Of a stretch of 64,000 nt of DNA, positions 1-64,000 are shown one piece after another. Numbering within the stretch: position 1 is the stretch's first letter; each line of letters begins with the position of its first letter. Origin of the DNA: an uncultured Methanomicrobiales archaeon (lineage in GTDB: Archaea > Halobacteriota > Methanomicrobia > Methanomicrobiales > Methanospirillaceae). The translations under genes and the position numbers were made by a program. The notes under the pieces are model-generated. The model ran no database searches. It saw only the letters and a program-made list of their open reading frames with translations, and was not told the origin of the DNA. The DNA lies in the NCBI GenBank assembly GCA_963758915.1, contig CAVWXH010000015.1, positions 81,737-145,736 of the forward strand, given 5' to 3'.

Positions 1-83
1 CTTTCCTGAACAAAGAGTCAGATACATACTTTAAAAAATTAACACACAATTAATTGTTAATCAATCGAAAGAGATAATATAAC

Positions 84-348
84 GGCTTTGTTGAACCCCT
101 CTCAAATATATCTTGCAGAGCCGGTAATTCCATTATTCGGTCACGCATCCGGGGCTCCGCCCCGCCGCGTTGGCGATCCAGTCTGGGATAGGGAATAATC
201 TCAAAATCCCTGAAATTTTCTTCCAATCCCCCGAATCGGATCCTGCCAGTGAATATGTTATTGGGGGCGGGGCAGGCAGGGGGTGAAACCCCCTCATGTC
301 TACATATTTTTCCTTCCTTCTTCTAAATACGCAGGCTTTCGAAAAAGA
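84..348 (+). mobile_element. MITE-like structured repeat, copy 1 (IS903-like terminal inverted repeats)
   Basis: Begins GGCTTTGTTGAA and ends TTTCGAAAAAG. Internal hairpins CGGGGCTCCGCCCCG and AGGGGGTGAAACCCCCT. Homologous to 16649-16911 (reverse) and 22869-23123. Flanks TAATATAAC / TATCATAAC match 7/9, a possible target-site duplication. Confidence 0.72.
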
Positions 349-435
349 TATCATAACCGTTAAAAGCTAAATCCCCAATACAGAACTTTATCACTTATGA
401 TCTGGTTCGTTTCTGATTCTGCTCTTCAAATCGAT

Positions 436-1341
436 TTAACTCGTGGGCAGACCTGCAGTCGGTATTTTGAAGATGTGGATCGATTGGTCTTTCCCTGCAC
501 AGGGACCGGGCTGATTTGACTTCCTTTTATCCGATACAACTGCCAGCCGGTCGTTTCCAAGCCACGTCACACCTTCCAGATTACAGTATATAATCTGGCC
601 TTTATCATCACGTGGGAACAGAAACAACTGGCCATCGTCTTCGAACGGGTCTTTCATACTGATCGGTTGAGCACGAAGGCGCCCAACCCACATGGCAGAC
701 GAGGCCTGCGAGAGCACTGTCAGACAGCCATTGGCGAAATCAAGGCTGGAGTAGTCCTTGTAACGCACTGATTTTGGCAGTCTTATCGTTCCAACATGCT
801 CCCAGTTTTCCGCGGCCCATTTGAAGACCTGGATAACTCCATTTCCCGGCTGAACTCCGGCGCTACCGCTTTTACAGTTATTTCCCTCGCATAGACCAAG
901 CAGGTAATCGTTCCCGGTATAGTGGAGGGTTGATAAGCCTTCGAAACCTTTGTTGCCGTTTTTGAGTGGAAAGTTCAACCAGTAACTTTTGATAAAGGCA
1001 AAGGATTCGTCAAACTCATCTATGCGTGGCATGAAGACGCCCGACTTCGTTTCAGCGGCCTCGATCAGGCAATACCACCGGTTGTTTGATAACTGATATG
1101 TAATATCTTCATAACCAGCCCCCGTTCCATTCAAATCCATCAAGAAAGGCTCCACTCCCGCGTAGCGCCAATCAAGCTTGATACGCAAAAGACGCGGATC
1201 ATCATCGAAAATGATGTGGAGATAGTCATCCTTCAGGTAGATGCCACTGGCTTCGTAGCGCTTATCGCCAGCGCCTTTGAGCAGTGCGCCAATCCTGACC
1301 TCCAGAACAAGCTCCAATAGAGTCGCCGTTTCCTGCTTCAT
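436..1341 (-). CDS. Hypothetical beta-propeller protein (SdiA-regulated / phytase-like repeats)
   Basis: ORF with repeated EASG/YEDI/FEGL/DYSS/LEGV blade motifs. ATG at 1341 preferred over TTG at 1380. Confidence 0.7.
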   Translation of the reverse strand: MKQETATLLELVLEVRIGALLKGAGDKRYEASGIYLKDDYLHIIFDDDPRLLRIKLDWRYAGVEPFLMDLNGTGAGYEDITYQLSNNRWYCLIEAAETKSGVFMPRIDEFDESFAFIKSYWLNFPLKNGNKGFEGLSTLHYTGNDYLLGLCEGNNCKSGSAGVQPGNGVIQVFKWAAENWEHVGTIRLPKSVRYKDYSSLDFANGCLTVLSQASSAMWVGRLRAQPISMKDPFEDDGQLFLFPRDDKGQIIYCNLEGVTWLGNDRLAVVSDKRKSNQPGPCAGKDQSIHIFKIPTAGLPTS

Positions 1342-1502
1342 TGCTCCAACACCTGCATGGAAATTTTCCAAAGTTGCCAAGGATTATATGAATCACTTGT
1401 AATGGAAGATATTATCCTCCATCATCTTGTTTCCAAGGTTATTTTCCAATAGAATTTTTTTAAAATAGAAAGAATTCCCAATCCGTTTATAATTACCCGT
1501 TT

Positions 1503-2585
1503 TCATAAAAGATCGTATAGCGTTGTCCGCTGGCGGAGCGGACGCCCGAGGTCCTTTGCAATCCGCTCCATTATAACCGGGTCAAGGTATTCGGCACTCT
1601 CCGCACCGGCATCTCTTGATACATCATCGGCGAACATGGTCCCTGCGAAGTCATTCGCTCCCGATGCCAGGGATAGTTCGCTCATCTTTAGTCCTAACTT
1701 CCCCCAGGAGACCTGGATGTTTTTAAAATTGTCAAGAAACAGGCGTGAGACGGCAACCAGGAGGATATCTTCCATGCCGGTCGCACCCGCACGGGCAATA
1801 CCCTGCTGGTAGAGGGGGGTACCGGTATGGATATACGTTAACGGGACCAGTTCCGTGAACCCCCCGGTCTCATCCTGGATTTCACGGAGAATGGACAGGT
1901 GTTTCGCGCGTTCCGGGGCATTTTCATAGGAACCATACATGATGGTTGCGGTCGTCGGGATCTTCATCCTGTGGGCTTCCCTGATGATCTTTGTCCAATC
2001 ACGGGTATTGAGTTTATTCGGGCAGATCACCGACCTCACATCATCGACAAGGATTTCTGCAGCCGTCCCCTGGAGTGAACCGAGTCCAGCTTTTTGCAGC
2101 CGCTCCAGGACCTCGATAGTACTGATTCCACTCCTGTCTGACGCATGAGCGACCTCGTCCGGGCTGAATGCATGTACGTGGACTCCCGGGGCAGCCCGTG
2201 TGACCCAGCTGAGGATCTCCTCGTAGGACTCCATGGTGAAATCCGGGTGGACCCCGGAGAGAAGACAAATTTCAGTGACCTTCCGCTCCATAGCGAGCGC
2301 CACTTTTTTTCCAATCTCCGCCTGGTCATTGCAGTATGCACCCTCGGCACCCGGGCTTTTCCCGAAGCCACAAAAACCGCAGAGATTTTTACAGATATTC
2401 GTGATATGGATATTCTGGTTACGCACGTACGTTATGATATTCCCGGCCTTTTTCTCCCGCATCCCATCTGCGGCAGCGAGAATAGAGAATACCTCCCGGC
2501 CCCTGGTGTCGAGAAGCGCGGCTGCTTCAGGCTCTGTCATACGGTGCCCACCCCCGATATCACGTAGCAGCTGGCACAGGTCCAT
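1503..2585 (-). CDS. cofH: FO synthase subunit CofH (radical SAM, F420 biosynthesis)
   Basis: TYVRNQNIHITNICKNLCGFCGF radical-SAM motif, GTAAEIL and NIQVSW motifs. SD-like GAGGGTGA before ATG 2585. Confidence 0.92.
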   Translation of the reverse strand: MDLCQLLRDIGGGHRMTEPEAAALLDTRGREVFSILAAADGMREKKAGNIITYVRNQNIHITNICKNLCGFCGFGKSPGAEGAYCNDQAEIGKKVALAMERKVTEICLLSGVHPDFTMESYEEILSWVTRAAPGVHVHAFSPDEVAHASDRSGISTIEVLERLQKAGLGSLQGTAAEILVDDVRSVICPNKLNTRDWTKIIREAHRMKIPTTATIMYGSYENAPERAKHLSILREIQDETGGFTELVPLTYIHTGTPLYQQGIARAGATGMEDILLVAVSRLFLDNFKNIQVSWGKLGLKMSELSLASGANDFAGTMFADDVSRDAGAESAEYLDPVIMERIAKDLGRPLRQRTTLYDLL

Positions 2586-2599
2586 ATTCACCCTCAGAA

Positions 2600-3448
2600 T
2601 TATTTCTTCTGCTTATTCTTTTTCCCGGGTTTTACCTGGCTTTTTGGGGTTTCCTTTTTGCGGAGATACCACTCGTGAAGGAGGATGAGAAGGATAATGA
2701 TGATCGCAACCGGGATTATATTAAGCGGCAGATACCCTACGAGGGGAACAGAAAAGACCGCTTTGCCAACAATCCATTCCGGTTTAACGGGTTCGATTGC
2801 CCCGAGACTCGTATAATGTGAAAGCCCTGACCCCTGGTCACTCCTCCAGTTGTTATCCCCTTTCGTAATATAGCCACCATGGGTGTCCGTGCTGTTCAGG
2901 GGTACGATAAAGCCGATATCAGGGTCTGGTGAAGGAATAATCGATCCCTGGGCGGTAAAATTGTCCTTCGTTATCGGGATGTAACTCGTTGGCGTGTGTT
3001 TCCCACCACTGGGGTTGACATAGGCGACCAGCGTGCTGCCCGGTTCCTCGTATACCATTGCACGGTGGATGATCGGGTGTGCCCCCCCGATAAACGGTAT
3101 CGGGGAACCGGTCCCCCCGTTCGGGTTATAGATTATTACATCACCATAATCCCCGAATTTGGAATATCCCGACTCTTTTCCCTCGGTCCACGATTGAAGC
3201 GGGCCAAACCTGTCTGCCTGGACAACGAACACAAGGTCCCCTACATTCATGTGCGGTACCATGCTCTCGGACTCTATCGTCACAACAGCAGGCCACGTAC
3301 CGCTGACTGCGAATAAGAGCGCGGCTATTGAACCGACAACAATGATTACCCACAGGAACTCGCGGAGCAGTGATATGACTTTATTGTCACTATTTTTAAA
3401 TTTTTCAAGAATTGAGGTGTTTTGCTTATCCTCACCAGTATCTTTCAT
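2600..3448 (-). CDS. sec11: Signal peptidase I, archaeal S26B (Sec11) type
   Basis: TM helix, IESESMVPH catalytic Ser box, IIHRA, TKGDNN, C-terminal TM and basic tail. Confidence 0.92.
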   Translation of the reverse strand: MKDTGEDKQNTSILEKFKNSDNKVISLLREFLWVIIVVGSIAALLFAVSGTWPAVVTIESESMVPHMNVGDLVFVVQADRFGPLQSWTEGKESGYSKFGDYGDVIIYNPNGGTGSPIPFIGGAHPIIHRAMVYEEPGSTLVAYVNPSGGKHTPTSYIPITKDNFTAQGSIIPSPDPDIGFIVPLNSTDTHGGYITKGDNNWRSDQGSGLSHYTSLGAIEPVKPEWIVGKAVFSVPLVGYLPLNIIPVAIIIILLILLHEWYLRKKETPKSQVKPGKKNKQKK

Positions 3449-3897
3449 TCGTCTTTTTATCTTTGTACTATTGTCATATAATTAATCGCGTCACGGCATG
3501 GATTTTTGGACATCGAATGAAGCAATTACAGAAAGTCCGGGATATAACAAACCGGCACCATTCAATCCAGCCCACACACATTGTTGGCATACGTTGATGG
3601 TTTTTTTTTACCGGGTCTGCATCCCTCTGTCAGATTGCGACAGTATTACCACTGCAGTCAGCAGCGGGCTCACCCCGGCAGCACTGCTATGGCATTCCAG
3701 ATAGTGGTTCCGGATTTAACTCAAAGCGTACCAGCATTACATGGTCGCCCTTGCAACCATGCAGGAAGAGCAGGAAAATTTTGAGGACTTCCGGATTTTC
3801 CAGGTCATATGTAACACTCATCGCAGGCCATTGAGGGTTATTGTTCCATCCCCGATCTAAAATCCTATATCGGCAGCAGGGGATAGTATTAGATCAG

Positions 3898-5316
3898 ATG
3901 CTTGACACCGAGACCATTGTCCAGCGGTTCCTCGATACCAAATTACAGGTGCACCCTGAAGTGGTGAGATATCTCGCCGAAAAAGGGGACACCGACCTGC
4001 TGGAACGCGTGGTTTCTGCTGTCCCGGGTGACACCATAGTCGTGCTGGCACAGCATGTTCCGGGAATGGGTCTTTCAAAAGACGGGACGCGGTTTCTGAC
4101 TGACCCGGAAGTCGAGATAATCAACGGCAGTGAGGGGTCGTCCGGGGGCGTCCTCGGGGTAGCAGATTATCTCCATTATTTCCGGCACCGTTATGATTGT
4201 CTCGGGGGGCTCATCCGGAGCAGGTGCAGTGCCATGCCCATCGAGGCATTGAAGAAGCCACGGTACCGGGAGGAGAAATGCACGATTATCGGGCTTGTTT
4301 CAGAGGTAAAAAGCACCACAAAGGGTCACCGCCGGGTTGACGTGGAAGATGCGACAGGGACCGTGGCAGTACTCTTCAACAAGGACAGGCCGGGCTTTGC
4401 CGATGCTGAAACGTTGCTCCCGGATGAAGTCATAGGTGTGAAAGGGTCGCTCTCATCTGATGGAAAAATGCTGTTTGCTGACCAGCTCATGAGACCTGAT
4501 ATTCCCCACAGCCATGCACCTTATACGAGCGAAAGTCCCGGCAAAGCGGTGTTGATCTCTGATATTCACGTGGGCAGTGACACATTTCTCGATGGTGCCT
4601 GGGACAGGTTTTCAGAATGGGTCCGCGGGGCGGATGTCTCCTATCTCCTGTGTGCGGGAGACCTTGTGGATGGGATCGGTATTTACCCGGGGCAGGAGGC
4701 AGAACTCACGATTAAGAACATCTACGAGCAGTATGACTTCCTCGGGGAACTGCTCCAGTCACTGCCGTCCCGGTTGAAAATTATCCTCGCTCCCGGCAAC
4801 CACGATGTGGTCCGGGGGGCCGAACCACAACCCGCAATCCCGAGAAAATTTACCGGGAAATTCCCTGATAATTGTGTATTTGTCGAAAATCCGGCTCTCG
4901 TCAGCCTCCAGGGGGTCAGGGTGCTGATGTACCACGGGAGGTCAATCGACGACCAGATCGGGCTGACACCGGGTGCTTCGTACGAGAACCCGTCACCGAT
5001 GATGGAGTGGATGCTCAAACGCCGCCACCTCGCACCTACGTACGGGAGAAAGACCCCAATCGCTGCTGACCGGCAGGACCACCTGATGATCGATCCCATC
5101 CCCGAAGTACTCATGACCGGCCATGTTCACGTAATGGGGATCGTCCAGTACCATGGAACACTTGCAATCAACGCAGGGACATGGCAGTCCCAGACAGCAT
5201 TCCAGAAGCAGATGAATATCAATCCCACTCCTGCACGGGCGGTTGTCCTTGACCTGCAGACGCTGGCACCTACCATATATGACTTCAGTGGCGACGAAAT
5301 GGTCGTTCTTGGATAA
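3898..5316 (+). CDS. polB: DNA polymerase D small subunit DP1 (3'-5' exonuclease)
   Basis: OB fold followed by calcineurin-like motifs SDIHVGS, GDLVDG, PGNHD, YHG, GHVH. ATG 3898 with a TATA-like box about 28 nt upstream. Confidence 0.95.
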   Translation: MLDTETIVQRFLDTKLQVHPEVVRYLAEKGDTDLLERVVSAVPGDTIVVLAQHVPGMGLSKDGTRFLTDPEVEIINGSEGSSGGVLGVADYLHYFRHRYDCLGGLIRSRCSAMPIEALKKPRYREEKCTIIGLVSEVKSTTKGHRRVDVEDATGTVAVLFNKDRPGFADAETLLPDEVIGVKGSLSSDGKMLFADQLMRPDIPHSHAPYTSESPGKAVLISDIHVGSDTFLDGAWDRFSEWVRGADVSYLLCAGDLVDGIGIYPGQEAELTIKNIYEQYDFLGELLQSLPSRLKIILAPGNHDVVRGAEPQPAIPRKFTGKFPDNCVFVENPALVSLQGVRVLMYHGRSIDDQIGLTPGASYENPSPMMEWMLKRRHLAPTYGRKTPIAADRQDHLMIDPIPEVLMTGHVHVMGIVQYHGTLAINAGTWQSQTAFQKQMNINPTPARAVVLDLQTLAPTIYDFSGDEMVVLG

Positions 5317-5342
5317 CGTTCATCCTCCTGACAAAGGATACC

Positions 5343-5367
5343 GGTAATGATGGTGACCATCATCACC
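5343..5367. terminator. Inverted repeat between convergent polB and hppA
   Basis: ATGATGGT-G-ACCATCAT palindrome followed by T/A runs. Confidence 0.3.
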
Positions 5368-5483
5368 TGCTTTTATAAAAATACTATATGAAATGTCCTA
5401 TTAAAAATCACGTTGCATCAGGTAGAGATTTTTTCCAAAAATAGGCAGATATCAGCCGGATAAAAAAAAATGTTGCCTGTTCA

Positions 5484-7541
5484 TCAGATGAACAGGGGTG
5501 CAAGTACCAGGGTAAGGGTCGCCAGGAGCTTGATAAGCACATGGAGGGAAGGTCCTGCAGTGTCTTTGAACGGGTCACCAACGGTGTCACCGACTACTGC
5601 AGCCTTGTGGGCCTCGCTTCCCTTGCCACCGAGTGCACCACTCTCGATGTATTTCTTGGCATTGTCCCATGCACCACCGCTGTTGTTCAGCACCAGTGCC
5701 ATGAGGACACCGGTAATGGTGGCGACCATCAGGAAACCGGCCATTGCCTCGTATTTTAACGCAAAGCCGACAAACACGGGGAACGCGATTGCGATGAAAC
5801 CCGGGAGGATCATGTTCTTGAGTGCACCTTTTGTGGTGATGTCAACACAACTTGCGTAGTCAGGTTTGACAGTCCCTTCAAGGATTCCCTTATCCTTGAA
5901 CTGGCGCCTGACGTCCTGGATAATATACTGTGCAGTTTCTCCAACGGCCCTTATTGCAAGGGACGCAAAGAGGAACACGAGCATCGCCCCAAGAAGTGCA
6001 CCGACGAATACCGGAACAAGGGCCAGGTTTACACTGACAAAGGGCTTGCCGGTAAGTACCGTAACCTCACCCATGTAGGCACTAAAGAGCAGGAACGCTG
6101 CAAGTGCTGCAGAACCCACGGCATACCCCTTGGTAAGTGCTTTCGTGGTGTTTCCTGCTGCATCGAGACGTGAGATCCTCTTCTGAGTCTCTTCGGACTC
6201 CCCGCTCATCTCAACAATACCACCGGCATTGTCAACGATAGGTCCGAACGTGTCCATCGCGAGGATGTAGGCACAGGTGGAAAGCATACCGACTGTTGCA
6301 ACCGCGGTACCGTAGAGACCACCATTGGTCACTCCGGACAATTCACCGAGCTTGAATGATACGATCAGGGCAATGCCGATTGCAATAGCCGATATAGCGG
6401 TTGTTTCGAGACCGACCGCAAATCCTGAAATGATGTTCGTCCCGGGGCCGGTTTTTGAGGCTTCAGCAATTGACTTGACCGGGCGGTACTTGTGATCCGT
6501 GTAATAAAGAGTCAGGTATACGAACACGATGGAGAGAGCTATTCCGACAAGTCCCGCATAGAAGAACCAGATATTATTGAACAACCAGATCGTTGCGACA
6601 TAGAGGAAGACCGCAGAAAGGATTGCCGTGACAAAAAACCCGCGGTATAATGCTTTCATCGGGTCTTCGTTGTCAGCGAGCTTCTCGGTGACAAAGAATA
6701 TTCCCACGATCGTGGCAATCAGGCCGAAAGCCCCCATCACCAGCGGGAAAAGTATTCCGTTCAGACCGAATACCGGGAAGAGCGCCACCCCGAGGATCAT
6801 GGCCCCGATGTTCTCAGCGGCTGTCGATTCAAACAGGTCTGCTCCACGACCGGCGCAGTCACCGACATTATCTCCAACAAGGTCGGCAATTACGGCCGGG
6901 TTTCTCGGGTCATCTTCCGGGATCCCAGCTTCAATCTTTCCTACAAGGTCAGCACCCACATCGGCAGCTTTCGTGTATATCCCACCGCCAAGCTGGGCAA
7001 AGAGTGCAATGAATGAAGCACCAAAGGCGAACCCGACGATAAGGAACGGGGTCGTAATGGGGTCTGCACCAAAGGCGTAGAATATTAACGAGACTCCAAG
7101 AAGCGAGAGGGATACGATGGTGAGACCTGATACGGCCCCACCCCTGAGCGCAAGAACAACCGATTTTCCCGCATTCTTGGTTGCTGCCGCCGCCGAACGA
7201 AGATTTGCACGGACAGATATCCACATGCCGATAATGCCGGAGAGAGAGGAGAGAAATGCTCCCAGCAGGAATGCCACGGCGGTTTGCCAGGCAATTGTGA
7301 AGTTACCTGAGATCATGTATGCAGCAAACAGTAAAATCGCCACAACGATCGCGAGGACCGCAATGGTCGAATACTGTCGCTTCAGGAAGGCTTCAGCCCC
7401 TTCACGGATGGCAGCCGCTACTTCGGCCATCTTCACGCTTCCGGTCTCTGCCCTGAGCACCTGCCGGGCAAAAAGCCCTGCAATGGCAAGTGCAACCAGG
7501 CATACCACCGAAATAAACACCAGTAAATTCAATTGGTACAA
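5484..7541 (-). CDS. hppA: Membrane-bound H+-translocating pyrophosphatase, K+-independent type
   Basis: GGGIYTKAADVGADLVGKIEAGIPEDDPRNP, DNVGD and GDTVGDPFKDT motifs. GNTTKA carries Lys at the K+-dependence site. TTG start with SD GAGGTGA. Confidence 0.95.
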   Translation of the reverse strand: MYQLNLLVFISVVCLVALAIAGLFARQVLRAETGSVKMAEVAAAIREGAEAFLKRQYSTIAVLAIVVAILLFAAYMISGNFTIAWQTAVAFLLGAFLSSLSGIIGMWISVRANLRSAAAATKNAGKSVVLALRGGAVSGLTIVSLSLLGVSLIFYAFGADPITTPFLIVGFAFGASFIALFAQLGGGIYTKAADVGADLVGKIEAGIPEDDPRNPAVIADLVGDNVGDCAGRGADLFESTAAENIGAMILGVALFPVFGLNGILFPLVMGAFGLIATIVGIFFVTEKLADNEDPMKALYRGFFVTAILSAVFLYVATIWLFNNIWFFYAGLVGIALSIVFVYLTLYYTDHKYRPVKSIAEASKTGPGTNIISGFAVGLETTAISAIAIGIALIVSFKLGELSGVTNGGLYGTAVATVGMLSTCAYILAMDTFGPIVDNAGGIVEMSGESEETQKRISRLDAAGNTTKALTKGYAVGSAALAAFLLFSAYMGEVTVLTGKPFVSVNLALVPVFVGALLGAMLVFLFASLAIRAVGETAQYIIQDVRRQFKDKGILEGTVKPDYASCVDITTKGALKNMILPGFIAIAFPVFVGFALKYEAMAGFLMVATITGVLMALVLNNSGGAWDNAKKYIESGALGGKGSEAHKAAVVGDTVGDPFKDTAGPSLHVLIKLLATLTLVLAPLFI

Positions 7542-7881
7542 CTATCGTCACCTCTCATAATTCGCATAATGAGATTCTGAAATTATTTCTTTTAAAATGG
7601 TAAAAAATATTGCCTGCACCATTATGCTGATATAAGAGGTCCTGGTACACCTGGTGTTCGGAATACTGCCCGTGAAATGGGATAACGGTGATTTTAACGG
7701 GTGATTGCTCCCGGATTTGCAAAAATAATAGGTACAGCTGTTACGGTCCGTTATTCCTAAAAATGTGAACATTTCATCTGCCGCTCACGATGTTTTTTTT
7801 GCAATTACCTGGTACAATAATATTAAGATTGCTTATTCCCATGATTTATATGTCCAGCCAGACGAGAGGAAACTACCTGAA

Positions 7882-10233
7882 ATGAAAGCAAGGGTTAAGA
7901 TCGACGAGTTGATTGGTGACGATATCAGGGCTCACGGGGTCGAACTCGATATCGGGCGGATCATCAGGGGGTGGGAGGAGAGACCTGGCCCTACGCGTAT
8001 GCCGGGTATCGGGGATCTCCGGGAATGGGACCATAAACTCCTGAAGAAATACCCACCCCATTATCTCCCGTTCTGTGACCTTTGCTGCCTATGCACCATG
8101 GGAAAATGTGACCTTTCCCGGGGGAAGCGCGGGGCCTGCGGGATAGATATGGCCGCACAGCAGTCCCGTATCGTGCTGCTCTCGGCATCAATAGGAACCG
8201 CAACGCATACGGGGCACGCACGTCATCTTCTCGAACACCTGATCGAAACATCGGGCCGTGACCACCATCTCGATATTGGCGCGTCTGTAAACCTGGAAGC
8301 CCCGAATATCAGGCTTGTAACCGGAATTAAGCCGATTACCCTTGGAGATCTCGAAGATGTGCTCGATTATTGCGAGAAGGAGATTACCCAGCTCCTCGCC
8401 TGCTGCCATACCGGGCAGGAAGGTAATAATATCGATTTTGAGTCCAAGGTCTTCCATGCAGGGATGATCGATCACGTCGCAATGGAAGCTGCCGACATCG
8501 CACAGATATCATCATTTAATTTCCCAAAAGGTGACCCGGTGGCAGCACTCGTTGATATCGGTATCGGTTGCGTGGACCCCGCCAAACCCTCAATTCTTGT
8601 CATTGGCCATAACGTAGCCCCTTCGGTTGAGATCACGGATTACATGCGCGAACACGGTCTTGAGGATGCAATTGACCTGGCCGGGATCTGCTGTACCGCC
8701 CTTGATCTCACACGATACAATAACCAGGCAAAGATTGTCGGCCCTCTCTCGCACCAGATACGGTTTATTCGTTACGGGGGCGCTGATGTAATCGTAATCG
8801 ATGAACAGTGTGTCAGAACGGATGTGGTGATTGAAGCGGAAAAAGTAAATGCACCGGTAATAGCGACAAGTTGTAAAAACTTCCAGGGGCTCCCGGACAG
8901 GACCCGTGACACGGTCGACAGCATTGTCGGGGATATTATCAATGGTAAAAGCATTGGTGCAGCAATTCTCGACCCTGTAAAGGCAGGTGAGGTGGCAGTC
9001 CGCCTTGCAACGGCCATGTTCCCGAAAAGGAAAAAATTCCGTGCGATTCCTGACGAGGCCACCATTGCCGCTGCCGCAAAGACCTGTGGCGGGTGTGACA
9101 ACTGCAGGAGGGTATGTCCCAATGATCTCCCCCTTGCAGAGGCTATCGCAGCTGCCGGGAAGGGAAACCTGAGCCTCCTCGGTGAACTGTACGAGTCGTG
9201 TATCGGTTGTACAAGGTGTGAAGGTGAAGGTGTCTGCGCAAAGGGCCTCATGCCCCACACGATGATCCTCGGTGCATCACGGATCCGGATGGGGAAAGAG
9301 AAGTTCCGGGTCCGGTGCGGAAGGGGACCAATACAGGACACTGAGATCCGCGCAGTCGGCGGCCCGATTGTGATGGGTGAAGTCCCGGGTGTACTCGGGA
9401 TGGTCGGGTGTTCGAATAACCCGGGCTCATGGAAGGATGTAGGCTTTATCGCTGAAGAATTCTTAAAAAGGCGTTATATTGTGACCACCTCGGGCTGTGC
9501 CGCAATGCAGATCGGTATGTATACGACAGAAGACGGGCTGGGACTCTATGAGGCGTACCCCGGGACCTTCGATGCGGGAGGTCTCGTCAACTGCGGTTCC
9601 TGCGTTTCAAACGCCCACATATCGGGGGCTGCGATTAAAATCGCGAGCATTTTTGCGAGAAGACAGTTGAATTCAAATTATGAAGAGATCGCAGATTATG
9701 TCCATAACCGTGTCGGGGCTGTCGGGATCGCATGGGGTGCGATGTCCCAGAAGGCATCTTCCATTGCTGCAGGGTTCTGGCGTCTCGGAATACCCGTCAT
9801 CGTCGGACCGCACGGCGCAAAATACCGGAGAATGCTCCTAGGCCGGAAGGACCACGACGAGGACTGGGAGGTTATTGATGCAAGGACCGGGGAACGGGTC
9901 TACGCAGCACCCACTCCTGAGCACCTGTTCGCCGTCGCCGAGACACGTGAAGAAGCAATGGTGCTCATACCGAAACTCTGCATGAGGCCAAGCGACACGA
10001 CAAAGGGCAGGTCTATCAAGCTGAACCATTACATCGATCTCCACAGGAAATTCTTCGGGGTTATGCCGGATGATATGCACCTGTTTGTGCGTACCACCGC
10101 TGATATTCCGGTGGCGATGAAGGATGACATCCAGAAAGCCCTGCGACAGACAGACTGGAAAGAAGGTGATGGCCGTATCCCTGACCCTACCCTGCTACCC
10201 CGGCTGGTACGAAAAGGGGGTGGGGCAGATTGA
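7882..10233 (+). CDS. cdhA: CO dehydrogenase/acetyl-CoA synthase (ACDS) alpha subunit
   Basis: CDLCCLCTMGKC...GACG B/D-cluster motif, C-cluster ligands (GHN, GICC, DEQC, VGC, SGC, GSCVSN) and a 2x[4Fe-4S] insert. ATG 7882. Confidence 0.96.
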   Translation: MKARVKIDELIGDDIRAHGVELDIGRIIRGWEERPGPTRMPGIGDLREWDHKLLKKYPPHYLPFCDLCCLCTMGKCDLSRGKRGACGIDMAAQQSRIVLLSASIGTATHTGHARHLLEHLIETSGRDHHLDIGASVNLEAPNIRLVTGIKPITLGDLEDVLDYCEKEITQLLACCHTGQEGNNIDFESKVFHAGMIDHVAMEAADIAQISSFNFPKGDPVAALVDIGIGCVDPAKPSILVIGHNVAPSVEITDYMREHGLEDAIDLAGICCTALDLTRYNNQAKIVGPLSHQIRFIRYGGADVIVIDEQCVRTDVVIEAEKVNAPVIATSCKNFQGLPDRTRDTVDSIVGDIINGKSIGAAILDPVKAGEVAVRLATAMFPKRKKFRAIPDEATIAAAAKTCGGCDNCRRVCPNDLPLAEAIAAAGKGNLSLLGELYESCIGCTRCEGEGVCAKGLMPHTMILGASRIRMGKEKFRVRCGRGPIQDTEIRAVGGPIVMGEVPGVLGMVGCSNNPGSWKDVGFIAEEFLKRRYIVTTSGCAAMQIGMYTTEDGLGLYEAYPGTFDAGGLVNCGSCVSNAHISGAAIKIASIFARRQLNSNYEEIADYVHNRVGAVGIAWGAMSQKASSIAAGFWRLGIPVIVGPHGAKYRRMLLGRKDHDEDWEVIDARTGERVYAAPTPEHLFAVAETREEAMVLIPKLCMRPSDTTKGRSIKLNHYIDLHRKFFGVMPDDMHLFVRTTADIPVAMKDDIQKALRQTDWKEGDGRIPDPTLLPRLVRKGGGAD

Positions 10234-10775
10234 CCGGTGATGAACCATGGCAGCGGTATGAGGTCCCGGGCAGCACCCAGTCAACGGTGGTTACAAAACC
10301 GGCTGTTATTGCAGCCCTGCTGAAAAAAGCATTACACCCGCTTATCGTTGTTGCCCATCATGCAGGGGCTCCGGCTGGCGCTGCAGGAAACCCCGTCGAT
10401 ACCATCATCCGTATTGCAGATGCAGGAAAGATTTCGGTTATTACGACACCATCAACCGCTCAGGCATTCAGGAAACGTGGTTTTACCCCGACCGCTACAC
10501 TTTCAATAATGGAAATCGGATCACGGCTGAATGATCCGGAATGGAGCATCAGCGATGACCACCAGCACCCCGACCTCGTCCTGTTTATCGGTTTCCCCTA
10601 TAGTATGGGATGGCTGCTCCAGTCAGGACTGAAATCATTCGCTCCGAAAGGGATCAGGTTTATTTCAATCGATCAGCGGTACCAGCCACATTGCACACTC
10701 TCATTTCCAAACCAGAGCAGGGATGAATGGTTGACAAACCTGAATGCAATCGCCGATGAGGTCGGCTGCACATGA
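10230..10775 (+). CDS. cdhB: ACDS epsilon subunit
   Basis: Overlaps the cdhA stop. Motifs EPWQ, DLVLFIGFPY, SGLKSFAP, ISIDQRYQPHCTLSFPN. Confidence 0.92.
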   Translation: MTGDEPWQRYEVPGSTQSTVVTKPAVIAALLKKALHPLIVVAHHAGAPAGAAGNPVDTIIRIADAGKISVITTPSTAQAFRKRGFTPTATLSIMEIGSRLNDPEWSISDDHQHPDLVLFIGFPYSMGWLLQSGLKSFAPKGIRFISIDQRYQPHCTLSFPNQSRDEWLTNLNAIADEVGCT

Positions 10776-12163
10776 CAACCGAAGGGATGTTTTCGGATAT
10801 CCCGGTCGAAATCGGGGTCGTTTATGAAGGGGAACGTATTCGAAAACAAACGATGCATGTAGAGCTCGGAGGGCCACAGGTAAAAGAAAAATTTGAGATC
10901 CTCCGGGTGAAAAAACCGGAGGAGGTCCACGATGGGGAAGTACGGTTACTCGGTCCCGATCTTTCCGAGATGGCGGTTGGTGGAGCTATCCCCTTTGGTA
11001 TCTGCGTTGAGGTTGCCGGTGCCCAGCTGGAGGCTGACATGGAAGCGGTCATGGAACGCCGTATCCACGACTTCTGTAACTGGATCGAGGGGTTCATGCA
11101 CCTGAACCAGAGGGACGGGATCTGGCTGCGGGTCGATAAAAAGGCGGTTGCCCGGGGCCTTACTCTCAACCATGTCGGAACCATACTGATCCGGCTTTTC
11201 CGTAGTGCTCTCCCAATTATCGACCGGATCAGCGTTACGTTGATCACCGATCCGGCGCTCGTGCACCGCTGGCATACCGCAGCGGTACAGACCTACGAGG
11301 AACGCGACGCCAGAACGCGGGGCATGACCGATGAGGATGTGGATGTCTTCTATGGGTGTTCACTCTGCCAGTCATTTGCCCCCTCCCATGTCTGCGTGAT
11401 CACCCCGGAGCGGTACGCCAACTGCGGTGCGATCAGCTGGCTCGACGGCCGGGCTGCCTCACGGGTTGACCCGAGGGGCCCGATTTACGAGATCCTGAAA
11501 GGAGTGTGCATTGACCCCGAAACCGGAGAATATGAAGGTGTAAACCGTGTTGTCAAGGAAAAATCACTCTCTGATGTATCGAGAGTCCAGTTGTATACGG
11601 CGTTTGGTTATCCCCATACCTCGTGCGGGTGCTTTGAATGCACGACGTTTTATGTCCCTGAATGTGATGGCCTTGGGATTGTAAACCGGGACTTCCGGGG
11701 TGTGACCCCGACAGGACTGAGTTTCGGTTCCATTGCGGACTCAACAGGTGGCGGGAGGCAGGTGGATGGTTTCCACGGGCTCTCTTTCGAGTACATGAGG
11801 TCCCCGCGGTTTCTGCGGGCAAGTGGCGGATGGGAGCGGATCGTGTGGATGCCCTCTGATGTGCGGGAAAAACTGAAGGCATTTATCCCGTCCGACCTGT
11901 ACGACCAGATCGCCACTGAAAAAGATGTAACATCCATGGATGAAATGATGGTTTTTCTCAGGGCACACCATCATCCGATCATTGGCAGGACCGCGGGTGC
12001 TGAACTTAACATTTCAGATACTGCCGGGACCACTACTGAAAGCAAACGGGAAATTCGTGATGCCCGTTCCTTATCACAGGGGCCAGGGGCTGGCGTCTCG
12101 ATTACGTTTCATAATATCCGGCTCCACGCGGACCGGGTGTTTGTAAGAAAAGGGAGGAAATAA
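10772..12163 (+). CDS. cdhC: ACDS beta subunit (acetyl-CoA synthase)
   Basis: A-cluster motifs FYGCSLCQSFAPSHVC, CGA and HTSCGCFE. Confidence 0.96.
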   Translation: MTTEGMFSDIPVEIGVVYEGERIRKQTMHVELGGPQVKEKFEILRVKKPEEVHDGEVRLLGPDLSEMAVGGAIPFGICVEVAGAQLEADMEAVMERRIHDFCNWIEGFMHLNQRDGIWLRVDKKAVARGLTLNHVGTILIRLFRSALPIIDRISVTLITDPALVHRWHTAAVQTYEERDARTRGMTDEDVDVFYGCSLCQSFAPSHVCVITPERYANCGAISWLDGRAASRVDPRGPIYEILKGVCIDPETGEYEGVNRVVKEKSLSDVSRVQLYTAFGYPHTSCGCFECTTFYVPECDGLGIVNRDFRGVTPTGLSFGSIADSTGGGRQVDGFHGLSFEYMRSPRFLRASGGWERIVWMPSDVREKLKAFIPSDLYDQIATEKDVTSMDEMMVFLRAHHHPIIGRTAGAELNISDTAGTTTESKREIRDARSLSQGPGAGVSITFHNIRLHADRVFVRKGRK

Positions 12164-13339
12164 ATGGAAAACGGGCAGGATGCACTGATCCGGAGCCTGA
12201 TAAAACTCCTTGCGGGTGATGGCGAATTAGAACTGGAAGGTGTCACGCTGACGGCAAAGGAGCTCACGGTCTCTTTGGCAGATCTTTCGGGGTTCCAGGC
12301 GGTTACCGGCCTTGTGCCGGTGCCGGCTCCATTGGCCGGGCTTGTGGATATAGGGTATACTGCTCCGGTCCGTTCGTACCCTGGAAAAATCCGGGAAGTA
12401 ATACTCGGATCAACCCGGGGAGACGGCGGAAGCCGCGTGAAATCGGTGGCCATCGGGGGGGCATCAAAGCCACCATTCCACTTGTTCGAGGGGACAGACC
12501 CCCATTCCCCTGTGGTCGCCGGGAGTGTATTCGATATTGTCCCACCGCTCCCTGGCCCGGTTAAAGAATCGTTCGGGGATGCCCTCGAGGACCCCTGTGC
12601 CTGGGCAAAGGCCTGGGTCGACCGCTATGGCGCAGACTTAATCGACCTTGACCTGATCAGCACAGACCCGTACCTCAAGGATACCCCCGTGAAGCGTGCC
12701 GTCAGCCTTGTTGAAGACCTCCTCCAGGCAGTGGATGTGCCACTCATCATCGGCGGATCGGGAAATCCGGAGAAAGATGCAAAACTCCTTCCTAAAGTAG
12801 CTGAAGTATGTGCCGGGGAACGGATCCTTCTTTCATCAGCCACCATGAGCATGTGGGAACCGGTGGCAAAGGCCGCACAGGAATTTAACCATGTTGTCCT
12901 CGCCTGGAGCCCGATTGATATTAACCAGGCCAAGGAGCTGAACCGCAAGCTGATGGGGTACCTGCCTCCCGACCAGATCATCATGGACCCGACATCTGCG
13001 GCACTCGGGTACGGACTGGAGTATTCGTTCTCGGTAATGGAACGCATACGTTACGCAGGCCTGATGGGCGACAAAGAGCTCCAGTGCCCGATGGCTTCAG
13101 GGACTGCAAATTCATGGGGTGCACGCGAGGCCTGGAAACGGGATGCGGGACTTGGACCCCGGGAGTACCGGGGCCCGTTGTGGGAAACAACCGGAGCCCT
13201 TGCATTCCTCCTTGCAGGTATTGACCTGTTTATCATGGTACATCCCGGAGGGGCAAGGACTATTGAGGACATCGTCGGATGGCTTGCAGATGGAATAAAC
13301 CCCCCGACGTTCCCTGATTTTATCGGGGTGGGGCATTAG
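12164..13339 (+). CDS. cdhD: ACDS delta subunit (corrinoid Fe-S protein small subunit)
   Basis: IGGSGNPEKD, DINQAKELN, MDPTSAALGYGLEYS, WGAREAW, RGPLWE. Confidence 0.95.
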   Translation: MENGQDALIRSLIKLLAGDGELELEGVTLTAKELTVSLADLSGFQAVTGLVPVPAPLAGLVDIGYTAPVRSYPGKIREVILGSTRGDGGSRVKSVAIGGASKPPFHLFEGTDPHSPVVAGSVFDIVPPLPGPVKESFGDALEDPCAWAKAWVDRYGADLIDLDLISTDPYLKDTPVKRAVSLVEDLLQAVDVPLIIGGSGNPEKDAKLLPKVAEVCAGERILLSSATMSMWEPVAKAAQEFNHVVLAWSPIDINQAKELNRKLMGYLPPDQIIMDPTSAALGYGLEYSFSVMERIRYAGLMGDKELQCPMASGTANSWGAREAWKRDAGLGPREYRGPLWETTGALAFLLAGIDLFIMVHPGGARTIEDIVGWLADGINPPTFPDFIGVGH

Positions 13340-13349
13340 GAGGGACAAA

Positions 13350-14783
13350 ATGACGAAGAAGAAACTAGGCCCGATGAATCTTTACCCGCTCCTTCCCCGC
13401 ACCAACTGTGGGGAGTGTCTCCCTAAGACCTGCATGGGGTTTGCTGTCCAGCTCTGTGAGCGGGGCCTGACACTTGCCCAGTGTCCCCCGCTTGTAGACC
13501 CAAAATTCCAGGTAAACCTCGAAAAACTCGAGGCACTCCTTGCCCCACCGGTAAAAGAGGTAGCGATTGGCAGGGGGGGCCGGGAGATCAGGGTCGGGGG
13601 TCAGCTCGTCATCCACCGCCACGAGCTCCGCTACTTTAACAAGACTGCGATCTTCACGACGGTGGATGACACGATGGCCGCAGATGATATTGCTAACCGT
13701 GTCAGGGAGACCAGTTCGTTTTCTTATCCTTATATCGGTCAAACCCTGAAGCTTGATGGTATCACCATCCGTTCGATTTCCGGTGATGCCGACAGCTTTC
13801 GAAAAACTGTTGAGATGGTGAAGGGGCAGACAGAGATGCCACTGGTCCTCTGGTCATCTGATCCGGTTATCATGGCGGCCGGACTCGGGGTGGCAGGAGA
13901 GAGCAGACCACTCATATACGCCGCCGATGAATTAAACTGGGAACAGATGGCTGAACTGGCCATTGATTCCGGATGCCCCCTTGCAGTCCATGCCGATGGA
14001 AATGTCGGTACAATACGGTCGCTTATCTCTGCAATTTCAGACAGGGGAGTTAAAAATCTCCTTATTGACCCGGGGTGTGGGTTCGGGGAGGCGCTTCCGA
14101 GGTCTCTCGATAACATGACCATGATCAGGACTTCGGCAATTTCCGGCGATGATTCACTGCTGGGGCACCCCCTTATAGGTTCCCCGGTGACCCTCTGGGA
14201 CCAGGGAAATTCCCTCCCGGATGAGTCAATCCGTTGGATGGAGTCCTGCCTTGCATCAATGATGACGATCCGGTACGCGGATCTTATGATCATCAGGGAC
14301 CCGTCGATGTGGTCAACGCTACCCCTGGTAGTCCTTGTCAATAACCTGTACAATGACCCGAGAAAGCCGGTGAGTGTTGAGCCCGGACTCCGGGTATTCG
14401 GCACTCCTGACCCGGTAACAAGCCCCGTGCTGATTACGTCAAACTTTGCCCTTACCTATTACACGGTCCTCTCGGACATTGAAAAACTCAACTGTTACCT
14501 GCTGGTGGCAGATACCGAAGGCCTTTCTGTTGACTCAGCAGTTGCAGGGAGAAAATTCAATGCCCAGAAAGTAGCCGATGTAATCAGTTCATCGGGTATT
14601 TCTGAAAAAGTCACCCACAGGACCCTGATAATCCCGGGCCTCGCTGCACGCCTGAAAGGTGATATAGAGGATGCAATAAAATGGGATGTCATGGTGGGCC
14701 CGCGTGATTCCGCAGGAATTCCCGGTTACCTCAGGGAGAAATGGGAAGGGGTCGATCATAAACCAGGGTGGAGTTACCGGTAG
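13350..14783 (+). CDS. cdhE: ACDS gamma subunit (corrinoid Fe-S protein large subunit)
   Basis: LPRTNCGEC...TCMGFA...CP Fe-S domain, DPRKPVSVEPG, NFALTYYTV, IIPGLAA. Confidence 0.95.
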   Translation: MTKKKLGPMNLYPLLPRTNCGECLPKTCMGFAVQLCERGLTLAQCPPLVDPKFQVNLEKLEALLAPPVKEVAIGRGGREIRVGGQLVIHRHELRYFNKTAIFTTVDDTMAADDIANRVRETSSFSYPYIGQTLKLDGITIRSISGDADSFRKTVEMVKGQTEMPLVLWSSDPVIMAAGLGVAGESRPLIYAADELNWEQMAELAIDSGCPLAVHADGNVGTIRSLISAISDRGVKNLLIDPGCGFGEALPRSLDNMTMIRTSAISGDDSLLGHPLIGSPVTLWDQGNSLPDESIRWMESCLASMMTIRYADLMIIRDPSMWSTLPLVVLVNNLYNDPRKPVSVEPGLRVFGTPDPVTSPVLITSNFALTYYTVLSDIEKLNCYLLVADTEGLSVDSAVAGRKFNAQKVADVISSSGISEKVTHRTLIIPGLAARLKGDIEDAIKWDVMVGPRDSAGIPGYLREKWEGVDHKPGWSYR

Positions 14784-15019
14784 AAATTGCCACCCTCTTC
14801 CCGGTTTCTGGTGGTGAATGATGTCGCATAACACAATTTGCGGCCATGCGTGTCCTGTCCGGGGGATTATGCGGGGCCGGAGGAGCATGACCGTGAGATG
14901 CGATCCGATTACCTCTGATATCCCACGTACAGCAACAATGAAAGGATACATCATGTGGAAGAACGACTGCACCGCATTTCTTACGCTCGCCTGTTATTTC
15001 CAACCCTGGTGGATGGCAT

Positions 15020-15685
15020 ATGGCAGATGATCCTTTCAGGGAAGCCGCACTTTCCCACCTGGTTAGCGTTCTGCTCGATTTTAAGGGCACAAAGATCAGG
15101 GAGTACTGCCATTCACAACTTGTTGGCGGGGCAGACCCCTTCACGATTTTCGCTGAACTCCAGGCCGGCCTTGAAGAGATTGGAAAGGGGTACGAAGACC
15201 CCGGGTTCCGGAGATATTTCAATTCCGACCTGATTGTTTCAGGCAGGAACATGAAACGGGCCATTGATTTGTTAAAGCCCCTTCTCCCTCCCAAAAGTGA
15301 CGGAAAAGGGCTTGTAGTGATCGGCACTGTAGCCGGTGATGTCCACGATATTGGAAAGACTATCTTTGCCGTAACTCTTGAATCGGACGGATTTTTTATC
15401 ATTGATACCGGGGTCGATGTCCCCTGTGCAACGTTCATTGAGGCTGTGAGGGAGGACAAACCGGATATCCTCGCCATGTCATCACTGCTTACCACAACGC
15501 TGCCGGCAATGAATGAGGTAATACAGGGACTCGAGGCTGCAGGACTCAGGGACCGTGTTCGTATCATCGTCGGGGGACACGCAGTAACCGGGGAGTTTGC
15601 ACGATCTATTGGTGCTGACGCGTACGGCAGGGACTGTATTGACGGCCTGAGGAAATGCAGGGAGTTCATGCAGGAAAAGGCATGA
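15020..15685 (+). CDS. Cobalamin-binding corrinoid protein (MtaC/MtbC/MetH-type cap plus B12 domain)
   Basis: GTVAGDVHDIGK (DxHxxG), MSSLLTTT (SxL) and IVGG motifs, with a helical cap at the N-terminus. Confidence 0.92.
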   Translation: MADDPFREAALSHLVSVLLDFKGTKIREYCHSQLVGGADPFTIFAELQAGLEEIGKGYEDPGFRRYFNSDLIVSGRNMKRAIDLLKPLLPPKSDGKGLVVIGTVAGDVHDIGKTIFAVTLESDGFFIIDTGVDVPCATFIEAVREDKPDILAMSSLLTTTLPAMNEVIQGLEAAGLRDRVRIIVGGHAVTGEFARSIGADAYGRDCIDGLRKCREFMQEKA

Positions 15686-16614
15686 GGATCTTTTTTCTCT
15701 ATTCAGGACCCTTCGGGGAGCAGATTATCAATACGGTCAGCCTCCATGGACTCGGAGACCAGGTTGTCGGGGCATATGAACTCAGGCCTGAAAATATCCT
15801 GGTCGGGGCTGGAGATACAGAGGGGCCGGACAGCATCTTTGAAAATCCGGAGCGTTTTATTCCCGCTGACTTTCCAGTTACTGAGGCAGACCTGCTGATC
15901 GTTCTCGGTATCCACGGACGCTTAAGCGATCTCATCCCCTGCATTGCCAGAAAGACAGGGGTCCGATCGGTCCTGTACCCTGTCGATGACCGGGACACAA
16001 TCCCGGAGGCTAAAAAAACGATTATCAATGAGTTGGCTGGAACCGGTGTTCATGTCGAGTTTCCTGAGCCCTTCTGCAGCCTATCCCGCAGCAGGGACCC
16101 TTTGATTGGCGAATTTCTGAAATTTTTTGGCAGGCCATCCCTCCGTGTCTTTACTGATCCTGGATCAGGGAAAATCAACCGTCTCGAGGTCCTCCGTGAT
16201 ACGCCCTGTGGCTCGGCATCATGCATCGCGGGAAAACTTACCGGTGCTGACATCATGGACATGGGTTCCCTCACCAGGATCTGTTATGATGAACAGCATA
16301 ACGATGAAGCCGAAAACTACTGCCTGGCTGAAATGGACCCCCGTTACCCGTTGATGCAGGAGGCCGGGGACTTGTTAAAGGATGCATTGTTCGAGTGTTG
16401 CGGGCTCCCTTCGACGAAAGACACCATCCTGTCAGTTCTCAAACGATCTGGGGAGACCGGGGTTGAAGACCTTTCAGGACAGGTTGTCGGACTACCTTCG
16501 GGAAAGGAGGCCTCAGGATGCATAACGAGAAGGGCTTTTGATCTTTACCTCAGTGAACTCGAAGAAGAGCACCGGATTGTGATAACTGCTCAAAACACCG
16601 TGAAACTTGCTTAG
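15682..16614 (+). CDS. DUF166-like protein with C-terminal extension (possible winged helix)
   Basis: ATGA overlap with the corrinoid gene. Motifs PEPFCSL, VLRDTPCGS and YCLAEMD resemble DUF166 as recalled. Confidence 0.7.
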   Translation: MRIFFLYSGPFGEQIINTVSLHGLGDQVVGAYELRPENILVGAGDTEGPDSIFENPERFIPADFPVTEADLLIVLGIHGRLSDLIPCIARKTGVRSVLYPVDDRDTIPEAKKTIINELAGTGVHVEFPEPFCSLSRSRDPLIGEFLKFFGRPSLRVFTDPGSGKINRLEVLRDTPCGSASCIAGKLTGADIMDMGSLTRICYDEQHNDEAENYCLAEMDPRYPLMQEAGDLLKDALFECCGLPSTKDTILSVLKRSGETGVEDLSGQVVGLPSGKEASGCITRRAFDLYLSELEEEHRIVITAQNTVKLA

Positions 16615-16648
16615 CGTGGTAAATTCCCTTGTATTTATCGTAATTCTT

Positions 16649-16911
16649 GGCTTTGTGGAAACCCTTTGATAATATAAAAAAAATTAAGAGGGAAATACGA
16701 AGACAGGAGGGGATTTCACCCCCTCCCTGCCCCACCCCCATTAAGATATTCTTCGGGCAGGGTTTCCCGAAGGCTCATTAATTTCAGAGTATTTGGGGAT
16801 AGTCTCTATCCCAACCAGGGCGCCACAGCGGCGGGGCGGAGCCCCGAGAGCGTAGATAAATTTCAGGAAAATCAGGATTCTGGGTGCCTATTATAGCTTT
16901 TTAACAGAGCG
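16649..16911 (-). mobile_element. MITE-like structured repeat, copy 2
   Basis: Ends GGCTTTGTGGAA ... TTTAACAGAGCG. Reverse complement contains CGGGGCTCCGCCCCGCCGCTGTGGCG and GAGGGGGTGAAATCCCCTC. Flanks GTAATTCTT / TTAATTTTT match 7/9. Confidence 0.72.
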
Positions 16912-16923
16912 TTAATTTTTTAA

Positions 16924-18558
16924 TTAAGGGTTTTCAATCGGGCCAAACCTGAGCCCTTCAATATACATATCTTCAAAACCGGGTTCATTTTCAAGGCTGA
17001 TATGTTCAGTGATCGCCACCATCTTCTCTGCTTCGGACCGCTTCGAACGGGAGAGGAGCATCATTGAGGCCCCCTCAATAGCAGCATTTCCAGCCTGTAT
17101 CACACGATCCCGGGGCAATGATGGGATCATGCCGATCCGTTCTGCTTTTATGGGATCAACTGAGGTCCCGAATGCCCCGGCCAGGTATACCTTTGAGAGA
17201 TGATCCGGGGTAATCCCCCACCTTCCAAGAAGTGTCTGTACCCCGGTAAAAATCGCTGCTTTTGCAAGTTTAATTGCATCAATATCCTCTTCATCCAGAA
17301 ATATTGCGGACCCTGGTTGCTCATTTCGGTACGCCAGGATAAAACGTTTCCTTCCTCCGGTGAACTTTCCTGCCATATCCATGAACCCATGTTCCAGCAG
17401 TTCTGAAAGAGTGTCAACAAGTCCTGAACCGCAGATACCGGTAGGCGATGCATTTCCGATCGTCGTAAAGGACACTGATCCATCGGAGAGGATATGGACC
17501 TGCTGGATTGCACCGTTCACTGCGCCAGTCCCGCACTTCACTCCCGATCCTTCAAATGCAGGCCCCGATGCACAGGAAGTGACAAGGATTTTTTCCCTGT
17601 TCCCGATCGCAATCTCGGTATTCGTACCAATATCAATGGCCATGGTAACCTCTTCCCGCTCGTGCATACCGATAGCAAGGAGGACTGCAAGCATGTCGGC
17701 ACCAACGAACTGGCCGAGGACTGGTGGTGCATAGAGGTGCCCTGCAGGGTGAATCAGGATTTTTCTATCACATGCAGGCACCTCGATCGGTCCGGGATGG
17801 CATCGATTCATAGGGGGATCGTCCAAGGGATTGGACAGGGAGACCGCAGATCAGGTCCCGCATTACGGTATTCCCAACTACGACGATATCAACTATTTCG
17901 GCAGGGTTTACGGGCCCTGATGACAGTACGCGTTGTAGTGCCTCTGCAAGCACCTGCTCCATCCGGGACTGCCCGTCCGGGGAAGTGGTCGCATAACCAA
18001 CCCTGTCGATGACATTATCCCCGAACCTTCCCTGTGGATTTAATATCGATGCCGTGGCAAGCGGGGTACTGCTGTGCACCTTCAAGATCATACCACCGGA
18101 TGACAAGGGTGGTTGTACCGGCATCAAAAGATATCCCTGCGCACCGCCCTGTCGGGGAATCTATTATATGTTCATCCCGGACAATCACCCGTTGCCCATT
18201 CACTTCCTTCACCGCGATCACCGGGTCTTTCATCAAATTCTGCCCGGATACCCCCGCTAACAATCGAAAACGTTCCGGTTTCCCTCATTTCGATAATAAT
18301 ATGCTCTTTTTCGTCGAGTACTATCGCCTGGCAGGCAAGGCGCCCCCCGGTCGTACCAAGCCATTTTTTCTCTGATAGTGTTGGTGGCGACAGGGCCTCT
18401 GCACCGGACAGGACCCGGACCCGGCAGGTACCACACTCCCCGGTACCTGCACATCCGACACTCATATGGGCCCCAAGGTGTTGAAGATGGGACAACAGTG
18501 TTTCCCCTTCCCACAGAGGTCCGCTTGTACCTTCAGGCATGACAGTAATACGGCCCAT
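16924..18558 (-). pseudogene. Reductive activator of corrinoid proteins (RACo/RamA-like; 2Fe-2S + ASKHA ATPase), split by three frameshifts
   Basis: CAGTGECGTC...RLACQ ferredoxin, then DAGTTT, NPQGRFGDNVIDR, GNTVM, DIGTNTE, GPAFEG, GICGSG and LAGAFG in successive frames. Shifts near 18260, 18075 and 17800. Confidence 0.85.
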
Positions 18559-18680
18559 TGTATGTCCTGTACTTCATTCCCGGTACGCCATTAACATTTG
18601 GCTGCTCGGGAGGACAAAGAACATACAAATCATCATGTCCGGAGAGCCGTTATATTCCCGGAACACCAAACAGGGTAATA

Positions 18681-19490
18681 ATGATCACCCTCGCAGTTAC
18701 CGGAAAAGGGGGCGTTGGAAAGACTTCGATCGCCGCCGGACTCGCCAGGACTTTCGCAAGAAAGGGGATGCGGGTCATCGCACTCGACATGGACCCCTCC
18801 CCAAACCTCTGGTACTCGCTCGGTTGTGGTTCGGCAGGGCAACCGGACACGATAACGCCGCTAATTTCCCGAAAAGATTTTATCGAAGAGCGGACCGGGG
18901 CCCCACCCGGGGCTTCAGGGGTCGTGTTTCGGATAAACCCGAAAGTAAATGACGTTCTCGACATGTTCGGGGTTACCTGCAAAGACGGGGTACGCCTTCT
19001 CGTCCTCGGGGCAATCAGGACCGGGGGTGGCGGTTGTTACTGCCCGGCAAACACCCTTGCAAAGAGAGTGGTTTCACACCTATCTGGTGAGGCAGACCTG
19101 TTGATGATGGATATGGAGGCGGGAGTGGAGCACCTTGGACGTGGTACGACCAGGTCTGCCCAGGCCCTCCTGGTAATTGTCGAGCCCGGTGTAAAATCCG
19201 TTGAAACCGCATTCCAGATCGCGAAAATGGCACAGGACCTTGGGATTCCACGACTCTTCGGGGTTATTAACAAATTGAGACCGGGCGACGATCCGGGGCT
19301 GATTGCGAAACGGCTGGCTGATGCCGGGGTCACTACAATATTTGCTTTTCCTTACGACCCGGCCATGGAGATCGCCGATCGAGCAGGTGTCCCGGTAATT
19401 GACCTCCCGGAAGGAGAGAGGATGAAGGCCCATCTGCTTGAACTTGCCCGGGTTATCGAAAAATACATGCTCAATCCGGACCAGGGTTAA
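18681..19490 (+). CDS. cooC: CooC/AcsF-type nickel-insertion ATPase
   Basis: GKGGVGKT deviant Walker A, GCYCP Ni-binding motif, DMEAGVEHLGRGT. Confidence 0.93.
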   Translation: MITLAVTGKGGVGKTSIAAGLARTFARKGMRVIALDMDPSPNLWYSLGCGSAGQPDTITPLISRKDFIEERTGAPPGASGVVFRINPKVNDVLDMFGVTCKDGVRLLVLGAIRTGGGGCYCPANTLAKRVVSHLSGEADLLMMDMEAGVEHLGRGTTRSAQALLVIVEPGVKSVETAFQIAKMAQDLGIPRLFGVINKLRPGDDPGLIAKRLADAGVTTIFAFPYDPAMEIADRAGVPVIDLPEGERMKAHLLELARVIEKYMLNPDQG

Positions 19491-19606
19491 CCAGACAACC
19501 GCGATGTGGCCGGGGGGTGTTGAAAGGTGCCCGCAGACCTGTTTTCCTTCGATAAATCTGTGAACAATAGATATCATTATTGACTGGTGCACGAATTACT
19601 CTAACC

Positions 19607-20860
19607 ATGAGGCCGTACCTGATCAATACCCGCTTGCTAACCGCAGTGCTGATTTTTTTCCTAATGCTGAGTATATCACCGGTAATGGCAAGTGAGCCGT
19701 CAGTAATCATCTCTGAATACCAGGTTGCCCCTTCGGTGCTCTTGCCAGGTGAGCAGGGTATTGTTTCAGTGACAGTAAAAAATACTGCAGAAAGGGCATC
19801 TTTTTCCCAGTCCTATACCAGTGGCACAGCAGGTAGTAATTCCCAGACAACTACAACGGTGGATATTAATGCCCCCATTGACAGCGTTACAATGGTAGGT
19901 AATGGTATTGTGGTCGTGGGTGGAGCTTATAACAGGGTTGGTGCGCTCGGGCCCGGGCAATCCATACCCCTGACATTCCTCATCAGGGCACCGGACCAAC
20001 CAGGGGTCTATTTCCCCGAAGTGTGGGTACGTGTATCCGAAGCAACGAGTCTTAAATTTCCAATCCCCGTTAATGTAAACAGTGAAGTCCAGATCCAAAA
20101 ACGGCCCCAGATTACCGTCGAAAAGCAGATGCCGGCGAGTGTTATCCCGGGTAACGATTTCAACGCGACGGTGGTACTGACCAATGACGGACAATTGTCG
20201 GCAAGTAATATCAAGGTTATCGTCAATTCATCAACCCCCTCAATCACATCAAAGACCCCTGGTACCTACCATATTGAAAAACTTGGGCCGGGAGAACAGA
20301 AAACATTCAATATGGAATTTTCGTCCGATAAAAAGTCAACACAGGGGATCAACCCGATAAACCTGGTCATTGACTACCAGAACCCGGACGGTACATTCCA
20401 GAGACAGGTGGAGACACTGGGTGTCCGGGTAAGGGGCCAGGCACAGCTGGACATCTCACAGATTACCACAGATCCATCGAGAGTCCAGAAAGGAGACCAG
20501 TTTACCCTGTTTATCCGGGTTGAAAACACCGGTACTGATGATGCGAAATCCGTCAATGCCAAAATTGATATCCCGTTATCCGGTACGAAGGAGGCATTTG
20601 TAGGGAAAATTGAGCCAAATAATGATGCAGCAGCCCCCTTCAACCTGAAAGCTGACCAGGCAGGTAACCTACCCTACACGCTGACTATCCAGTACGAGGA
20701 TGAGTATGGCCCCCGCCAGGAACAGCAGGACCTTCACCTGAATGTATACGATACGAACAATACGTCCATGATAATCGGGGTGATTATCTTTCTCATTCTG
20801 GCTGGAGGGTTTGCATACTGGTACTTTGTCTTCCGTAAACCAGGAACCGGCAATGTTTGA
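19607..20860 (+). CDS. COG1361 S-layer-domain-like membrane-anchored protein (Ig/CARDB-like repeats)
   Basis: Signal peptide, three beta-sandwich repeats (V.N.G...A), C-terminal TM. Precedes the ABC permease. Confidence 0.8.
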   Translation: MRPYLINTRLLTAVLIFFLMLSISPVMASEPSVIISEYQVAPSVLLPGEQGIVSVTVKNTAERASFSQSYTSGTAGSNSQTTTTVDINAPIDSVTMVGNGIVVVGGAYNRVGALGPGQSIPLTFLIRAPDQPGVYFPEVWVRVSEATSLKFPIPVNVNSEVQIQKRPQITVEKQMPASVIPGNDFNATVVLTNDGQLSASNIKVIVNSSTPSITSKTPGTYHIEKLGPGEQKTFNMEFSSDKKSTQGINPINLVIDYQNPDGTFQRQVETLGVRVRGQAQLDISQITTDPSRVQKGDQFTLFIRVENTGTDDAKSVNAKIDIPLSGTKEAFVGKIEPNNDAAAPFNLKADQAGNLPYTLTIQYEDEYGPRQEQQDLHLNVYDTNNTSMIIGVIIFLILAGGFAYWYFVFRKPGTGNV

Positions 20861-22055
20861 GGATTCAAAGGTCGCCTTCTTCCTCGCTAAGCGATCAATC
20901 GTCCGCGGAAACAAGGGAACACTCTACCTGACCATCCTCATTATCGGGATGGTCTTTGTAAACCTCATCTTCCTGCCATCGATAATTTCTGGTGTGGCAG
21001 TGCTGTTTAACCAGCAGTCTATCGATTATAGCTACGGAAACCTTGTGATTGAACCCAAAAAAAATCAGGTCTATATTAATAACGTCAATGAACTCCAGAA
21101 AAAGATCGAACGGGTTCCCGGAGTCACCGGGGTGTCACCAAGGTATATAACCGGTGCATCTGTGGTCCATAAGGGAAATGCTGTTAATCCCATAATATAT
21201 GCTATCAATCCGGATGATGACCGCAAGGTCCTTAAAATCAGTTCGAAGGTTACCAACGGGGAATACTTAAGCAACGCAGATACGGACCAGATCGTGATTG
21301 GTTCCCGGCTTGCAGGAAACGACGATGAAAAGCTTGACGTAATCCCGTCCCTTGGTGGTGTGAAAGTAGGCCAGGCGGTTGACATCACCTTCAATAATGG
21401 GGTTTCCCGGCAGTACCGCATCAAAGGAATTATCAATTCGAATTCATTCAGTGCAGATGCTAATGTTTTTATGACAACAAAAGAGTATGAGTCGGTCTTC
21501 GGGCTTGAGGACAAGGCCAGCCAGATCCTTGTTCGGACGCAGGAGACCGGGAACGAGGAAGATATGCGCAATACCTTGTATTCATTTGGAGTACAGGAAA
21601 AAATCTGGACCTGGGAAGAGAAATCGGCCAATTTCCTGAACCAGATTATCGGTAGTTTTAATATCATCAACTTAATCGGTACAATCGTGAGCCTGATTAT
21701 TGCAGTGGTAGTCATTTTTATTGTGGTTTTTATCAACACGGTCTACCGGCGGAAGCAGATTGGCATCCTGAAAGCGATTGGCATCGACCGATCGATCATT
21801 ATAAAATCATATATCTTCCAGGCCCTGTTCATTTTTGCAATCGGGACAATAGTCGGGTTTTTCTTCCTGTTCTTGATACTCCAGTTGCTTGCTGCTAACC
21901 CGATTGTGTTCCCCGGGGGACCGGTGGCGCCCGTGGTTGATCCAATGCTGGTTTTCCGTTCGATGATAAGCCTCTTCGCCGTATCCCTGATCGCCGGGTA
22001 CGTCCCTGCCTGGATTACAACAAAAGAGGATATTCTTTCCGCAATACGGGGTTGA
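20853..22055 (+). CDS. ABC transporter permease, MacB/FtsX/LolE type
   Basis: TM1, large external domain, RRKQIGILKAIG coupling motif, three C-terminal TMs. Confidence 0.9.
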   Translation: MFEDSKVAFFLAKRSIVRGNKGTLYLTILIIGMVFVNLIFLPSIISGVAVLFNQQSIDYSYGNLVIEPKKNQVYINNVNELQKKIERVPGVTGVSPRYITGASVVHKGNAVNPIIYAINPDDDRKVLKISSKVTNGEYLSNADTDQIVIGSRLAGNDDEKLDVIPSLGGVKVGQAVDITFNNGVSRQYRIKGIINSNSFSADANVFMTTKEYESVFGLEDKASQILVRTQETGNEEDMRNTLYSFGVQEKIWTWEEKSANFLNQIIGSFNIINLIGTIVSLIIAVVVIFIVVFINTVYRRKQIGILKAIGIDRSIIIKSYIFQALFIFAIGTIVGFFFLFLILQLLAANPIVFPGGPVAPVVDPMLVFRSMISLFAVSLIAGYVPAWITTKEDILSAIRG

Positions 22056-22056
22056 C

Positions 22057-22758
22057 ATGATCATCGGACGTGATATAAAGCGAATTTATGGTATGGGTGC
22101 TATACAGGTTCGTGCATTAAACGGTGTTTCTTTAGAGATCCAAAAGGGCGAATTTGTCGGGGTGATGGGTTCGAGCGGCAGCGGGAAGTCGACACTACTC
22201 CACATGCTGGGTCTCCTCGACCGTCCCACCAGTGGTTTTATCTCAATTGACGGGGTTGATGTCGGCACCCTTGATGAACGAGGCCGGACATTATTCCGTT
22301 TAAAACGCCTCGGTTATGTTTTCCAGGACTATGCGCTTGTTCCCGAACTGACGGCACAGGAAAATGTCTATCTTCCGTCAATGGTCCGGGGTATGTCATC
22401 GCGTGAATGCACCCTGGTCTGCGCTGAAATACTAAGCCTTGTAGGTCTCGGAGACCGGATTCATCACCTGCCTGGTGAAATGTCCGGCGGCGAACAGCAA
22501 CGCGTTGCGATTGCACGGGCACTGGTAAATAAACCCACGATCCTCCTTGCTGATGAACCCTGCGCAAACCTTGATTCTCAAAATTCGAGAATTATTCTCG
22601 ACCTTTTTAAAAAACTGAACAAGAATCTTCACCAGACCATCATCATGGTTTCCCATGAGGAATGGCATAAAAGCTACTTCGACCGGATTATTTACATGAA
22701 AGACGGGGTAATTGAAACGGAAAAAATTGAAAATCAGGCGGGTAATAAAACTCCCTAA
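22057..22758 (+). CDS. ABC transporter ATP-binding protein, LolD/MacB type
   Basis: GSSGSGKST, MSGGEQQRVAIARAL, LADEP. Confidence 0.93.
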   Translation: MIIGRDIKRIYGMGAIQVRALNGVSLEIQKGEFVGVMGSSGSGKSTLLHMLGLLDRPTSGFISIDGVDVGTLDERGRTLFRLKRLGYVFQDYALVPELTAQENVYLPSMVRGMSSRECTLVCAEILSLVGLGDRIHHLPGEMSGGEQQRVAIARALVNKPTILLADEPCANLDSQNSRIILDLFKKLNKNLHQTIIMVSHEEWHKSYFDRIIYMKDGVIETEKIENQAGNKTP

Positions 22759-22868
22759 AAACATTGGAAAAGCCCCCTTTTTTTATTCGGGCTGATATGA
22801 AAAACTCCACGAACCACTTGAAAGATGACCTTTTTCATCCTCATCTATTAACCAAAGGCTCACAGCAC

Positions 22869-23123
22869 GCTTTGTTGAAAACCTCTCAAATCCATCCTGC
22901 AGATATGGATATTTCATGTTTTGTCCCGTTTCCCGGGCTCATGCCCCACCGCTGTGGCGACCCCGGTCGGTAGAGGGGAGATCAAATCTCTGAACTATCC
23001 AGAAGCCTCCAGGGAATCCCACTCATAGATTATCTTTCCAGGTGCTGGGGGGGAGGTAGAGGTGATACCACTCCTTTCTCTGTAGCTCCGCTAATTTTAC
23101 GCACTATAAGATGTCAACAGAAC
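22869..23123 (+). mobile_element. MITE-like structured repeat, copy 3 (most degenerate)
   Basis: Starts GCTTTGTTGAAAACCTCTCAAATCCATCCTGCAGA, near-identical to the copy 1 start. Contains GCCCCACCGCTGTGGCG and ends GTCAACAGAAC. Confidence 0.62.
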
Positions 23124-23267
23124 GAAAATTAATCTTTACAATTCGCGGGTGTCATTAAAAAAGGACTTACTACTATTCACTGAGGAAGGGGGGGATTCCG
23201 GTAAGGGAAAACCTATCCGGTTAATTTTTTCCAGGATGGTGAGACACCGTCAGGGTGTTGATGTGGA

Positions 23268-23855
23268 TTAAATACCCAGCCCCTCAATGAACCTGATATG
23301 AATCCGGGGGTCGGTACTGAGTTCCGGATGAAATGCAAGGGCATAATGGCGATCTTTGCGAACGGCCACGATGCCTTTTCCGATTTTCGAAATGATTTCG
23401 ACTCCTTTTCCACAACTCGTGACAAGTGGAGCCCTGATAAAAATCGCGTGGTACGGGGTATCAAAGCCATTAATTTCCAGATCTGTCTCAAACGATTCTC
23501 TCTGGCGACCAAACGCATTTCTCTCAACCTTCATTTCTATCAGCCCGAGTGTATGTATCCGTGAATCGTCAACCTCTGTTGCCATGAGGACCATCCCCGC
23601 ACAGGTAGCAAAAATACCCCCTTCAAATTCTTCAATCGGTCTCCTCATCTGGTTTTTATCAATCAGGCGCGAAATGGTGGTCGATTCACCACCAGGAATT
23701 GCGAGGCCATCGAGGCTTGAAATTTCATCGGCATGACGTACTGGAATCACCGAGGAGTGTGCCAAAAGGTCCATGGTCTCCAGTGCGTTCCTGAATGCAT
23801 CAATATGTTCACTGACAGCCCCCTGGAGAGCAAGCACCCCGATCCTGATTCCCAT
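23268..23855 (-). CDS. pdxT: Pyridoxal 5'-phosphate synthase glutaminase subunit
   Basis: GVLALQG, PGGESTT, TCAG, RNAFGRQRESFE, FHPE. Confidence 0.96.
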   Translation of the reverse strand: MGIRIGVLALQGAVSEHIDAFRNALETMDLLAHSSVIPVRHADEISSLDGLAIPGGESTTISRLIDKNQMRRPIEEFEGGIFATCAGMVLMATEVDDSRIHTLGLIEMKVERNAFGRQRESFETDLEINGFDTPYHAIFIRAPLVTSCGKGVEIISKIGKGIVAVRKDRHYALAFHPELSTDPRIHIRFIEGLGI

Positions 23856-23948
23856 CGTGTTCACCTTGTTGCCAGTTGCTGGAAAATGGTATATCCCAGA
23901 TTACCTATCAAAAAAGGAAAAGGCCCTATTAATAAAAAAAATGTCCTG

Positions 23949-24845
23949 TTACCGGCCACGATACTGGAGCACCTGGTCTTCCGGTAAGGTATGGATATCA
24001 AGGCCCGGCATTGCATCTCCGAGTCCGCGGCTGGCCTTTGCAACCTTCTCCGGGTTATCAAAGTTGTTGACCGCTTCAACAATCGCCTTAGCCATGACCT
24101 TTGGTTGCGAGGACTTGAAGATCCCTGACCCGACAAATACACCGTCTGCACCCAGCTGCATCATGAGTGCTGCATCAGATGGTGTGGCAATACCCCCAGC
24201 AGAGAAATTCACAACAGGCAGTCTCCCCATCCGCGCACATTCAATTACCAGTTCCGCCGGTGCTTCAATATCCCGGGCAAAGTCAATCTGTTCCTGGGTG
24301 TCCATGCCTTTCAGCATGCGGATCTCTCCCATGATCGCCCGCATATGCCGGACCGCTTCTACGATATTCCCGGTTCCTGCTTCCCCTTTAGTCCTTATCA
24401 TCGCAGCCCCCTCGTTAATTCTTCGCAGGCCTTCCCCGAGGTTCCTTGCCCCGCAGACAAACGGGACTTTAAATTTTGTCTTATCGATATGGTATTGCTC
24501 ATCTGCAGGGGTCAGGACCTCGCTTTCGTCTATCATATCAACACCAAGGTACTCAAGGACCTGGGCCTCAACAAAATGACCAATCCTGACCTTTCCCATA
24601 ACCGGGATGGAGACAGCGTCAATTATTGACAATACAATCTCCGGGTCTGCCATCCGGGCGACGCCTCCCGCCTTTCTGATATCGGCAGGTACCCGCTCCA
24701 GTGCCATCACTGCGACTGCACCGGTCTCTTCTGCAATCATTGCCTGCTCGGCGTTTACGACATCCATGATTACTCCCCCCTTCTGCATGGATGCGAAACC
24801 CCGTTTCAGCAGTTCGGTGCCGAATCTCAGTTCCTCGAGTTTCAT
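23949..24845 (-). CDS. pdxS: Pyridoxal 5'-phosphate synthase lyase subunit
   Basis: [36 protein letters not shown]. Confidence 0.97.
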
Positions 24846-24849
24846 ATTC

Positions 24850-25764
24850 TTATATATTGAGCAGTATCTGCAATAAAAGTAGTGTGCCGATGAGAAGCGC
24901 TGAGAATACGATAGTAATCACCCTCACGGCTTTCAGAATATCCGGGCCTCCTTCCTCGAGTGAGCGGACACCTGGTCCGATGGTATAAACACCTGGTTTT
25001 TCAAACCTGACACCCGTGCCACCGGCCATGATCGCCATCGGGATACCGCCGTTAAATCCCGGCCGTTTTTTCCTATCCCTCTTTAAGGCCAGGTATGCGG
25101 GCTGGAACTGTCCCTTGCATGCGAAGTACAGGAGGAGCAACAGCCCGGTAATCCGGGCAGGAATGTAATTGAGGATATCATCCATTCGCGCTGACCACCA
25201 TCCGATATCTATCCGCTCATCTTTGTACCCGAGCATGGCATCCATCGTGTTTGCTGCCCTGTATACCGCTGCTCCCGTGAGCCCGGCTAATCCGAAAAAA
25301 AACAGCGGGGAGATGATGCTGTCTACCAGGTTTTCAGACATGGACTCATACCCGGCAGAAAGGACCTGCTCCTTTGTCAGACTGCCACTATCCCGGGATA
25401 CCATCCTCCCCACCTGTGACCTTGCAAGATCCAGGTCATGCCGGGCGGCGTTGACCACACAACTGGTATGTTCCTCCAGTGATCGCCATGCAAAACAGAT
25501 TTTTAAGAGAAATGGTGCACAGATGAGGTACAGGTACCAGGGCAGGGCAATGCTGACGAGGAAAAATGGTAACGCAAAAATGAATACCGTCAGAACCCAC
25601 ATTACGGCACCGGCAAATTTCCTTACCCTGACGGGCCATATTTCCGGTTTTCCCCACCAGCTGATCAGCCTGCCAAGGAGAGCAACAGGGTGAAACCTGG
25701 AATCGGGATCCCCTGCCAGACGGTCAATGAGAAGCGCAAGCGGAAGAACTATTGCGGGATACAA
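24850..25764 (-). CDS. cbiB: Adenosylcobinamide-phosphate synthase CbiB/CobD
   Basis: GDP...[39 protein letters not shown]. Confidence 0.93.
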
Positions 25765-25856
25765 ACCTGTCCCCCTTCCATTCCGACAAAAAAAGAAAGA
25801 ATAGTCATATGATTGATTATCCGGGCGGAATAGCAGGTATTCCGATCCATGGTCCC

Positions 25857-26054
25857 TTACTGGTTAATCCCTGGGTGAGGGTCAGTTCGCGGAAGCAGGT
25901 CAGGGATCCCGTCACTGATTGGGTATACCACGCTGCAACTGGCACATGTCAGTGTCCCTTCGATAATCCCGGCTTCATCTTCCTTCATGACCTCAAGTGC
26001 CAGGTCGCCCTTGCATACAGGGCAGCAGAGAATATCCAGCAGGCTTCTCTTCAT
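25857..26054 (-). CDS. trm112: Trm112 methyltransferase partner
   Basis: LLDILCCPVCK...IIEGTLTC..C...YPI.DGIPDLL. ATGA overlap with purA. Confidence 0.9.
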   Translation of the reverse strand: MKRSLLDILCCPVCKGDLALEVMKEDEAGIIEGTLTCASCSVVYPISDGIPDLLPRTDPHPGINQ

Positions 26055-27061
26055 GGCTCGTCACGGAGGTCAATGATCTGTGCGACGTCGGGCCCGGTGG
26101 AGATCAGGGTTATCGGTGCACCGATATCACATTCCGCTTTTTTAAGGAATGTGATCGCTTTCTCGGTGAGCTGATCATAACGGGTCGCACCAAAACAGGC
26201 TTCATCAATCCTGTCGATCCCGGTGATCGCCGCCTGGGTACAGCCGTTGATCATCGCCGAATACCGTGCCATCTTCCCATCCCATTCACCAATGCGTCGC
26301 TGCCGGTGCGTTACGGTCCCGAACTCCTGGATGCCCATTTCATCCGACTCTTCCCTGGTCATCTCTGTGGAGAACGGCCCTTCACCAACCCGTGTAGGGT
26401 ACGCCTTGAAGACTACGATTACATCGTCAATCCGGGTCGGACCAACCCCGTTATCCGCTGCGATCTGCGAGGCGGAGGTATCCTTGCTGGTTACAAACGG
26501 GTACGTCCCATAATACAGTGAGATCCCAAAACCCTGGGTCCCTTCAAGGAGGACTCTTTCACCACGGTCTAATGCGCTGTTCAGTTCCATCGGTACATCA
26601 ATCAGGTATTCTTTCAACTCCGGAACGTCTCGTGCAAGTCTCGCTGACCTCATCACCCGGTCTGAATTGGCAGGTCCGCAACCGCTTCCGGTGCTCCCGA
26701 TTGTCTTTGACAGGTGATCACTCCCCTTGTCTCTCCGGATGTGGTCTTCCTCGATTACCCCACACCGCGAATCAACAAAAATCCGGCCCTTGACATCGAG
26801 CATGTCAACTTCTGTTTTTAATACCCTGGGATCCACAAGAACACCAGTGCCGATAAAAAGCCGTGCATCCGGATAAATAAAGCCTGACGGGACCATCCTG
26901 ACCCCATACTCTTTTTCCCCCATCTTGACCGTGTGGCCGGCATTCGGCCCGACACCACCCCTTGAAATAATGGTTGGTTTGTCATGGTAAGCAATATGCG
27001 CAACTATCTTGCCCTTACCCTCATCACCAAAAAACCCACCGACAATAATCGTGCAGCTCAT
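26051..27061 (-). CDS. purA: Adenylosuccinate synthetase (short archaeal form)
   Basis: GDEGKGK, GPNAGHT, EGTQG, YPFVTS, GTVT.R.RR. Confidence 0.96.
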   Translation of the reverse strand: MSCTIIVGGFFGDEGKGKIVAHIAYHDKPTIISRGGVGPNAGHTVKMGEKEYGVRMVPSGFIYPDARLFIGTGVLVDPRVLKTEVDMLDVKGRIFVDSRCGVIEEDHIRRDKGSDHLSKTIGSTGSGCGPANSDRVMRSARLARDVPELKEYLIDVPMELNSALDRGERVLLEGTQGFGISLYYGTYPFVTSKDTSASQIAADNGVGPTRIDDVIVVFKAYPTRVGEGPFSTEMTREESDEMGIQEFGTVTHRQRRIGEWDGKMARYSAMINGCTQAAITGIDRIDEACFGATRYDQLTEKAITFLKKAECDIGAPITLISTGPDVAQIIDLRDEP

Positions 27062-27265
27062 AAGTTCTATCATGTAGTATGGGATGATAAGCGCAATAAA
27101 TCTATATCCCGCAACCCTCGTCTGTTTCTGCGCAGGGTCTTACTTTCGAGGGGTATTTCTTCGGGAGTTGCCGGTTTCCCGGTTGCGACTCTGAAATAAT
27201 CTCTTAAAAAGAGGAGAGAGAAAAAATTTGGTGCTCTTAATCTGGTTGTTGGCATTCCCAACAGA

Positions 27266-28429
27266 TTATGTACGAAGGTTTGACATGAAACGCTCTATCC
27301 TGATGACAGCCTCTTTCAAATCCTTCCGTGAGACAGCATAGGCACACCGGAGATGGTCTCTTGCTGCATCCCCGAACACTGTTCCAGGGACCACTGCGAC
27401 CCGTTCTTCTTTCAGGAGTTGTTCAGCAAATTCAAAATCTGAAAGCCCCGTTGACTTTACCGACGGGAATGCATAAAACGCACCTTCAGGCACATGGCAT
27501 GGGAGCCCGATCCGGTTCAGATCATGGACAAACAGATTTCTTCGTACGCGGTATTCCGTAACCATCTTATCCTTTTCATCCTCGCCGGACCGTATCGCCG
27601 CGTTCGCAGCTATCTGCCCCATTACGGGTGCACAGAGCATAACGTACTGGTGGATCTTCAGTGCTGCATCACAGATTGGCTCAGGCGCGCAGAGATATCC
27701 GATCCGCCATCCGGTCATGGCATAGGCTTTTGAAAACCCGTTCAGGGTAATGGTCCGCTCCCATAAGCCATCAATGGTCGCAGGTGCTACATGGGACCCC
27801 TCGTACGTCAGCTCCGCGTACACCTCATCACTGATAACCAGCAGGTCATGATCCACGACAATATCTGCAATGGCCTTCAGATCATCCCGCTTCATAACTG
27901 CGCCGGTGGGGTTGTTCGGGAAGTTAAGGATCAGGACTTTGCTCTTTTTCGAGATCTTTTCCATCAGTGCATCCGGCATAAGCCTGAACTGGTCTTTCTC
28001 GTGGCATGGTACCGGAACCGGCACACCGCCAGCAAGAGTTACACACGGTGCATAGGAGACGTAAATCGGTTCAGTAACAAGGGCTTCGTCACCGGGGTCA
28101 ATAACTGCCCTTATTGCAATATCGAGTGCTTCTGAAACCCCGCTGGTGATGATCATCTCCCTGTCAGCATCGTAGTGGAGTCCATAATGGCTTTTTAAGT
28201 ATTCTGACAACGAGTCCCGCAACTCCTGGAGTCCACGGTTTGAAGTATATGAGGTTAAGCCCTGTTCTATCGAATAGATCCCCGATTCGCACACGTTCCA
28301 TGGGGTGGTGAAATCGGGTTCCCCGACACCGAGGGAGATCACATCGTCCATCGTAAGGGCGAGATCAAAAAATTTCCGGATGCCGGATGGTGGTATCGCT
28401 TCCGCGGATTTTGAGATGAAGTTTCTCAT
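27266..28429 (-). CDS. Class I/II PLP aminotransferase (AlaT/YugH-like)
   Basis: SGIRKFFD, SLGVGEPDF, NNPTG, SDEVY, GFSKAYAMTGWRIG. Confidence 0.92.
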   Translation of the reverse strand: MRNFISKSAEAIPPSGIRKFFDLALTMDDVISLGVGEPDFTTPWNVCESGIYSIEQGLTSYTSNRGLQELRDSLSEYLKSHYGLHYDADREMIITSGVSEALDIAIRAVIDPGDEALVTEPIYVSYAPCVTLAGGVPVPVPCHEKDQFRLMPDALMEKISKKSKVLILNFPNNPTGAVMKRDDLKAIADIVVDHDLLVISDEVYAELTYEGSHVAPATIDGLWERTITLNGFSKAYAMTGWRIGYLCAPEPICDAALKIHQYVMLCAPVMGQIAANAAIRSGEDEKDKMVTEYRVRRNLFVHDLNRIGLPCHVPEGAFYAFPSVKSTGLSDFEFAEQLLKEERVAVVPGTVFGDAARDHLRCAYAVSRKDLKEAVIRIERFMSNLRT

Positions 28430-28439
28430 TCTGACACCT

Positions 28440-28931
28440 TCAGAACGAATATGGAATGCGTTCGGTCACTTCATGCCCGCAGAGGGTATTACCATTCTCT
28501 TTATAATTTTTCATGATAATATGGGTTGCAGTTTCCCGGATCCGGTCCATCGGTGCGATATGTTCAGAGACGAACCTCGCAACCTCCTGCATATTTTTCC
28601 CCGTAACAAGAAGCTGGAAATCATATGTCCCGGTGATTAAACGGAGCGATCTCACCTGTTTAAATTTCGAGATCCGCTCAGCGATCCGGTCGTACCCAAA
28701 GTCCCTCTCGGGGTTTACTTTCAGTTCAATAATGGCCCAGACCTCTCCATGCCCTGCCCGCTCCCAGTCAATGACTGCAGAATATTTTCTGATTACCAGG
28801 GCCTCCTCAAGAGCTGCTATCCTGCACTCAACATCCCTGGCAGAAATTTCTGTCATGACCGAGAGTTCATCAACCGATACACGACTATTTTCCTCGAGTA
28901 ACTGGAGGAGGAGGAGATCTTTTTCGTCCAT
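28440..28931 (-). CDS. Lrp/AsnC family regulator (AlaR/YugG-like)
   Basis: N-terminal HTH, IDWE..G, RAM domain. SD AGGTGA within the cdc6 3' end. Confidence 0.9.
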   Translation of the reverse strand: MDEKDLLLLQLLEENSRVSVDELSVMTEISARDVECRIAALEEALVIRKYSAVIDWERAGHGEVWAIIELKVNPERDFGYDRIAERISKFKQVRSLRLITGTYDFQLLVTGKNMQEVARFVSEHIAPMDRIRETATHIIMKNYKENGNTLCGHEVTERIPYSF

Positions 28932-28936
28932 TTTGT

Positions 28937-30220
28937 TCACCTGAACAGGCTCTTTACCCAGTTGCTATCAATCTGGGCAAGACCCTGCTGACTTAGCCTG
29001 GGATCGTTCAGTATTACATCCCGTATTTTATAGGTATTCGTGTCAAACCACATCTCTTTTGTCCTTCCATAACGGCCGCGGCTGACAACACGGGTATTGA
29101 TTACACCAAGCATATTGAGCTCGCTGATCAGGTCCGTAATCCTGCGGTGTGTAAGGACGTCAATATCAATTTTCGGGGCAATATCCTGGTAGATACGGGA
29201 TACCTCCCCGCTCGTAAAAATATTCTGGCCCGTCTGATCTAGAAGCAGCATACAGTAGAGGATTGCTTTACTCTGGGTGGGAAGCGTTGAAATGCATTCA
29301 ATCATGCTGTCACTCTCAATCTTGGCCTGGGCCATTTTTACGTGCTCCTCGGTGACCCGGTCTGTATCTGCCCTGTCTGCGAGTTCCCCTGACACCCGCA
29401 GCAGGTCGAGAGCGCGTCGGGCATCACCATGTTCCTGGGCAGCAAGGGCAGAACAGAGAGGTATAACCCCTTCATCCAGGGCATTTTCCACAAATGAGGC
29501 TTCTGCGCGCTGTAAAAGGATATCAACGAGTTGGGGTGCATTATAGGGAGGAAAAACCAGTTCTTCCTCGCTGAGCGATGACAGGACACGGGGATCAAGG
29601 AAATCCTTGAAACTCAAATCGTTTGAGATACCAATCATGCTGACCTTGGACTTCTTCAGATCGGTATTGATCCTTGTAAGATTGTAGAGCGTCTCATCCC
29701 CGCTCTTTTTTACCAGCTTATCAATTTCATCAAGGATAATGATGAGAACCCCGCCATTTGATTCCAGCTGGTTTTTCAGTTCCTGGTATACCTGGTCTGT
29801 CGGCCATCCGGTCATCGGAATATGAGCACGGAGTTTATCACTTGCCGTCTCATCTGGACCAAGGATACATTTTGAGATCTGGGCGAGAATCCGGTACTGT
29901 GTATCGATAACTTCACAGTTGAGGTGAACAACCCGGCATACCATCCCCATCTGGGAACTTGCATTTTCCAGCTCTGTACCTACATAGCGGACACAGGCTG
30001 TCTTTCCAGTCCCGGTCTTTCCGTAAATAAGGATATTTGACGGGGTTTCGTTTTTCAGGGCTGGCGCAAGAATTGAAGCAATCTGATCGATTTGTGGCCG
30101 CCTGTGAGGCAGAATGTTTGGCCGGTAGGAATGCCTGAGGACCTCCCGGTTTTTGAATATTTTATTGTTTGTGAGGAACTTTTTAAAAAGTCCGACTGAT
30201 GTTTCTTGGTCTTCAGGCAT
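28937..30220 (-). CDS. cdc6: Orc1/Cdc6 replication initiator
   Basis: IYGKTGTGKT Walker A, IILDEID Walker B, HGDARRALDLLR, winged helix ending SRGRYGRT. Confidence 0.97.
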   Translation of the reverse strand: MPEDQETSVGLFKKFLTNNKIFKNREVLRHSYRPNILPHRRPQIDQIASILAPALKNETPSNILIYGKTGTGKTACVRYVGTELENASSQMGMVCRVVHLNCEVIDTQYRILAQISKCILGPDETASDKLRAHIPMTGWPTDQVYQELKNQLESNGGVLIIILDEIDKLVKKSGDETLYNLTRINTDLKKSKVSMIGISNDLSFKDFLDPRVLSSLSEEELVFPPYNAPQLVDILLQRAEASFVENALDEGVIPLCSALAAQEHGDARRALDLLRVSGELADRADTDRVTEEHVKMAQAKIESDSMIECISTLPTQSKAILYCMLLLDQTGQNIFTSGEVSRIYQDIAPKIDIDVLTHRRITDLISELNMLGVINTRVVSRGRYGRTKEMWFDTNTYKIRDVILNDPRLSQQGLAQIDSNWVKSLFR

Positions 30221-30287
30221 GATTTCCAGTGGAGTTAAACCTTAGATATTCGTGCATAAATTCTGATCGTTTTTTCCGCCGGTATTC

Positions 30288-30308
30288 ACCCCATTGTTTC
30301 CACTGGAA
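30288..30308 (-). promoter_or_regulatory. Origin recognition box (ORB)
   Basis: Reverse complement TTCCAGTGGAAACAATGGGGT with G-string. Confidence 0.88.
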
Positions 30309-31039
30309 AGATTAATTTTTAAGTCCGTATTCCCGTTTTATTCCCCGCCTATTCATATTTTCTGAACAGTGGAAGGACCAGTGTCGCGCATCCAACGATT
30401 ATATAGTCTATTCAATATGACGCGATCTGTTTATTGCCGAAATGAAAGAGCGCATCGCCGGTATCCACACTCTTACGTCGGGTTCTCCCATGGTACAGGA
30501 AAAACCCCAAAAGGAGCCCTTTTTTTAATTCGGAATTTTAGTTATTTGGTTGTGTTGTTTTTTTGTTTTGATTTTTAGTCTTTTCCGGTTCTGGTCTTAA
30601 CCCCGATAATGACAAATCTGGAAAAAGCGATGTCTTTCGTTCCGTCATTTCCTTCTATCCAGACCTTTTTTCTCTCCCTCGTAAAAAATTACCTGGTTTG
30701 TCCGATTGATACTTCTTTTTCCGCGCTTCCCGTTATTCCTCGCTCAATATGACGAATGACACAATGTCAAGAAAAGAAGGAGTTTTGTTTTCCCCTTTTT
30801 TATTGGTTATTCTTTTAACCTCTTCTTTCTGTTAGAATTGGTGCTTATTGGCTGGCGTTTCGTTTGTTTTCTTTTTCCCTGGGTTCCTCTTTTTTCCTTA
30901 TATTTGAGACTGATTACAAAGTAAGGTTTGATTTTCCATAGGAACAGGTAAACCAACAGTATTCATTTCTTTCAGACCTGAGAGAGGGAACGCTAAAGGA
31001 TAAGCCAATGAATTACCTTTTTCCGGGGTCTGATCCCAG

Positions 31040-31060
31040 ACCCTTTGATTTCCATTGGAG
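31040..31060 (-). promoter_or_regulatory. Origin recognition box (ORB)
   Basis: Reverse complement CTCCAATGGAAATCAAAGGGT. Confidence 0.82.
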
Positions 31061-31519
31061 GTTGGAATGTTTAAAAGGATAGAGAAATTTAAAAAAAGAA
31101 CAATATGTTTAGCTTGTTGTCTTGTATGCGGATATTGCTATATATGCATTGCGAAATACTATTCAGTGCCGGAAAATAAACAACAAAGGAACATAAATTC
31201 TTTGTCCTTTTATGCGGCTCCTTTTTTGGTGCCCGTTTGCTTTTCCGTTTTTTGGAACTGGAAATTAACGATATACGGAAAAGGGAAAGAAAAAAAGAAA
31301 AAGCAGAACAGAGAAACCGAGCAACCAACCACAATCAAAAAAAGAACCAACAAAAACAACATCAAGGAATCTTCCGTCTTAATAGAGAATTGACACGAAA
31401 AACAACGAGAAAGGCATCAGTAGCGGCGAAACAAACAGAACCTGTCCAATGACGACCAACCAAACAGAGTAACACCCGGGCGTTGTCATATATTGTCATA
31501 GGACCGGAACCAGAAAAAA

Positions 31520-31540
31520 CTCCAGAGGAAACAAGGGGGT
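31520..31540 (+). promoter_or_regulatory. Origin recognition box (ORB), inverted relative to the other two
   Basis: CTCCAGAGGAAACAAGGGGGT. Confidence 0.85.
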
Positions 31541-31611
31541 CCCGGCAAACCCAAAAACGAAAAGAAACGGGAAATGTTATGCCATTGTCAATCTATCATA
31601 ATAGTGATGCA

Positions 31612-32100
31612 ATGAACCCGGAACATGTACAACCCATCCCAATAACAACAGGTATCATTACCGTTTCAAGCTCGAGGAACAGAGAAACGGATTCCAGTGG
31701 AAAGATCATAGCAACAGAGCTCGGCCAGGCAGGGTATCCCGTTGACTACTACGAGATTGTGCCTGACCAGATCGAACAAATACGGATTGCAATGGATAAT
31801 GGGCTGAAAAAATGTGATTGCCTGATTCTGAACGGAGGAACAGGACTAACATCCGATGACTGCACCATCGAAGCCATTGAACCCCTTTACGAGAAAAAAA
31901 TTGACGGGTTCGGTGAACTGTTCAGGATGAAAAGCTATGAGGAAATCGGACCAGCTGCTATGCTTTCAAGGGCAAGTGCCGGGATCATTCGGAAACATCT
32001 CGTTTTCTGTATTCCCGGCTCCAATGCCGCGGTGAAACTGGCGATGATCACCCTGATAATTCCCGAAATCCGTCATATACTGACTCATACAAGGAAATAA
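31612..32100 (+). CDS. moaB: Molybdopterin adenylyltransferase MoaB/MogA
   Basis: ITVSSSR...DSSG, IVPD, GGTGLTSDD.T.EA, GFGELFR, AMLSRA, PGS. ATG 31612 (the longer predicted start runs through the ORB). Confidence 0.93.
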   Translation: MNPEHVQPIPITTGIITVSSSRNRETDSSGKIIATELGQAGYPVDYYEIVPDQIEQIRIAMDNGLKKCDCLILNGGTGLTSDDCTIEAIEPLYEKKIDGFGELFRMKSYEEIGPAAMLSRASAGIIRKHLVFCIPGSNAAVKLAMITLIIPEIRHILTHTRK

Positions 32101-32760
32101 AAAAGGGACCATTTAACCCCAGACAACTGCCTTTTCCGGAAAACAACAGGCAAAATTCAGACCCGATGTATCCAGGTGCGTTTTTCGGCAGCCAGGGGAA
32201 AAAAGCCCCCTCTGATGGTAGGTTGAATTATTAAAGCGGTATAGCGGCATATTTTTAATAATGGGTGCAATGATCCGGCCAGTCATGGAAGGGGCTCATA
32301 ATTCCAACGGTTTGCGTATTCTGGAAGGCATCTTTGAAAACCAGGTTCACAGGTCGCATGTCTGCAAAAAGGGGAAGGTGTATTGTTAAAAAGGCTACAA
32401 GCCTACAAAATGAAAATGCCAGTGGGGATTTTCATATTAAACGCCTATGACCGCCCTGCGGTCGGGCATAAAGAATGAAATTGCCGATGGGATTTTCATT
32501 GGAAATGCCCGGGGCCTTTTACCATCATGCCTGTTTTCATTGGGTGTGTCTGTCACGGGAGGAATCATGTTGTTTTTAATGCGACAGATAGCAGCATTAA
32601 AAATTCCTGTGCGTGTTCCGGAGTGCGATACCTGTTTTCTTACCAGTTTGCTATGGTATACGGATCCACTGGCAGGATGAGAAAAGCTGACTGAACCGAC
32701 TTCTTCAAACCCGCCGGGCCATCATACATTACCGCACCATCCCCATGATCTGTTTTGCGA

Positions 32761-33327
32761 TTATTTATTCACTTCAAGAAGTGCGACCCTTTCAAGAACG
32801 AGTTCTTGTATCCGATCTCCTCCCGTCACCTCAATTTCATCGTTGGTGATACCAAACAAAGAAATCAGTATATTCATTTTTTCATCTGTAATCCGCTCCC
32901 AGTCTTCGGTTGATATGGTCATCACGGTTAAGAGCTCAGACCATATCTGGGAAGTTATCGGGTAAACGCAGAGATAGCAGTTATTCAACCCCTGGTGAAC
33001 ACCGAATTTTGCTGCGTCCTGGCACTGGCGGGATCCTGCTGCATAAAGGAGTGCCTCAATTTCAAAGGAACTGGAAATACAGGAGCCCCGTTTCATCGCC
33101 CTTTTTGCATGGAGCATTGCAGAAATAACATGATCCTGCCCTGCCATGAGCTCTGCATTGAAACAGACAATAAAAACACCACTCCGGTTAGAAAGGTCCC
33201 GTAACCAAGAGAGGAAGTTTCCGATATCCCGGACCTGAAATGATACCTGACGGATTTCGAAATCCAGATTCCGGACAGTACTATCATTGATGATATCCTT
33301 TCGACTCCTGTTGTCAGATGTATCCAT
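32761..33327 (-). CDS. cgi121: KEOPS complex subunit Cgi121
   Basis: AG..H...A..HA.RA, EALLYAAGSRQC..A..FG, ELVLERVALL. Confidence 0.9.
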   Translation of the reverse strand: MDTSDNRSRKDIINDSTVRNLDFEIRQVSFQVRDIGNFLSWLRDLSNRSGVFIVCFNAELMAGQDHVISAMLHAKRAMKRGSCISSSFEIEALLYAAGSRQCQDAAKFGVHQGLNNCYLCVYPITSQIWSELLTVMTISTEDWERITDEKMNILISLFGITNDEIEVTGGDRIQELVLERVALLEVNK

Positions 33328-33377
33328 TTTCTACCCCTGATTGATGTTATATCCGGGTTACCCGGGGGAAAACCCAC

Positions 33378-35549
33378 TTATTCCTCAAAATGGGATAACA
33401 TGGATTGCGTTTTGCGGGTCACTGGTCTTTCCCCGGACTCAACCTGTTCTTCTCGGTTCTTAGAACTCTGCCTTTTTTCGGAGTTAAATAATTTGTCTGT
33501 AATACCCTTTCCAAGGATTTGTGCGACCCGGTCTTTTCCCGCCGAATGAAGGTCTTCCGGTGATGTAATCCCGCTGTTAAACAGGCGCCGTGCGCGCACA
33601 CGACCGATGTTCCTGATTTTTACCAGCGGCAATAACTCCCTTTTTACACCGTATTTCATACAGTATTCAAATTCTCTGACCTGGTTACGGAAACGGGGAG
33701 AGAACATCGGGGCAAGTCTTGAGGTCGCATGAAGCAGCCAGTTCACGCTTTCAACCATCGAATAAATATCCCCCGGGCCTACTGAATACCGTTCGCATAT
33801 CATTGTATCAGAGAGCTCGTTTGCCCAGTCCTGGAGAAGCATCGTTGTTTTTAAACCCCTGTAATATGCCTCCTCCTCGTCAGCGGGTAACGGGAGCCAT
33901 AGTTCATCTCCACGGTCGCCGAGAAACCGGTCAAGGTACGGGATATCCTTGTTGCTTACATAGAGGGTGTACATATCGGGTGTGCTGCAAATCAACTGGA
34001 GAAGCCCGATATCTGAGTAATCCTCTGCAGAACACATCCCACTCACAATTGCATCTGCACCCCGCGGGTCGATATATAACTGGGAAATAAGAGCCCCGAA
34101 TTCTGTAGCTGATAGAATTGCACCATTTTCAGTGATCATTTCGGTCGTCAGAAGAAATTCGATTACCTGCGCAATAACACGAGGGATTACCCTGCTCTGT
34201 TTATGCTGGTAGAGAAAAAAAGTCCTGTCCATAAAAGCAGAAATCTCCTCCCGGGACCTGACAAAGCCGGAAGCAATAAGCGAAAGGATATGGGTACAGA
34301 GTGCCGTCTCGGTTCCGCACTGTGAATAGACATCTTCCGCCGGGGCATCAATATACCATTCGAACAGTGCTTCGACATCCTGGTCGTCTTTTGCAATCAG
34401 GACGGCCTCACCATAGGGGTCGAGATGGGGGCGTCCTGCACGACCGGCCATCTGGTGGTATTCCCTCACGGGGATTGGGACCATGCCTTCCCCGGAAGTG
34501 AAACGACGATAGTCCCTGATAATTACCCTTCTTGCAGGAAGGTTAAGCCCGGCCGCCAGGGTTGGCGTGGAGGATATACACCTGATATGTCCTTTCCGGA
34601 AGCCCCCCTCTATTATTGCCCTGGCTTCTCGTTTCAGCCCTGCATGATGGAATGCGGCCCCGGACTCGATACAAGCGGCAAGTAATTTATCATTATCCGT
34701 TTCCGCCATTTTTTTAATTCTTTCTGATAGCTCCTTCAATTCTGGATTCTCTAATTTAAAGGCAGATGCAGCCCGCTTTGCAAAAGCCTCTGCATTTTTC
34801 CTTGACGAGACAAACACAAGACACTGGCCACCTTCGGTAATCGTGTCCATGCAGAGGTTGAGGTCATCGTACTTTGATACGGTCTCTACCGGGCGGCAAA
34901 CCTCGTGAAACCTGATCTTTCCGTTATAAAATACACCCTGCCGGAGGTCAACAGGTCTCCATTCGCTTGTTACGAGCTCCGCGTCCATCCAGCGGGCGAG
35001 CACACCCGGGTTCCCGATCGTTGCACTCAATGCGATAACCTGCATATCCGGGTTACGATACCTCATTTTTGTGATGACCATCTCAAGCGTTGCCCCGCGA
35101 TCAGGAGAATCGATCAGGTGGACCTCATCGACAACCAGGAGTGAAATATCCTTTATCCATGGCGCAGTGTTCCTGATGAGGGAATCTACTTTCTCGCTCG
35201 TTGCAACGATGATATCATTCTTTCCAAGCGACTCGTCCCGCCGGTCTAAATCTCCAGTGGAAATCCCAACGCGGACATCTTTCCTTGAAAATTCATCAAA
35301 CTTTTCACTTGCAAGTGCCTTGAGGGGGACTATATAGAGGCACTTTCCCGATTTCCCGATATGGTGGTGCATAGCCATCTCGGCCACAAGGGTCTTTCCG
35401 CTCGCGGTAGGGATCGCAACAAGGAGGTTTTTTTTGTCAAACATTCCCTTCCGGACGCATTCCGCCTGGGGTGGGTACAGGTCCGAAATCCCGGCCTTGT
35501 TATAATATGCCTTCAGGTGCCCCGATATTGGTAATTCCTCGATTTTCAT
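33378..35549 (-). CDS. hel308: Ski2-like ATP-dependent DNA helicase Hel308
   Basis: [45 protein letters not shown]-terminal HhH. Confidence 0.95.
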
Positions 35550-35756
35550 CAGTCAACCCCCGGACATTTGATGCAAAATACCCTATATCCAGCTCCAAAT
35601 TCCGACCCCTTTAATTCCACTCTAATAACATTCCAGCATAGTTAAATTGATCAACAGAGCTTAGAGAACCTGTATTACTTTCCAGTGGAAATGGTCATGT
35701 CGAATACCGGTCAATTATGGCTCTCTTCAATTAGCTCAACTAACGACCAGGAAAAA

Positions 35757-36296
35757 TTAGTAATAATAGCTGATGACATCCTGCTTTAACTCCCTCTTTT
35801 TCTTTTCCAGGAAAGAGAAGACCGCTTCATGGGGAACGCCCTGGATAAGCATATCGATAGCAGTCCGGGCTACCTTAATATGCTCTGGTAAACCGATAAG
35901 GGCAATCGTTTTCCCGAACACCGATATGGAAACCTGTGTCATATCTTCGATCTGCTCCCTTGATTTCCCGTCTTTTCCGATAATACGGCCCCTGATCCGG
36001 TCAAGCTGATTAGGAGTATCTGCTATTTCAGACAGGTCAATTACATCAAACAACAAATCCTCATCATCGAGGAGACAAAAGGCACGCTCAGGTGAAAACC
36101 CCCGGTTAATGGCGTTAACCGTCTCAATTGCCCGTAAAGCCCCGAGTGCCTCTTCCCCCTCGACCCTGACCATTCCCTCTTTACTATCTATCGTGATTTG
36201 AGCCCCGGATTTTTCCTCCAACTTCTTTTTCGTCGATCCTTCCTTTCCAATCAATGCTCCAATCCGGCTTCCTGAAACTTTTATTTCCTGCATCAT
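35757..36296 (-). CDS. dim2: KH-domain ribosome biogenesis protein Dim2/Pno1
   Basis: RIGALIGKEG, AINRGFSPERA, GRIIGKDG. Downstream of rio1. Confidence 0.9.
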   Translation of the reverse strand: MMQEIKVSGSRIGALIGKEGSTKKKLEEKSGAQITIDSKEGMVRVEGEEALGALRAIETVNAINRGFSPERAFCLLDDEDLLFDVIDLSEIADTPNQLDRIRGRIIGKDGKSREQIEDMTQVSISVFGKTIALIGLPEHIKVARTAIDMLIQGVPHEAVFSFLEKKKRELKQDVISYYY

Positions 36297-36309
36297 GACT
36301 AAATCACAC

Positions 36310-37113
36310 CTATTTTCCCAGCTGTTGTTTATCAAGATCCGGGAAGACAAGACCCGTAATCCTTGTAAAAAGTTCTCGTTCATCCTTCACTTCGCAGCGG
36401 GAAGAGAAGAAATGATTGATGTTTGCAATATCCCTTTTCAGGAATTGAAATGCTCTCGGATGATCTGTTGTTACCGATTGTCCCATGTCGATGAAAAATG
36501 GCCGGTCCCCGAAAAGGATATTAAACTCGCTCAGATCCGCATGGATAAGCCCGGCTTTATTGTACAAATCTACCATAAATGATATGATCTCCTCATAAGT
36601 TCCCGATGCATCCTCGAGGTTGACATTCCGCATCTGCGGGTACGGATGCCCGTCAGCCCCCATAAACTCCATTATGAGGATATTCCTGTCCCAGACATAT
36701 GGTTCTGGTACTGAAAGACCTGCCTCGTGCGCCCGTTTCAAATTTGAAAATTCTTTTTTTGCCCAGGCAAAAATAAGGTCCTTTCGTGATTTTCGCATCC
36801 CTGTAAAACGACGGTCTCCAAGAATGTATTCATTCATCGTATTGAAATTAGCAGTTCTTATCCTGTAAATCTTGATAGCAACATCAGTCCCTTCCCGGTC
36901 GGCAAGAAAGACGTTTGCCTCTTTACCGGTGCTGATCGAACCCCCGATAGCCGAGAGCCACTTTTTATGGACCAGTTTGTATAGTGCGAGAAGTGTAATT
37001 TCGTCGAATACATCATCCCTGACTTTGAGATGGTTGGCATCCTTGATCCTGATACCGAGCCGGTCAACTTCGCGATCGAAATCAAATTCCTTTTCAGGCT
37101 GGTTTCTATTCAT
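36310..37113 (-). CDS. rio1: RIO1 atypical Ser/Thr kinase
   Basis: STGKEANVF, AIKIYR, WAKKEFSNL, HADLSEFNIL, IDMGQSV. Confidence 0.94.
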   Translation of the reverse strand: MNRNQPEKEFDFDREVDRLGIRIKDANHLKVRDDVFDEITLLALYKLVHKKWLSAIGGSISTGKEANVFLADREGTDVAIKIYRIRTANFNTMNEYILGDRRFTGMRKSRKDLIFAWAKKEFSNLKRAHEAGLSVPEPYVWDRNILIMEFMGADGHPYPQMRNVNLEDASGTYEEIISFMVDLYNKAGLIHADLSEFNILFGDRPFFIDMGQSVTTDHPRAFQFLKRDIANINHFFSSRCEVKDERELFTRITGLVFPDLDKQQLGK

Positions 37114-37124
37114 AGAATCCTCCG

Positions 37125-38066
37125 TTAATGGACGTAATCCCGGACCGGGGCAAGGATCTCTGCCAGGTAAGTCCCGAGGGTCTTTTTCAGGTCGAGCGGG
37201 TGGATCTCTCCCTTCTGGTAGGCCTCATGAAGCGCGCAATAGTTGTTGAATTCCAAATCCCCGCCGAATTTTTCCGGCCGCCTGACACTCACCACAGGAA
37301 CGCGGGGGAATACGTGGTACTGGAACATCTGGAGAACAGCATTGTCCTCACATTCAGGAGGACAGAACGCCTTCTGGCATTTTTTATTAATTGTTTCCTC
37401 TGTATCTGCAACTGAAATGTAATTGCCACTTGAGGAAGACATTTTCTTACCGTCAAGACCGTTGAGGATAGGTGTATGAATGCAGACCGGAGAGGAATAT
37501 CCGGCATTGACAAGGTGCTCCCGTGCCAGCATATGGATCTTCCGCTGGTCAATCCCTCCGACCGCAGCATCTACCCCAAGCATCGCAATGTCGACCATCT
37601 GCATAATCGGGTAAATCATCTGCGAGACGGTCGGGGCCTCCATCTGCCGTCCGACCTCGTCCATGCTCCTTGTCGCTCGGTTCAGGGTAATCTGCTGAGA
37701 GAGGCGGAGCATAAGGAGCTCATATTCGGGATTCAGCTGGAGTTCTGAGCCGAGGACAAATGTTACATCCTTCAGGCCGAGCCCCTCAAAACACCGGCGG
37801 TTATAGTCGGCAAGCTCCCCGACCTCATCCATCGTCCCCTTCCGGTTCAGGAATGCATGGAGGTCAGCGAGCAGTACAACAACTTCAAACCCTGCGTCTT
37901 TGAGGTCCCGGAGTTTATTGACTGTTACCAGGTGACCAAGGTGGATCTCTCCACTCGGCTCGTACCCGGCGTATACCCGCTTTTTCGGTTTTTTGAGGAG
38001 TATTTTTAGTTCTTCGTCAGTGACGACCTCTACGGTATTCCGTGTCGCCAGTGCATACGGGTCCAT
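37125..38066 (-). CDS. tyrS: Tyrosine--tRNA ligase
   Basis: YAGYEPSG.IHLGH, YPIMQ..D, GGIDQRKIH, KMSSS. Confidence 0.96.
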   Translation of the reverse strand: MDPYALATRNTVEVVTDEELKILLKKPKKRVYAGYEPSGEIHLGHLVTVNKLRDLKDAGFEVVVLLADLHAFLNRKGTMDEVGELADYNRRCFEGLGLKDVTFVLGSELQLNPEYELLMLRLSQQITLNRATRSMDEVGRQMEAPTVSQMIYPIMQMVDIAMLGVDAAVGGIDQRKIHMLAREHLVNAGYSSPVCIHTPILNGLDGKKMSSSSGNYISVADTEETINKKCQKAFCPPECEDNAVLQMFQYHVFPRVPVVSVRRPEKFGGDLEFNNYCALHEAYQKGEIHPLDLKKTLGTYLAEILAPVRDYVH

Positions 38067-38103
38067 CAGAAATCATGGGTTATGAAGGGAGTTAATGGTT
38101 ATT

Positions 38104-39123
38104 CTAAATCGCAGTAAACCCGAGCGCTTCGTTCGTCATGCGGATTGATCTCTCCGGATCCTTTTCAGACCCGATCATGGCCCGTATTGCATCGATATTT
38201 TCGACGACAACATCTGCTTCCTGGTGGATTGCCTGGAAGAGGTAGAGCTCTTTACCGACCATCGCAACGGAATCTTCGAAAATTCCGTTTTCCCATAGGT
38301 CCGAACGGCTGCGGCCGAGGTCCATGACATATTCCTTGAGCTCAGCGGTACTTGTGATACCGGTTGACTTGCGGACAAGTCCCATCCGGGGATGTTTTTC
38401 AATGATAGCAAGGATATCCTCACGAGTCGCTGCCTTTTTTAAATCCATGCTGATGGCATGCATGTGCATCATTGTTGTCGGGACAATCATTGCCATTGTC
38501 ACGATAGGGATATGGGGGAGTACTGTCTGGACATCCGGACCATGATGGCTAGGGATTGTTACCGGGTTCAGGACGACTGCATCAATCGGGCCTTTCTTTA
38601 TTTCCCCAGGGTCAGAACCACGTCGTACCATCACGGCCCGGACTTTTTCGACACCGTATGCCCTGTCCATTGCATGGATGATCCGGCACAGGCCTGTCGT
38701 GTTACAGGATACCACTCTCGCAAACTGGCGCCCAAATGCATCCTTGTAGTTACAGTCGGAATTGAAGGAGAAACCTGCGACTTCATGCTCTTCCCCTCCC
38801 TGGTAAATAGCTTTTACACCAATCTTCTGATAGAGGGGCTTGTTTTTTGCCCCGACGTCGCCAGGGGTCGCATCAATTACAATATCTGCTTTCGCAAGCA
38901 TCTCATCAACGCTGCCTGCGACGGGAATGCCAACCTTATCAAATGCACTTTTCTTCGAAATATCCGCAATATAGAGCGGATAACCCCTTGACTTGGCTAT
39001 AAATGCATCAGCATTGGGGCGTGTTTTCGAGACACCAACTATCTCCATATCAGGTTGGGCCGATACTGCATCAGCCACCCTTTTTCCAATGGTACCATAC
39101 CCATTAATTGCAACTTTAATCAT
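38104..39123 (-). CDS. gap: Glyceraldehyde-3-phosphate dehydrogenase, archaeal type II
   Basis: INGYGTIGKRVADAV, VVSCNTTGL, SHHGPDV, QAIHQE. Confidence 0.96.
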   Translation of the reverse strand: MIKVAINGYGTIGKRVADAVSAQPDMEIVGVSKTRPNADAFIAKSRGYPLYIADISKKSAFDKVGIPVAGSVDEMLAKADIVIDATPGDVGAKNKPLYQKIGVKAIYQGGEEHEVAGFSFNSDCNYKDAFGRQFARVVSCNTTGLCRIIHAMDRAYGVEKVRAVMVRRGSDPGEIKKGPIDAVVLNPVTIPSHHGPDVQTVLPHIPIVTMAMIVPTTMMHMHAISMDLKKAATREDILAIIEKHPRMGLVRKSTGITSTAELKEYVMDLGRSRSDLWENGIFEDSVAMVGKELYLFQAIHQEADVVVENIDAIRAMIGSEKDPERSIRMTNEALGFTAI

Positions 39124-39551
39124 AACATGTGGAAATTCAAAATTAAATTATTTAAACCTAATCTTTTGATAACCGGGATTGAATGGCAGGTATCATGGAA
39201 GAGACCCAACCGATTGCAGAATTAATACTGTTCGGGATGAAAGCGAGATTATTTTGTTTTTGTCGAAGAGAATACAATTGCAAAAAACCCGATATTTTTG
39301 TCTTTTTAAACAACGAATATTGCGTTTTTAATGAACGTATATTGTAGAATCAACGATGAAAGCCAATGGTTTGCAATAGTGTCACCCAATGAACTATACA
39401 TATCTTTCTATACCTTTGCAATTCTTATTGTTCAGGATTTCAATCCTGCCATGCTCAGGTCAGCCGTGGGAACGTTTAATGACAAAAGCAAGGTTAAAAA
39501 TTTCAATGCGGTGAGAATACGAATTTCTTGCCAAAATCCGGGGTGTGAAAA

Positions 39552-42500
39552 ATGTATAAAAAACAGGATATGCATAGCCTTAGCAGTAGCTGTAGTTCTT
39601 TAATATCATCGTTGAATTCCCGTTCGCCAGTAGTTACCCTTCTTATTATATTTTCGATTTTTTTGGTACTATTTGCGGCAGGTGGTGTGCATGCCGAGGA
39701 ACCGACTATCTCAGGAGAGACGAACCAGGTACTAGCAACTATCACCCCAACAGGCACCCCGGCTGAGCAGGGAACAATAGAAAATGAAGTCATCCCCCCC
39801 GTATTACTAGTCCCCCCTGCCAGCACCCCGGCTGAGCAGGAATCAATAGGAAATGAAGTCATCCCCCCTGTAGTATTAGTCACCCCAACCGGTACCCCGG
39901 CTGAGCAGGAATCAATAGAAAATGAAGTCACTCCCCCTGTAGTATTAGTCACCCCAACCAGCACCCCGGCTGAGCAGGAATCAATAGAAAATGAAGTCAC
40001 TCCCCCTGTAGTATTAGTCACCCCAACCGGTACGCCGGCTGAGCAGGAATCAATAGGAAATGAAGTCATCCCCCCTGTAGTATTAGTCACCCCAACCAGC
40101 ACCCCGGCTGAGCAGAACCTGGTTTTCCCGGAAGAGACAAGCCCGGTAGTAACTGAAGCCATCCTGATACTCACACCTATTGTAGATAACACCACACAAT
40201 CAATTCAGGTCGCAGAATCTCCCATAATATCACCTGAATTCAATACCACGACATTCATCCCCTTGACAAACAATTCAGTGGTCTTACCACAGATTCCTGA
40301 TCCCTTTATTTTACCGAATATAACAGTGCAAGGAACTGATGGTGCAGCACTGGCTAATACATCGTTGGTAACGAACGAGATCAACCAGAGCATGGTCTTA
40401 GAAAATGTGACCCAGGACCTGCCAGGCCTGCCGGGTAACAATTATACCTGGTCTGACCCCCCCCTCAATACAACCCATGACAATCCATATTACCTGAACA
40501 ACCAGAGCTGGGTCATAAATGAATCCGGACACAACTGGATAATGGACCTGGAACCGGCTAACAACACCAATTATCCATCAGGCATCCAATTCGATGGTAC
40601 AAATACGTTCTCTGGTTTTGGCATTAACTTCGCGATTCTTATCAATGCCTCCAATGTGATATTCGACGGGATGGGTGCCATCCTGAACGGTGGCGGAAAT
40701 ACGGAGTACGGGATTATTGTTAATAACCAGTCTGCAGCGAATTACAATAATTTTGGATCATCCCCGTCGATGGGTGGGATCAGCATCACGAACATCACGC
40801 TGACCGGGTTCAAGATTGCCGGAATTTTCTTTAACAACGTAATTGGCGATCAACCACTGGATATTGTTTCGAATATCACCCATGTGAATGCGAGTGGAAA
40901 CCTGGGAAGTGGCATTGTCCTTTCGAATTCCGCGAATATTGAGGTCAGTAATAACCATGTCTATGATAACCTGCAAAATGGGATCCTGCTCCAGTTATCC
41001 AGTAATAACAATGTATCCTGGAATGAGGCGATCAACAACACCTGGAGCGGGGTGAATGTCACCTCGTCCGCTGATAACAGGATCGACTGGAATAATCTTA
41101 CTTATAACAGGGAAGGCCTAGTCCTCGCCAACGCCTGGAATAATACGCTCACCCGGAATAACGCAAGTTACAACAATGAATATGGGTACCTGCTGAATGG
41201 CTCCTGGAATAATTCCATATCAGGCAGTACAGTCCGCAACAACAACTTCGATGGGATCCACCTCACCAATTCCAGTGTGAATAACCTTACAGAAAATATT
41301 GTCATCAACAACCGGATCGGTATCGTCCTGAACGGCTCGAATGAAAACATACTGTCTGGCAATAATGCCAGTTACAATACTCAGAACGGGATGGTTCTTA
41401 CGAACTCAAGTTCGAATATTCTCTATAACAATACCGCATCGCGGAACACATTGAATGGTATCTACCTCAATGCGTCGAGTACTGATAATAACCTGACCCA
41501 TAATTATGCAAACAGCAACACGCAGAATGGCATTGTCTTATCGGGTATTGGTTTTAATAATCTGACAGGAAATAATGCGAGTGGGAACCAGGATGGTATT
41601 GTATTACTCAATGCCTGGAATACTACGCTGATCGGGAACAACGCGAGTTACAACCTGCAATCGGGGATTCATCTGGTATCATCCCGAAATAATACTCTTG
41701 ATTCAAATATTGCGTTTGGAAACACGCTATATGGGTTATACCTCGATTCTTCAGTGAACAACACCCTCAACGCGAATAATGCGAGTAATGGCAATAGTAT
41801 TGGGATAAATCTATATAATTTATCAAGTGGCAACACGCTGACGGGCAATAATGCCAGCCGAAACAACGATAAGGGTATCGAGATCTCCACGTCAAGTAAT
41901 TCCAACATGTTGGTTAATAACACCGTTATTTTAAATACGAATTATGGTGTCCGGATTTTCAGACTCCAGTTTCAACAACCTTTCAGGGAATAATGCCAGT
42001 AACAATAAATACGGGATATATCTGGATAATTCCGCAGTAAATAATACAATCGCTTCAAATTCGATCGTAAGTAATACCCTTGATGGGATTTTCCTCACTG
42101 GTTCAACGAATAATTCCATCTTCTCAAATTATTTGAGTAAAAACCTTAACTACGGGGTTTCCCTGACTAACTCTCAGAATAACCAGATATCAGGTAACAG
42201 TATCAATCTAAGTGTACGTGGGGTTTATCTTACCGGCTCTTCTGGAAACACCCTTGAAAACAATACCATCTCCTACAATTCACAAAGGGGCATCTCCCTC
42301 TCCAGTTCTCCGGATAATACGATCAGTAACAACACTCTGTTCAAAAATACTTATGGCATCTACCTGGAGTCGTCGTCGAACCAGAATAACCTCAATAGCA
42401 ACGATGTGTCATCCAATAACGATACCGGTATTTACCTTTTTGGATCCCGCAATAATTCGTTGTTTAATAACACAGCCACAAATAACCCCACCAGTGGTAT

Positions 42501-45500
42501 CCAACTGGTCTCTTCGAGTGATGGCAACACCCTGACTTCGAACAATGCAAGCAGCAATGCCCAGAATGGCATTTCCATCACCAGCTCAAATTACAACAAT
42601 CTGACGGCGAATATTGCAGGAAACAATTTACTGAATGGAATCATCCTCACCACATCGAGTAATGGCAACAACCTGACAGCCAACGATGCGAGCAACAACA
42701 ACCAGAACGGTATCCTGATTAGTGACTCGAACCGGAATACCCTAACCGGGAACAATGCAAGTTACAACACATTGAATGGGATCCGCCTAACAAATTCGAA
42801 CAATAATAGCCTTAATGACAACATTGCGAACCTGAACCGTGGTTACAGCGGTATCAACCTTACCGGGTCGAGCAACAATACCCTGTTCAACAATACTGCC
42901 TGGTATAACCCGCAGAACGGCATTATCCTGAATGGCTCGAGCAATGGCAATAACCTGAAAGCCAACGATGCGAGTAACAACTACCAGAATGGTATTCTTG
43001 TCAATGGTTCGAACAACAATACCCTGACGGGGAATGTAGCCGGGAATAATTCATATAATGGCATCCTTCTGACGAGTTCCAATAATAACACACTCACGAG
43101 CAATATCGCGAACCTGAACCGTGGTTACAGTGGCATCAACCTTACCGGGTCGAGCAACAATACCCTGTTCAACAACACCGCCTGGTACAACCAGCAGAAC
43201 GGAATTATCCTTAATGGATCGAGTAATGGCAACAACCTTACAGCCAACGAGGCAAGCAACAATAACCAGAATGGTATCTGGATTAACGGTTCAAATCTGA
43301 ATACCCTTACCGGGAACGTCGCTGGTAACAATTCACTAAATGGGATACTGCTGACTGGTTCGAACAACAACACCCTCACCAGCAACATAGCGAATTCCAA
43401 CCGAGGTTACAGTGGTATAAACCTGACTGGATCGAGCAACAATACCCTGTTCAACAACACCGCCTGGTATAACCCGCAGAATGGGATTATCCTGAACGGA
43501 TCAAGTAATGGTAACAACCTGACAGCCAACGATGCGAGTAACAACAACCAGAACGGTATCCTGATAAATAGTTCAAACCTGAACCAGCTGACAGGGAACG
43601 TTATAGGAAATAACTCTTTTAATGGCATACTCCTGACAAATTCGAACAACAATAACCTCAGCAGCAATATTGCAAATTCAAACCGAGGTTACAGCGGGAT
43701 TAACCTGACCGGGTCGAGCAACAATACCCTGTTCAACAATACCGCCTGGTATAACCCGCAGAACGGGATAATTCTCACAGCATCCAGTAACGGGAATAAT
43801 CTTACAAGAAACGATGCGAGCAACAACAACCAGGATGGTATACTGGTCAACGGTTCAAATGTTAACAGCCTGACCCAGAACACCGCAGGTAACAATCTCC
43901 GGAATGGAATTCTCATCAATAATTCGCAGTATAACCTCCTCACCGGGAACAATGCAAGTTCCAATACCCTCAATGGCATCATTCTAACAAATTCTTCGCA
44001 GAACACTCTCAATTCGAACATCGCCAATAATAATCTCCAGACGTACGGAATATACCTCAATAACTCCGGCCAGAATACCCTGATAAATAATAGTATGTCA
44101 GGGAATACCCTGAACTTCGGCCTTGATGGAGCAACCGACCAGGACTTTATCCAGACTATTGACAGGACAAACCTGGTGAACGGAAAAAGTATCGTCTACC
44201 TGTATAACGCAAACCGGGTGGTTGTCGATCGCAATTCGAACGCGGGGATGGTCATCGCCATTAACAGTACAGGCCTGATACTCGAGGACCTCAGGCTATC
44301 CACCAACGAGTACGGGGTATATTTCAGGAATACCAAAAACTCACAGCTCTTCAATGTCACTGCCACCGGGAACCTGAATGGTATGACGCTCGATAAGGGG
44401 AGCTCAGGCAATTCTATTGATGACAGCAACTCCTCCGGAAACCAATTGAACGGCCTCCTGGTCCAATCCTCGAATTCCAACATAATCACAGACAGCAGGT
44501 TCAATACCAATGGTCTGAACGGCATTGTCCTCAATTCATCAAATTTGAACACAATGGACAGCGTTACTACGGATAATAATGCATTAAATGGTATTTTCCT
44601 GAATAATTCGAACCAGAACGTCATATCACTGGGTACGGTGACCAATAACAAGCTTGACGGGATCAACCTTTCAGGATCGAATAATAACACATTGAATACC
44701 AATACAATCCGTGGGAACAGCCGGAATGGGATTATCCTGAACAGTTCCGGTGATAATCGCCTGATTGGAAACGTCGTTGAGGATAATCTGCAAAATGGTA
44801 TCGCTCTAACAAATTCCAGTAATGTTAATGCCCTGCTGGCAAACAAGGTGAACAACAATACCCTCAACGGGATCCTTATTGAAAACTCCAACAATAACAG
44901 CCTCACTGGGAATAGTGCAAAAAACAACAGGAATCTTGACGGTATCAACCTGTCCGGCTCAAACAATAACATCTTAAACTTAAATACTGCAACGGGAAAC
45001 GCCGGAAATGGTATCTCCCTCAATTCTTCTAATAATAACGAACTGAATGGAAATACTGCCAGTACCAATACATTAAACGGAATATTCCTTTCGCAGTCGA
45101 ATAACAACACCCTTTCCGGGAACAACGCGAATAGCAACCTGGCGAACGGGACATACCTGCTCAACTCGGTTAACAATACGTTGTCCGACAATTTTGCAAA
45201 TAACAACCAGCAGAACGGTATATCGCTTGTGTCATCAGGTTCCAGCAGACTGCTCCGTAATAGTCTTGACCAAAACACAATGAACGGGATTTCCTTACTG
45301 TCATCCAATTCAAGCATTCTTACATCAAACAATGCAATCAACAACACACTCGCCGGGGTCCTTCTTTCAAACTCCTACAACGGCACCCTTTCTCTCAATG
45401 TCGCAAATGATAACCGGGGCCAGGGCGGGATTGTTCTCACCAATTCCGGAAACACCACGCTTGCCAGCAACACGGCTTCAGGGAATGCACAGCAGGGAAT

Positions 45501-48500
45501 CTCCCTTTCAGGATCGAATGACAACAACCTGACAGGAAATTCTGCCAACTCAAATGCCCAGAACGGTATCCTTGTTTTAAACTCTGTGAATAATACCCTG
45601 AATAACAATGTCGCAAATTCGAATGCCCTGAACGGCATCCGTCTTTCCGGCTCACAAAATAATTCGTTGGCCCAGAACACGGCACAGGGGAATACAGGAA
45701 ACGGGATATCCCTTGATAATTCGGTTTCCAATAACCTTTCGGGTAACACAGTGACCGGTAATACCCAGAATGGTATCGCTCTCACTGCAGCGTCCAACTG
45801 GAATAACCTGACAGCGAATACCGCAAGTAGTAACCTGCAAAATGGTATTTCGCTGACAGGTTCACAAAATAACAATATTTCAAACAATATCGTCAACAGT
45901 AATACCCGGAATGGTATCAGTCTCACGACTTCCGCTAACAATCAGCTTACAAATAACTCTGCCAGCCTTAACCAGCAGAACGGTATCCTGGTTACATCGA
46001 GTAACGGCAACAGCCTGATACTGAACAATGCAAACGGGAATGTTCAAAACGGTATATCGCTTTCCCAATCGAATTCGAATAACCTGACGCTGAATACCGC
46101 AAATGGCAATTCAGCGAATGGAATTATTCTCAGTAATTCGAATGATAATATTCTTGGATCGAATGTTGCAAACAATAACCAGCTCTACTATGGATTATAC
46201 CTCACCTCTTCGGGTAACAATACCCTCCGCAATAACAGCATGGCCGGGAATACCCTTAACTTTGGCCTCGACGGGACAACAGACCCCCATTACGTGCAGG
46301 ATATTGACACCACAAACAAGGTGAACGGAAAGAGCATCATTTACCTCCGGAACACGACGGACTCGATCGTCGATTCGTCATCCAATGCCGGAACGGTTTA
46401 CATCATCAATGGCACGAATGCCACCCTGAAGGACCTCCAGCTGGACCAGAATGAATTCGGGGTATACTTGAGAAATACCACGCTCTCCACCATCCAAAAC
46501 GTGTCGGCCAGCCGGAATATGCAGGGGATTGAGGTGGAGCTGAGTAATTCGAACAACATCTCCGGTTCAAATACCAGTTACAACCGCCAGAACGGGATCC
46601 TTCTCATCGATTCTGACAACAATAACCTGACAAATGACATTGCTTCATTTAACACCCTGAATGGGATCTCTCTCCTTCGTTCAGATGCAAATAACCTTAC
46701 CGGTACAAACACCTCACGAAACGGACAAAACGGTATCCTTCTGACCGATTCAAATGGAAATCTCCTCTTTGGAAACAATGCGAGCCTGAATACTCTTGAA
46801 GGGATCAACCTTACGACGTCAAACCGGAACCTGCTCATCAATAATACCGTCACATCAAACCGGCAGAATGGAATTTATCTCGTGGATTCGACAGAAAACA
46901 CCCTTGCCGGGAACAATGCATCCTTAAACGAGCAGTATTACGGGATTTATGTCCACAATTCCGGAAATAATACCCTGTATGATAATAATATGACCAGCAA
47001 CCGCCTGAACTTCGGTCTCGACGGGACGACGGACTTCCATTTTGACCAGAATATCAATGATACCAACTTCGTTGACGGGCGACTGGTGATTTACCGGCAA
47101 AATGTGGACAATATCACCATTAACGCTTCATCGAATGCCGGGACCGTGTATGCGATAAACAGTACCAACTTTACCGTAACGGACATAACCCTCAACAAAA
47201 ATGAATACGGGGTTTATTTCAGGAATACTACCAACTCAACCGTCCAGAATTTCACAGCCAATGATAATATGAACGGGGTGGTGCTGGATTTCAGCAGTAA
47301 CAATACAATCCAGAACTCTACTTCCTCAAATAACATGCAGAATGGGATATACCTCGTCGATTCGAGTTACAACACGGTAAATAATACCACAACCTCAAAC
47401 AACAATGAGGTCGGGATTTTACTGGTCAGGTCGTTCAATAATACGATCTCGAACAACACCGCGAATGAGAATACAGACGCTGGCATTCTTGTGGACCAGA
47501 ACAGCCAGTACAACCAGATCCTCAACAATTCAGCAAATAATAATGATTTCTATGGAATTGCCATTCACCACTCCCCCTACAACACTATTAAAAACAATAC
47601 CATGAGTGGAAATCTCTGGAATTTCGATATTGAAGGAGATACCGAGGCTGAGCTGACCCAGTACATGGACGACAGCAACACGGTCAATGGCTCCCCGATC
47701 ATCTACCGGTATAATGAAAGTGATCGGTTATACGATCTTTCGAACCCAGCCGATACCATATACTTCGTTAACTGTTTCAATATGACAGTCCGGAACCTGA
47801 CATTCACCAACCAGGGTTTCCCATTGCGGTTCTGGAATACGACGAATTCCCGTATCGAGAATGTCACCTCGTATGATAACGAGGACGGGCTCCTGATGCA
47901 GGCAGGAAGTGATAACAATTATGTCCTGAATTCATCTTTCAATTCAAACCATGGATATGGCGTGGAAATGAATGACAGTGGCCATAACACGTTTGAGACG
48001 GTTAACGCAAGCAATAACGTCCTTTCAGGGTTTATCATCCTGTCTTCGGATTATAATAACTACCTCAATGTAACAGCCAATAATAACCAGCAGGACGGGC
48101 TGATTTTCACCAATTCGAGCAATAATAATGTTATTGGTGGAAGTGCAAGTAACAATGCATGGAATGGTATCCATCTCACCAGTTCAAGTAACAACAATAC
48201 GATCTCGGGAATAAATGCCAGTAACAACGGGCTCGATGGTATCCAGCTCACAGACTCGGTCAATAATACCCTGACCTGGAATACGGCAAACAATAATAGA
48301 GAAAATGGTATCGAACTGATCAGGTCTAACCTGAACAATGTTACCGGGAATAATGTAAGCGGCAATTCCTTCAATGGGATCAACCTGGTCAGTTCGTCCG
48401 GCAATAACCTCACCGATAACAATGCAACGTATAACGTGAGAAACGGGATCCGGCTCTCAAATTCAACGAGCAACAACCTGACAGGAAACAATGCCAGTTA

Positions 48501-51500
48501 CAACCAGCAGAACGGGATTTTCCTCAATGCATCAGGGAATAATAACCTGACCGGGAACAATGCATTGTTCAACACGTTAAACGGATTAACCCTGATCAAT
48601 TCGAACAACAGTAACCTGACAGGATAACAATGCCAGTTACAACCAGCAGAACGGGATATCACTCACCGGTTCGGCAAATAATAACCTTACCGGGAATACC
48701 GCAATAAATAACACGTTTAATGGTATCCTGCTCACGAACTCGAACAGTAACAATCTGACCGGTAACAATGCAAGTTACAACCAGCAGAACGGGCTGGAAC
48801 TGACCGGGTCAGACAACAACAACCTGGCGGGTAACAACGCGACATTTAACAAAGAAAATGGTATCCTTCTCACAAATTCGGATTTCGCGGTAATTTCCGG
48901 TAATAATGCGAGCAATAATTCCTGGAATGGAATTGATATTACCGGGTCTGTATTTGCAAACCTTACGGGGAACAATGCAAATTTCAATACCCTGAACGGG
49001 ATCAATCTTACGGATTCAAACAACTCAACAATTACCAAAAACAATGCCACCGGGAACCTCCGGGATGGGTTCCAGATAACGAATTCCAGTTCGAATGATT
49101 TCAACGGCAATAATGCGAGCAATAACCAGGGGAACGGGTTCAGTGTTATCAGCTCGGCAAATGACAACCTGACCGCAAACATTGCAGATAATAACAGCCA
49201 GAATGGGTTCTACGTTTCCGGTTCGACAACACTCAACCTGACCGGCAATGATGCGAATCACAACCAGTTTGATGGCATCCAGCTTGTTAACTCGGGCAAA
49301 ACCGATATTGTCGGAAATAATGTGACCTATAACGGGTGGAATGGTGTCAATCTTACTAATTCCATTGAAGTCAGTCTCCGGAACAATAATGCAAGTTCCA
49401 ACCAGCAGAACGGGGTTGTACTCAATAACTCGTATAATAATGACCTCATCGGCAATATTGTTGTTAATAATACCTGGAACGGCATATCACTCACAAATTC
49501 CGGCTTCAACAATGTAAGCGGGAATATTGCCCGCAATAACAGCAGGGACGGTATCAGCCTCCTTAATTCGGGGAATAACGAGCTCTACAATAATAATGCG
49601 ACTAATAATTCCCTGAATGGTATTTCATTGGTTAATTCCCTCAATGCGAACCTCCAGGGGAACAACGCGAGTTACAACAGCCTCAACGGGATCTCTCTCA
49701 ACGGTTCAGGGGGTATTAATCCAAAACTCGTCAGTAACATTGCGAATAACAATAAAGCGAACGGGATCGAGATTATCAATTCCAGTAACGTCAACGTCAG
49801 GAACAATGTTGCCAGTAACAATTCCGAAAATGGTATCCTGATCAATGGCTCTGAATTAACCAACCTTTTCGGGAATATCGCGAACACTAATACCCTGGAC
49901 GGAGTTAATGTCACTAACTCAAATAATGGCTTCATTTTCCGGACGACCGCGAATAACAATAACCAGAGTGGTATCCTCCTGGTGAGTTCGAATTCGAACG
50001 ATATAGAAAACAATGTTGCGAACGGAAATCTTGGCCAGAGCGGGATTAATTTAAGAGATTCAGGCAACAACACGCTCATTGGTAATACTGCCGGATACAA
50101 CAGGGATGGTATCCTTCTCAATAATTCGAGCGGGAACCACCTGATACAGAACAATGCCAGTAATAATCTCCTGAATGGAATTGAACTGGTAAATTCTTCC
50201 GCAAATACCCTTACCAATAACATTGCGACCCGAAACAACCAGGATGGCGTTGCATTAGTAAATTCAAGTGGAAATACACTGTCAGGGAATTCTGCAAATG
50301 CCAATAATTACAGCGGTATTAACCTGACAAACTCGGGTTATAACACCCTTACCAACAACATAGCGACCGGGAACAATCAGAGTGGAGTAATTTTCGCGAA
50401 TTCAACCGGGAATTTGCTATTTAATACTAGTGCAGGAAATAACAGGCAGAATGGAATTTTCATGGATTTCCTGAGTGGTAATAACACACTTACCGAAAAC
50501 AGGGCCTGTGGAAACCAGTGGAATGGTATCTTCATTGACGGTTCAGCCCCGAATAACCTGACCGGGAATACCGCCTGCGATAACGGGCAAAACGGAATCC
50601 TGCTTCTGAATTCAACAAATAACAACCTGACCAGTAACCTTGCCTATAACAACACGCTAAGCGGTATCAACCTGACAAACTCGAGCTGGAACACCCTGTT
50701 CAACAACACCGCCAGGGATAACCTTGGAAACGGTATCTCCCTTGTTGATTCCCATGACCTGAACCTGACGAGCAATATTGCTACCAATAATTCACTGAAT
50801 GGTATTCTTCTGATGAATATCACCGGCACCAGCCTGGCGGCAAACAACGCGAGTTACAACACGCTAAACGGCATCAACCTGACGAATTCGGATTACAACA
50901 ATCTCACCAGTAATACAGCAATAAATAATTCCCGTAATGGATTGCTTCTTGATGGTTCAGGCTGGAATAACCTGACGGGTAATATCGCGAACAATAATAC
51001 CTGGAACGGCCTGTCGCTAACGAATTCGAGCAACAACACGGTTTACAACAATACCGCGCTCAGGAACGTGCAGAACGGGATTCTCCTTACAACAGGATCG
51101 AACAACAACAACCTGACCGGAAACAACGTGAGTTACAACACGTGGAATGGCATCAACCTGACGAACTCGAATAATAATGATCTTACAGGCAACACAGCGC
51201 AAAACAACTCCCGGAATGGAATATTCCTTGATGGGTCCCTCAGGAATAACCTGACGGATAATATAGCGAATAACAATACCTGGAACGGCCTGTCGCTAAC
51301 GAATTCGAGCAACAACACGGTTTACAACAATACCGCGCTCAGGAACATGCAGAACGGGATTTTCCTTACAACCGGGTCCAACAACAACAACCTGACCGGA
51401 AACAACGCGAGTTACAACACGTTAAACGGCATCAACCTGACGAATTCGAATAACAACCTGACAGCAACACGCGCAAAACAACTCCCGGAATGGAATATTC

Positions 51501-54500
51501 CTTGATGGGTCTCAGGAATAACCTGACGGTAATATAGCGAATAACAATACCTGGAACGGCCTGTCGCTAACGAATTCGAGCAACAACACGTCTACAACAA
51601 TACCGCGTCAGGAACATGCAGAACGGGATTTTCCTTACAACCGGGTCCAACAACAACAACCTGACCGGAAACAACGCGAGTTACAACACGTTAAACGGCA
51701 TCAACCTGACGACTCGAATAATAACAACCTGACGAGCAACACCGCGCAAAACAACTCCCGGAATGGAATATTCCTTGATGGGTCCTCAGGAATAACCTGA
51801 CGGATAATATAGCGAATAACAATACCTGGAACGGGCCTGTCGCTAACGAATTCGAGCAACAACACGATTTACAACAATACCGCGTCAGGAACATGCAGAA
51901 CGGGATTTTCCTTACAACCGGGTCCAACAACAACAACCTGACCGGAAACAACGCGAGTTACAACACTTCAGGGTTAAACGTGCAGTCGAACCTGAACGAC
52001 TATAACGACCAATATTGTGAATAACAAGCCTGACGAGCAATCACCGCGACCCAAAAACAACTCCATTTACGGAATGGTCGATATATCACGCTGAATGGGA
52101 TCTCCTGATTACCAGTAGAATTATAACAACCTGACGGATAATATAGCGAATAACAATACCTGGAACGGCCTGTCGCTAACGAATTCGAGCAACAACACGG
52201 TTTACAACAATACCGCGTTCAGGAACACGCAGAACGGGATTTTCCTTACAACCGGGTCCAACAACAACAACCTGACCGGAAACAACGCGAGTTACAACAC
52301 GTTAAACGGCATCAACCTGACGAATTCGAATAATAACAACCTGACGAGCAACACCGCGCAAAACAACTCACACGGAATGGAATATTCCTTGATGGGTCCC
52401 ATCAGGAATAACCTGACGGATAATATAGCGAGCAACAATACCTGGAACGGCTTGTCGCTAACGAATTCGAGCAACAACACCCTGTTCAACAACACCGCCG
52501 TATTCAACAAACAGAACGGTATCTCCCTGAACCTCTCGAGTAATGGCAACAATGTCACCGGGAACAACGTGACCTCGAATGTCTGGAATGGTATCTACCT
52601 GAATGGTTCGATCGTTATAACAACGTCACGCTGAACAATGCAAGTTACAACGGGTACAGCGGAATCAACCTCTCGACCGGTTCGAACTGGAACCTGTAAC
52701 GAACAACACGGCGACGAATAATACGCAGAACGGGATAGTCCTGTCCGGATTCGAGCAACAACACCCTGTTCAATAACACGGCAGTATTCAACAAACAGAA
52801 TGGTATCTCCCTGAACCTCTCGAGTAATGGTAACAATGTCACCGGGAACAATGTGACCTCGAATGCCTGGAATGGTATCTACCTGAATGGTTCATCGTTT
52901 AACAACGTCACGCTGAACAATGCAAGTTACAACGGGTACAGCGGTATCAACCTCTCGACCAGTTCGAACTGGAACCTTGTAACGAACAACACGGCGACGA
53001 ATAATACGCAGAACGGGATATTCCTGTCCGGGTCGACCAACAACACCCTGTTCAACAACACCGCCATATTCAACAAACAGAACGGTATCTCCCTGAACCT
53101 CTCGAGTAACGGGAACAATGTCACCGGGAACAATGTAACCTCGAATACCTGGAATGGTATCTACCTGAATGGCTCGTCGTTCAACAACGTCACGCTGAAT
53201 AACGCGAGTTACAGCGGGTTTAGCGGTATCAACCTGTCGAGCGGTTCGAACTGGAACCTTGTAACGAACAATACGGCGACGAATAACACGCAGAACGGGA
53301 TATTCCTGTCCGGGTCGACCAACAACACCCTGTTCAATAACACAGCCGTTTGGAACGGGCAGAACGGGATCTCCCTGAACCTCTCGAGTAATGGTAACAA
53401 TGTCACCGGGAACAATGTGACGTTCAACAGTTGGAACGGCATAGCCGTAAACGGCTCGTCATTCAATACCATTACACAGAACAATGCGAGTTACAACCCG
53501 TATAATGGTATTAACCTGACGAATTCGAACTGGAATACTGTATCAGGCAATGTTGTCATGAATAACACGCTTGATGGGATTTTCCTGTCAGGTTCAAACA
53601 ACAACACCCTGTTCAACAACACAGCCGTGTGGAACGGGCAAAACGGGATATCGCTTGTATCATCGAGTAACGGGAACAATATCACTGGTAACAACATAAC
53701 CTGGAATACATGGAATGGTATCTCCCTGGACGGTTCGAATTATAACAATATCAGCCTTAACAACGCGAGTTACAATCCGTATAATGGAATCAACCTGACA
53801 AATTCGAATTATAACAACCTTTCAGGCAATGTTGTCATAAATAATACGCTGGACGGAATTATTCTGACCAGATCGAACAATAACGTGGTATATAATAACA
53901 GCGTGCAATGGAACGGCCAGAACGGGATCTACCTTAATGTTTCCAGCAGGAACAACCTGACACTGAACAACGCGAGCCAGAATACGAATAACGGGTTCCT
54001 GCTGGTCACGTCCGACAACAACACGTTCACCGACAACACAGCGACGAGGAACGGGCAGTCCGGGTTCAACCTGAGCGAATCGAACAACAACCGGTTCGTC
54101 AACACGACGGCGAACAACAACGTGCAGGACGGCATCCGGATCTACAACTCGAATAACGAGACGTTCACCAATACCACAGCCAACAACAACGGCTGGAACG
54201 GGGTGAACCTGAGTATCGTGCGTGACAGCCTGTTCACGAACACGACGGCGAGCAACAACGGTCTCGTCGGAGTCCTGGTCACCGACTCGAGAAACATCAC
54301 GTTCAACGGCGGCTCGGTAATCAACAACACGAATGAAGGAGTCCTCCTCTCGAACACGACGTTGAGCCAGTTGAATAACCTCAACGTCAGCCTGAACAGG
54401 AACGACGGGATAGAGCTCCGGAACGGTTCACACGACAACACGTTAACCGGGAACACAATCCTCGGCAACACCGGGGAAGGAGTCAACGCCGGCCAGCTGA

Positions 54501-57500
54501 ACGGGAACAACCAGAACAACACGTTCACCCGGAACAACGCGAGCCAGAATACGAATAACGGGTTCCTGCTGGTCACGTCCGACAACAACACGTTCACCGA
54601 CAACACAGCGACGAGGAACGGGCAGTCCGGGTTCAACCTGAGCGAATCGAACAACAACCGGTTCGTCAACACGACGGCGAACAACAACGTGCAGGACGGC
54701 ATCCGGATCTACAACTCGAATAACGAGACGTTCACCAACACCACAGCCAACAACAACGGCTGGAACGGAGTGAACCTGAGTATCGTGCGTGACAGCCTGT
54801 TCACCAACACGACGGCGAGCAACAACGGTCTCGTCGGAGTCCTGGTCACCGACTCGAGAAACATCACGCTGAACGGCGGCTCGGTAATCAACAACACGAA
54901 TGAAGGAGTCCTCCTCTCGAACACGACGTTGAGCCAGTTGAATAACCTCAACGTCAGCCTGAACCGGAACGACGGGATAGAGCTCCGGAACGGTTCACAC
55001 GACAACACATTAACCGGGAACACAATCCTCGGCAACACCGGAGAAGGAGTCAACGCCGGCCAGCTGAACGGGAACAACCAGAACAACACGTTCACCCGGA
55101 ACAACGCGAGCCAGAATACGAATAACGGGTTCCTGCTGGTCACGTCCGACAACAACACGTTCACCGACAACACAGCGACGAGGAACGGGCAGTCCGGGTT
55201 CAACCTGAGCGAATCGAACAACAACCGGTTCGTCAACACGACGGCGAACAACAACGTGCAGGACGGCATCCGGATCTACAACTCGAATAACGAGACGTTC
55301 ACCAATACCACAGCCAACAACAACGGCTGGAACGGGGTGAACCTGAGTATCGTGCGTGACAGCCTGTTCACCAACACGACGGCGAGCAACAACGGTCTCG
55401 TCGGAGTCCTGGTCACCGACTCGAGAAACATCACGCTGAACGGCGGCTCGGTAATCAACAACACAAATGAAGGAGTCCTCCTCTCGAACACGACGGTGAG
55501 CCAGTTGAATAACCTCAACGTCAGCCTGAACAGGAACGACGGGATAGAGCTCCGGAACGGTTCACACGACAACACATTAACCGGGAACACAATCCTCGGC
55601 AACACCGGAGAAGGAGTCAACGCCGGCCAGCTGAACGGGAACAACCAGAACAACACGTTCACCCGGAACAACGCGAGCCAGAATACGAATAACGGGTTCC
55701 TGCTGGTCACGTCCGACAACAACACGTTCACCGACAACACAGCGACGAGGAACGGGCAGTCCGGGTTCAACCTGAGCGAATCGAACAACAACCGGTTCGT
55801 CAACACGACGGCGAACAACAACGTGCAGGACGGCATCCGGATCTACAACTCGAATAACGAGACGTTCACCAATACCACAGCCAACAACAACGGCTGGAAC
55901 GGGGTGAACCTGAGTATCGTGCGTGACAGCCTGTTCACGAACACGACGGCGAGCAACAACGGTCTCGTCGGAGTCCTGGTCACCGACTCGAGAAACATCA
56001 CGCTGAACGGCGGCTCGGTAATCAACAACACAAATGAAGGAGTCCTCCTCTCGAACACGACGTTGAGCCAGTTGAATAACCTCAACGTCAGCCTGAACAG
56101 GAACGACGGGATAGAGCTCCGGAACGGTTCACACGACAACACATTAACCGGGAACACAATCCTCGGCAACACCGGGGAAGGAGTCAACGCCGGCCAGCTG
56201 AACGGGAACAACCAGAACAACACGTTCACCCGGAACAACGCGAGCCAGAATACGAATAACGGGTTCCTGCTGGTCACGTCCGACAACAACACGTTCACCG
56301 ACAACACAGCGACGAGGAACGGGCAGTCCGGGTTCAACCTGAGCGAATCGAACAACAACCGGTTCGTCAACACGACGGCGAACAACAACGTGCAGGACGG
56401 CATCCGGATTTACAACTCGAATAACGAGACGTTCACCAACACCACAGCCAACAACAACGGCTGGAACGGGGTGAACCTGAGTATCGTGCGTGACAGCCTG
56501 TTCACCAACACGACGGCGAGCAACAACGGTCTCGTCGGAGTCCTGGTCACCGACTCGAGAAACATCACGTTCAACGGCGGTTCGGTAATCAACAACACAA
56601 ATGAAGGTGTCCTCCTCTCGAACACGACGCTGAGCCAGTCTCAACAACCTGAATGTCAGCCTGAACAGGAACGACGGCATCTGGCTGATTAATTCTGGTG
56701 CAAACAATCTGACGAACAATATCCTGACTGGAAACCAGAAGAACGGAATAAACCTGACCGGATCAAGCCTCAACACCCTGTACAACAACACCGCCGTTCT
56801 GAACAAACAGAATGGTATTGCGCTGGACCTCGGCAGCAACAGCAACAACGTGACCGGGAACAATGCGAGTTTCAACAGCTGGAATGGTATCTACCTGAAC
56901 GGATCGACGCTGAACGACATCACCCTGAACAATGCCAGTTCGAACGGTTACAATGGTATCAGCCTGAACAACTCGTTCCAGAACAATATCACCAGCAACA
57001 ACGCGATAAACAACACGTTTAGTGGAATTTCACTGGCGAACTCGAGTAATAACCTGGTCTACAACAACACAGCCGTTCTGAACAAACAGAATGGTATTGC
57101 GCTGGACCTCGGCAGCAACAGCAACAACGTGACCGGGAACAATGCGAGTTTCAACAGCTGGAATGGCATCTACCTGAACGGATCGACGCTGAACGACATC
57201 ACCCTGAACGAAGCGAATTCGAACGGTTACAGTGGTATCAGCCTGAACAACTCGTTCCAGAATAATATCACCAGCAACAACGCGATAAACAACACGTTCA
57301 ACGGTATCCAGCTGACGAACTCGAGCAACAACCTGGTCTACAACAACACAGCAGTGCAGAACAAACAGAACGGTATTTCACTGGACCTCGGCAGCAACAG
57401 CAACAATGTAACCGAAAACAATGCGACGTTCAACAGCTGGAATGGCATTGCTGTAACTGCCTCAGACCGGAATAACCTCACGGGCAACAATGCGGGTTAC

Positions 57501-60500
57501 AATACATTGAGCGGTATCAACCTGACGAACTCGAACTGGAACACCCTGTTCAACAACACGGCGAACAGCAACAGCCAGGACGGGATCGTGCTCACGAATT
57601 CGTCCAACAATACATTGTACCAGAACATTGCCCGTTACAACCACCAGGACGGTATCCTCGTCAACCTGTCGAGCAACGGGAACAACCTCACCGAAAACCA
57701 GGTATGCGGAAACCTGTGGAACGGTATAGAAGTCAACGGGTCGGGCTGGAACGACCTTGTGAACAATGAAGTGTGCGACAATGGCCGGAACGGAATCCAG
57801 CTGACGGGTGCAGATCATAACAACCTGACGAGCAACATTGTCTACAACAACTCGTTGAGCGGCATCAGCCTGTCCGAATCTAACTGGAACAACCTATCAG
57901 GTAACGTGGTAACCAATAATTCACAGTCCGGAATATCCCTGACCGGATCAAGCCTCAACACCCTGTACAACAACACCGCAGTGCAGAACAAACAGAATGG
58001 TATTGCGCTGGACCTCGGCAGCAACAGCAACAACGTGACCGGGAACAATGCGAGTTTCAACAGCTGGAATGGTATCTACCTGAACGGGTCGACGCTGAAC
58101 GACATCACCCTGAACAATGCCAATTCGAATGGTTACAACGGTATCAGCCTGAACAACTCGTTCCAGAACAATATCACCAGCAACAACGCGATAAATAACA
58201 CGTTCAACGGCATCCAGCTGACGAATTCGAGTAATAACCTGGTCTATAACAACACCGCAGTACAGAACAAACAGAACGGTATTACGCTGGACCTCGGCAG
58301 CAACAGCAACAACGTGACCGGGAACAATGCGAGTTTCAACAGCTGGAATGGTATCTACCTGAACGGGTCAACGCTGAACAACATCACCCTGAACGATGCC
58401 AATTCGAATGGTTACAACGGTATCAGCCTGAACAACTCGTTCCAGAACAATATCACCAGCAACAACGCGATAAACAACACGTTCAACGGCATCCAGCTGA
58501 CGAATTCGAGTAACAACCTGGTCTATAACAACACCGCAGTACAGAACAAACAGAACGGTATAATGCCTGGACCTCGGCAGCAACAGCAACAACGTGACCG
58601 GGAACAATGCGACATTCAACAGCTGGAATGGCATTGCCTTGAATGCATCAGACAGGAACAACCTGACGAGCAATAACGCGAGTTACAATGCATTGAGCGG
58701 GATCAACCTGACGAACTCGAACTGGAACACCCTGTTCAACAACACGGCGAACAGCAACAGCCAGAACGGCATAGTGCTGACGAATTCGTCCAACAACACG
58801 CTGTACCAGAACATTGCCCGGTACAACCACCAGGACGGTATCCTTGTCAACCTGTCGAGCAACGGGAACAACCTCACCGAAAACCAGGTATGCGGAAACC
58901 TGTGGAACGGTATCGAAGTCAATGGATCGAGCTGGAACGACCTTGTAAACAATGAAGTGTGCGACAACGGCCGGAACGGCATCCTGCTGACGGCAGCAGA
59001 TCACAACAACCTCACGGGCAACGTTGTCTACAACAACACGCTTAAACGGCATCAGCCTGTCCGGATCTAACTGGAACAACCTCTCAGGGAATCTTGTCAC
59101 CAATAACACGCTGAACGGCATATCCCTGTCTGGATCATTGAACAACACGCTGTTCAACAACACAGCCGTTCTGAACAAACAGAATGGTATTGCACTGGAC
59201 CTCGGCAGCAACGGTAATGACCTGGTATTGAACAATGCCAGCAACAATGCCTGGAACGGTATCGCAGTCAACGGGTCCAACTGGAATAACCTGACCAGTA
59301 ACCAGGCGAATGACAACCCGTTCAGTGGCATCAACCTGACGAACTCGAACTGGAACACCCTGTTCAACAACACGGCGAACAGCAACAGCCAGAACGGCAT
59401 AGTGCTGACGAATTCGTCCAACAACACACTGTACCAGAACATTGCCCGGTACAACCACCAGGACGGTATCCTTGTCAACCTGTCGAGCAACGGGAACAAC
59501 CTCACCGAAAACCAGGTATGCGGAAACCTGTGGAACGGTATCGAAGTCAATGGATCAAGCTGGAACGACCTTGTGAACAATGAAGTGTGCGACAACGGCC
59601 GGAACGGTATCCTGCTGACCGGAGCAGATCACAACAACCTCACGGGCAACGTTGTCTACAACAACACCTTAAACGGCATCAGCCTGTCCGGATCTAACTG
59701 GAACAACCTCTCAGGGAATCTTGTCACCAATAACACGCTGAACGGCATATCCCTGTCTGGATCATTGAACAACACGCTGTTCAACAACACAGCCGTTCTG
59801 AACAAACAGAATGGTATTGCACTGGACCTCGGCAGCAACGGTAATGACCTGGTATTGAACAATGCCAGCAACAATGCCTGGAACGGTATCGCAGTCAACG
59901 GGTCCAACTGGAATAACCTGACAAGTAACCAGGCGAATGACAACCCGTTCAGTGGCATCAACCTGACGAACTCGAACTGGAACACCCTGTTCAACAACAC
60001 GGCGAACAGCAACAGCCAGAACGGCATAGTGCTGACGAATTCGTCCAACAACACACTGTACCAGAACATTGCCCGGTACAACCACCAGGACGGTATCCTT
60101 GTCAACCTGTCGAGCAACGGGAACAACCTCACCGAAAACCAGGTATGCGGAAACCTGTGGAACGGTATCGAAGTCAATGGATCAAGCTGGAACGACCTTG
60201 TTGAACAATGAAGTGTGCGACAACGGCCGGAACGGCATCCTGCTGACAGCAGCAGATCACAACAACCTCACGGGCAACGTTGTCTACAACAACACGCTTA
60301 AACGGCATCAGCCTGTCCGGTTCTAACTGGAACAACCTCTCAGGGAATCTTGTCACCAATAACACGCTGAACGGCATATCCCTGTCTGGATCATTGAACA
60401 ACACGCTGTTCAACAACACAGCCGTTCTGAACAAACAGAATGGTATTGCACTGGACCTCGGCAGCAACGGTAATGACCTGGTATTGAACAATGCCAGCAA

Positions 60501-63500
60501 CAATGCCTGGAACGGTATCGCAGTCAACGGGTCCAACTGGAATAACCTGACAAGTAACCAGGCGAATGACAACCCGTTCAGCGGCATCAACCTGACGAAC
60601 TCGAACTGGAACACCCTGTTCAACAACACGGCGAACAGCAACAGCCAGAACGGCATAGTGCTGACGAATTCGTCCAACAACACCTGTTCCAGAACATTGC
60701 CCGGTACAACCACCAGGACGGTATCCTTGTCAACCTGTCGAGCAACGGGAACAACCTCACCGAAAACCAGGTATGCGGAAACCTGTGGAACGGTATCGAA
60801 GTCAATGGATCAAGCTGGAACGACCTTTTGAACAATGAAGTGTGCGACAACGGCCGGAACGGCATCCTGCTGACCAGTGCAGATCACAACAACCTCACGA
60901 ACAACGTTGTCTACAACAACACGCTTAAACGGCATCAGCCTGTCCGGTTCTAACTGGAACATCCTGTTCAACAACACCGTCTATGATAACCACGAGAACG
61001 GGATCTCGCTCACCGATTCCCATGATCTCAACCTGACAGGCAACACCGTGTTCAATAATACCCTGAACGGTATCCTGCTGACGAATATAACCAGCACCAA
61101 TCTGACTGGCAACAACGCGAGCTACAACAAACTAGATGGAATCCTCCTCATTAATTCGGAACACAACAACCTTACCGATAATCTCGCAAACGGGAACACG
61201 TTGAGCGGCATCAACCTGACCAGTTCGAGCTGGAATACCCTGTTCAACAACACGGCAAGGGATAACCACGAAAATGGTATCTCGCTTACCGATTCCCACG
61301 ACCTGAACCTGACGAGCAACATCGCATTCAACAACACGCAGAACGGCATCCTGCTCACGAACGTAACAGGAACCAACCTGACCGGGAACAACGCAAGTTA
61401 CAACGGGTTCAGCGGTATCAACCTGGTGAATTCAGATAATAACCGCCTGATTAACAACACTGCAAACGACAATACAGAGAACGGAATATCGTTGACCAAC
61501 TCGTCCGACAACCTGGTATTCAACAACACAGCCCGGTATAACCACCAGGACGGGATCCTGTTGAACCGATTGAGCAATAGGAACAACATCACCGAAAACA
61601 GTGTTTGCGGCAACTTGTGGAATGGTATCGAAGTCAATGGTTCGGATGGCAATGACCTTGTGAGGAACACGGTTTGTGACAACGGGCAGAATGGTATCCT
61701 GCTTACGGGATCTGAGTATAATAACCTGACCAGCAACGTGGCCTATAACAACACGTTGAGCGGCATCAACCTGACCAGTTCGAGCTGGAATACCCTGTTC
61801 AACAACACGGCAAGGGATAACCACGAGAATGGCATCTCGCTCACCGATTCCCACGACCTGAACCTGACGAACAACACGGCATTCAACAACACGTTGAACG
61901 GGATCCTCCTCACGAACATCACAGGAACCAGCCTGACCGGGAACAATGCAAGTTATAACGGGTTCAACGGCATCAGCCTGGTGAATTCAGACAATATCCG
62001 CCTTGTCAGCAACACGGCGAATAACAATACAGCGAATGGTATATCGTTGACCAACTCGTCCGACAACCTGTTGTTCAACAACACCGCCCGGTTTAACCAC
62101 CAGGACGGGATCCTGTTGACCCAGTCGAGCAATGGGAACAACCTTACCGAAAACAGTGTGTGTGACAACTGGTGGAACGGCATTGAACTCAGCGGCTCGG
62201 AAAACAACGACCTGATCAACAACACAGTATGCAACAACGGCCGGAACGGCATCCTGCTTACGGGATCTGAGTATAATAACCTGACCAGCAACGTGGCCTA
62301 TAACAACACGTTGAGCGGCATCAACCTGACCAGTTCGAGCTGGAATACCCTGTTCAACAACACGGCAAGGGATAACCACGAAAACGGTATCTCGCTTACC
62401 GATTCCCATGACCTGAACCTGACGAACAACATCGCCTTCAACAACACGCAGAACGGCATCCTGCTCACGAACGTAACAGGTACCAACCTGACCGGGAACA
62501 ATGCGAGTTACAATGGGTTCAGCGGTATCGACCTCGTTAATTCAGACAAGAACATCCTGATCAACAATATCGCAAACAACAACACGCAGAATGGTATCTC
62601 GCTTACCAACTCGTCCAATAATGTAGTATTCAACAACACCGCCCGGTTCAATTACCAGGACGGAATCCTGCTGAACCAGTCGAGCAACGGTAACAATGTC
62701 ACCGAGAACATGGTGTGTGGCAACTGGTGGAACGGGATAGCAGTAGACGGGTCAGAAAGGAATGAACTGGTAAACAACACAGTCTGCGATAATGGTCAAA
62801 ATGGTATCCTGCTGACAAATTCAGCACATAATAACCTGACAAATAACCTTGCCTACAACAACACGTTAAACGGCATCAACCTGACCGGTTCGAGCTGGAA
62901 CACCCTGTTCAACAACACGGCCAGTGACAACCTCGATAACGGTATCTCGCTCACCGATTCCAACGACCTGAACCTGACGAACAACATCGCATTCAACAAC
63001 ACGTTGAACGGTATCCTCCTCACGAACATCACAGGAACCAGCCTGACCGGGAACAATGCAAGTTATAATGGGTTCAACGGCATCAGCCTGGTGAATTCAG
63101 ACAATAACCGCATTCTCAACAACACGGCCAATAACAATACCCAGAATGGTATTTCGCTTACCAATTCATCCGACAACCTGCTGTTCAACAACACAGCCCG
63201 GTTTAACCACCAGGATGGGATCCTGTTGAATCAGTCGAGTAACAGGAATGATATCCTCGAGAACAGCGTCTGCGGCAACTTATGGAATGGTATCGAGGTT
63301 AACGGTTCTGACTGGAATGACCTCGTCAACAACACGGTCTGCAACAACGGCCGGAACGGCATCCTGCTTTCCGGTTCAGATCATAACAACCTGGAGCACA
63401 ACAACATTACCGGAAACCTGCTGGATGGGATCAACCTTACGAATTCAGACTGGAACACCTTGTTCAACAACACGGTCAGCAATAACCGGGGTAACGGAAT

Positions 63501-64000
63501 TTCACTCAATTCCTCTGATAACAACTGGCTTGAGGGTAACAACCTGGCATCAAATACCAAATCAGGGGTCCTTGTCCAGAATTCTTTCAATGACACGGTC
63601 ATCAATAATACCATCCAGCGGAACGGGAATGGCGTAACCTTTGAAAATACCAACGGCAGTTACATCCTTGGCAATCTTATCAGTGGGCAGACAGGGAATG
63701 GAATTACGTTCAATTCATCGTACTTCAATCGATCGCCAATAACACGGTTGTGAACAATGGTCAATACGGTATTTACTATAACGGGTCCGGTAATAACACG
63801 GTGTACAACAACTGGTTCAATAACAACGCAAACGTCAAACTCGATGGTTCGAACCTTGGAAACCTCTGGAATATCCCGAAAACAGGCCCATATACGAATA
63901 TCTATGGAGGCCCTTACCTCGGTGGTAACTACTGGGCACAGCCCAACGGGCAGGGATGGTCACAGATAACCCCGAACCGCAGTGACGGATTTACGACCAT
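39552..64000 (+). CDS. Giant secreted Asn-rich right-handed parallel beta-helix (NosD/CASH/PbH1) surface glycoprotein, more than 8,100 codons; frameshifted in this assembly and running off the window
   Basis: Signal peptide (..LFAAGGVHA|EE), Pro/Thr linker, then continuous GI.L..S.NN.L..N.A..N rungs across all consecutive + strand ORFs. C-cap motif NNWFNN...WN...NIYGGPYLGGNYWAQPNGQGWS at about 63800-63960. Confidence 0.88.
39743..40115 (+). repeat. 69-bp tandem repeat, about 5.5 copies (TPTGTPAEQESIENEVTPPVVLV)
   Basis: CACCCCGGCTGAGCAG recurs every 69 nt. Confidence 0.92.
42600..43850 (+). repeat. 282-bp (94-aa, 4-rung) tandem repeat, about 4 diverged copies
   Basis: RGYSGINLTGSSNNTLFNNTAWYN recurs. 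Antisense ORF boundaries 43125/43407/43689 are spaced 282 apart. Confidence 0.85.
50850..53650 (+). repeat. Two further 282-bp repeat families, including a garbled segment at about 51450-52130
   Basis: Periodicity 52645/52927/53209/53491. The NNTWNGLSLTNSSNNTVYNNTA unit repeats over 51.0-52.5 kb. Confidence 0.8.
53965..56678 (+). repeat. 567-bp (189-aa, 8-rung) near-perfect tandem repeat, about 4.8 copies
   Basis: Unit starts at 53965, 54532, 55099, 55666 and 56233, with only scattered substitutions. Confidence 0.95.
56750..58630 (+). repeat. 279-bp (93-aa, 4-rung) repeats in two sub-arrays
   Basis: NKQNGIALDLGSNSNNVTGNNASFNSWNG recurs at 279-nt spacing. Confidence 0.85.
58690..60960 (+). 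repeat. 627-bp (209-aa, 9-rung) near-perfect tandem repeat, about 3.6 copies
   Basis: Antisense ORFs at 59135 and 59762 are spaced 627 apart. ENQVCGNLWNG recurs. Confidence 0.9.
60950..63480 (+). repeat. 555-bp (185-aa, 8-rung) tandem repeat, about 4.5 diverging copies
   Basis: Periodicity 61743/62298/62853 and 61398/61953. Confidence 0.9.

Follow-up and report, generated by a model that had tools for sequence, protein, structure and literature searches.

A giant β-helix gene with a probably assembly-broken reading frame in an uncultured Methanomicrobiales archaeon, coding for a putative glycosylated surface fibre

Introduction

The kind of protein dealt with here is already known, the gene described below being an extreme member of it. 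In the Methanobacteriales, the so-called adhesin-like proteins (ALPs) are described as large, repeat-rich and Asn-rich surface proteins with a terminal hydrophobic anchor, the right-handed β-helical (RBH) domains of which are thought to bind glycans (PMC11532034). According to section 8 of the same paper, they are up to 4,691 aa long and combine a number of RBH domains with archaeal Big domains, which most ALPs have as repeats; 1,236 aa is the greatest length given there for an RBH (PMC11532034). From bacteria, Fap2 of Fusobacterium is presented as a 47-nm kinked helix of 2,905 residues, i.e. a single-chain spacer that binds with its distal tip (PMC12397386), while Cag_663 and Cag_665 from the Chlorochromatium epibiont are put forward as predicted parallel β-helix filaments of 12,000–14,000 aa, with models of 240–400 nm and a role in cell–cell contact (bioRxiv 10.64898/2026.03.19.712371). 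As far as the archaeal genes for proteins exceeding 10,000 aa are concerned, those given in a survey of giant genes are few and come mostly from Asgard archaea (10.1101/2023.11.21.568195). No literature combining the terms ‘parallel beta-helix repeat’ and ‘Methanoregula’ was found.

The present study concerns a window—the whole analysed stretch of 64,000 nucleotides from an uncultured freshwater methanogen of the Methanoregulaceae or Methanomicrobiales—in which an earlier note, made from the letters alone, had proposed a single giant β-helix protein at positions 39552–64000. Like the ALPs, this protein has an RBH and one N-terminal hydrophobic stretch of ~20 residues, a putative anchor; unlike them, as compared by description, it consists of one helix region of ~7,600 aa, contains no Big domain by Pfam and belongs to the order Methanomicrobiales. 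The best functional analogy may be offered by the bacterial rod adhesins of the Fap2 type, although Fap2, being an autotransporter, has a barrel in the outer membrane, whereas Pfam finds no family for an autotransporter barrel or a TPS domain in any window piece or in the C-terminus of the orthologue; moreover, the rungs are unrelated in sequence and the helix of the giant protein would be ~three times longer. To our knowledge, archaea do not have an outer membrane. Cag_663 and Cag_665 resemble the giant protein in being predicted as repetitive parallel β-helices of extreme length, but they are, as described in the preprint, bacterial, calcium-binding, exported by the type 1 route and equipped with large non-helix N-terminal parts; since they are also given there as longer, the archaeal helix is not the longest one known.

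Gene extent and protein architecture

The gene starts at window position 39552 and ends with a stop codon at positions 952–954 of another contig, C1, so that in total it covers ~8,460 codons and ~25.4 kb, which corresponds to a product of roughly 0.9 MDa before glycosylation. Its window part (39552–64000, + strand), read with translation table 11, falls into 13 pieces that run from stop to stop in shifting frames and of which the longest has 2,230 codons; together they yield 7,976 residues, 12 of them X placeholders. The frame changes number at least 14, i.e. 10 single sites and at least four in a garbled zone at 51400–52739. As for the single β-helix of more than 8,100 codons described in the earlier note, the one giant gene has thus been retained, but not the one ORF. 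It should also be pointed out that the frame described as still open at the window end only appears so: the window ends within the C-cap, where contig C15 but not the gene comes to an end, the continuation of the gene being found on C1:1–954. That C15 abuts C1 follows from the genome of a sister species, G006, in which the downstream DNA matches C1:2–6687 at 90.5%.

The protein begins with the N-terminal signal or anchor; a Pro/Thr-rich linker and then a conserved N-domain lead over to ~320 Asn-rich rungs, which contain four irregular inserts and are followed by one C-cap. The start codon and the putative signal peptide or signal anchor (39552–39695, +) include a charged n-region and ~20 hydrophobic residues followed by VHA/EE, no other 19-mer of the chain exceeding 1.6 in hydrophobicity, which agrees with the one signal peptide read from the sequence before. 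It precedes a Pro/Thr/Glu-rich linker (39742–40115, +) made of 69-nt tandem repeats (5.4 copies, 90% match, 23-aa unit) and the conserved N-terminal domain (40119–41000, +), which matches no Pfam family, is common to paralogues of 1,200–2,300 aa in related genomes and carries the expected N-cap motif ILINASNVIFDGMG near 40640. All four irregular inserts, which are N-cap-like and of the NFGLDG...VNGK type, are located inside the intact 2,230-codon piece, where they interrupt the rungs: the first one (44113–44242, +; NFGLDG...VNGKSIVY) aligns with the N-terminal portion of the NosD profile, and the remaining three (46258–46408, 47008–47206 and 47620–47812, all +) have been modelled by AlphaFold2 with low confidence.

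Concerning the helix itself, ~317 rung anchors were counted, spaced mostly 23–24 aa apart, in good accordance with the ~330 rungs of ~23 aa estimated earlier; the whole helix is put at about 320–335 rungs of 23–24 aa. It is closed by the C-cap (63906–63998, +), i.e. GGPYLGGNYWAQPNGQGWSQ..., which is cut by the contig end and has the motif GGPYLGGNYW at 63906–63935. This cap, anticipated near 63910, is the only one: no second GGNYW occurs in any + frame of the region, and just one of the NosD matches in contig C15 reaches the profile end.

Outside the window, on C1, a C-terminal module of ~315 aa is found, the succession after the helix being the cap, a Pro-rich linker, a weakly Ig-like module and a tail; the statement that no other domain is present therefore applies inside the window, but not beyond it. 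The weakly Ig-like label is owing to a sub-threshold Pfam match, N_BRCA1_IG, on the tail of the orthologue (E = 0.015, 16.3 bits vs. the cut-off of 28); in the window pieces, no Big or Ig family scores above the Pfam cut-off. An AlphaFold2 model of the C-terminal 366 aa of the orthologue, based on a 3-row alignment, has a pLDDT of 36.7, too low for a fold to be taken from it. The ESM Atlas search with the orthologue tail gave no usable match, and no homologue of the tail was seen at E ≤ 0.001 among 1,393 candidates of 957–2,730 aa.

Relatives, tandem arrays and length

The G006 genome contains a syntenic orthologue of ~23.8 kb with 87–90% DNA identity. The dN/dS between the two genes is 0.117 over 5,173 codons in the frames of the chain, the two alternative frames giving 2.58 and 1.43, which shows that the giant gene is under purifying selection. 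A collinear relative with 57–71% amino acid identity along the chain is encoded on a metagenome contig (L030) by a single frame that spans at least 6,339 codons (at least 19 kb) without a break and is still open at either end of the locus; its composition is that of the window chain, i.e. 26% Asn, with 1.68 sequons per rung in L030.

Within the genus, the locus is variable. The GAPDH gene is directly followed by the DUF308 gene, the locus being empty, in G010, G004, G007 and G008; in G001, an intact positional orthologue of 1,781 aa (L013:9218–14563) is placed between the two genes; and in both G000 and G006, the GAPDH/DUF308 locus holds ~8,000 codons. Within the genus, the gene is regarded as an accessory one. 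The G001 orthologue, placed like the giant gene between GAPDH and DUF308, and the 1,200–2,300 aa paralogues from Methanoregulaceae and Methanomicrobiales MAGs resemble the giant protein in the N-domain with its N-cap, which is 38% identical over 729 aa and includes a nearly identical FAILINASNVIFDGMGA block, in the rung type and, at 50% identity over 408 aa, in the C-cap, the Pro-rich linker and the C-terminal module; unlike these shorter family members, the giant gene has a ~five times longer helix and near-identical, lineage-specific tandem arrays. The search with the N-domain, covering the size range of 1,424–4,065 aa, revealed one protein (1,702 aa, 45% identity), and 39 proteins related to the 2,227-aa ORF were found in the size range of 3,899–5,000 aa. 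In short-read genomes, contigs were seen to break at such giant repeat genes.

One of the arrays, at 53965–56677 (+), is built from a 567-nt (189-aa) unit in four full copies, at least 98.6% identical, and a partial copy, and has no DNA match in G006; the other one, at 58527–60965 (+), consists of ~3.9 copies of a ~628-nt unit with 89–96% identity, and three breaks of the reading frame occur there in the same CTTAAACGG context. If such arrays had been over-expanded or mis-joined, the gene would still be real, but the true protein would be much shorter than ~8,460 aa. The contig breaks within the gene, the stretch 51400–52739 is garbled, and the short-read contigs used as the accurate sequence for comparing the break sites—assembled from three metagenome runs, X1, X2 and X4, of which X1 may be the source sample of the assembly and hence not an independent population—contain alternative joints through the repeats, namely from 48486 to 48626 (139 nt skipped; X1 and X4), from 52300 to 52464, and several back-joints. 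The array copy numbers and the exact length therefore rest on the long assemblies only. However, the independently assembled G006 gene spans ~23.8 kb and has the 138-nt stretch skipped by the short contigs, and the L030 frame runs unbroken over its whole extent; it should also be taken into account that short-word contigs collapse repeats and that the two sides of the 48486/48626 joint have 32 letters in common. A much shorter protein thus seems unlikely. Two further X4 joints, 52288 to 61374 and 52494 to 57207, were disregarded, their sides being only 21–22 letters and so below reliability.

Reading-frame breaks

Ordinary ORF calling divides the region into at least nine ORFs, but its pieces are joined by one-base edits. 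Once bases 41963 and 48625 are taken out, 39552–51400 reads open in a single frame through 3,949 codons, and after eight further one-base edits 52739–64000 does so through 3,752 codons; zero in-frame stops are left across 7,701 codons after these 10 edits. Since one-base edits account for the breaks and all three stop codons are found among them, other genetic codes were set aside.

At eight of the single sites, all on the + strand, the window has an extra base. At 41963, which lies outside the short-read stretch compared, G006 is without the base and open across the site. At 48625, the base is also absent from G006, the L030 frame runs unbroken (between residues 3276 and 3277) precisely at the window’s 48621/48623, and the X1 and X4 contigs make their connection in frame. 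For the break at 56638, there is the frame-repair test and, weakly, an X1 contig whose loose end is 1 nt shorter here. At 58566, the deletion is carried by a part of the short-read depth only (12.3 of 21.9 in X1 and 5.18 of 17.2 in X2), G006 exhibiting a net 1-nt difference. The remaining four—59040, 60203, 60297 and 60924—have one base less in G006; in addition, L030 is unbroken (residues 5728/5728) across 59043/59042, an X4 contig omits one base at 60295, and the frame-repair test speaks for 60203 and 60924. Three of them, 59040, 60297 and 60924, represent the same extra base in the CTTAAACGG context of three array copies, and this recurrent context, CTTAA(N)CGG, had 0 matches in a pattern scan of metagenome contigs. 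At the last two sites, a base is missing from the window: an A is inserted by the X1 and X4 contigs at 60684 and by the contigs of all three runs at 63729 (both +), and in both cases G006 has one base more. The garbled low-quality zone (51400–52739, +) is situated within a 279-nt repeat array (9% indels) and has, in addition to its frame changes, many deficits of 1–2 nt; short-read contigs differ from it by indels at 51713, 51783, 51836, 52371 and 52373. Taken over the whole gene, one-base indels in the contigs of the three runs are located at or beside the breaks at 51783, 58566, 60295, 60684 and 63729, while no indel was found in them at 59040, 60203 and 60924, nor over most of 51400–52739; together with 41963, these sites are backed by G006 or L030, if at all.

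The same breaks might also reflect a pseudogene recently inactivated in this genome, with real frameshifts and intact relatives. With 14 or more frame changes lying within 24.4 kb and the four neighbouring housekeeping genes at 35757–39123 (flank 36000–39500) intact, the clustering could be read as decay; the extra base recurring at three array copies would be expected if a real mutation had spread by gene conversion, and several break sites are those without an indel in the short-read contigs. On the other hand, the frame-restoring state exists in the contigs of the three runs at 60295, 60684 and 63729, and partly at 58566, nearly all of the breaks are one-base indels whose repair leaves no in-frame stop, and the dN/dS is low. 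The G006 gene is itself broken, but at sites other than those of the window, and it is open across the window breaks at 41963, 48625 and 63731 with a 1-nt difference there. Moreover, the segment C1:1–1040 contains 13 one-base insertions with regard to G006, three of them past the stop codon in intergenic DNA, so that this error zone has a technical origin and extends beyond the gene. RACo, a housekeeping gene in the window, is likewise split, into three ORFs. Recent inactivation is thus quite improbable, and the breaks are considered to be mostly one-base assembly errors, made where the sequence is repetitive and at a contig end of poor quality, based on the frame-repair test, the short-read contigs, the G006 orthologue and the unbroken L030 frame. 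Together with the unshared breaks and the purifying selection, this upholds the proposal of one giant gene instead of many small ones.

Fold and sequons

The β-helix character proposed for the whole of 39552–64000 on the + strand has been confirmed by profile searches, the Pfam families NosD (PF05048) and Beta_helix (PF13229) scoring above the cut-off in eight and seven, respectively, of the eight long pieces scanned. TIGR03804 reached 65–374 bits vs. the cut-off of 19.45 in all three proteins. In the AlphaFold2 model of 908 aa (mean pLDDT 85.8), the structure is all-β with periodic three strands per rung, and a Foldseek search with it gave 36 PDB matches at E ≤ 0.001, those listed being right-handed β-helix proteins, with a NosD structure among them. 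The model thus shows, as the predicted fold class, a right-handed three-strand parallel β-helix. As for the single straight rod of ~160 nm suggested earlier, the rungs are modelled confidently, but not the straightness, the block means falling to 40–75 at the three inserts of the model and the pTM being 0.61.

The resemblance to NosD consists in the matching of PF05048 to the rungs. The identity as NosD was rejected: the subfamily model TIGR04247 gave 35.4, 51.9 and 88.3 bits vs. the cut-off of 300, and no nosZ, nosF or nosY was found among the 31 window ORFs and four downstream C1 ORFs scanned, so that the designation NosD-type used in the earlier note applies only as a Pfam label. Odd low-score Pfam matches such as K1-lyase_N and Chordopox_A15, all of them near or below the cut-off with 0 stretches, were also obtained within the 567-nt array and discarded as noise of a biased repeat.

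The PDB entries closest in structure and in sequence, i.e. the alginate C5-epimerases AlgG and AlgE4, PL6 lyases and phage tailspike depolymerases, as well as weak NCBIfam matches to AlgG, could point to a polysaccharide-active enzyme—lyase, epimerase or depolymerase—instead of a structural fibre. The likeness is, however, at the level of the fold only (9–17% identity; query-normalised TM-score in Foldseek at most 0.23), and the AlgG model NF038177 scores 16–54 bits vs. the cut-off of 700. DPH[DE], the catalytic motif type of alginate C5-epimerases and PL6 lyases, has 0 matches in the three + frames of 39001–64000, and the ~320 near-consensus rungs seem to offer no evident catalytic groove, which makes an enzymatic function highly improbable. 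Several adjacent genes for separate β-helix proteins, for which the ORFs of ordinary calling and the four N-cap-like inserts as possible module starts could be invoked, may practically be dismissed, since the pieces overlap or abut without intergenic spacing and are joinable by one-base edits, no internal hydrophobic or signal segment exists, the C-cap is single, the inserts all belong to one intact piece, and L030 has one ORF over the same layout.

The high density of N-x-S/T sequons seen previously has been borne out by counting: 578 of them are present in 7,976 residues, i.e. 1.67 per rung, against 426 ± 15 in 200 shuffles. With STT3/AglB homologues present in the genome, N-glycosylation probably takes place at many of the ~580 or more sequons.

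Proposed role and significance

The best explanation of the whole is likely to be one gene of ~25.4 kb, with its frame shattered by the assembly, amplified, accessory and coding for an exported glycosylated β-helix surface fibre. The protein is probably exported via its N-terminal signal or anchor, in which case the Pro/Thr-rich linker would be at the cell-proximal end and the cap, the Pro-rich linker and the weakly Ig-like module at the far end; it may, however, be released rather than cell-bound. We infer that the long glycan-coated fibre would most likely serve as an adhesin or spacer, its distal module binding a partner or a surface. Starting from an ancestor of ~1,800 aa, the gene would have grown as multi-rung blocks were amplified in tandem. 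A bolder and rather doubtful version envisages a single-chain glycan-coated helix of ~150 nm, the longest in any archaeon, with a fast-evolving length due to multi-rung-block amplification; such a rod might determine how far from the cell a syntrophic partner or a particle is held, with the C-module as the contact point, or be a fence that bars viruses and predatory bacteria from the cell wall.

If the length holds, the protein would rank among the largest archaeal ones and would be an almost pure β-helix, ~six times the longest RBH domain reported for the ALPs in the source cited (1,236 aa; PMC11532034). There is also a practical warning in that long-read metagenome genomes may shatter giant repeat genes into many false ORFs; in view of these and of the contig breaks in short-read genomes, the number of giant repeat proteins in archaea is underestimated. 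The natural series within one genus—the gene absent, of 1,781 aa, or of ~8,000 codons—bears on what the helix length does at the surface of a methanogen.

Reading frame of the giant gene

As assembled, the region 39552-64000 (+) does not carry the single open reading frame of more than 8,100 codons described in the earlier note; read under translation table 11, it consists of 13 stop-to-stop pieces with the frame changing from piece to piece, the longest one (41935-48627) covering 2,230 codons. The piece junctions have the appearance of one-base slips, the rung sequence being otherwise continuous, and the long pieces scanned gave many matches each above the cut-off to the Pfam families NosD (PF05048; eight of eight pieces) and Beta_helix (PF13229; seven of eight). 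The lack of a stop before the window end is explained by the contig: the window corresponds to C15:81737-145736 and contig C15 has 145,736 bases, so that the last base of the window is also that of the contig.

Several independent lines indicate that the frame breaks are mostly not real. In a frame test, deleting a single base at each of the sites 41963 and 48625 opened 39552-51400 over 3,949 codons, and eight one-base edits—bases removed at 56638, 58566, 59040, 60203, 60297 and 60924 and an N inserted after 60684 and after 63729—made 52739-64000 one open frame of 3,752 codons, with zero in-frame stops left after the edits. The garbled zone 51400-52739, where the repeat copies differ by 9% indels and the frame changes at least four further times, resisted repair.

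A syntenic copy of the gene (DNA identity 87-90%) is found in the sister species of the same genus, G006, its frame being likewise shattered, at positions differing from those in the window. The sister copy is open across the window breaks at 41963, 48625 and 63731, with a one-base difference at exactly those sites, and the window frame is, in turn, open across the breaks of the sister copy. In the frames of the chain, i.e. of the giant gene read across its breaks, the dN/dS between the two species is 0.117 over 5,173 codons, the values in the other two frames being 2.58 and 1.43. A collinear relative from a metagenome contig, L030 (Ga0194039_1000422), sharing 57-71% amino acid identity along the chain, has an uninterrupted frame that counts 6,339 codons and runs off both ends of its 19,019-nt locus; it begins within the Pro/Thr-rich N-terminal repeats, possesses the same N-domain and runs on continuously (residues 3276 and 3277) at the window's frame change 48621/48623.

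Concerning short reads, contigs from the public metagenome runs X1 (which may be the source sample of the genome), X2 and X4 were aligned to 44001-64000, a range with the site 41963 outside it; no raw reads of a further run, X22, were placed there. One-base indels against the window were seen at or beside the break sites 51783 (+C), 60295 (-1) and 60684 (+A), as well as at 58566 (-1, carried by a fraction of the depth) and 63729 (+A, in X1, X2 and X4 alike), and contigs of X1 and X4 join 48486 to 48626, thereby bringing two frames into register. Within this range the contigs gave no indel at 59040, 60203 or 60924, sites supported only by G006 or L030. In the repeats the short-read contigs take alternative paths and, therefore, the array copy numbers are provisional.

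Junction of the two contigs

The frame in G006 runs 314 amino acids beyond the point matching the window end. The DNA downstream of it matches positions 2-6687 of another contig of the genome under study, C1, at 90.5%, and C15 therefore abuts C1. At the junction itself (window 64000 to C1:1), over which the sister sequence runs straight, there is a possible 1-nt overlap or extra T. The stop codon of the giant gene is C1:952-954, which gives a raw span of 25,403 nt and ~8,460 codons, the G006 copy covering ~23.8 kb; the residues readable in the window number 7,964 and weigh 848 kDa. The first 1,040 nt of C1 contain 13 one-base insertions with regard to G006, three of them past the stop codon. 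Together with the division of RACo (see below), these point to errors outside the giant gene as well, a further line against real breaks. The error pattern seems akin to that of an uncorrected long-read consensus; the giant gene itself is real, very large and misrendered by assembly errors.

Anatomy and fold

The N-terminus exhibits a charged n-region, a ~20-residue hydrophobic stretch—the sole hydrophobic segment of the chain—and VHA/EE. The linker is encoded by a 69-nt repeat in 5.4 copies, giving a Pro/Thr/Glu-rich 23-mer, and the conserved N-domain, for which no Pfam family was found, contains the N-cap; this domain turned up in 10 of 12 congeneric genomes other than the one under study and in 13 of 24 within the family. 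The Asn-rich rungs of ~23 residues proposed in the earlier note are borne out by ~317 anchors spaced mostly by 23-24 residues and by 26% Asn, the latter being the same in L030 (with 1.68 sequons per 23 residues); the sequons emphasized there amount to 578 vs 426 +/- 15 in shuffles, and only the one C-cap already described was found. Four irregular inserts (NFGLDG...VNGK), located at 44113, 46258, 47008 and 47620 (+), align with the N-terminal part of the NosD profile, but they are not gene starts because all four lie within the intact 2,230-codon piece; they may represent kinks in the helix.

An AlphaFold2 model of 45901-48624 (908 residues, 10-row alignment) has three strands per rung and a mean pLDDT of 85.8, the block means falling to 40-75 at the three inserts within it, with a pTM of 0.61. 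Its closest PDB matches are the right-handed beta-helix proteins AlgE4, AlgG, PL6 lyases, tailspikes and NosD. The model thus supports the right-handed beta-helix fold class, and the main structural reading made from the sequence holds, whereas the straight 160-nm geometry of the rod does not follow, given the low confidence at the inserts and the pTM.

The C-terminal extension known from G006 consists of the remainder of the cap (...GGNYWAQPNGQGWSQITPNRSDGFTT, then IPFRIDQDNIDELPL), a Pro-rich linker, a weakly Ig-like module (N_BRCA1_IG, E = 0.015, below the cut-off) and a ~170-residue tail. The downstream sequence, where a tip or anchor had been envisaged, thus supplies a linker, a module and a tail, but the extension contains no hydrophobic segment.

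Tandem arrays and evolution of the locus

The gene has grown by tandem amplification. Four copies of a 567-nt unit, sharing 98.6% identity or more, lie in one array, which no DNA in G006 matches; the repeat units of further arrays measure ~628 nt and 279-282 nt. In the 567-nt array (54000-56000) the G+C content is 0.556 and the AT skew 0.41, both clearly higher than elsewhere in the gene, whose first 12 kb have a G+C content of 0.44-0.46. A separate array, repeating every ~207 nt or three rungs, occupies the centre of the G006 copy (loci L009/L010 on G006:C12, ~17777-18650 in reverse-complement coordinates); the central part of the gene has therefore been built from distinct amplified blocks in each species.

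The giant gene is positioned between the genes for GAPDH and a DUF308 membrane protein, the former having been located in 12 of the genus's 13 genomes. In G010, G004, G007 and G008 the two are direct neighbours and lack an intervening beta-helix gene; G001 has an intact 1,781-residue orthologue there with the N-domain and C-module of the giant form, and the ~8,000-codon form is present in the genome under study and G006. In this comparison the contigs of G002 and G003 stop within ~1 kb of GAPDH, and G009, G012 and G005, with GAPDH at the contig end, were left out. Other family members found have 1,200-2,300 residues.

Genomic setting and paralogues

The window neighbours are methanogen housekeeping genes—the CODH/ACS operon, H+-pyrophosphatase, Cdc6 and GAPDH. 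The organism's contigs were found in freshwater and sediment metagenomes, part of the stretch being present in 20 of the 24 runs listed, from 16 studies; X1, X2 and X4 are the three of these that were compared with the window above.

The CODH/acetyl-CoA synthase operon of the cdhA-E type is complete (7765-14783, +), comprising Prismane/CODH, epsilon, CdhC and two CdhD-family genes, with a DUF166 gene and RACo (corrinoid activation) downstream. The RACo gene (16924-18558, -) is divided into three frames, namely Fer2 (18172-18558), Raco_middle (17768-18127) and the end of Raco_middle with RACo_C_ter (16924-17826), which two indels of the assembly or a genuine break of the gene would explain. Within 19580-22758 (+), the gene of a CARDB/DUF11-type surface protein precedes those of an FtsX-like permease and an ABC ATPase, and the group may be a small module serving export or the surface.

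The genome also encodes four other large beta-helix paralogues, at C7:80441-88990 (-), C12:7906-18503 (+), C13:10054-14827 (-) and C7:23129-30468 (+). Several are split over two to four frames (e.g. 435 + 206 + 2,230 codons on C7), probably by assembly indels, too. After the C12 paralogue, the same-frame ORFs 16887-18503 and 18504-19871 are separated by one stop codon (C12:18501-18506); they are probably just adjacent genes, since the second resembles an unrelated cytoplasmic enzyme.

Comparison with known proteins and possible function

Identity with NosD was rejected because TIGR04247, with its cut-off at 300 bits, scored 35-88 and the surroundings contained no nos genes. An enzymatic role is also unlikely, the AlgG model being far below its cut-off and the DPH[DE] motif absent.

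The closest relatives are the shorter members of the protein's own family. Among proteins already described, those nearest in kind are the adhesin-like proteins of Methanobacteriales, reaching up to 4,691 residues, with 1,236 residues as the longest beta-helical domain reported there (PMC11532034). The best functional analogy is Fap2, a kinked, tip-binding beta-helix rod of 47 nm and 2,905 residues (PMC12397386). Parallel beta-helix regions of 12,000-14,000 residues, which are much longer, have been described in bacteria (bioRxiv 10.64898/2026.03.19.712371), and a giant-gene survey gives archaeal genes of more than 10,000 residues as few and mostly from Asgard archaea (10.1101/2023.11.21.568195). 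The protein collection, searched for lengths to 5,000 residues, contains 39 beta-helix repeat proteins of 3,900-5,000 residues; the literature search found no publication on this beta-helix family in Methanoregulaceae.

The giant protein would most likely be exported by the Sec route via its N-terminal signal or anchor and N-glycosylated by AglB—STT3 homologues are present in the genome—and, once outside the cell, would fold into a long beta-helix covered with glycans, with the Pro/Thr-rich linker presumably cell-proximal and the C-terminal module at the distal tip. Such a layout would be that of a long-reach adhesin or spacer, the giant protein being an extreme case within a kind of archaeal surface protein that is already known.
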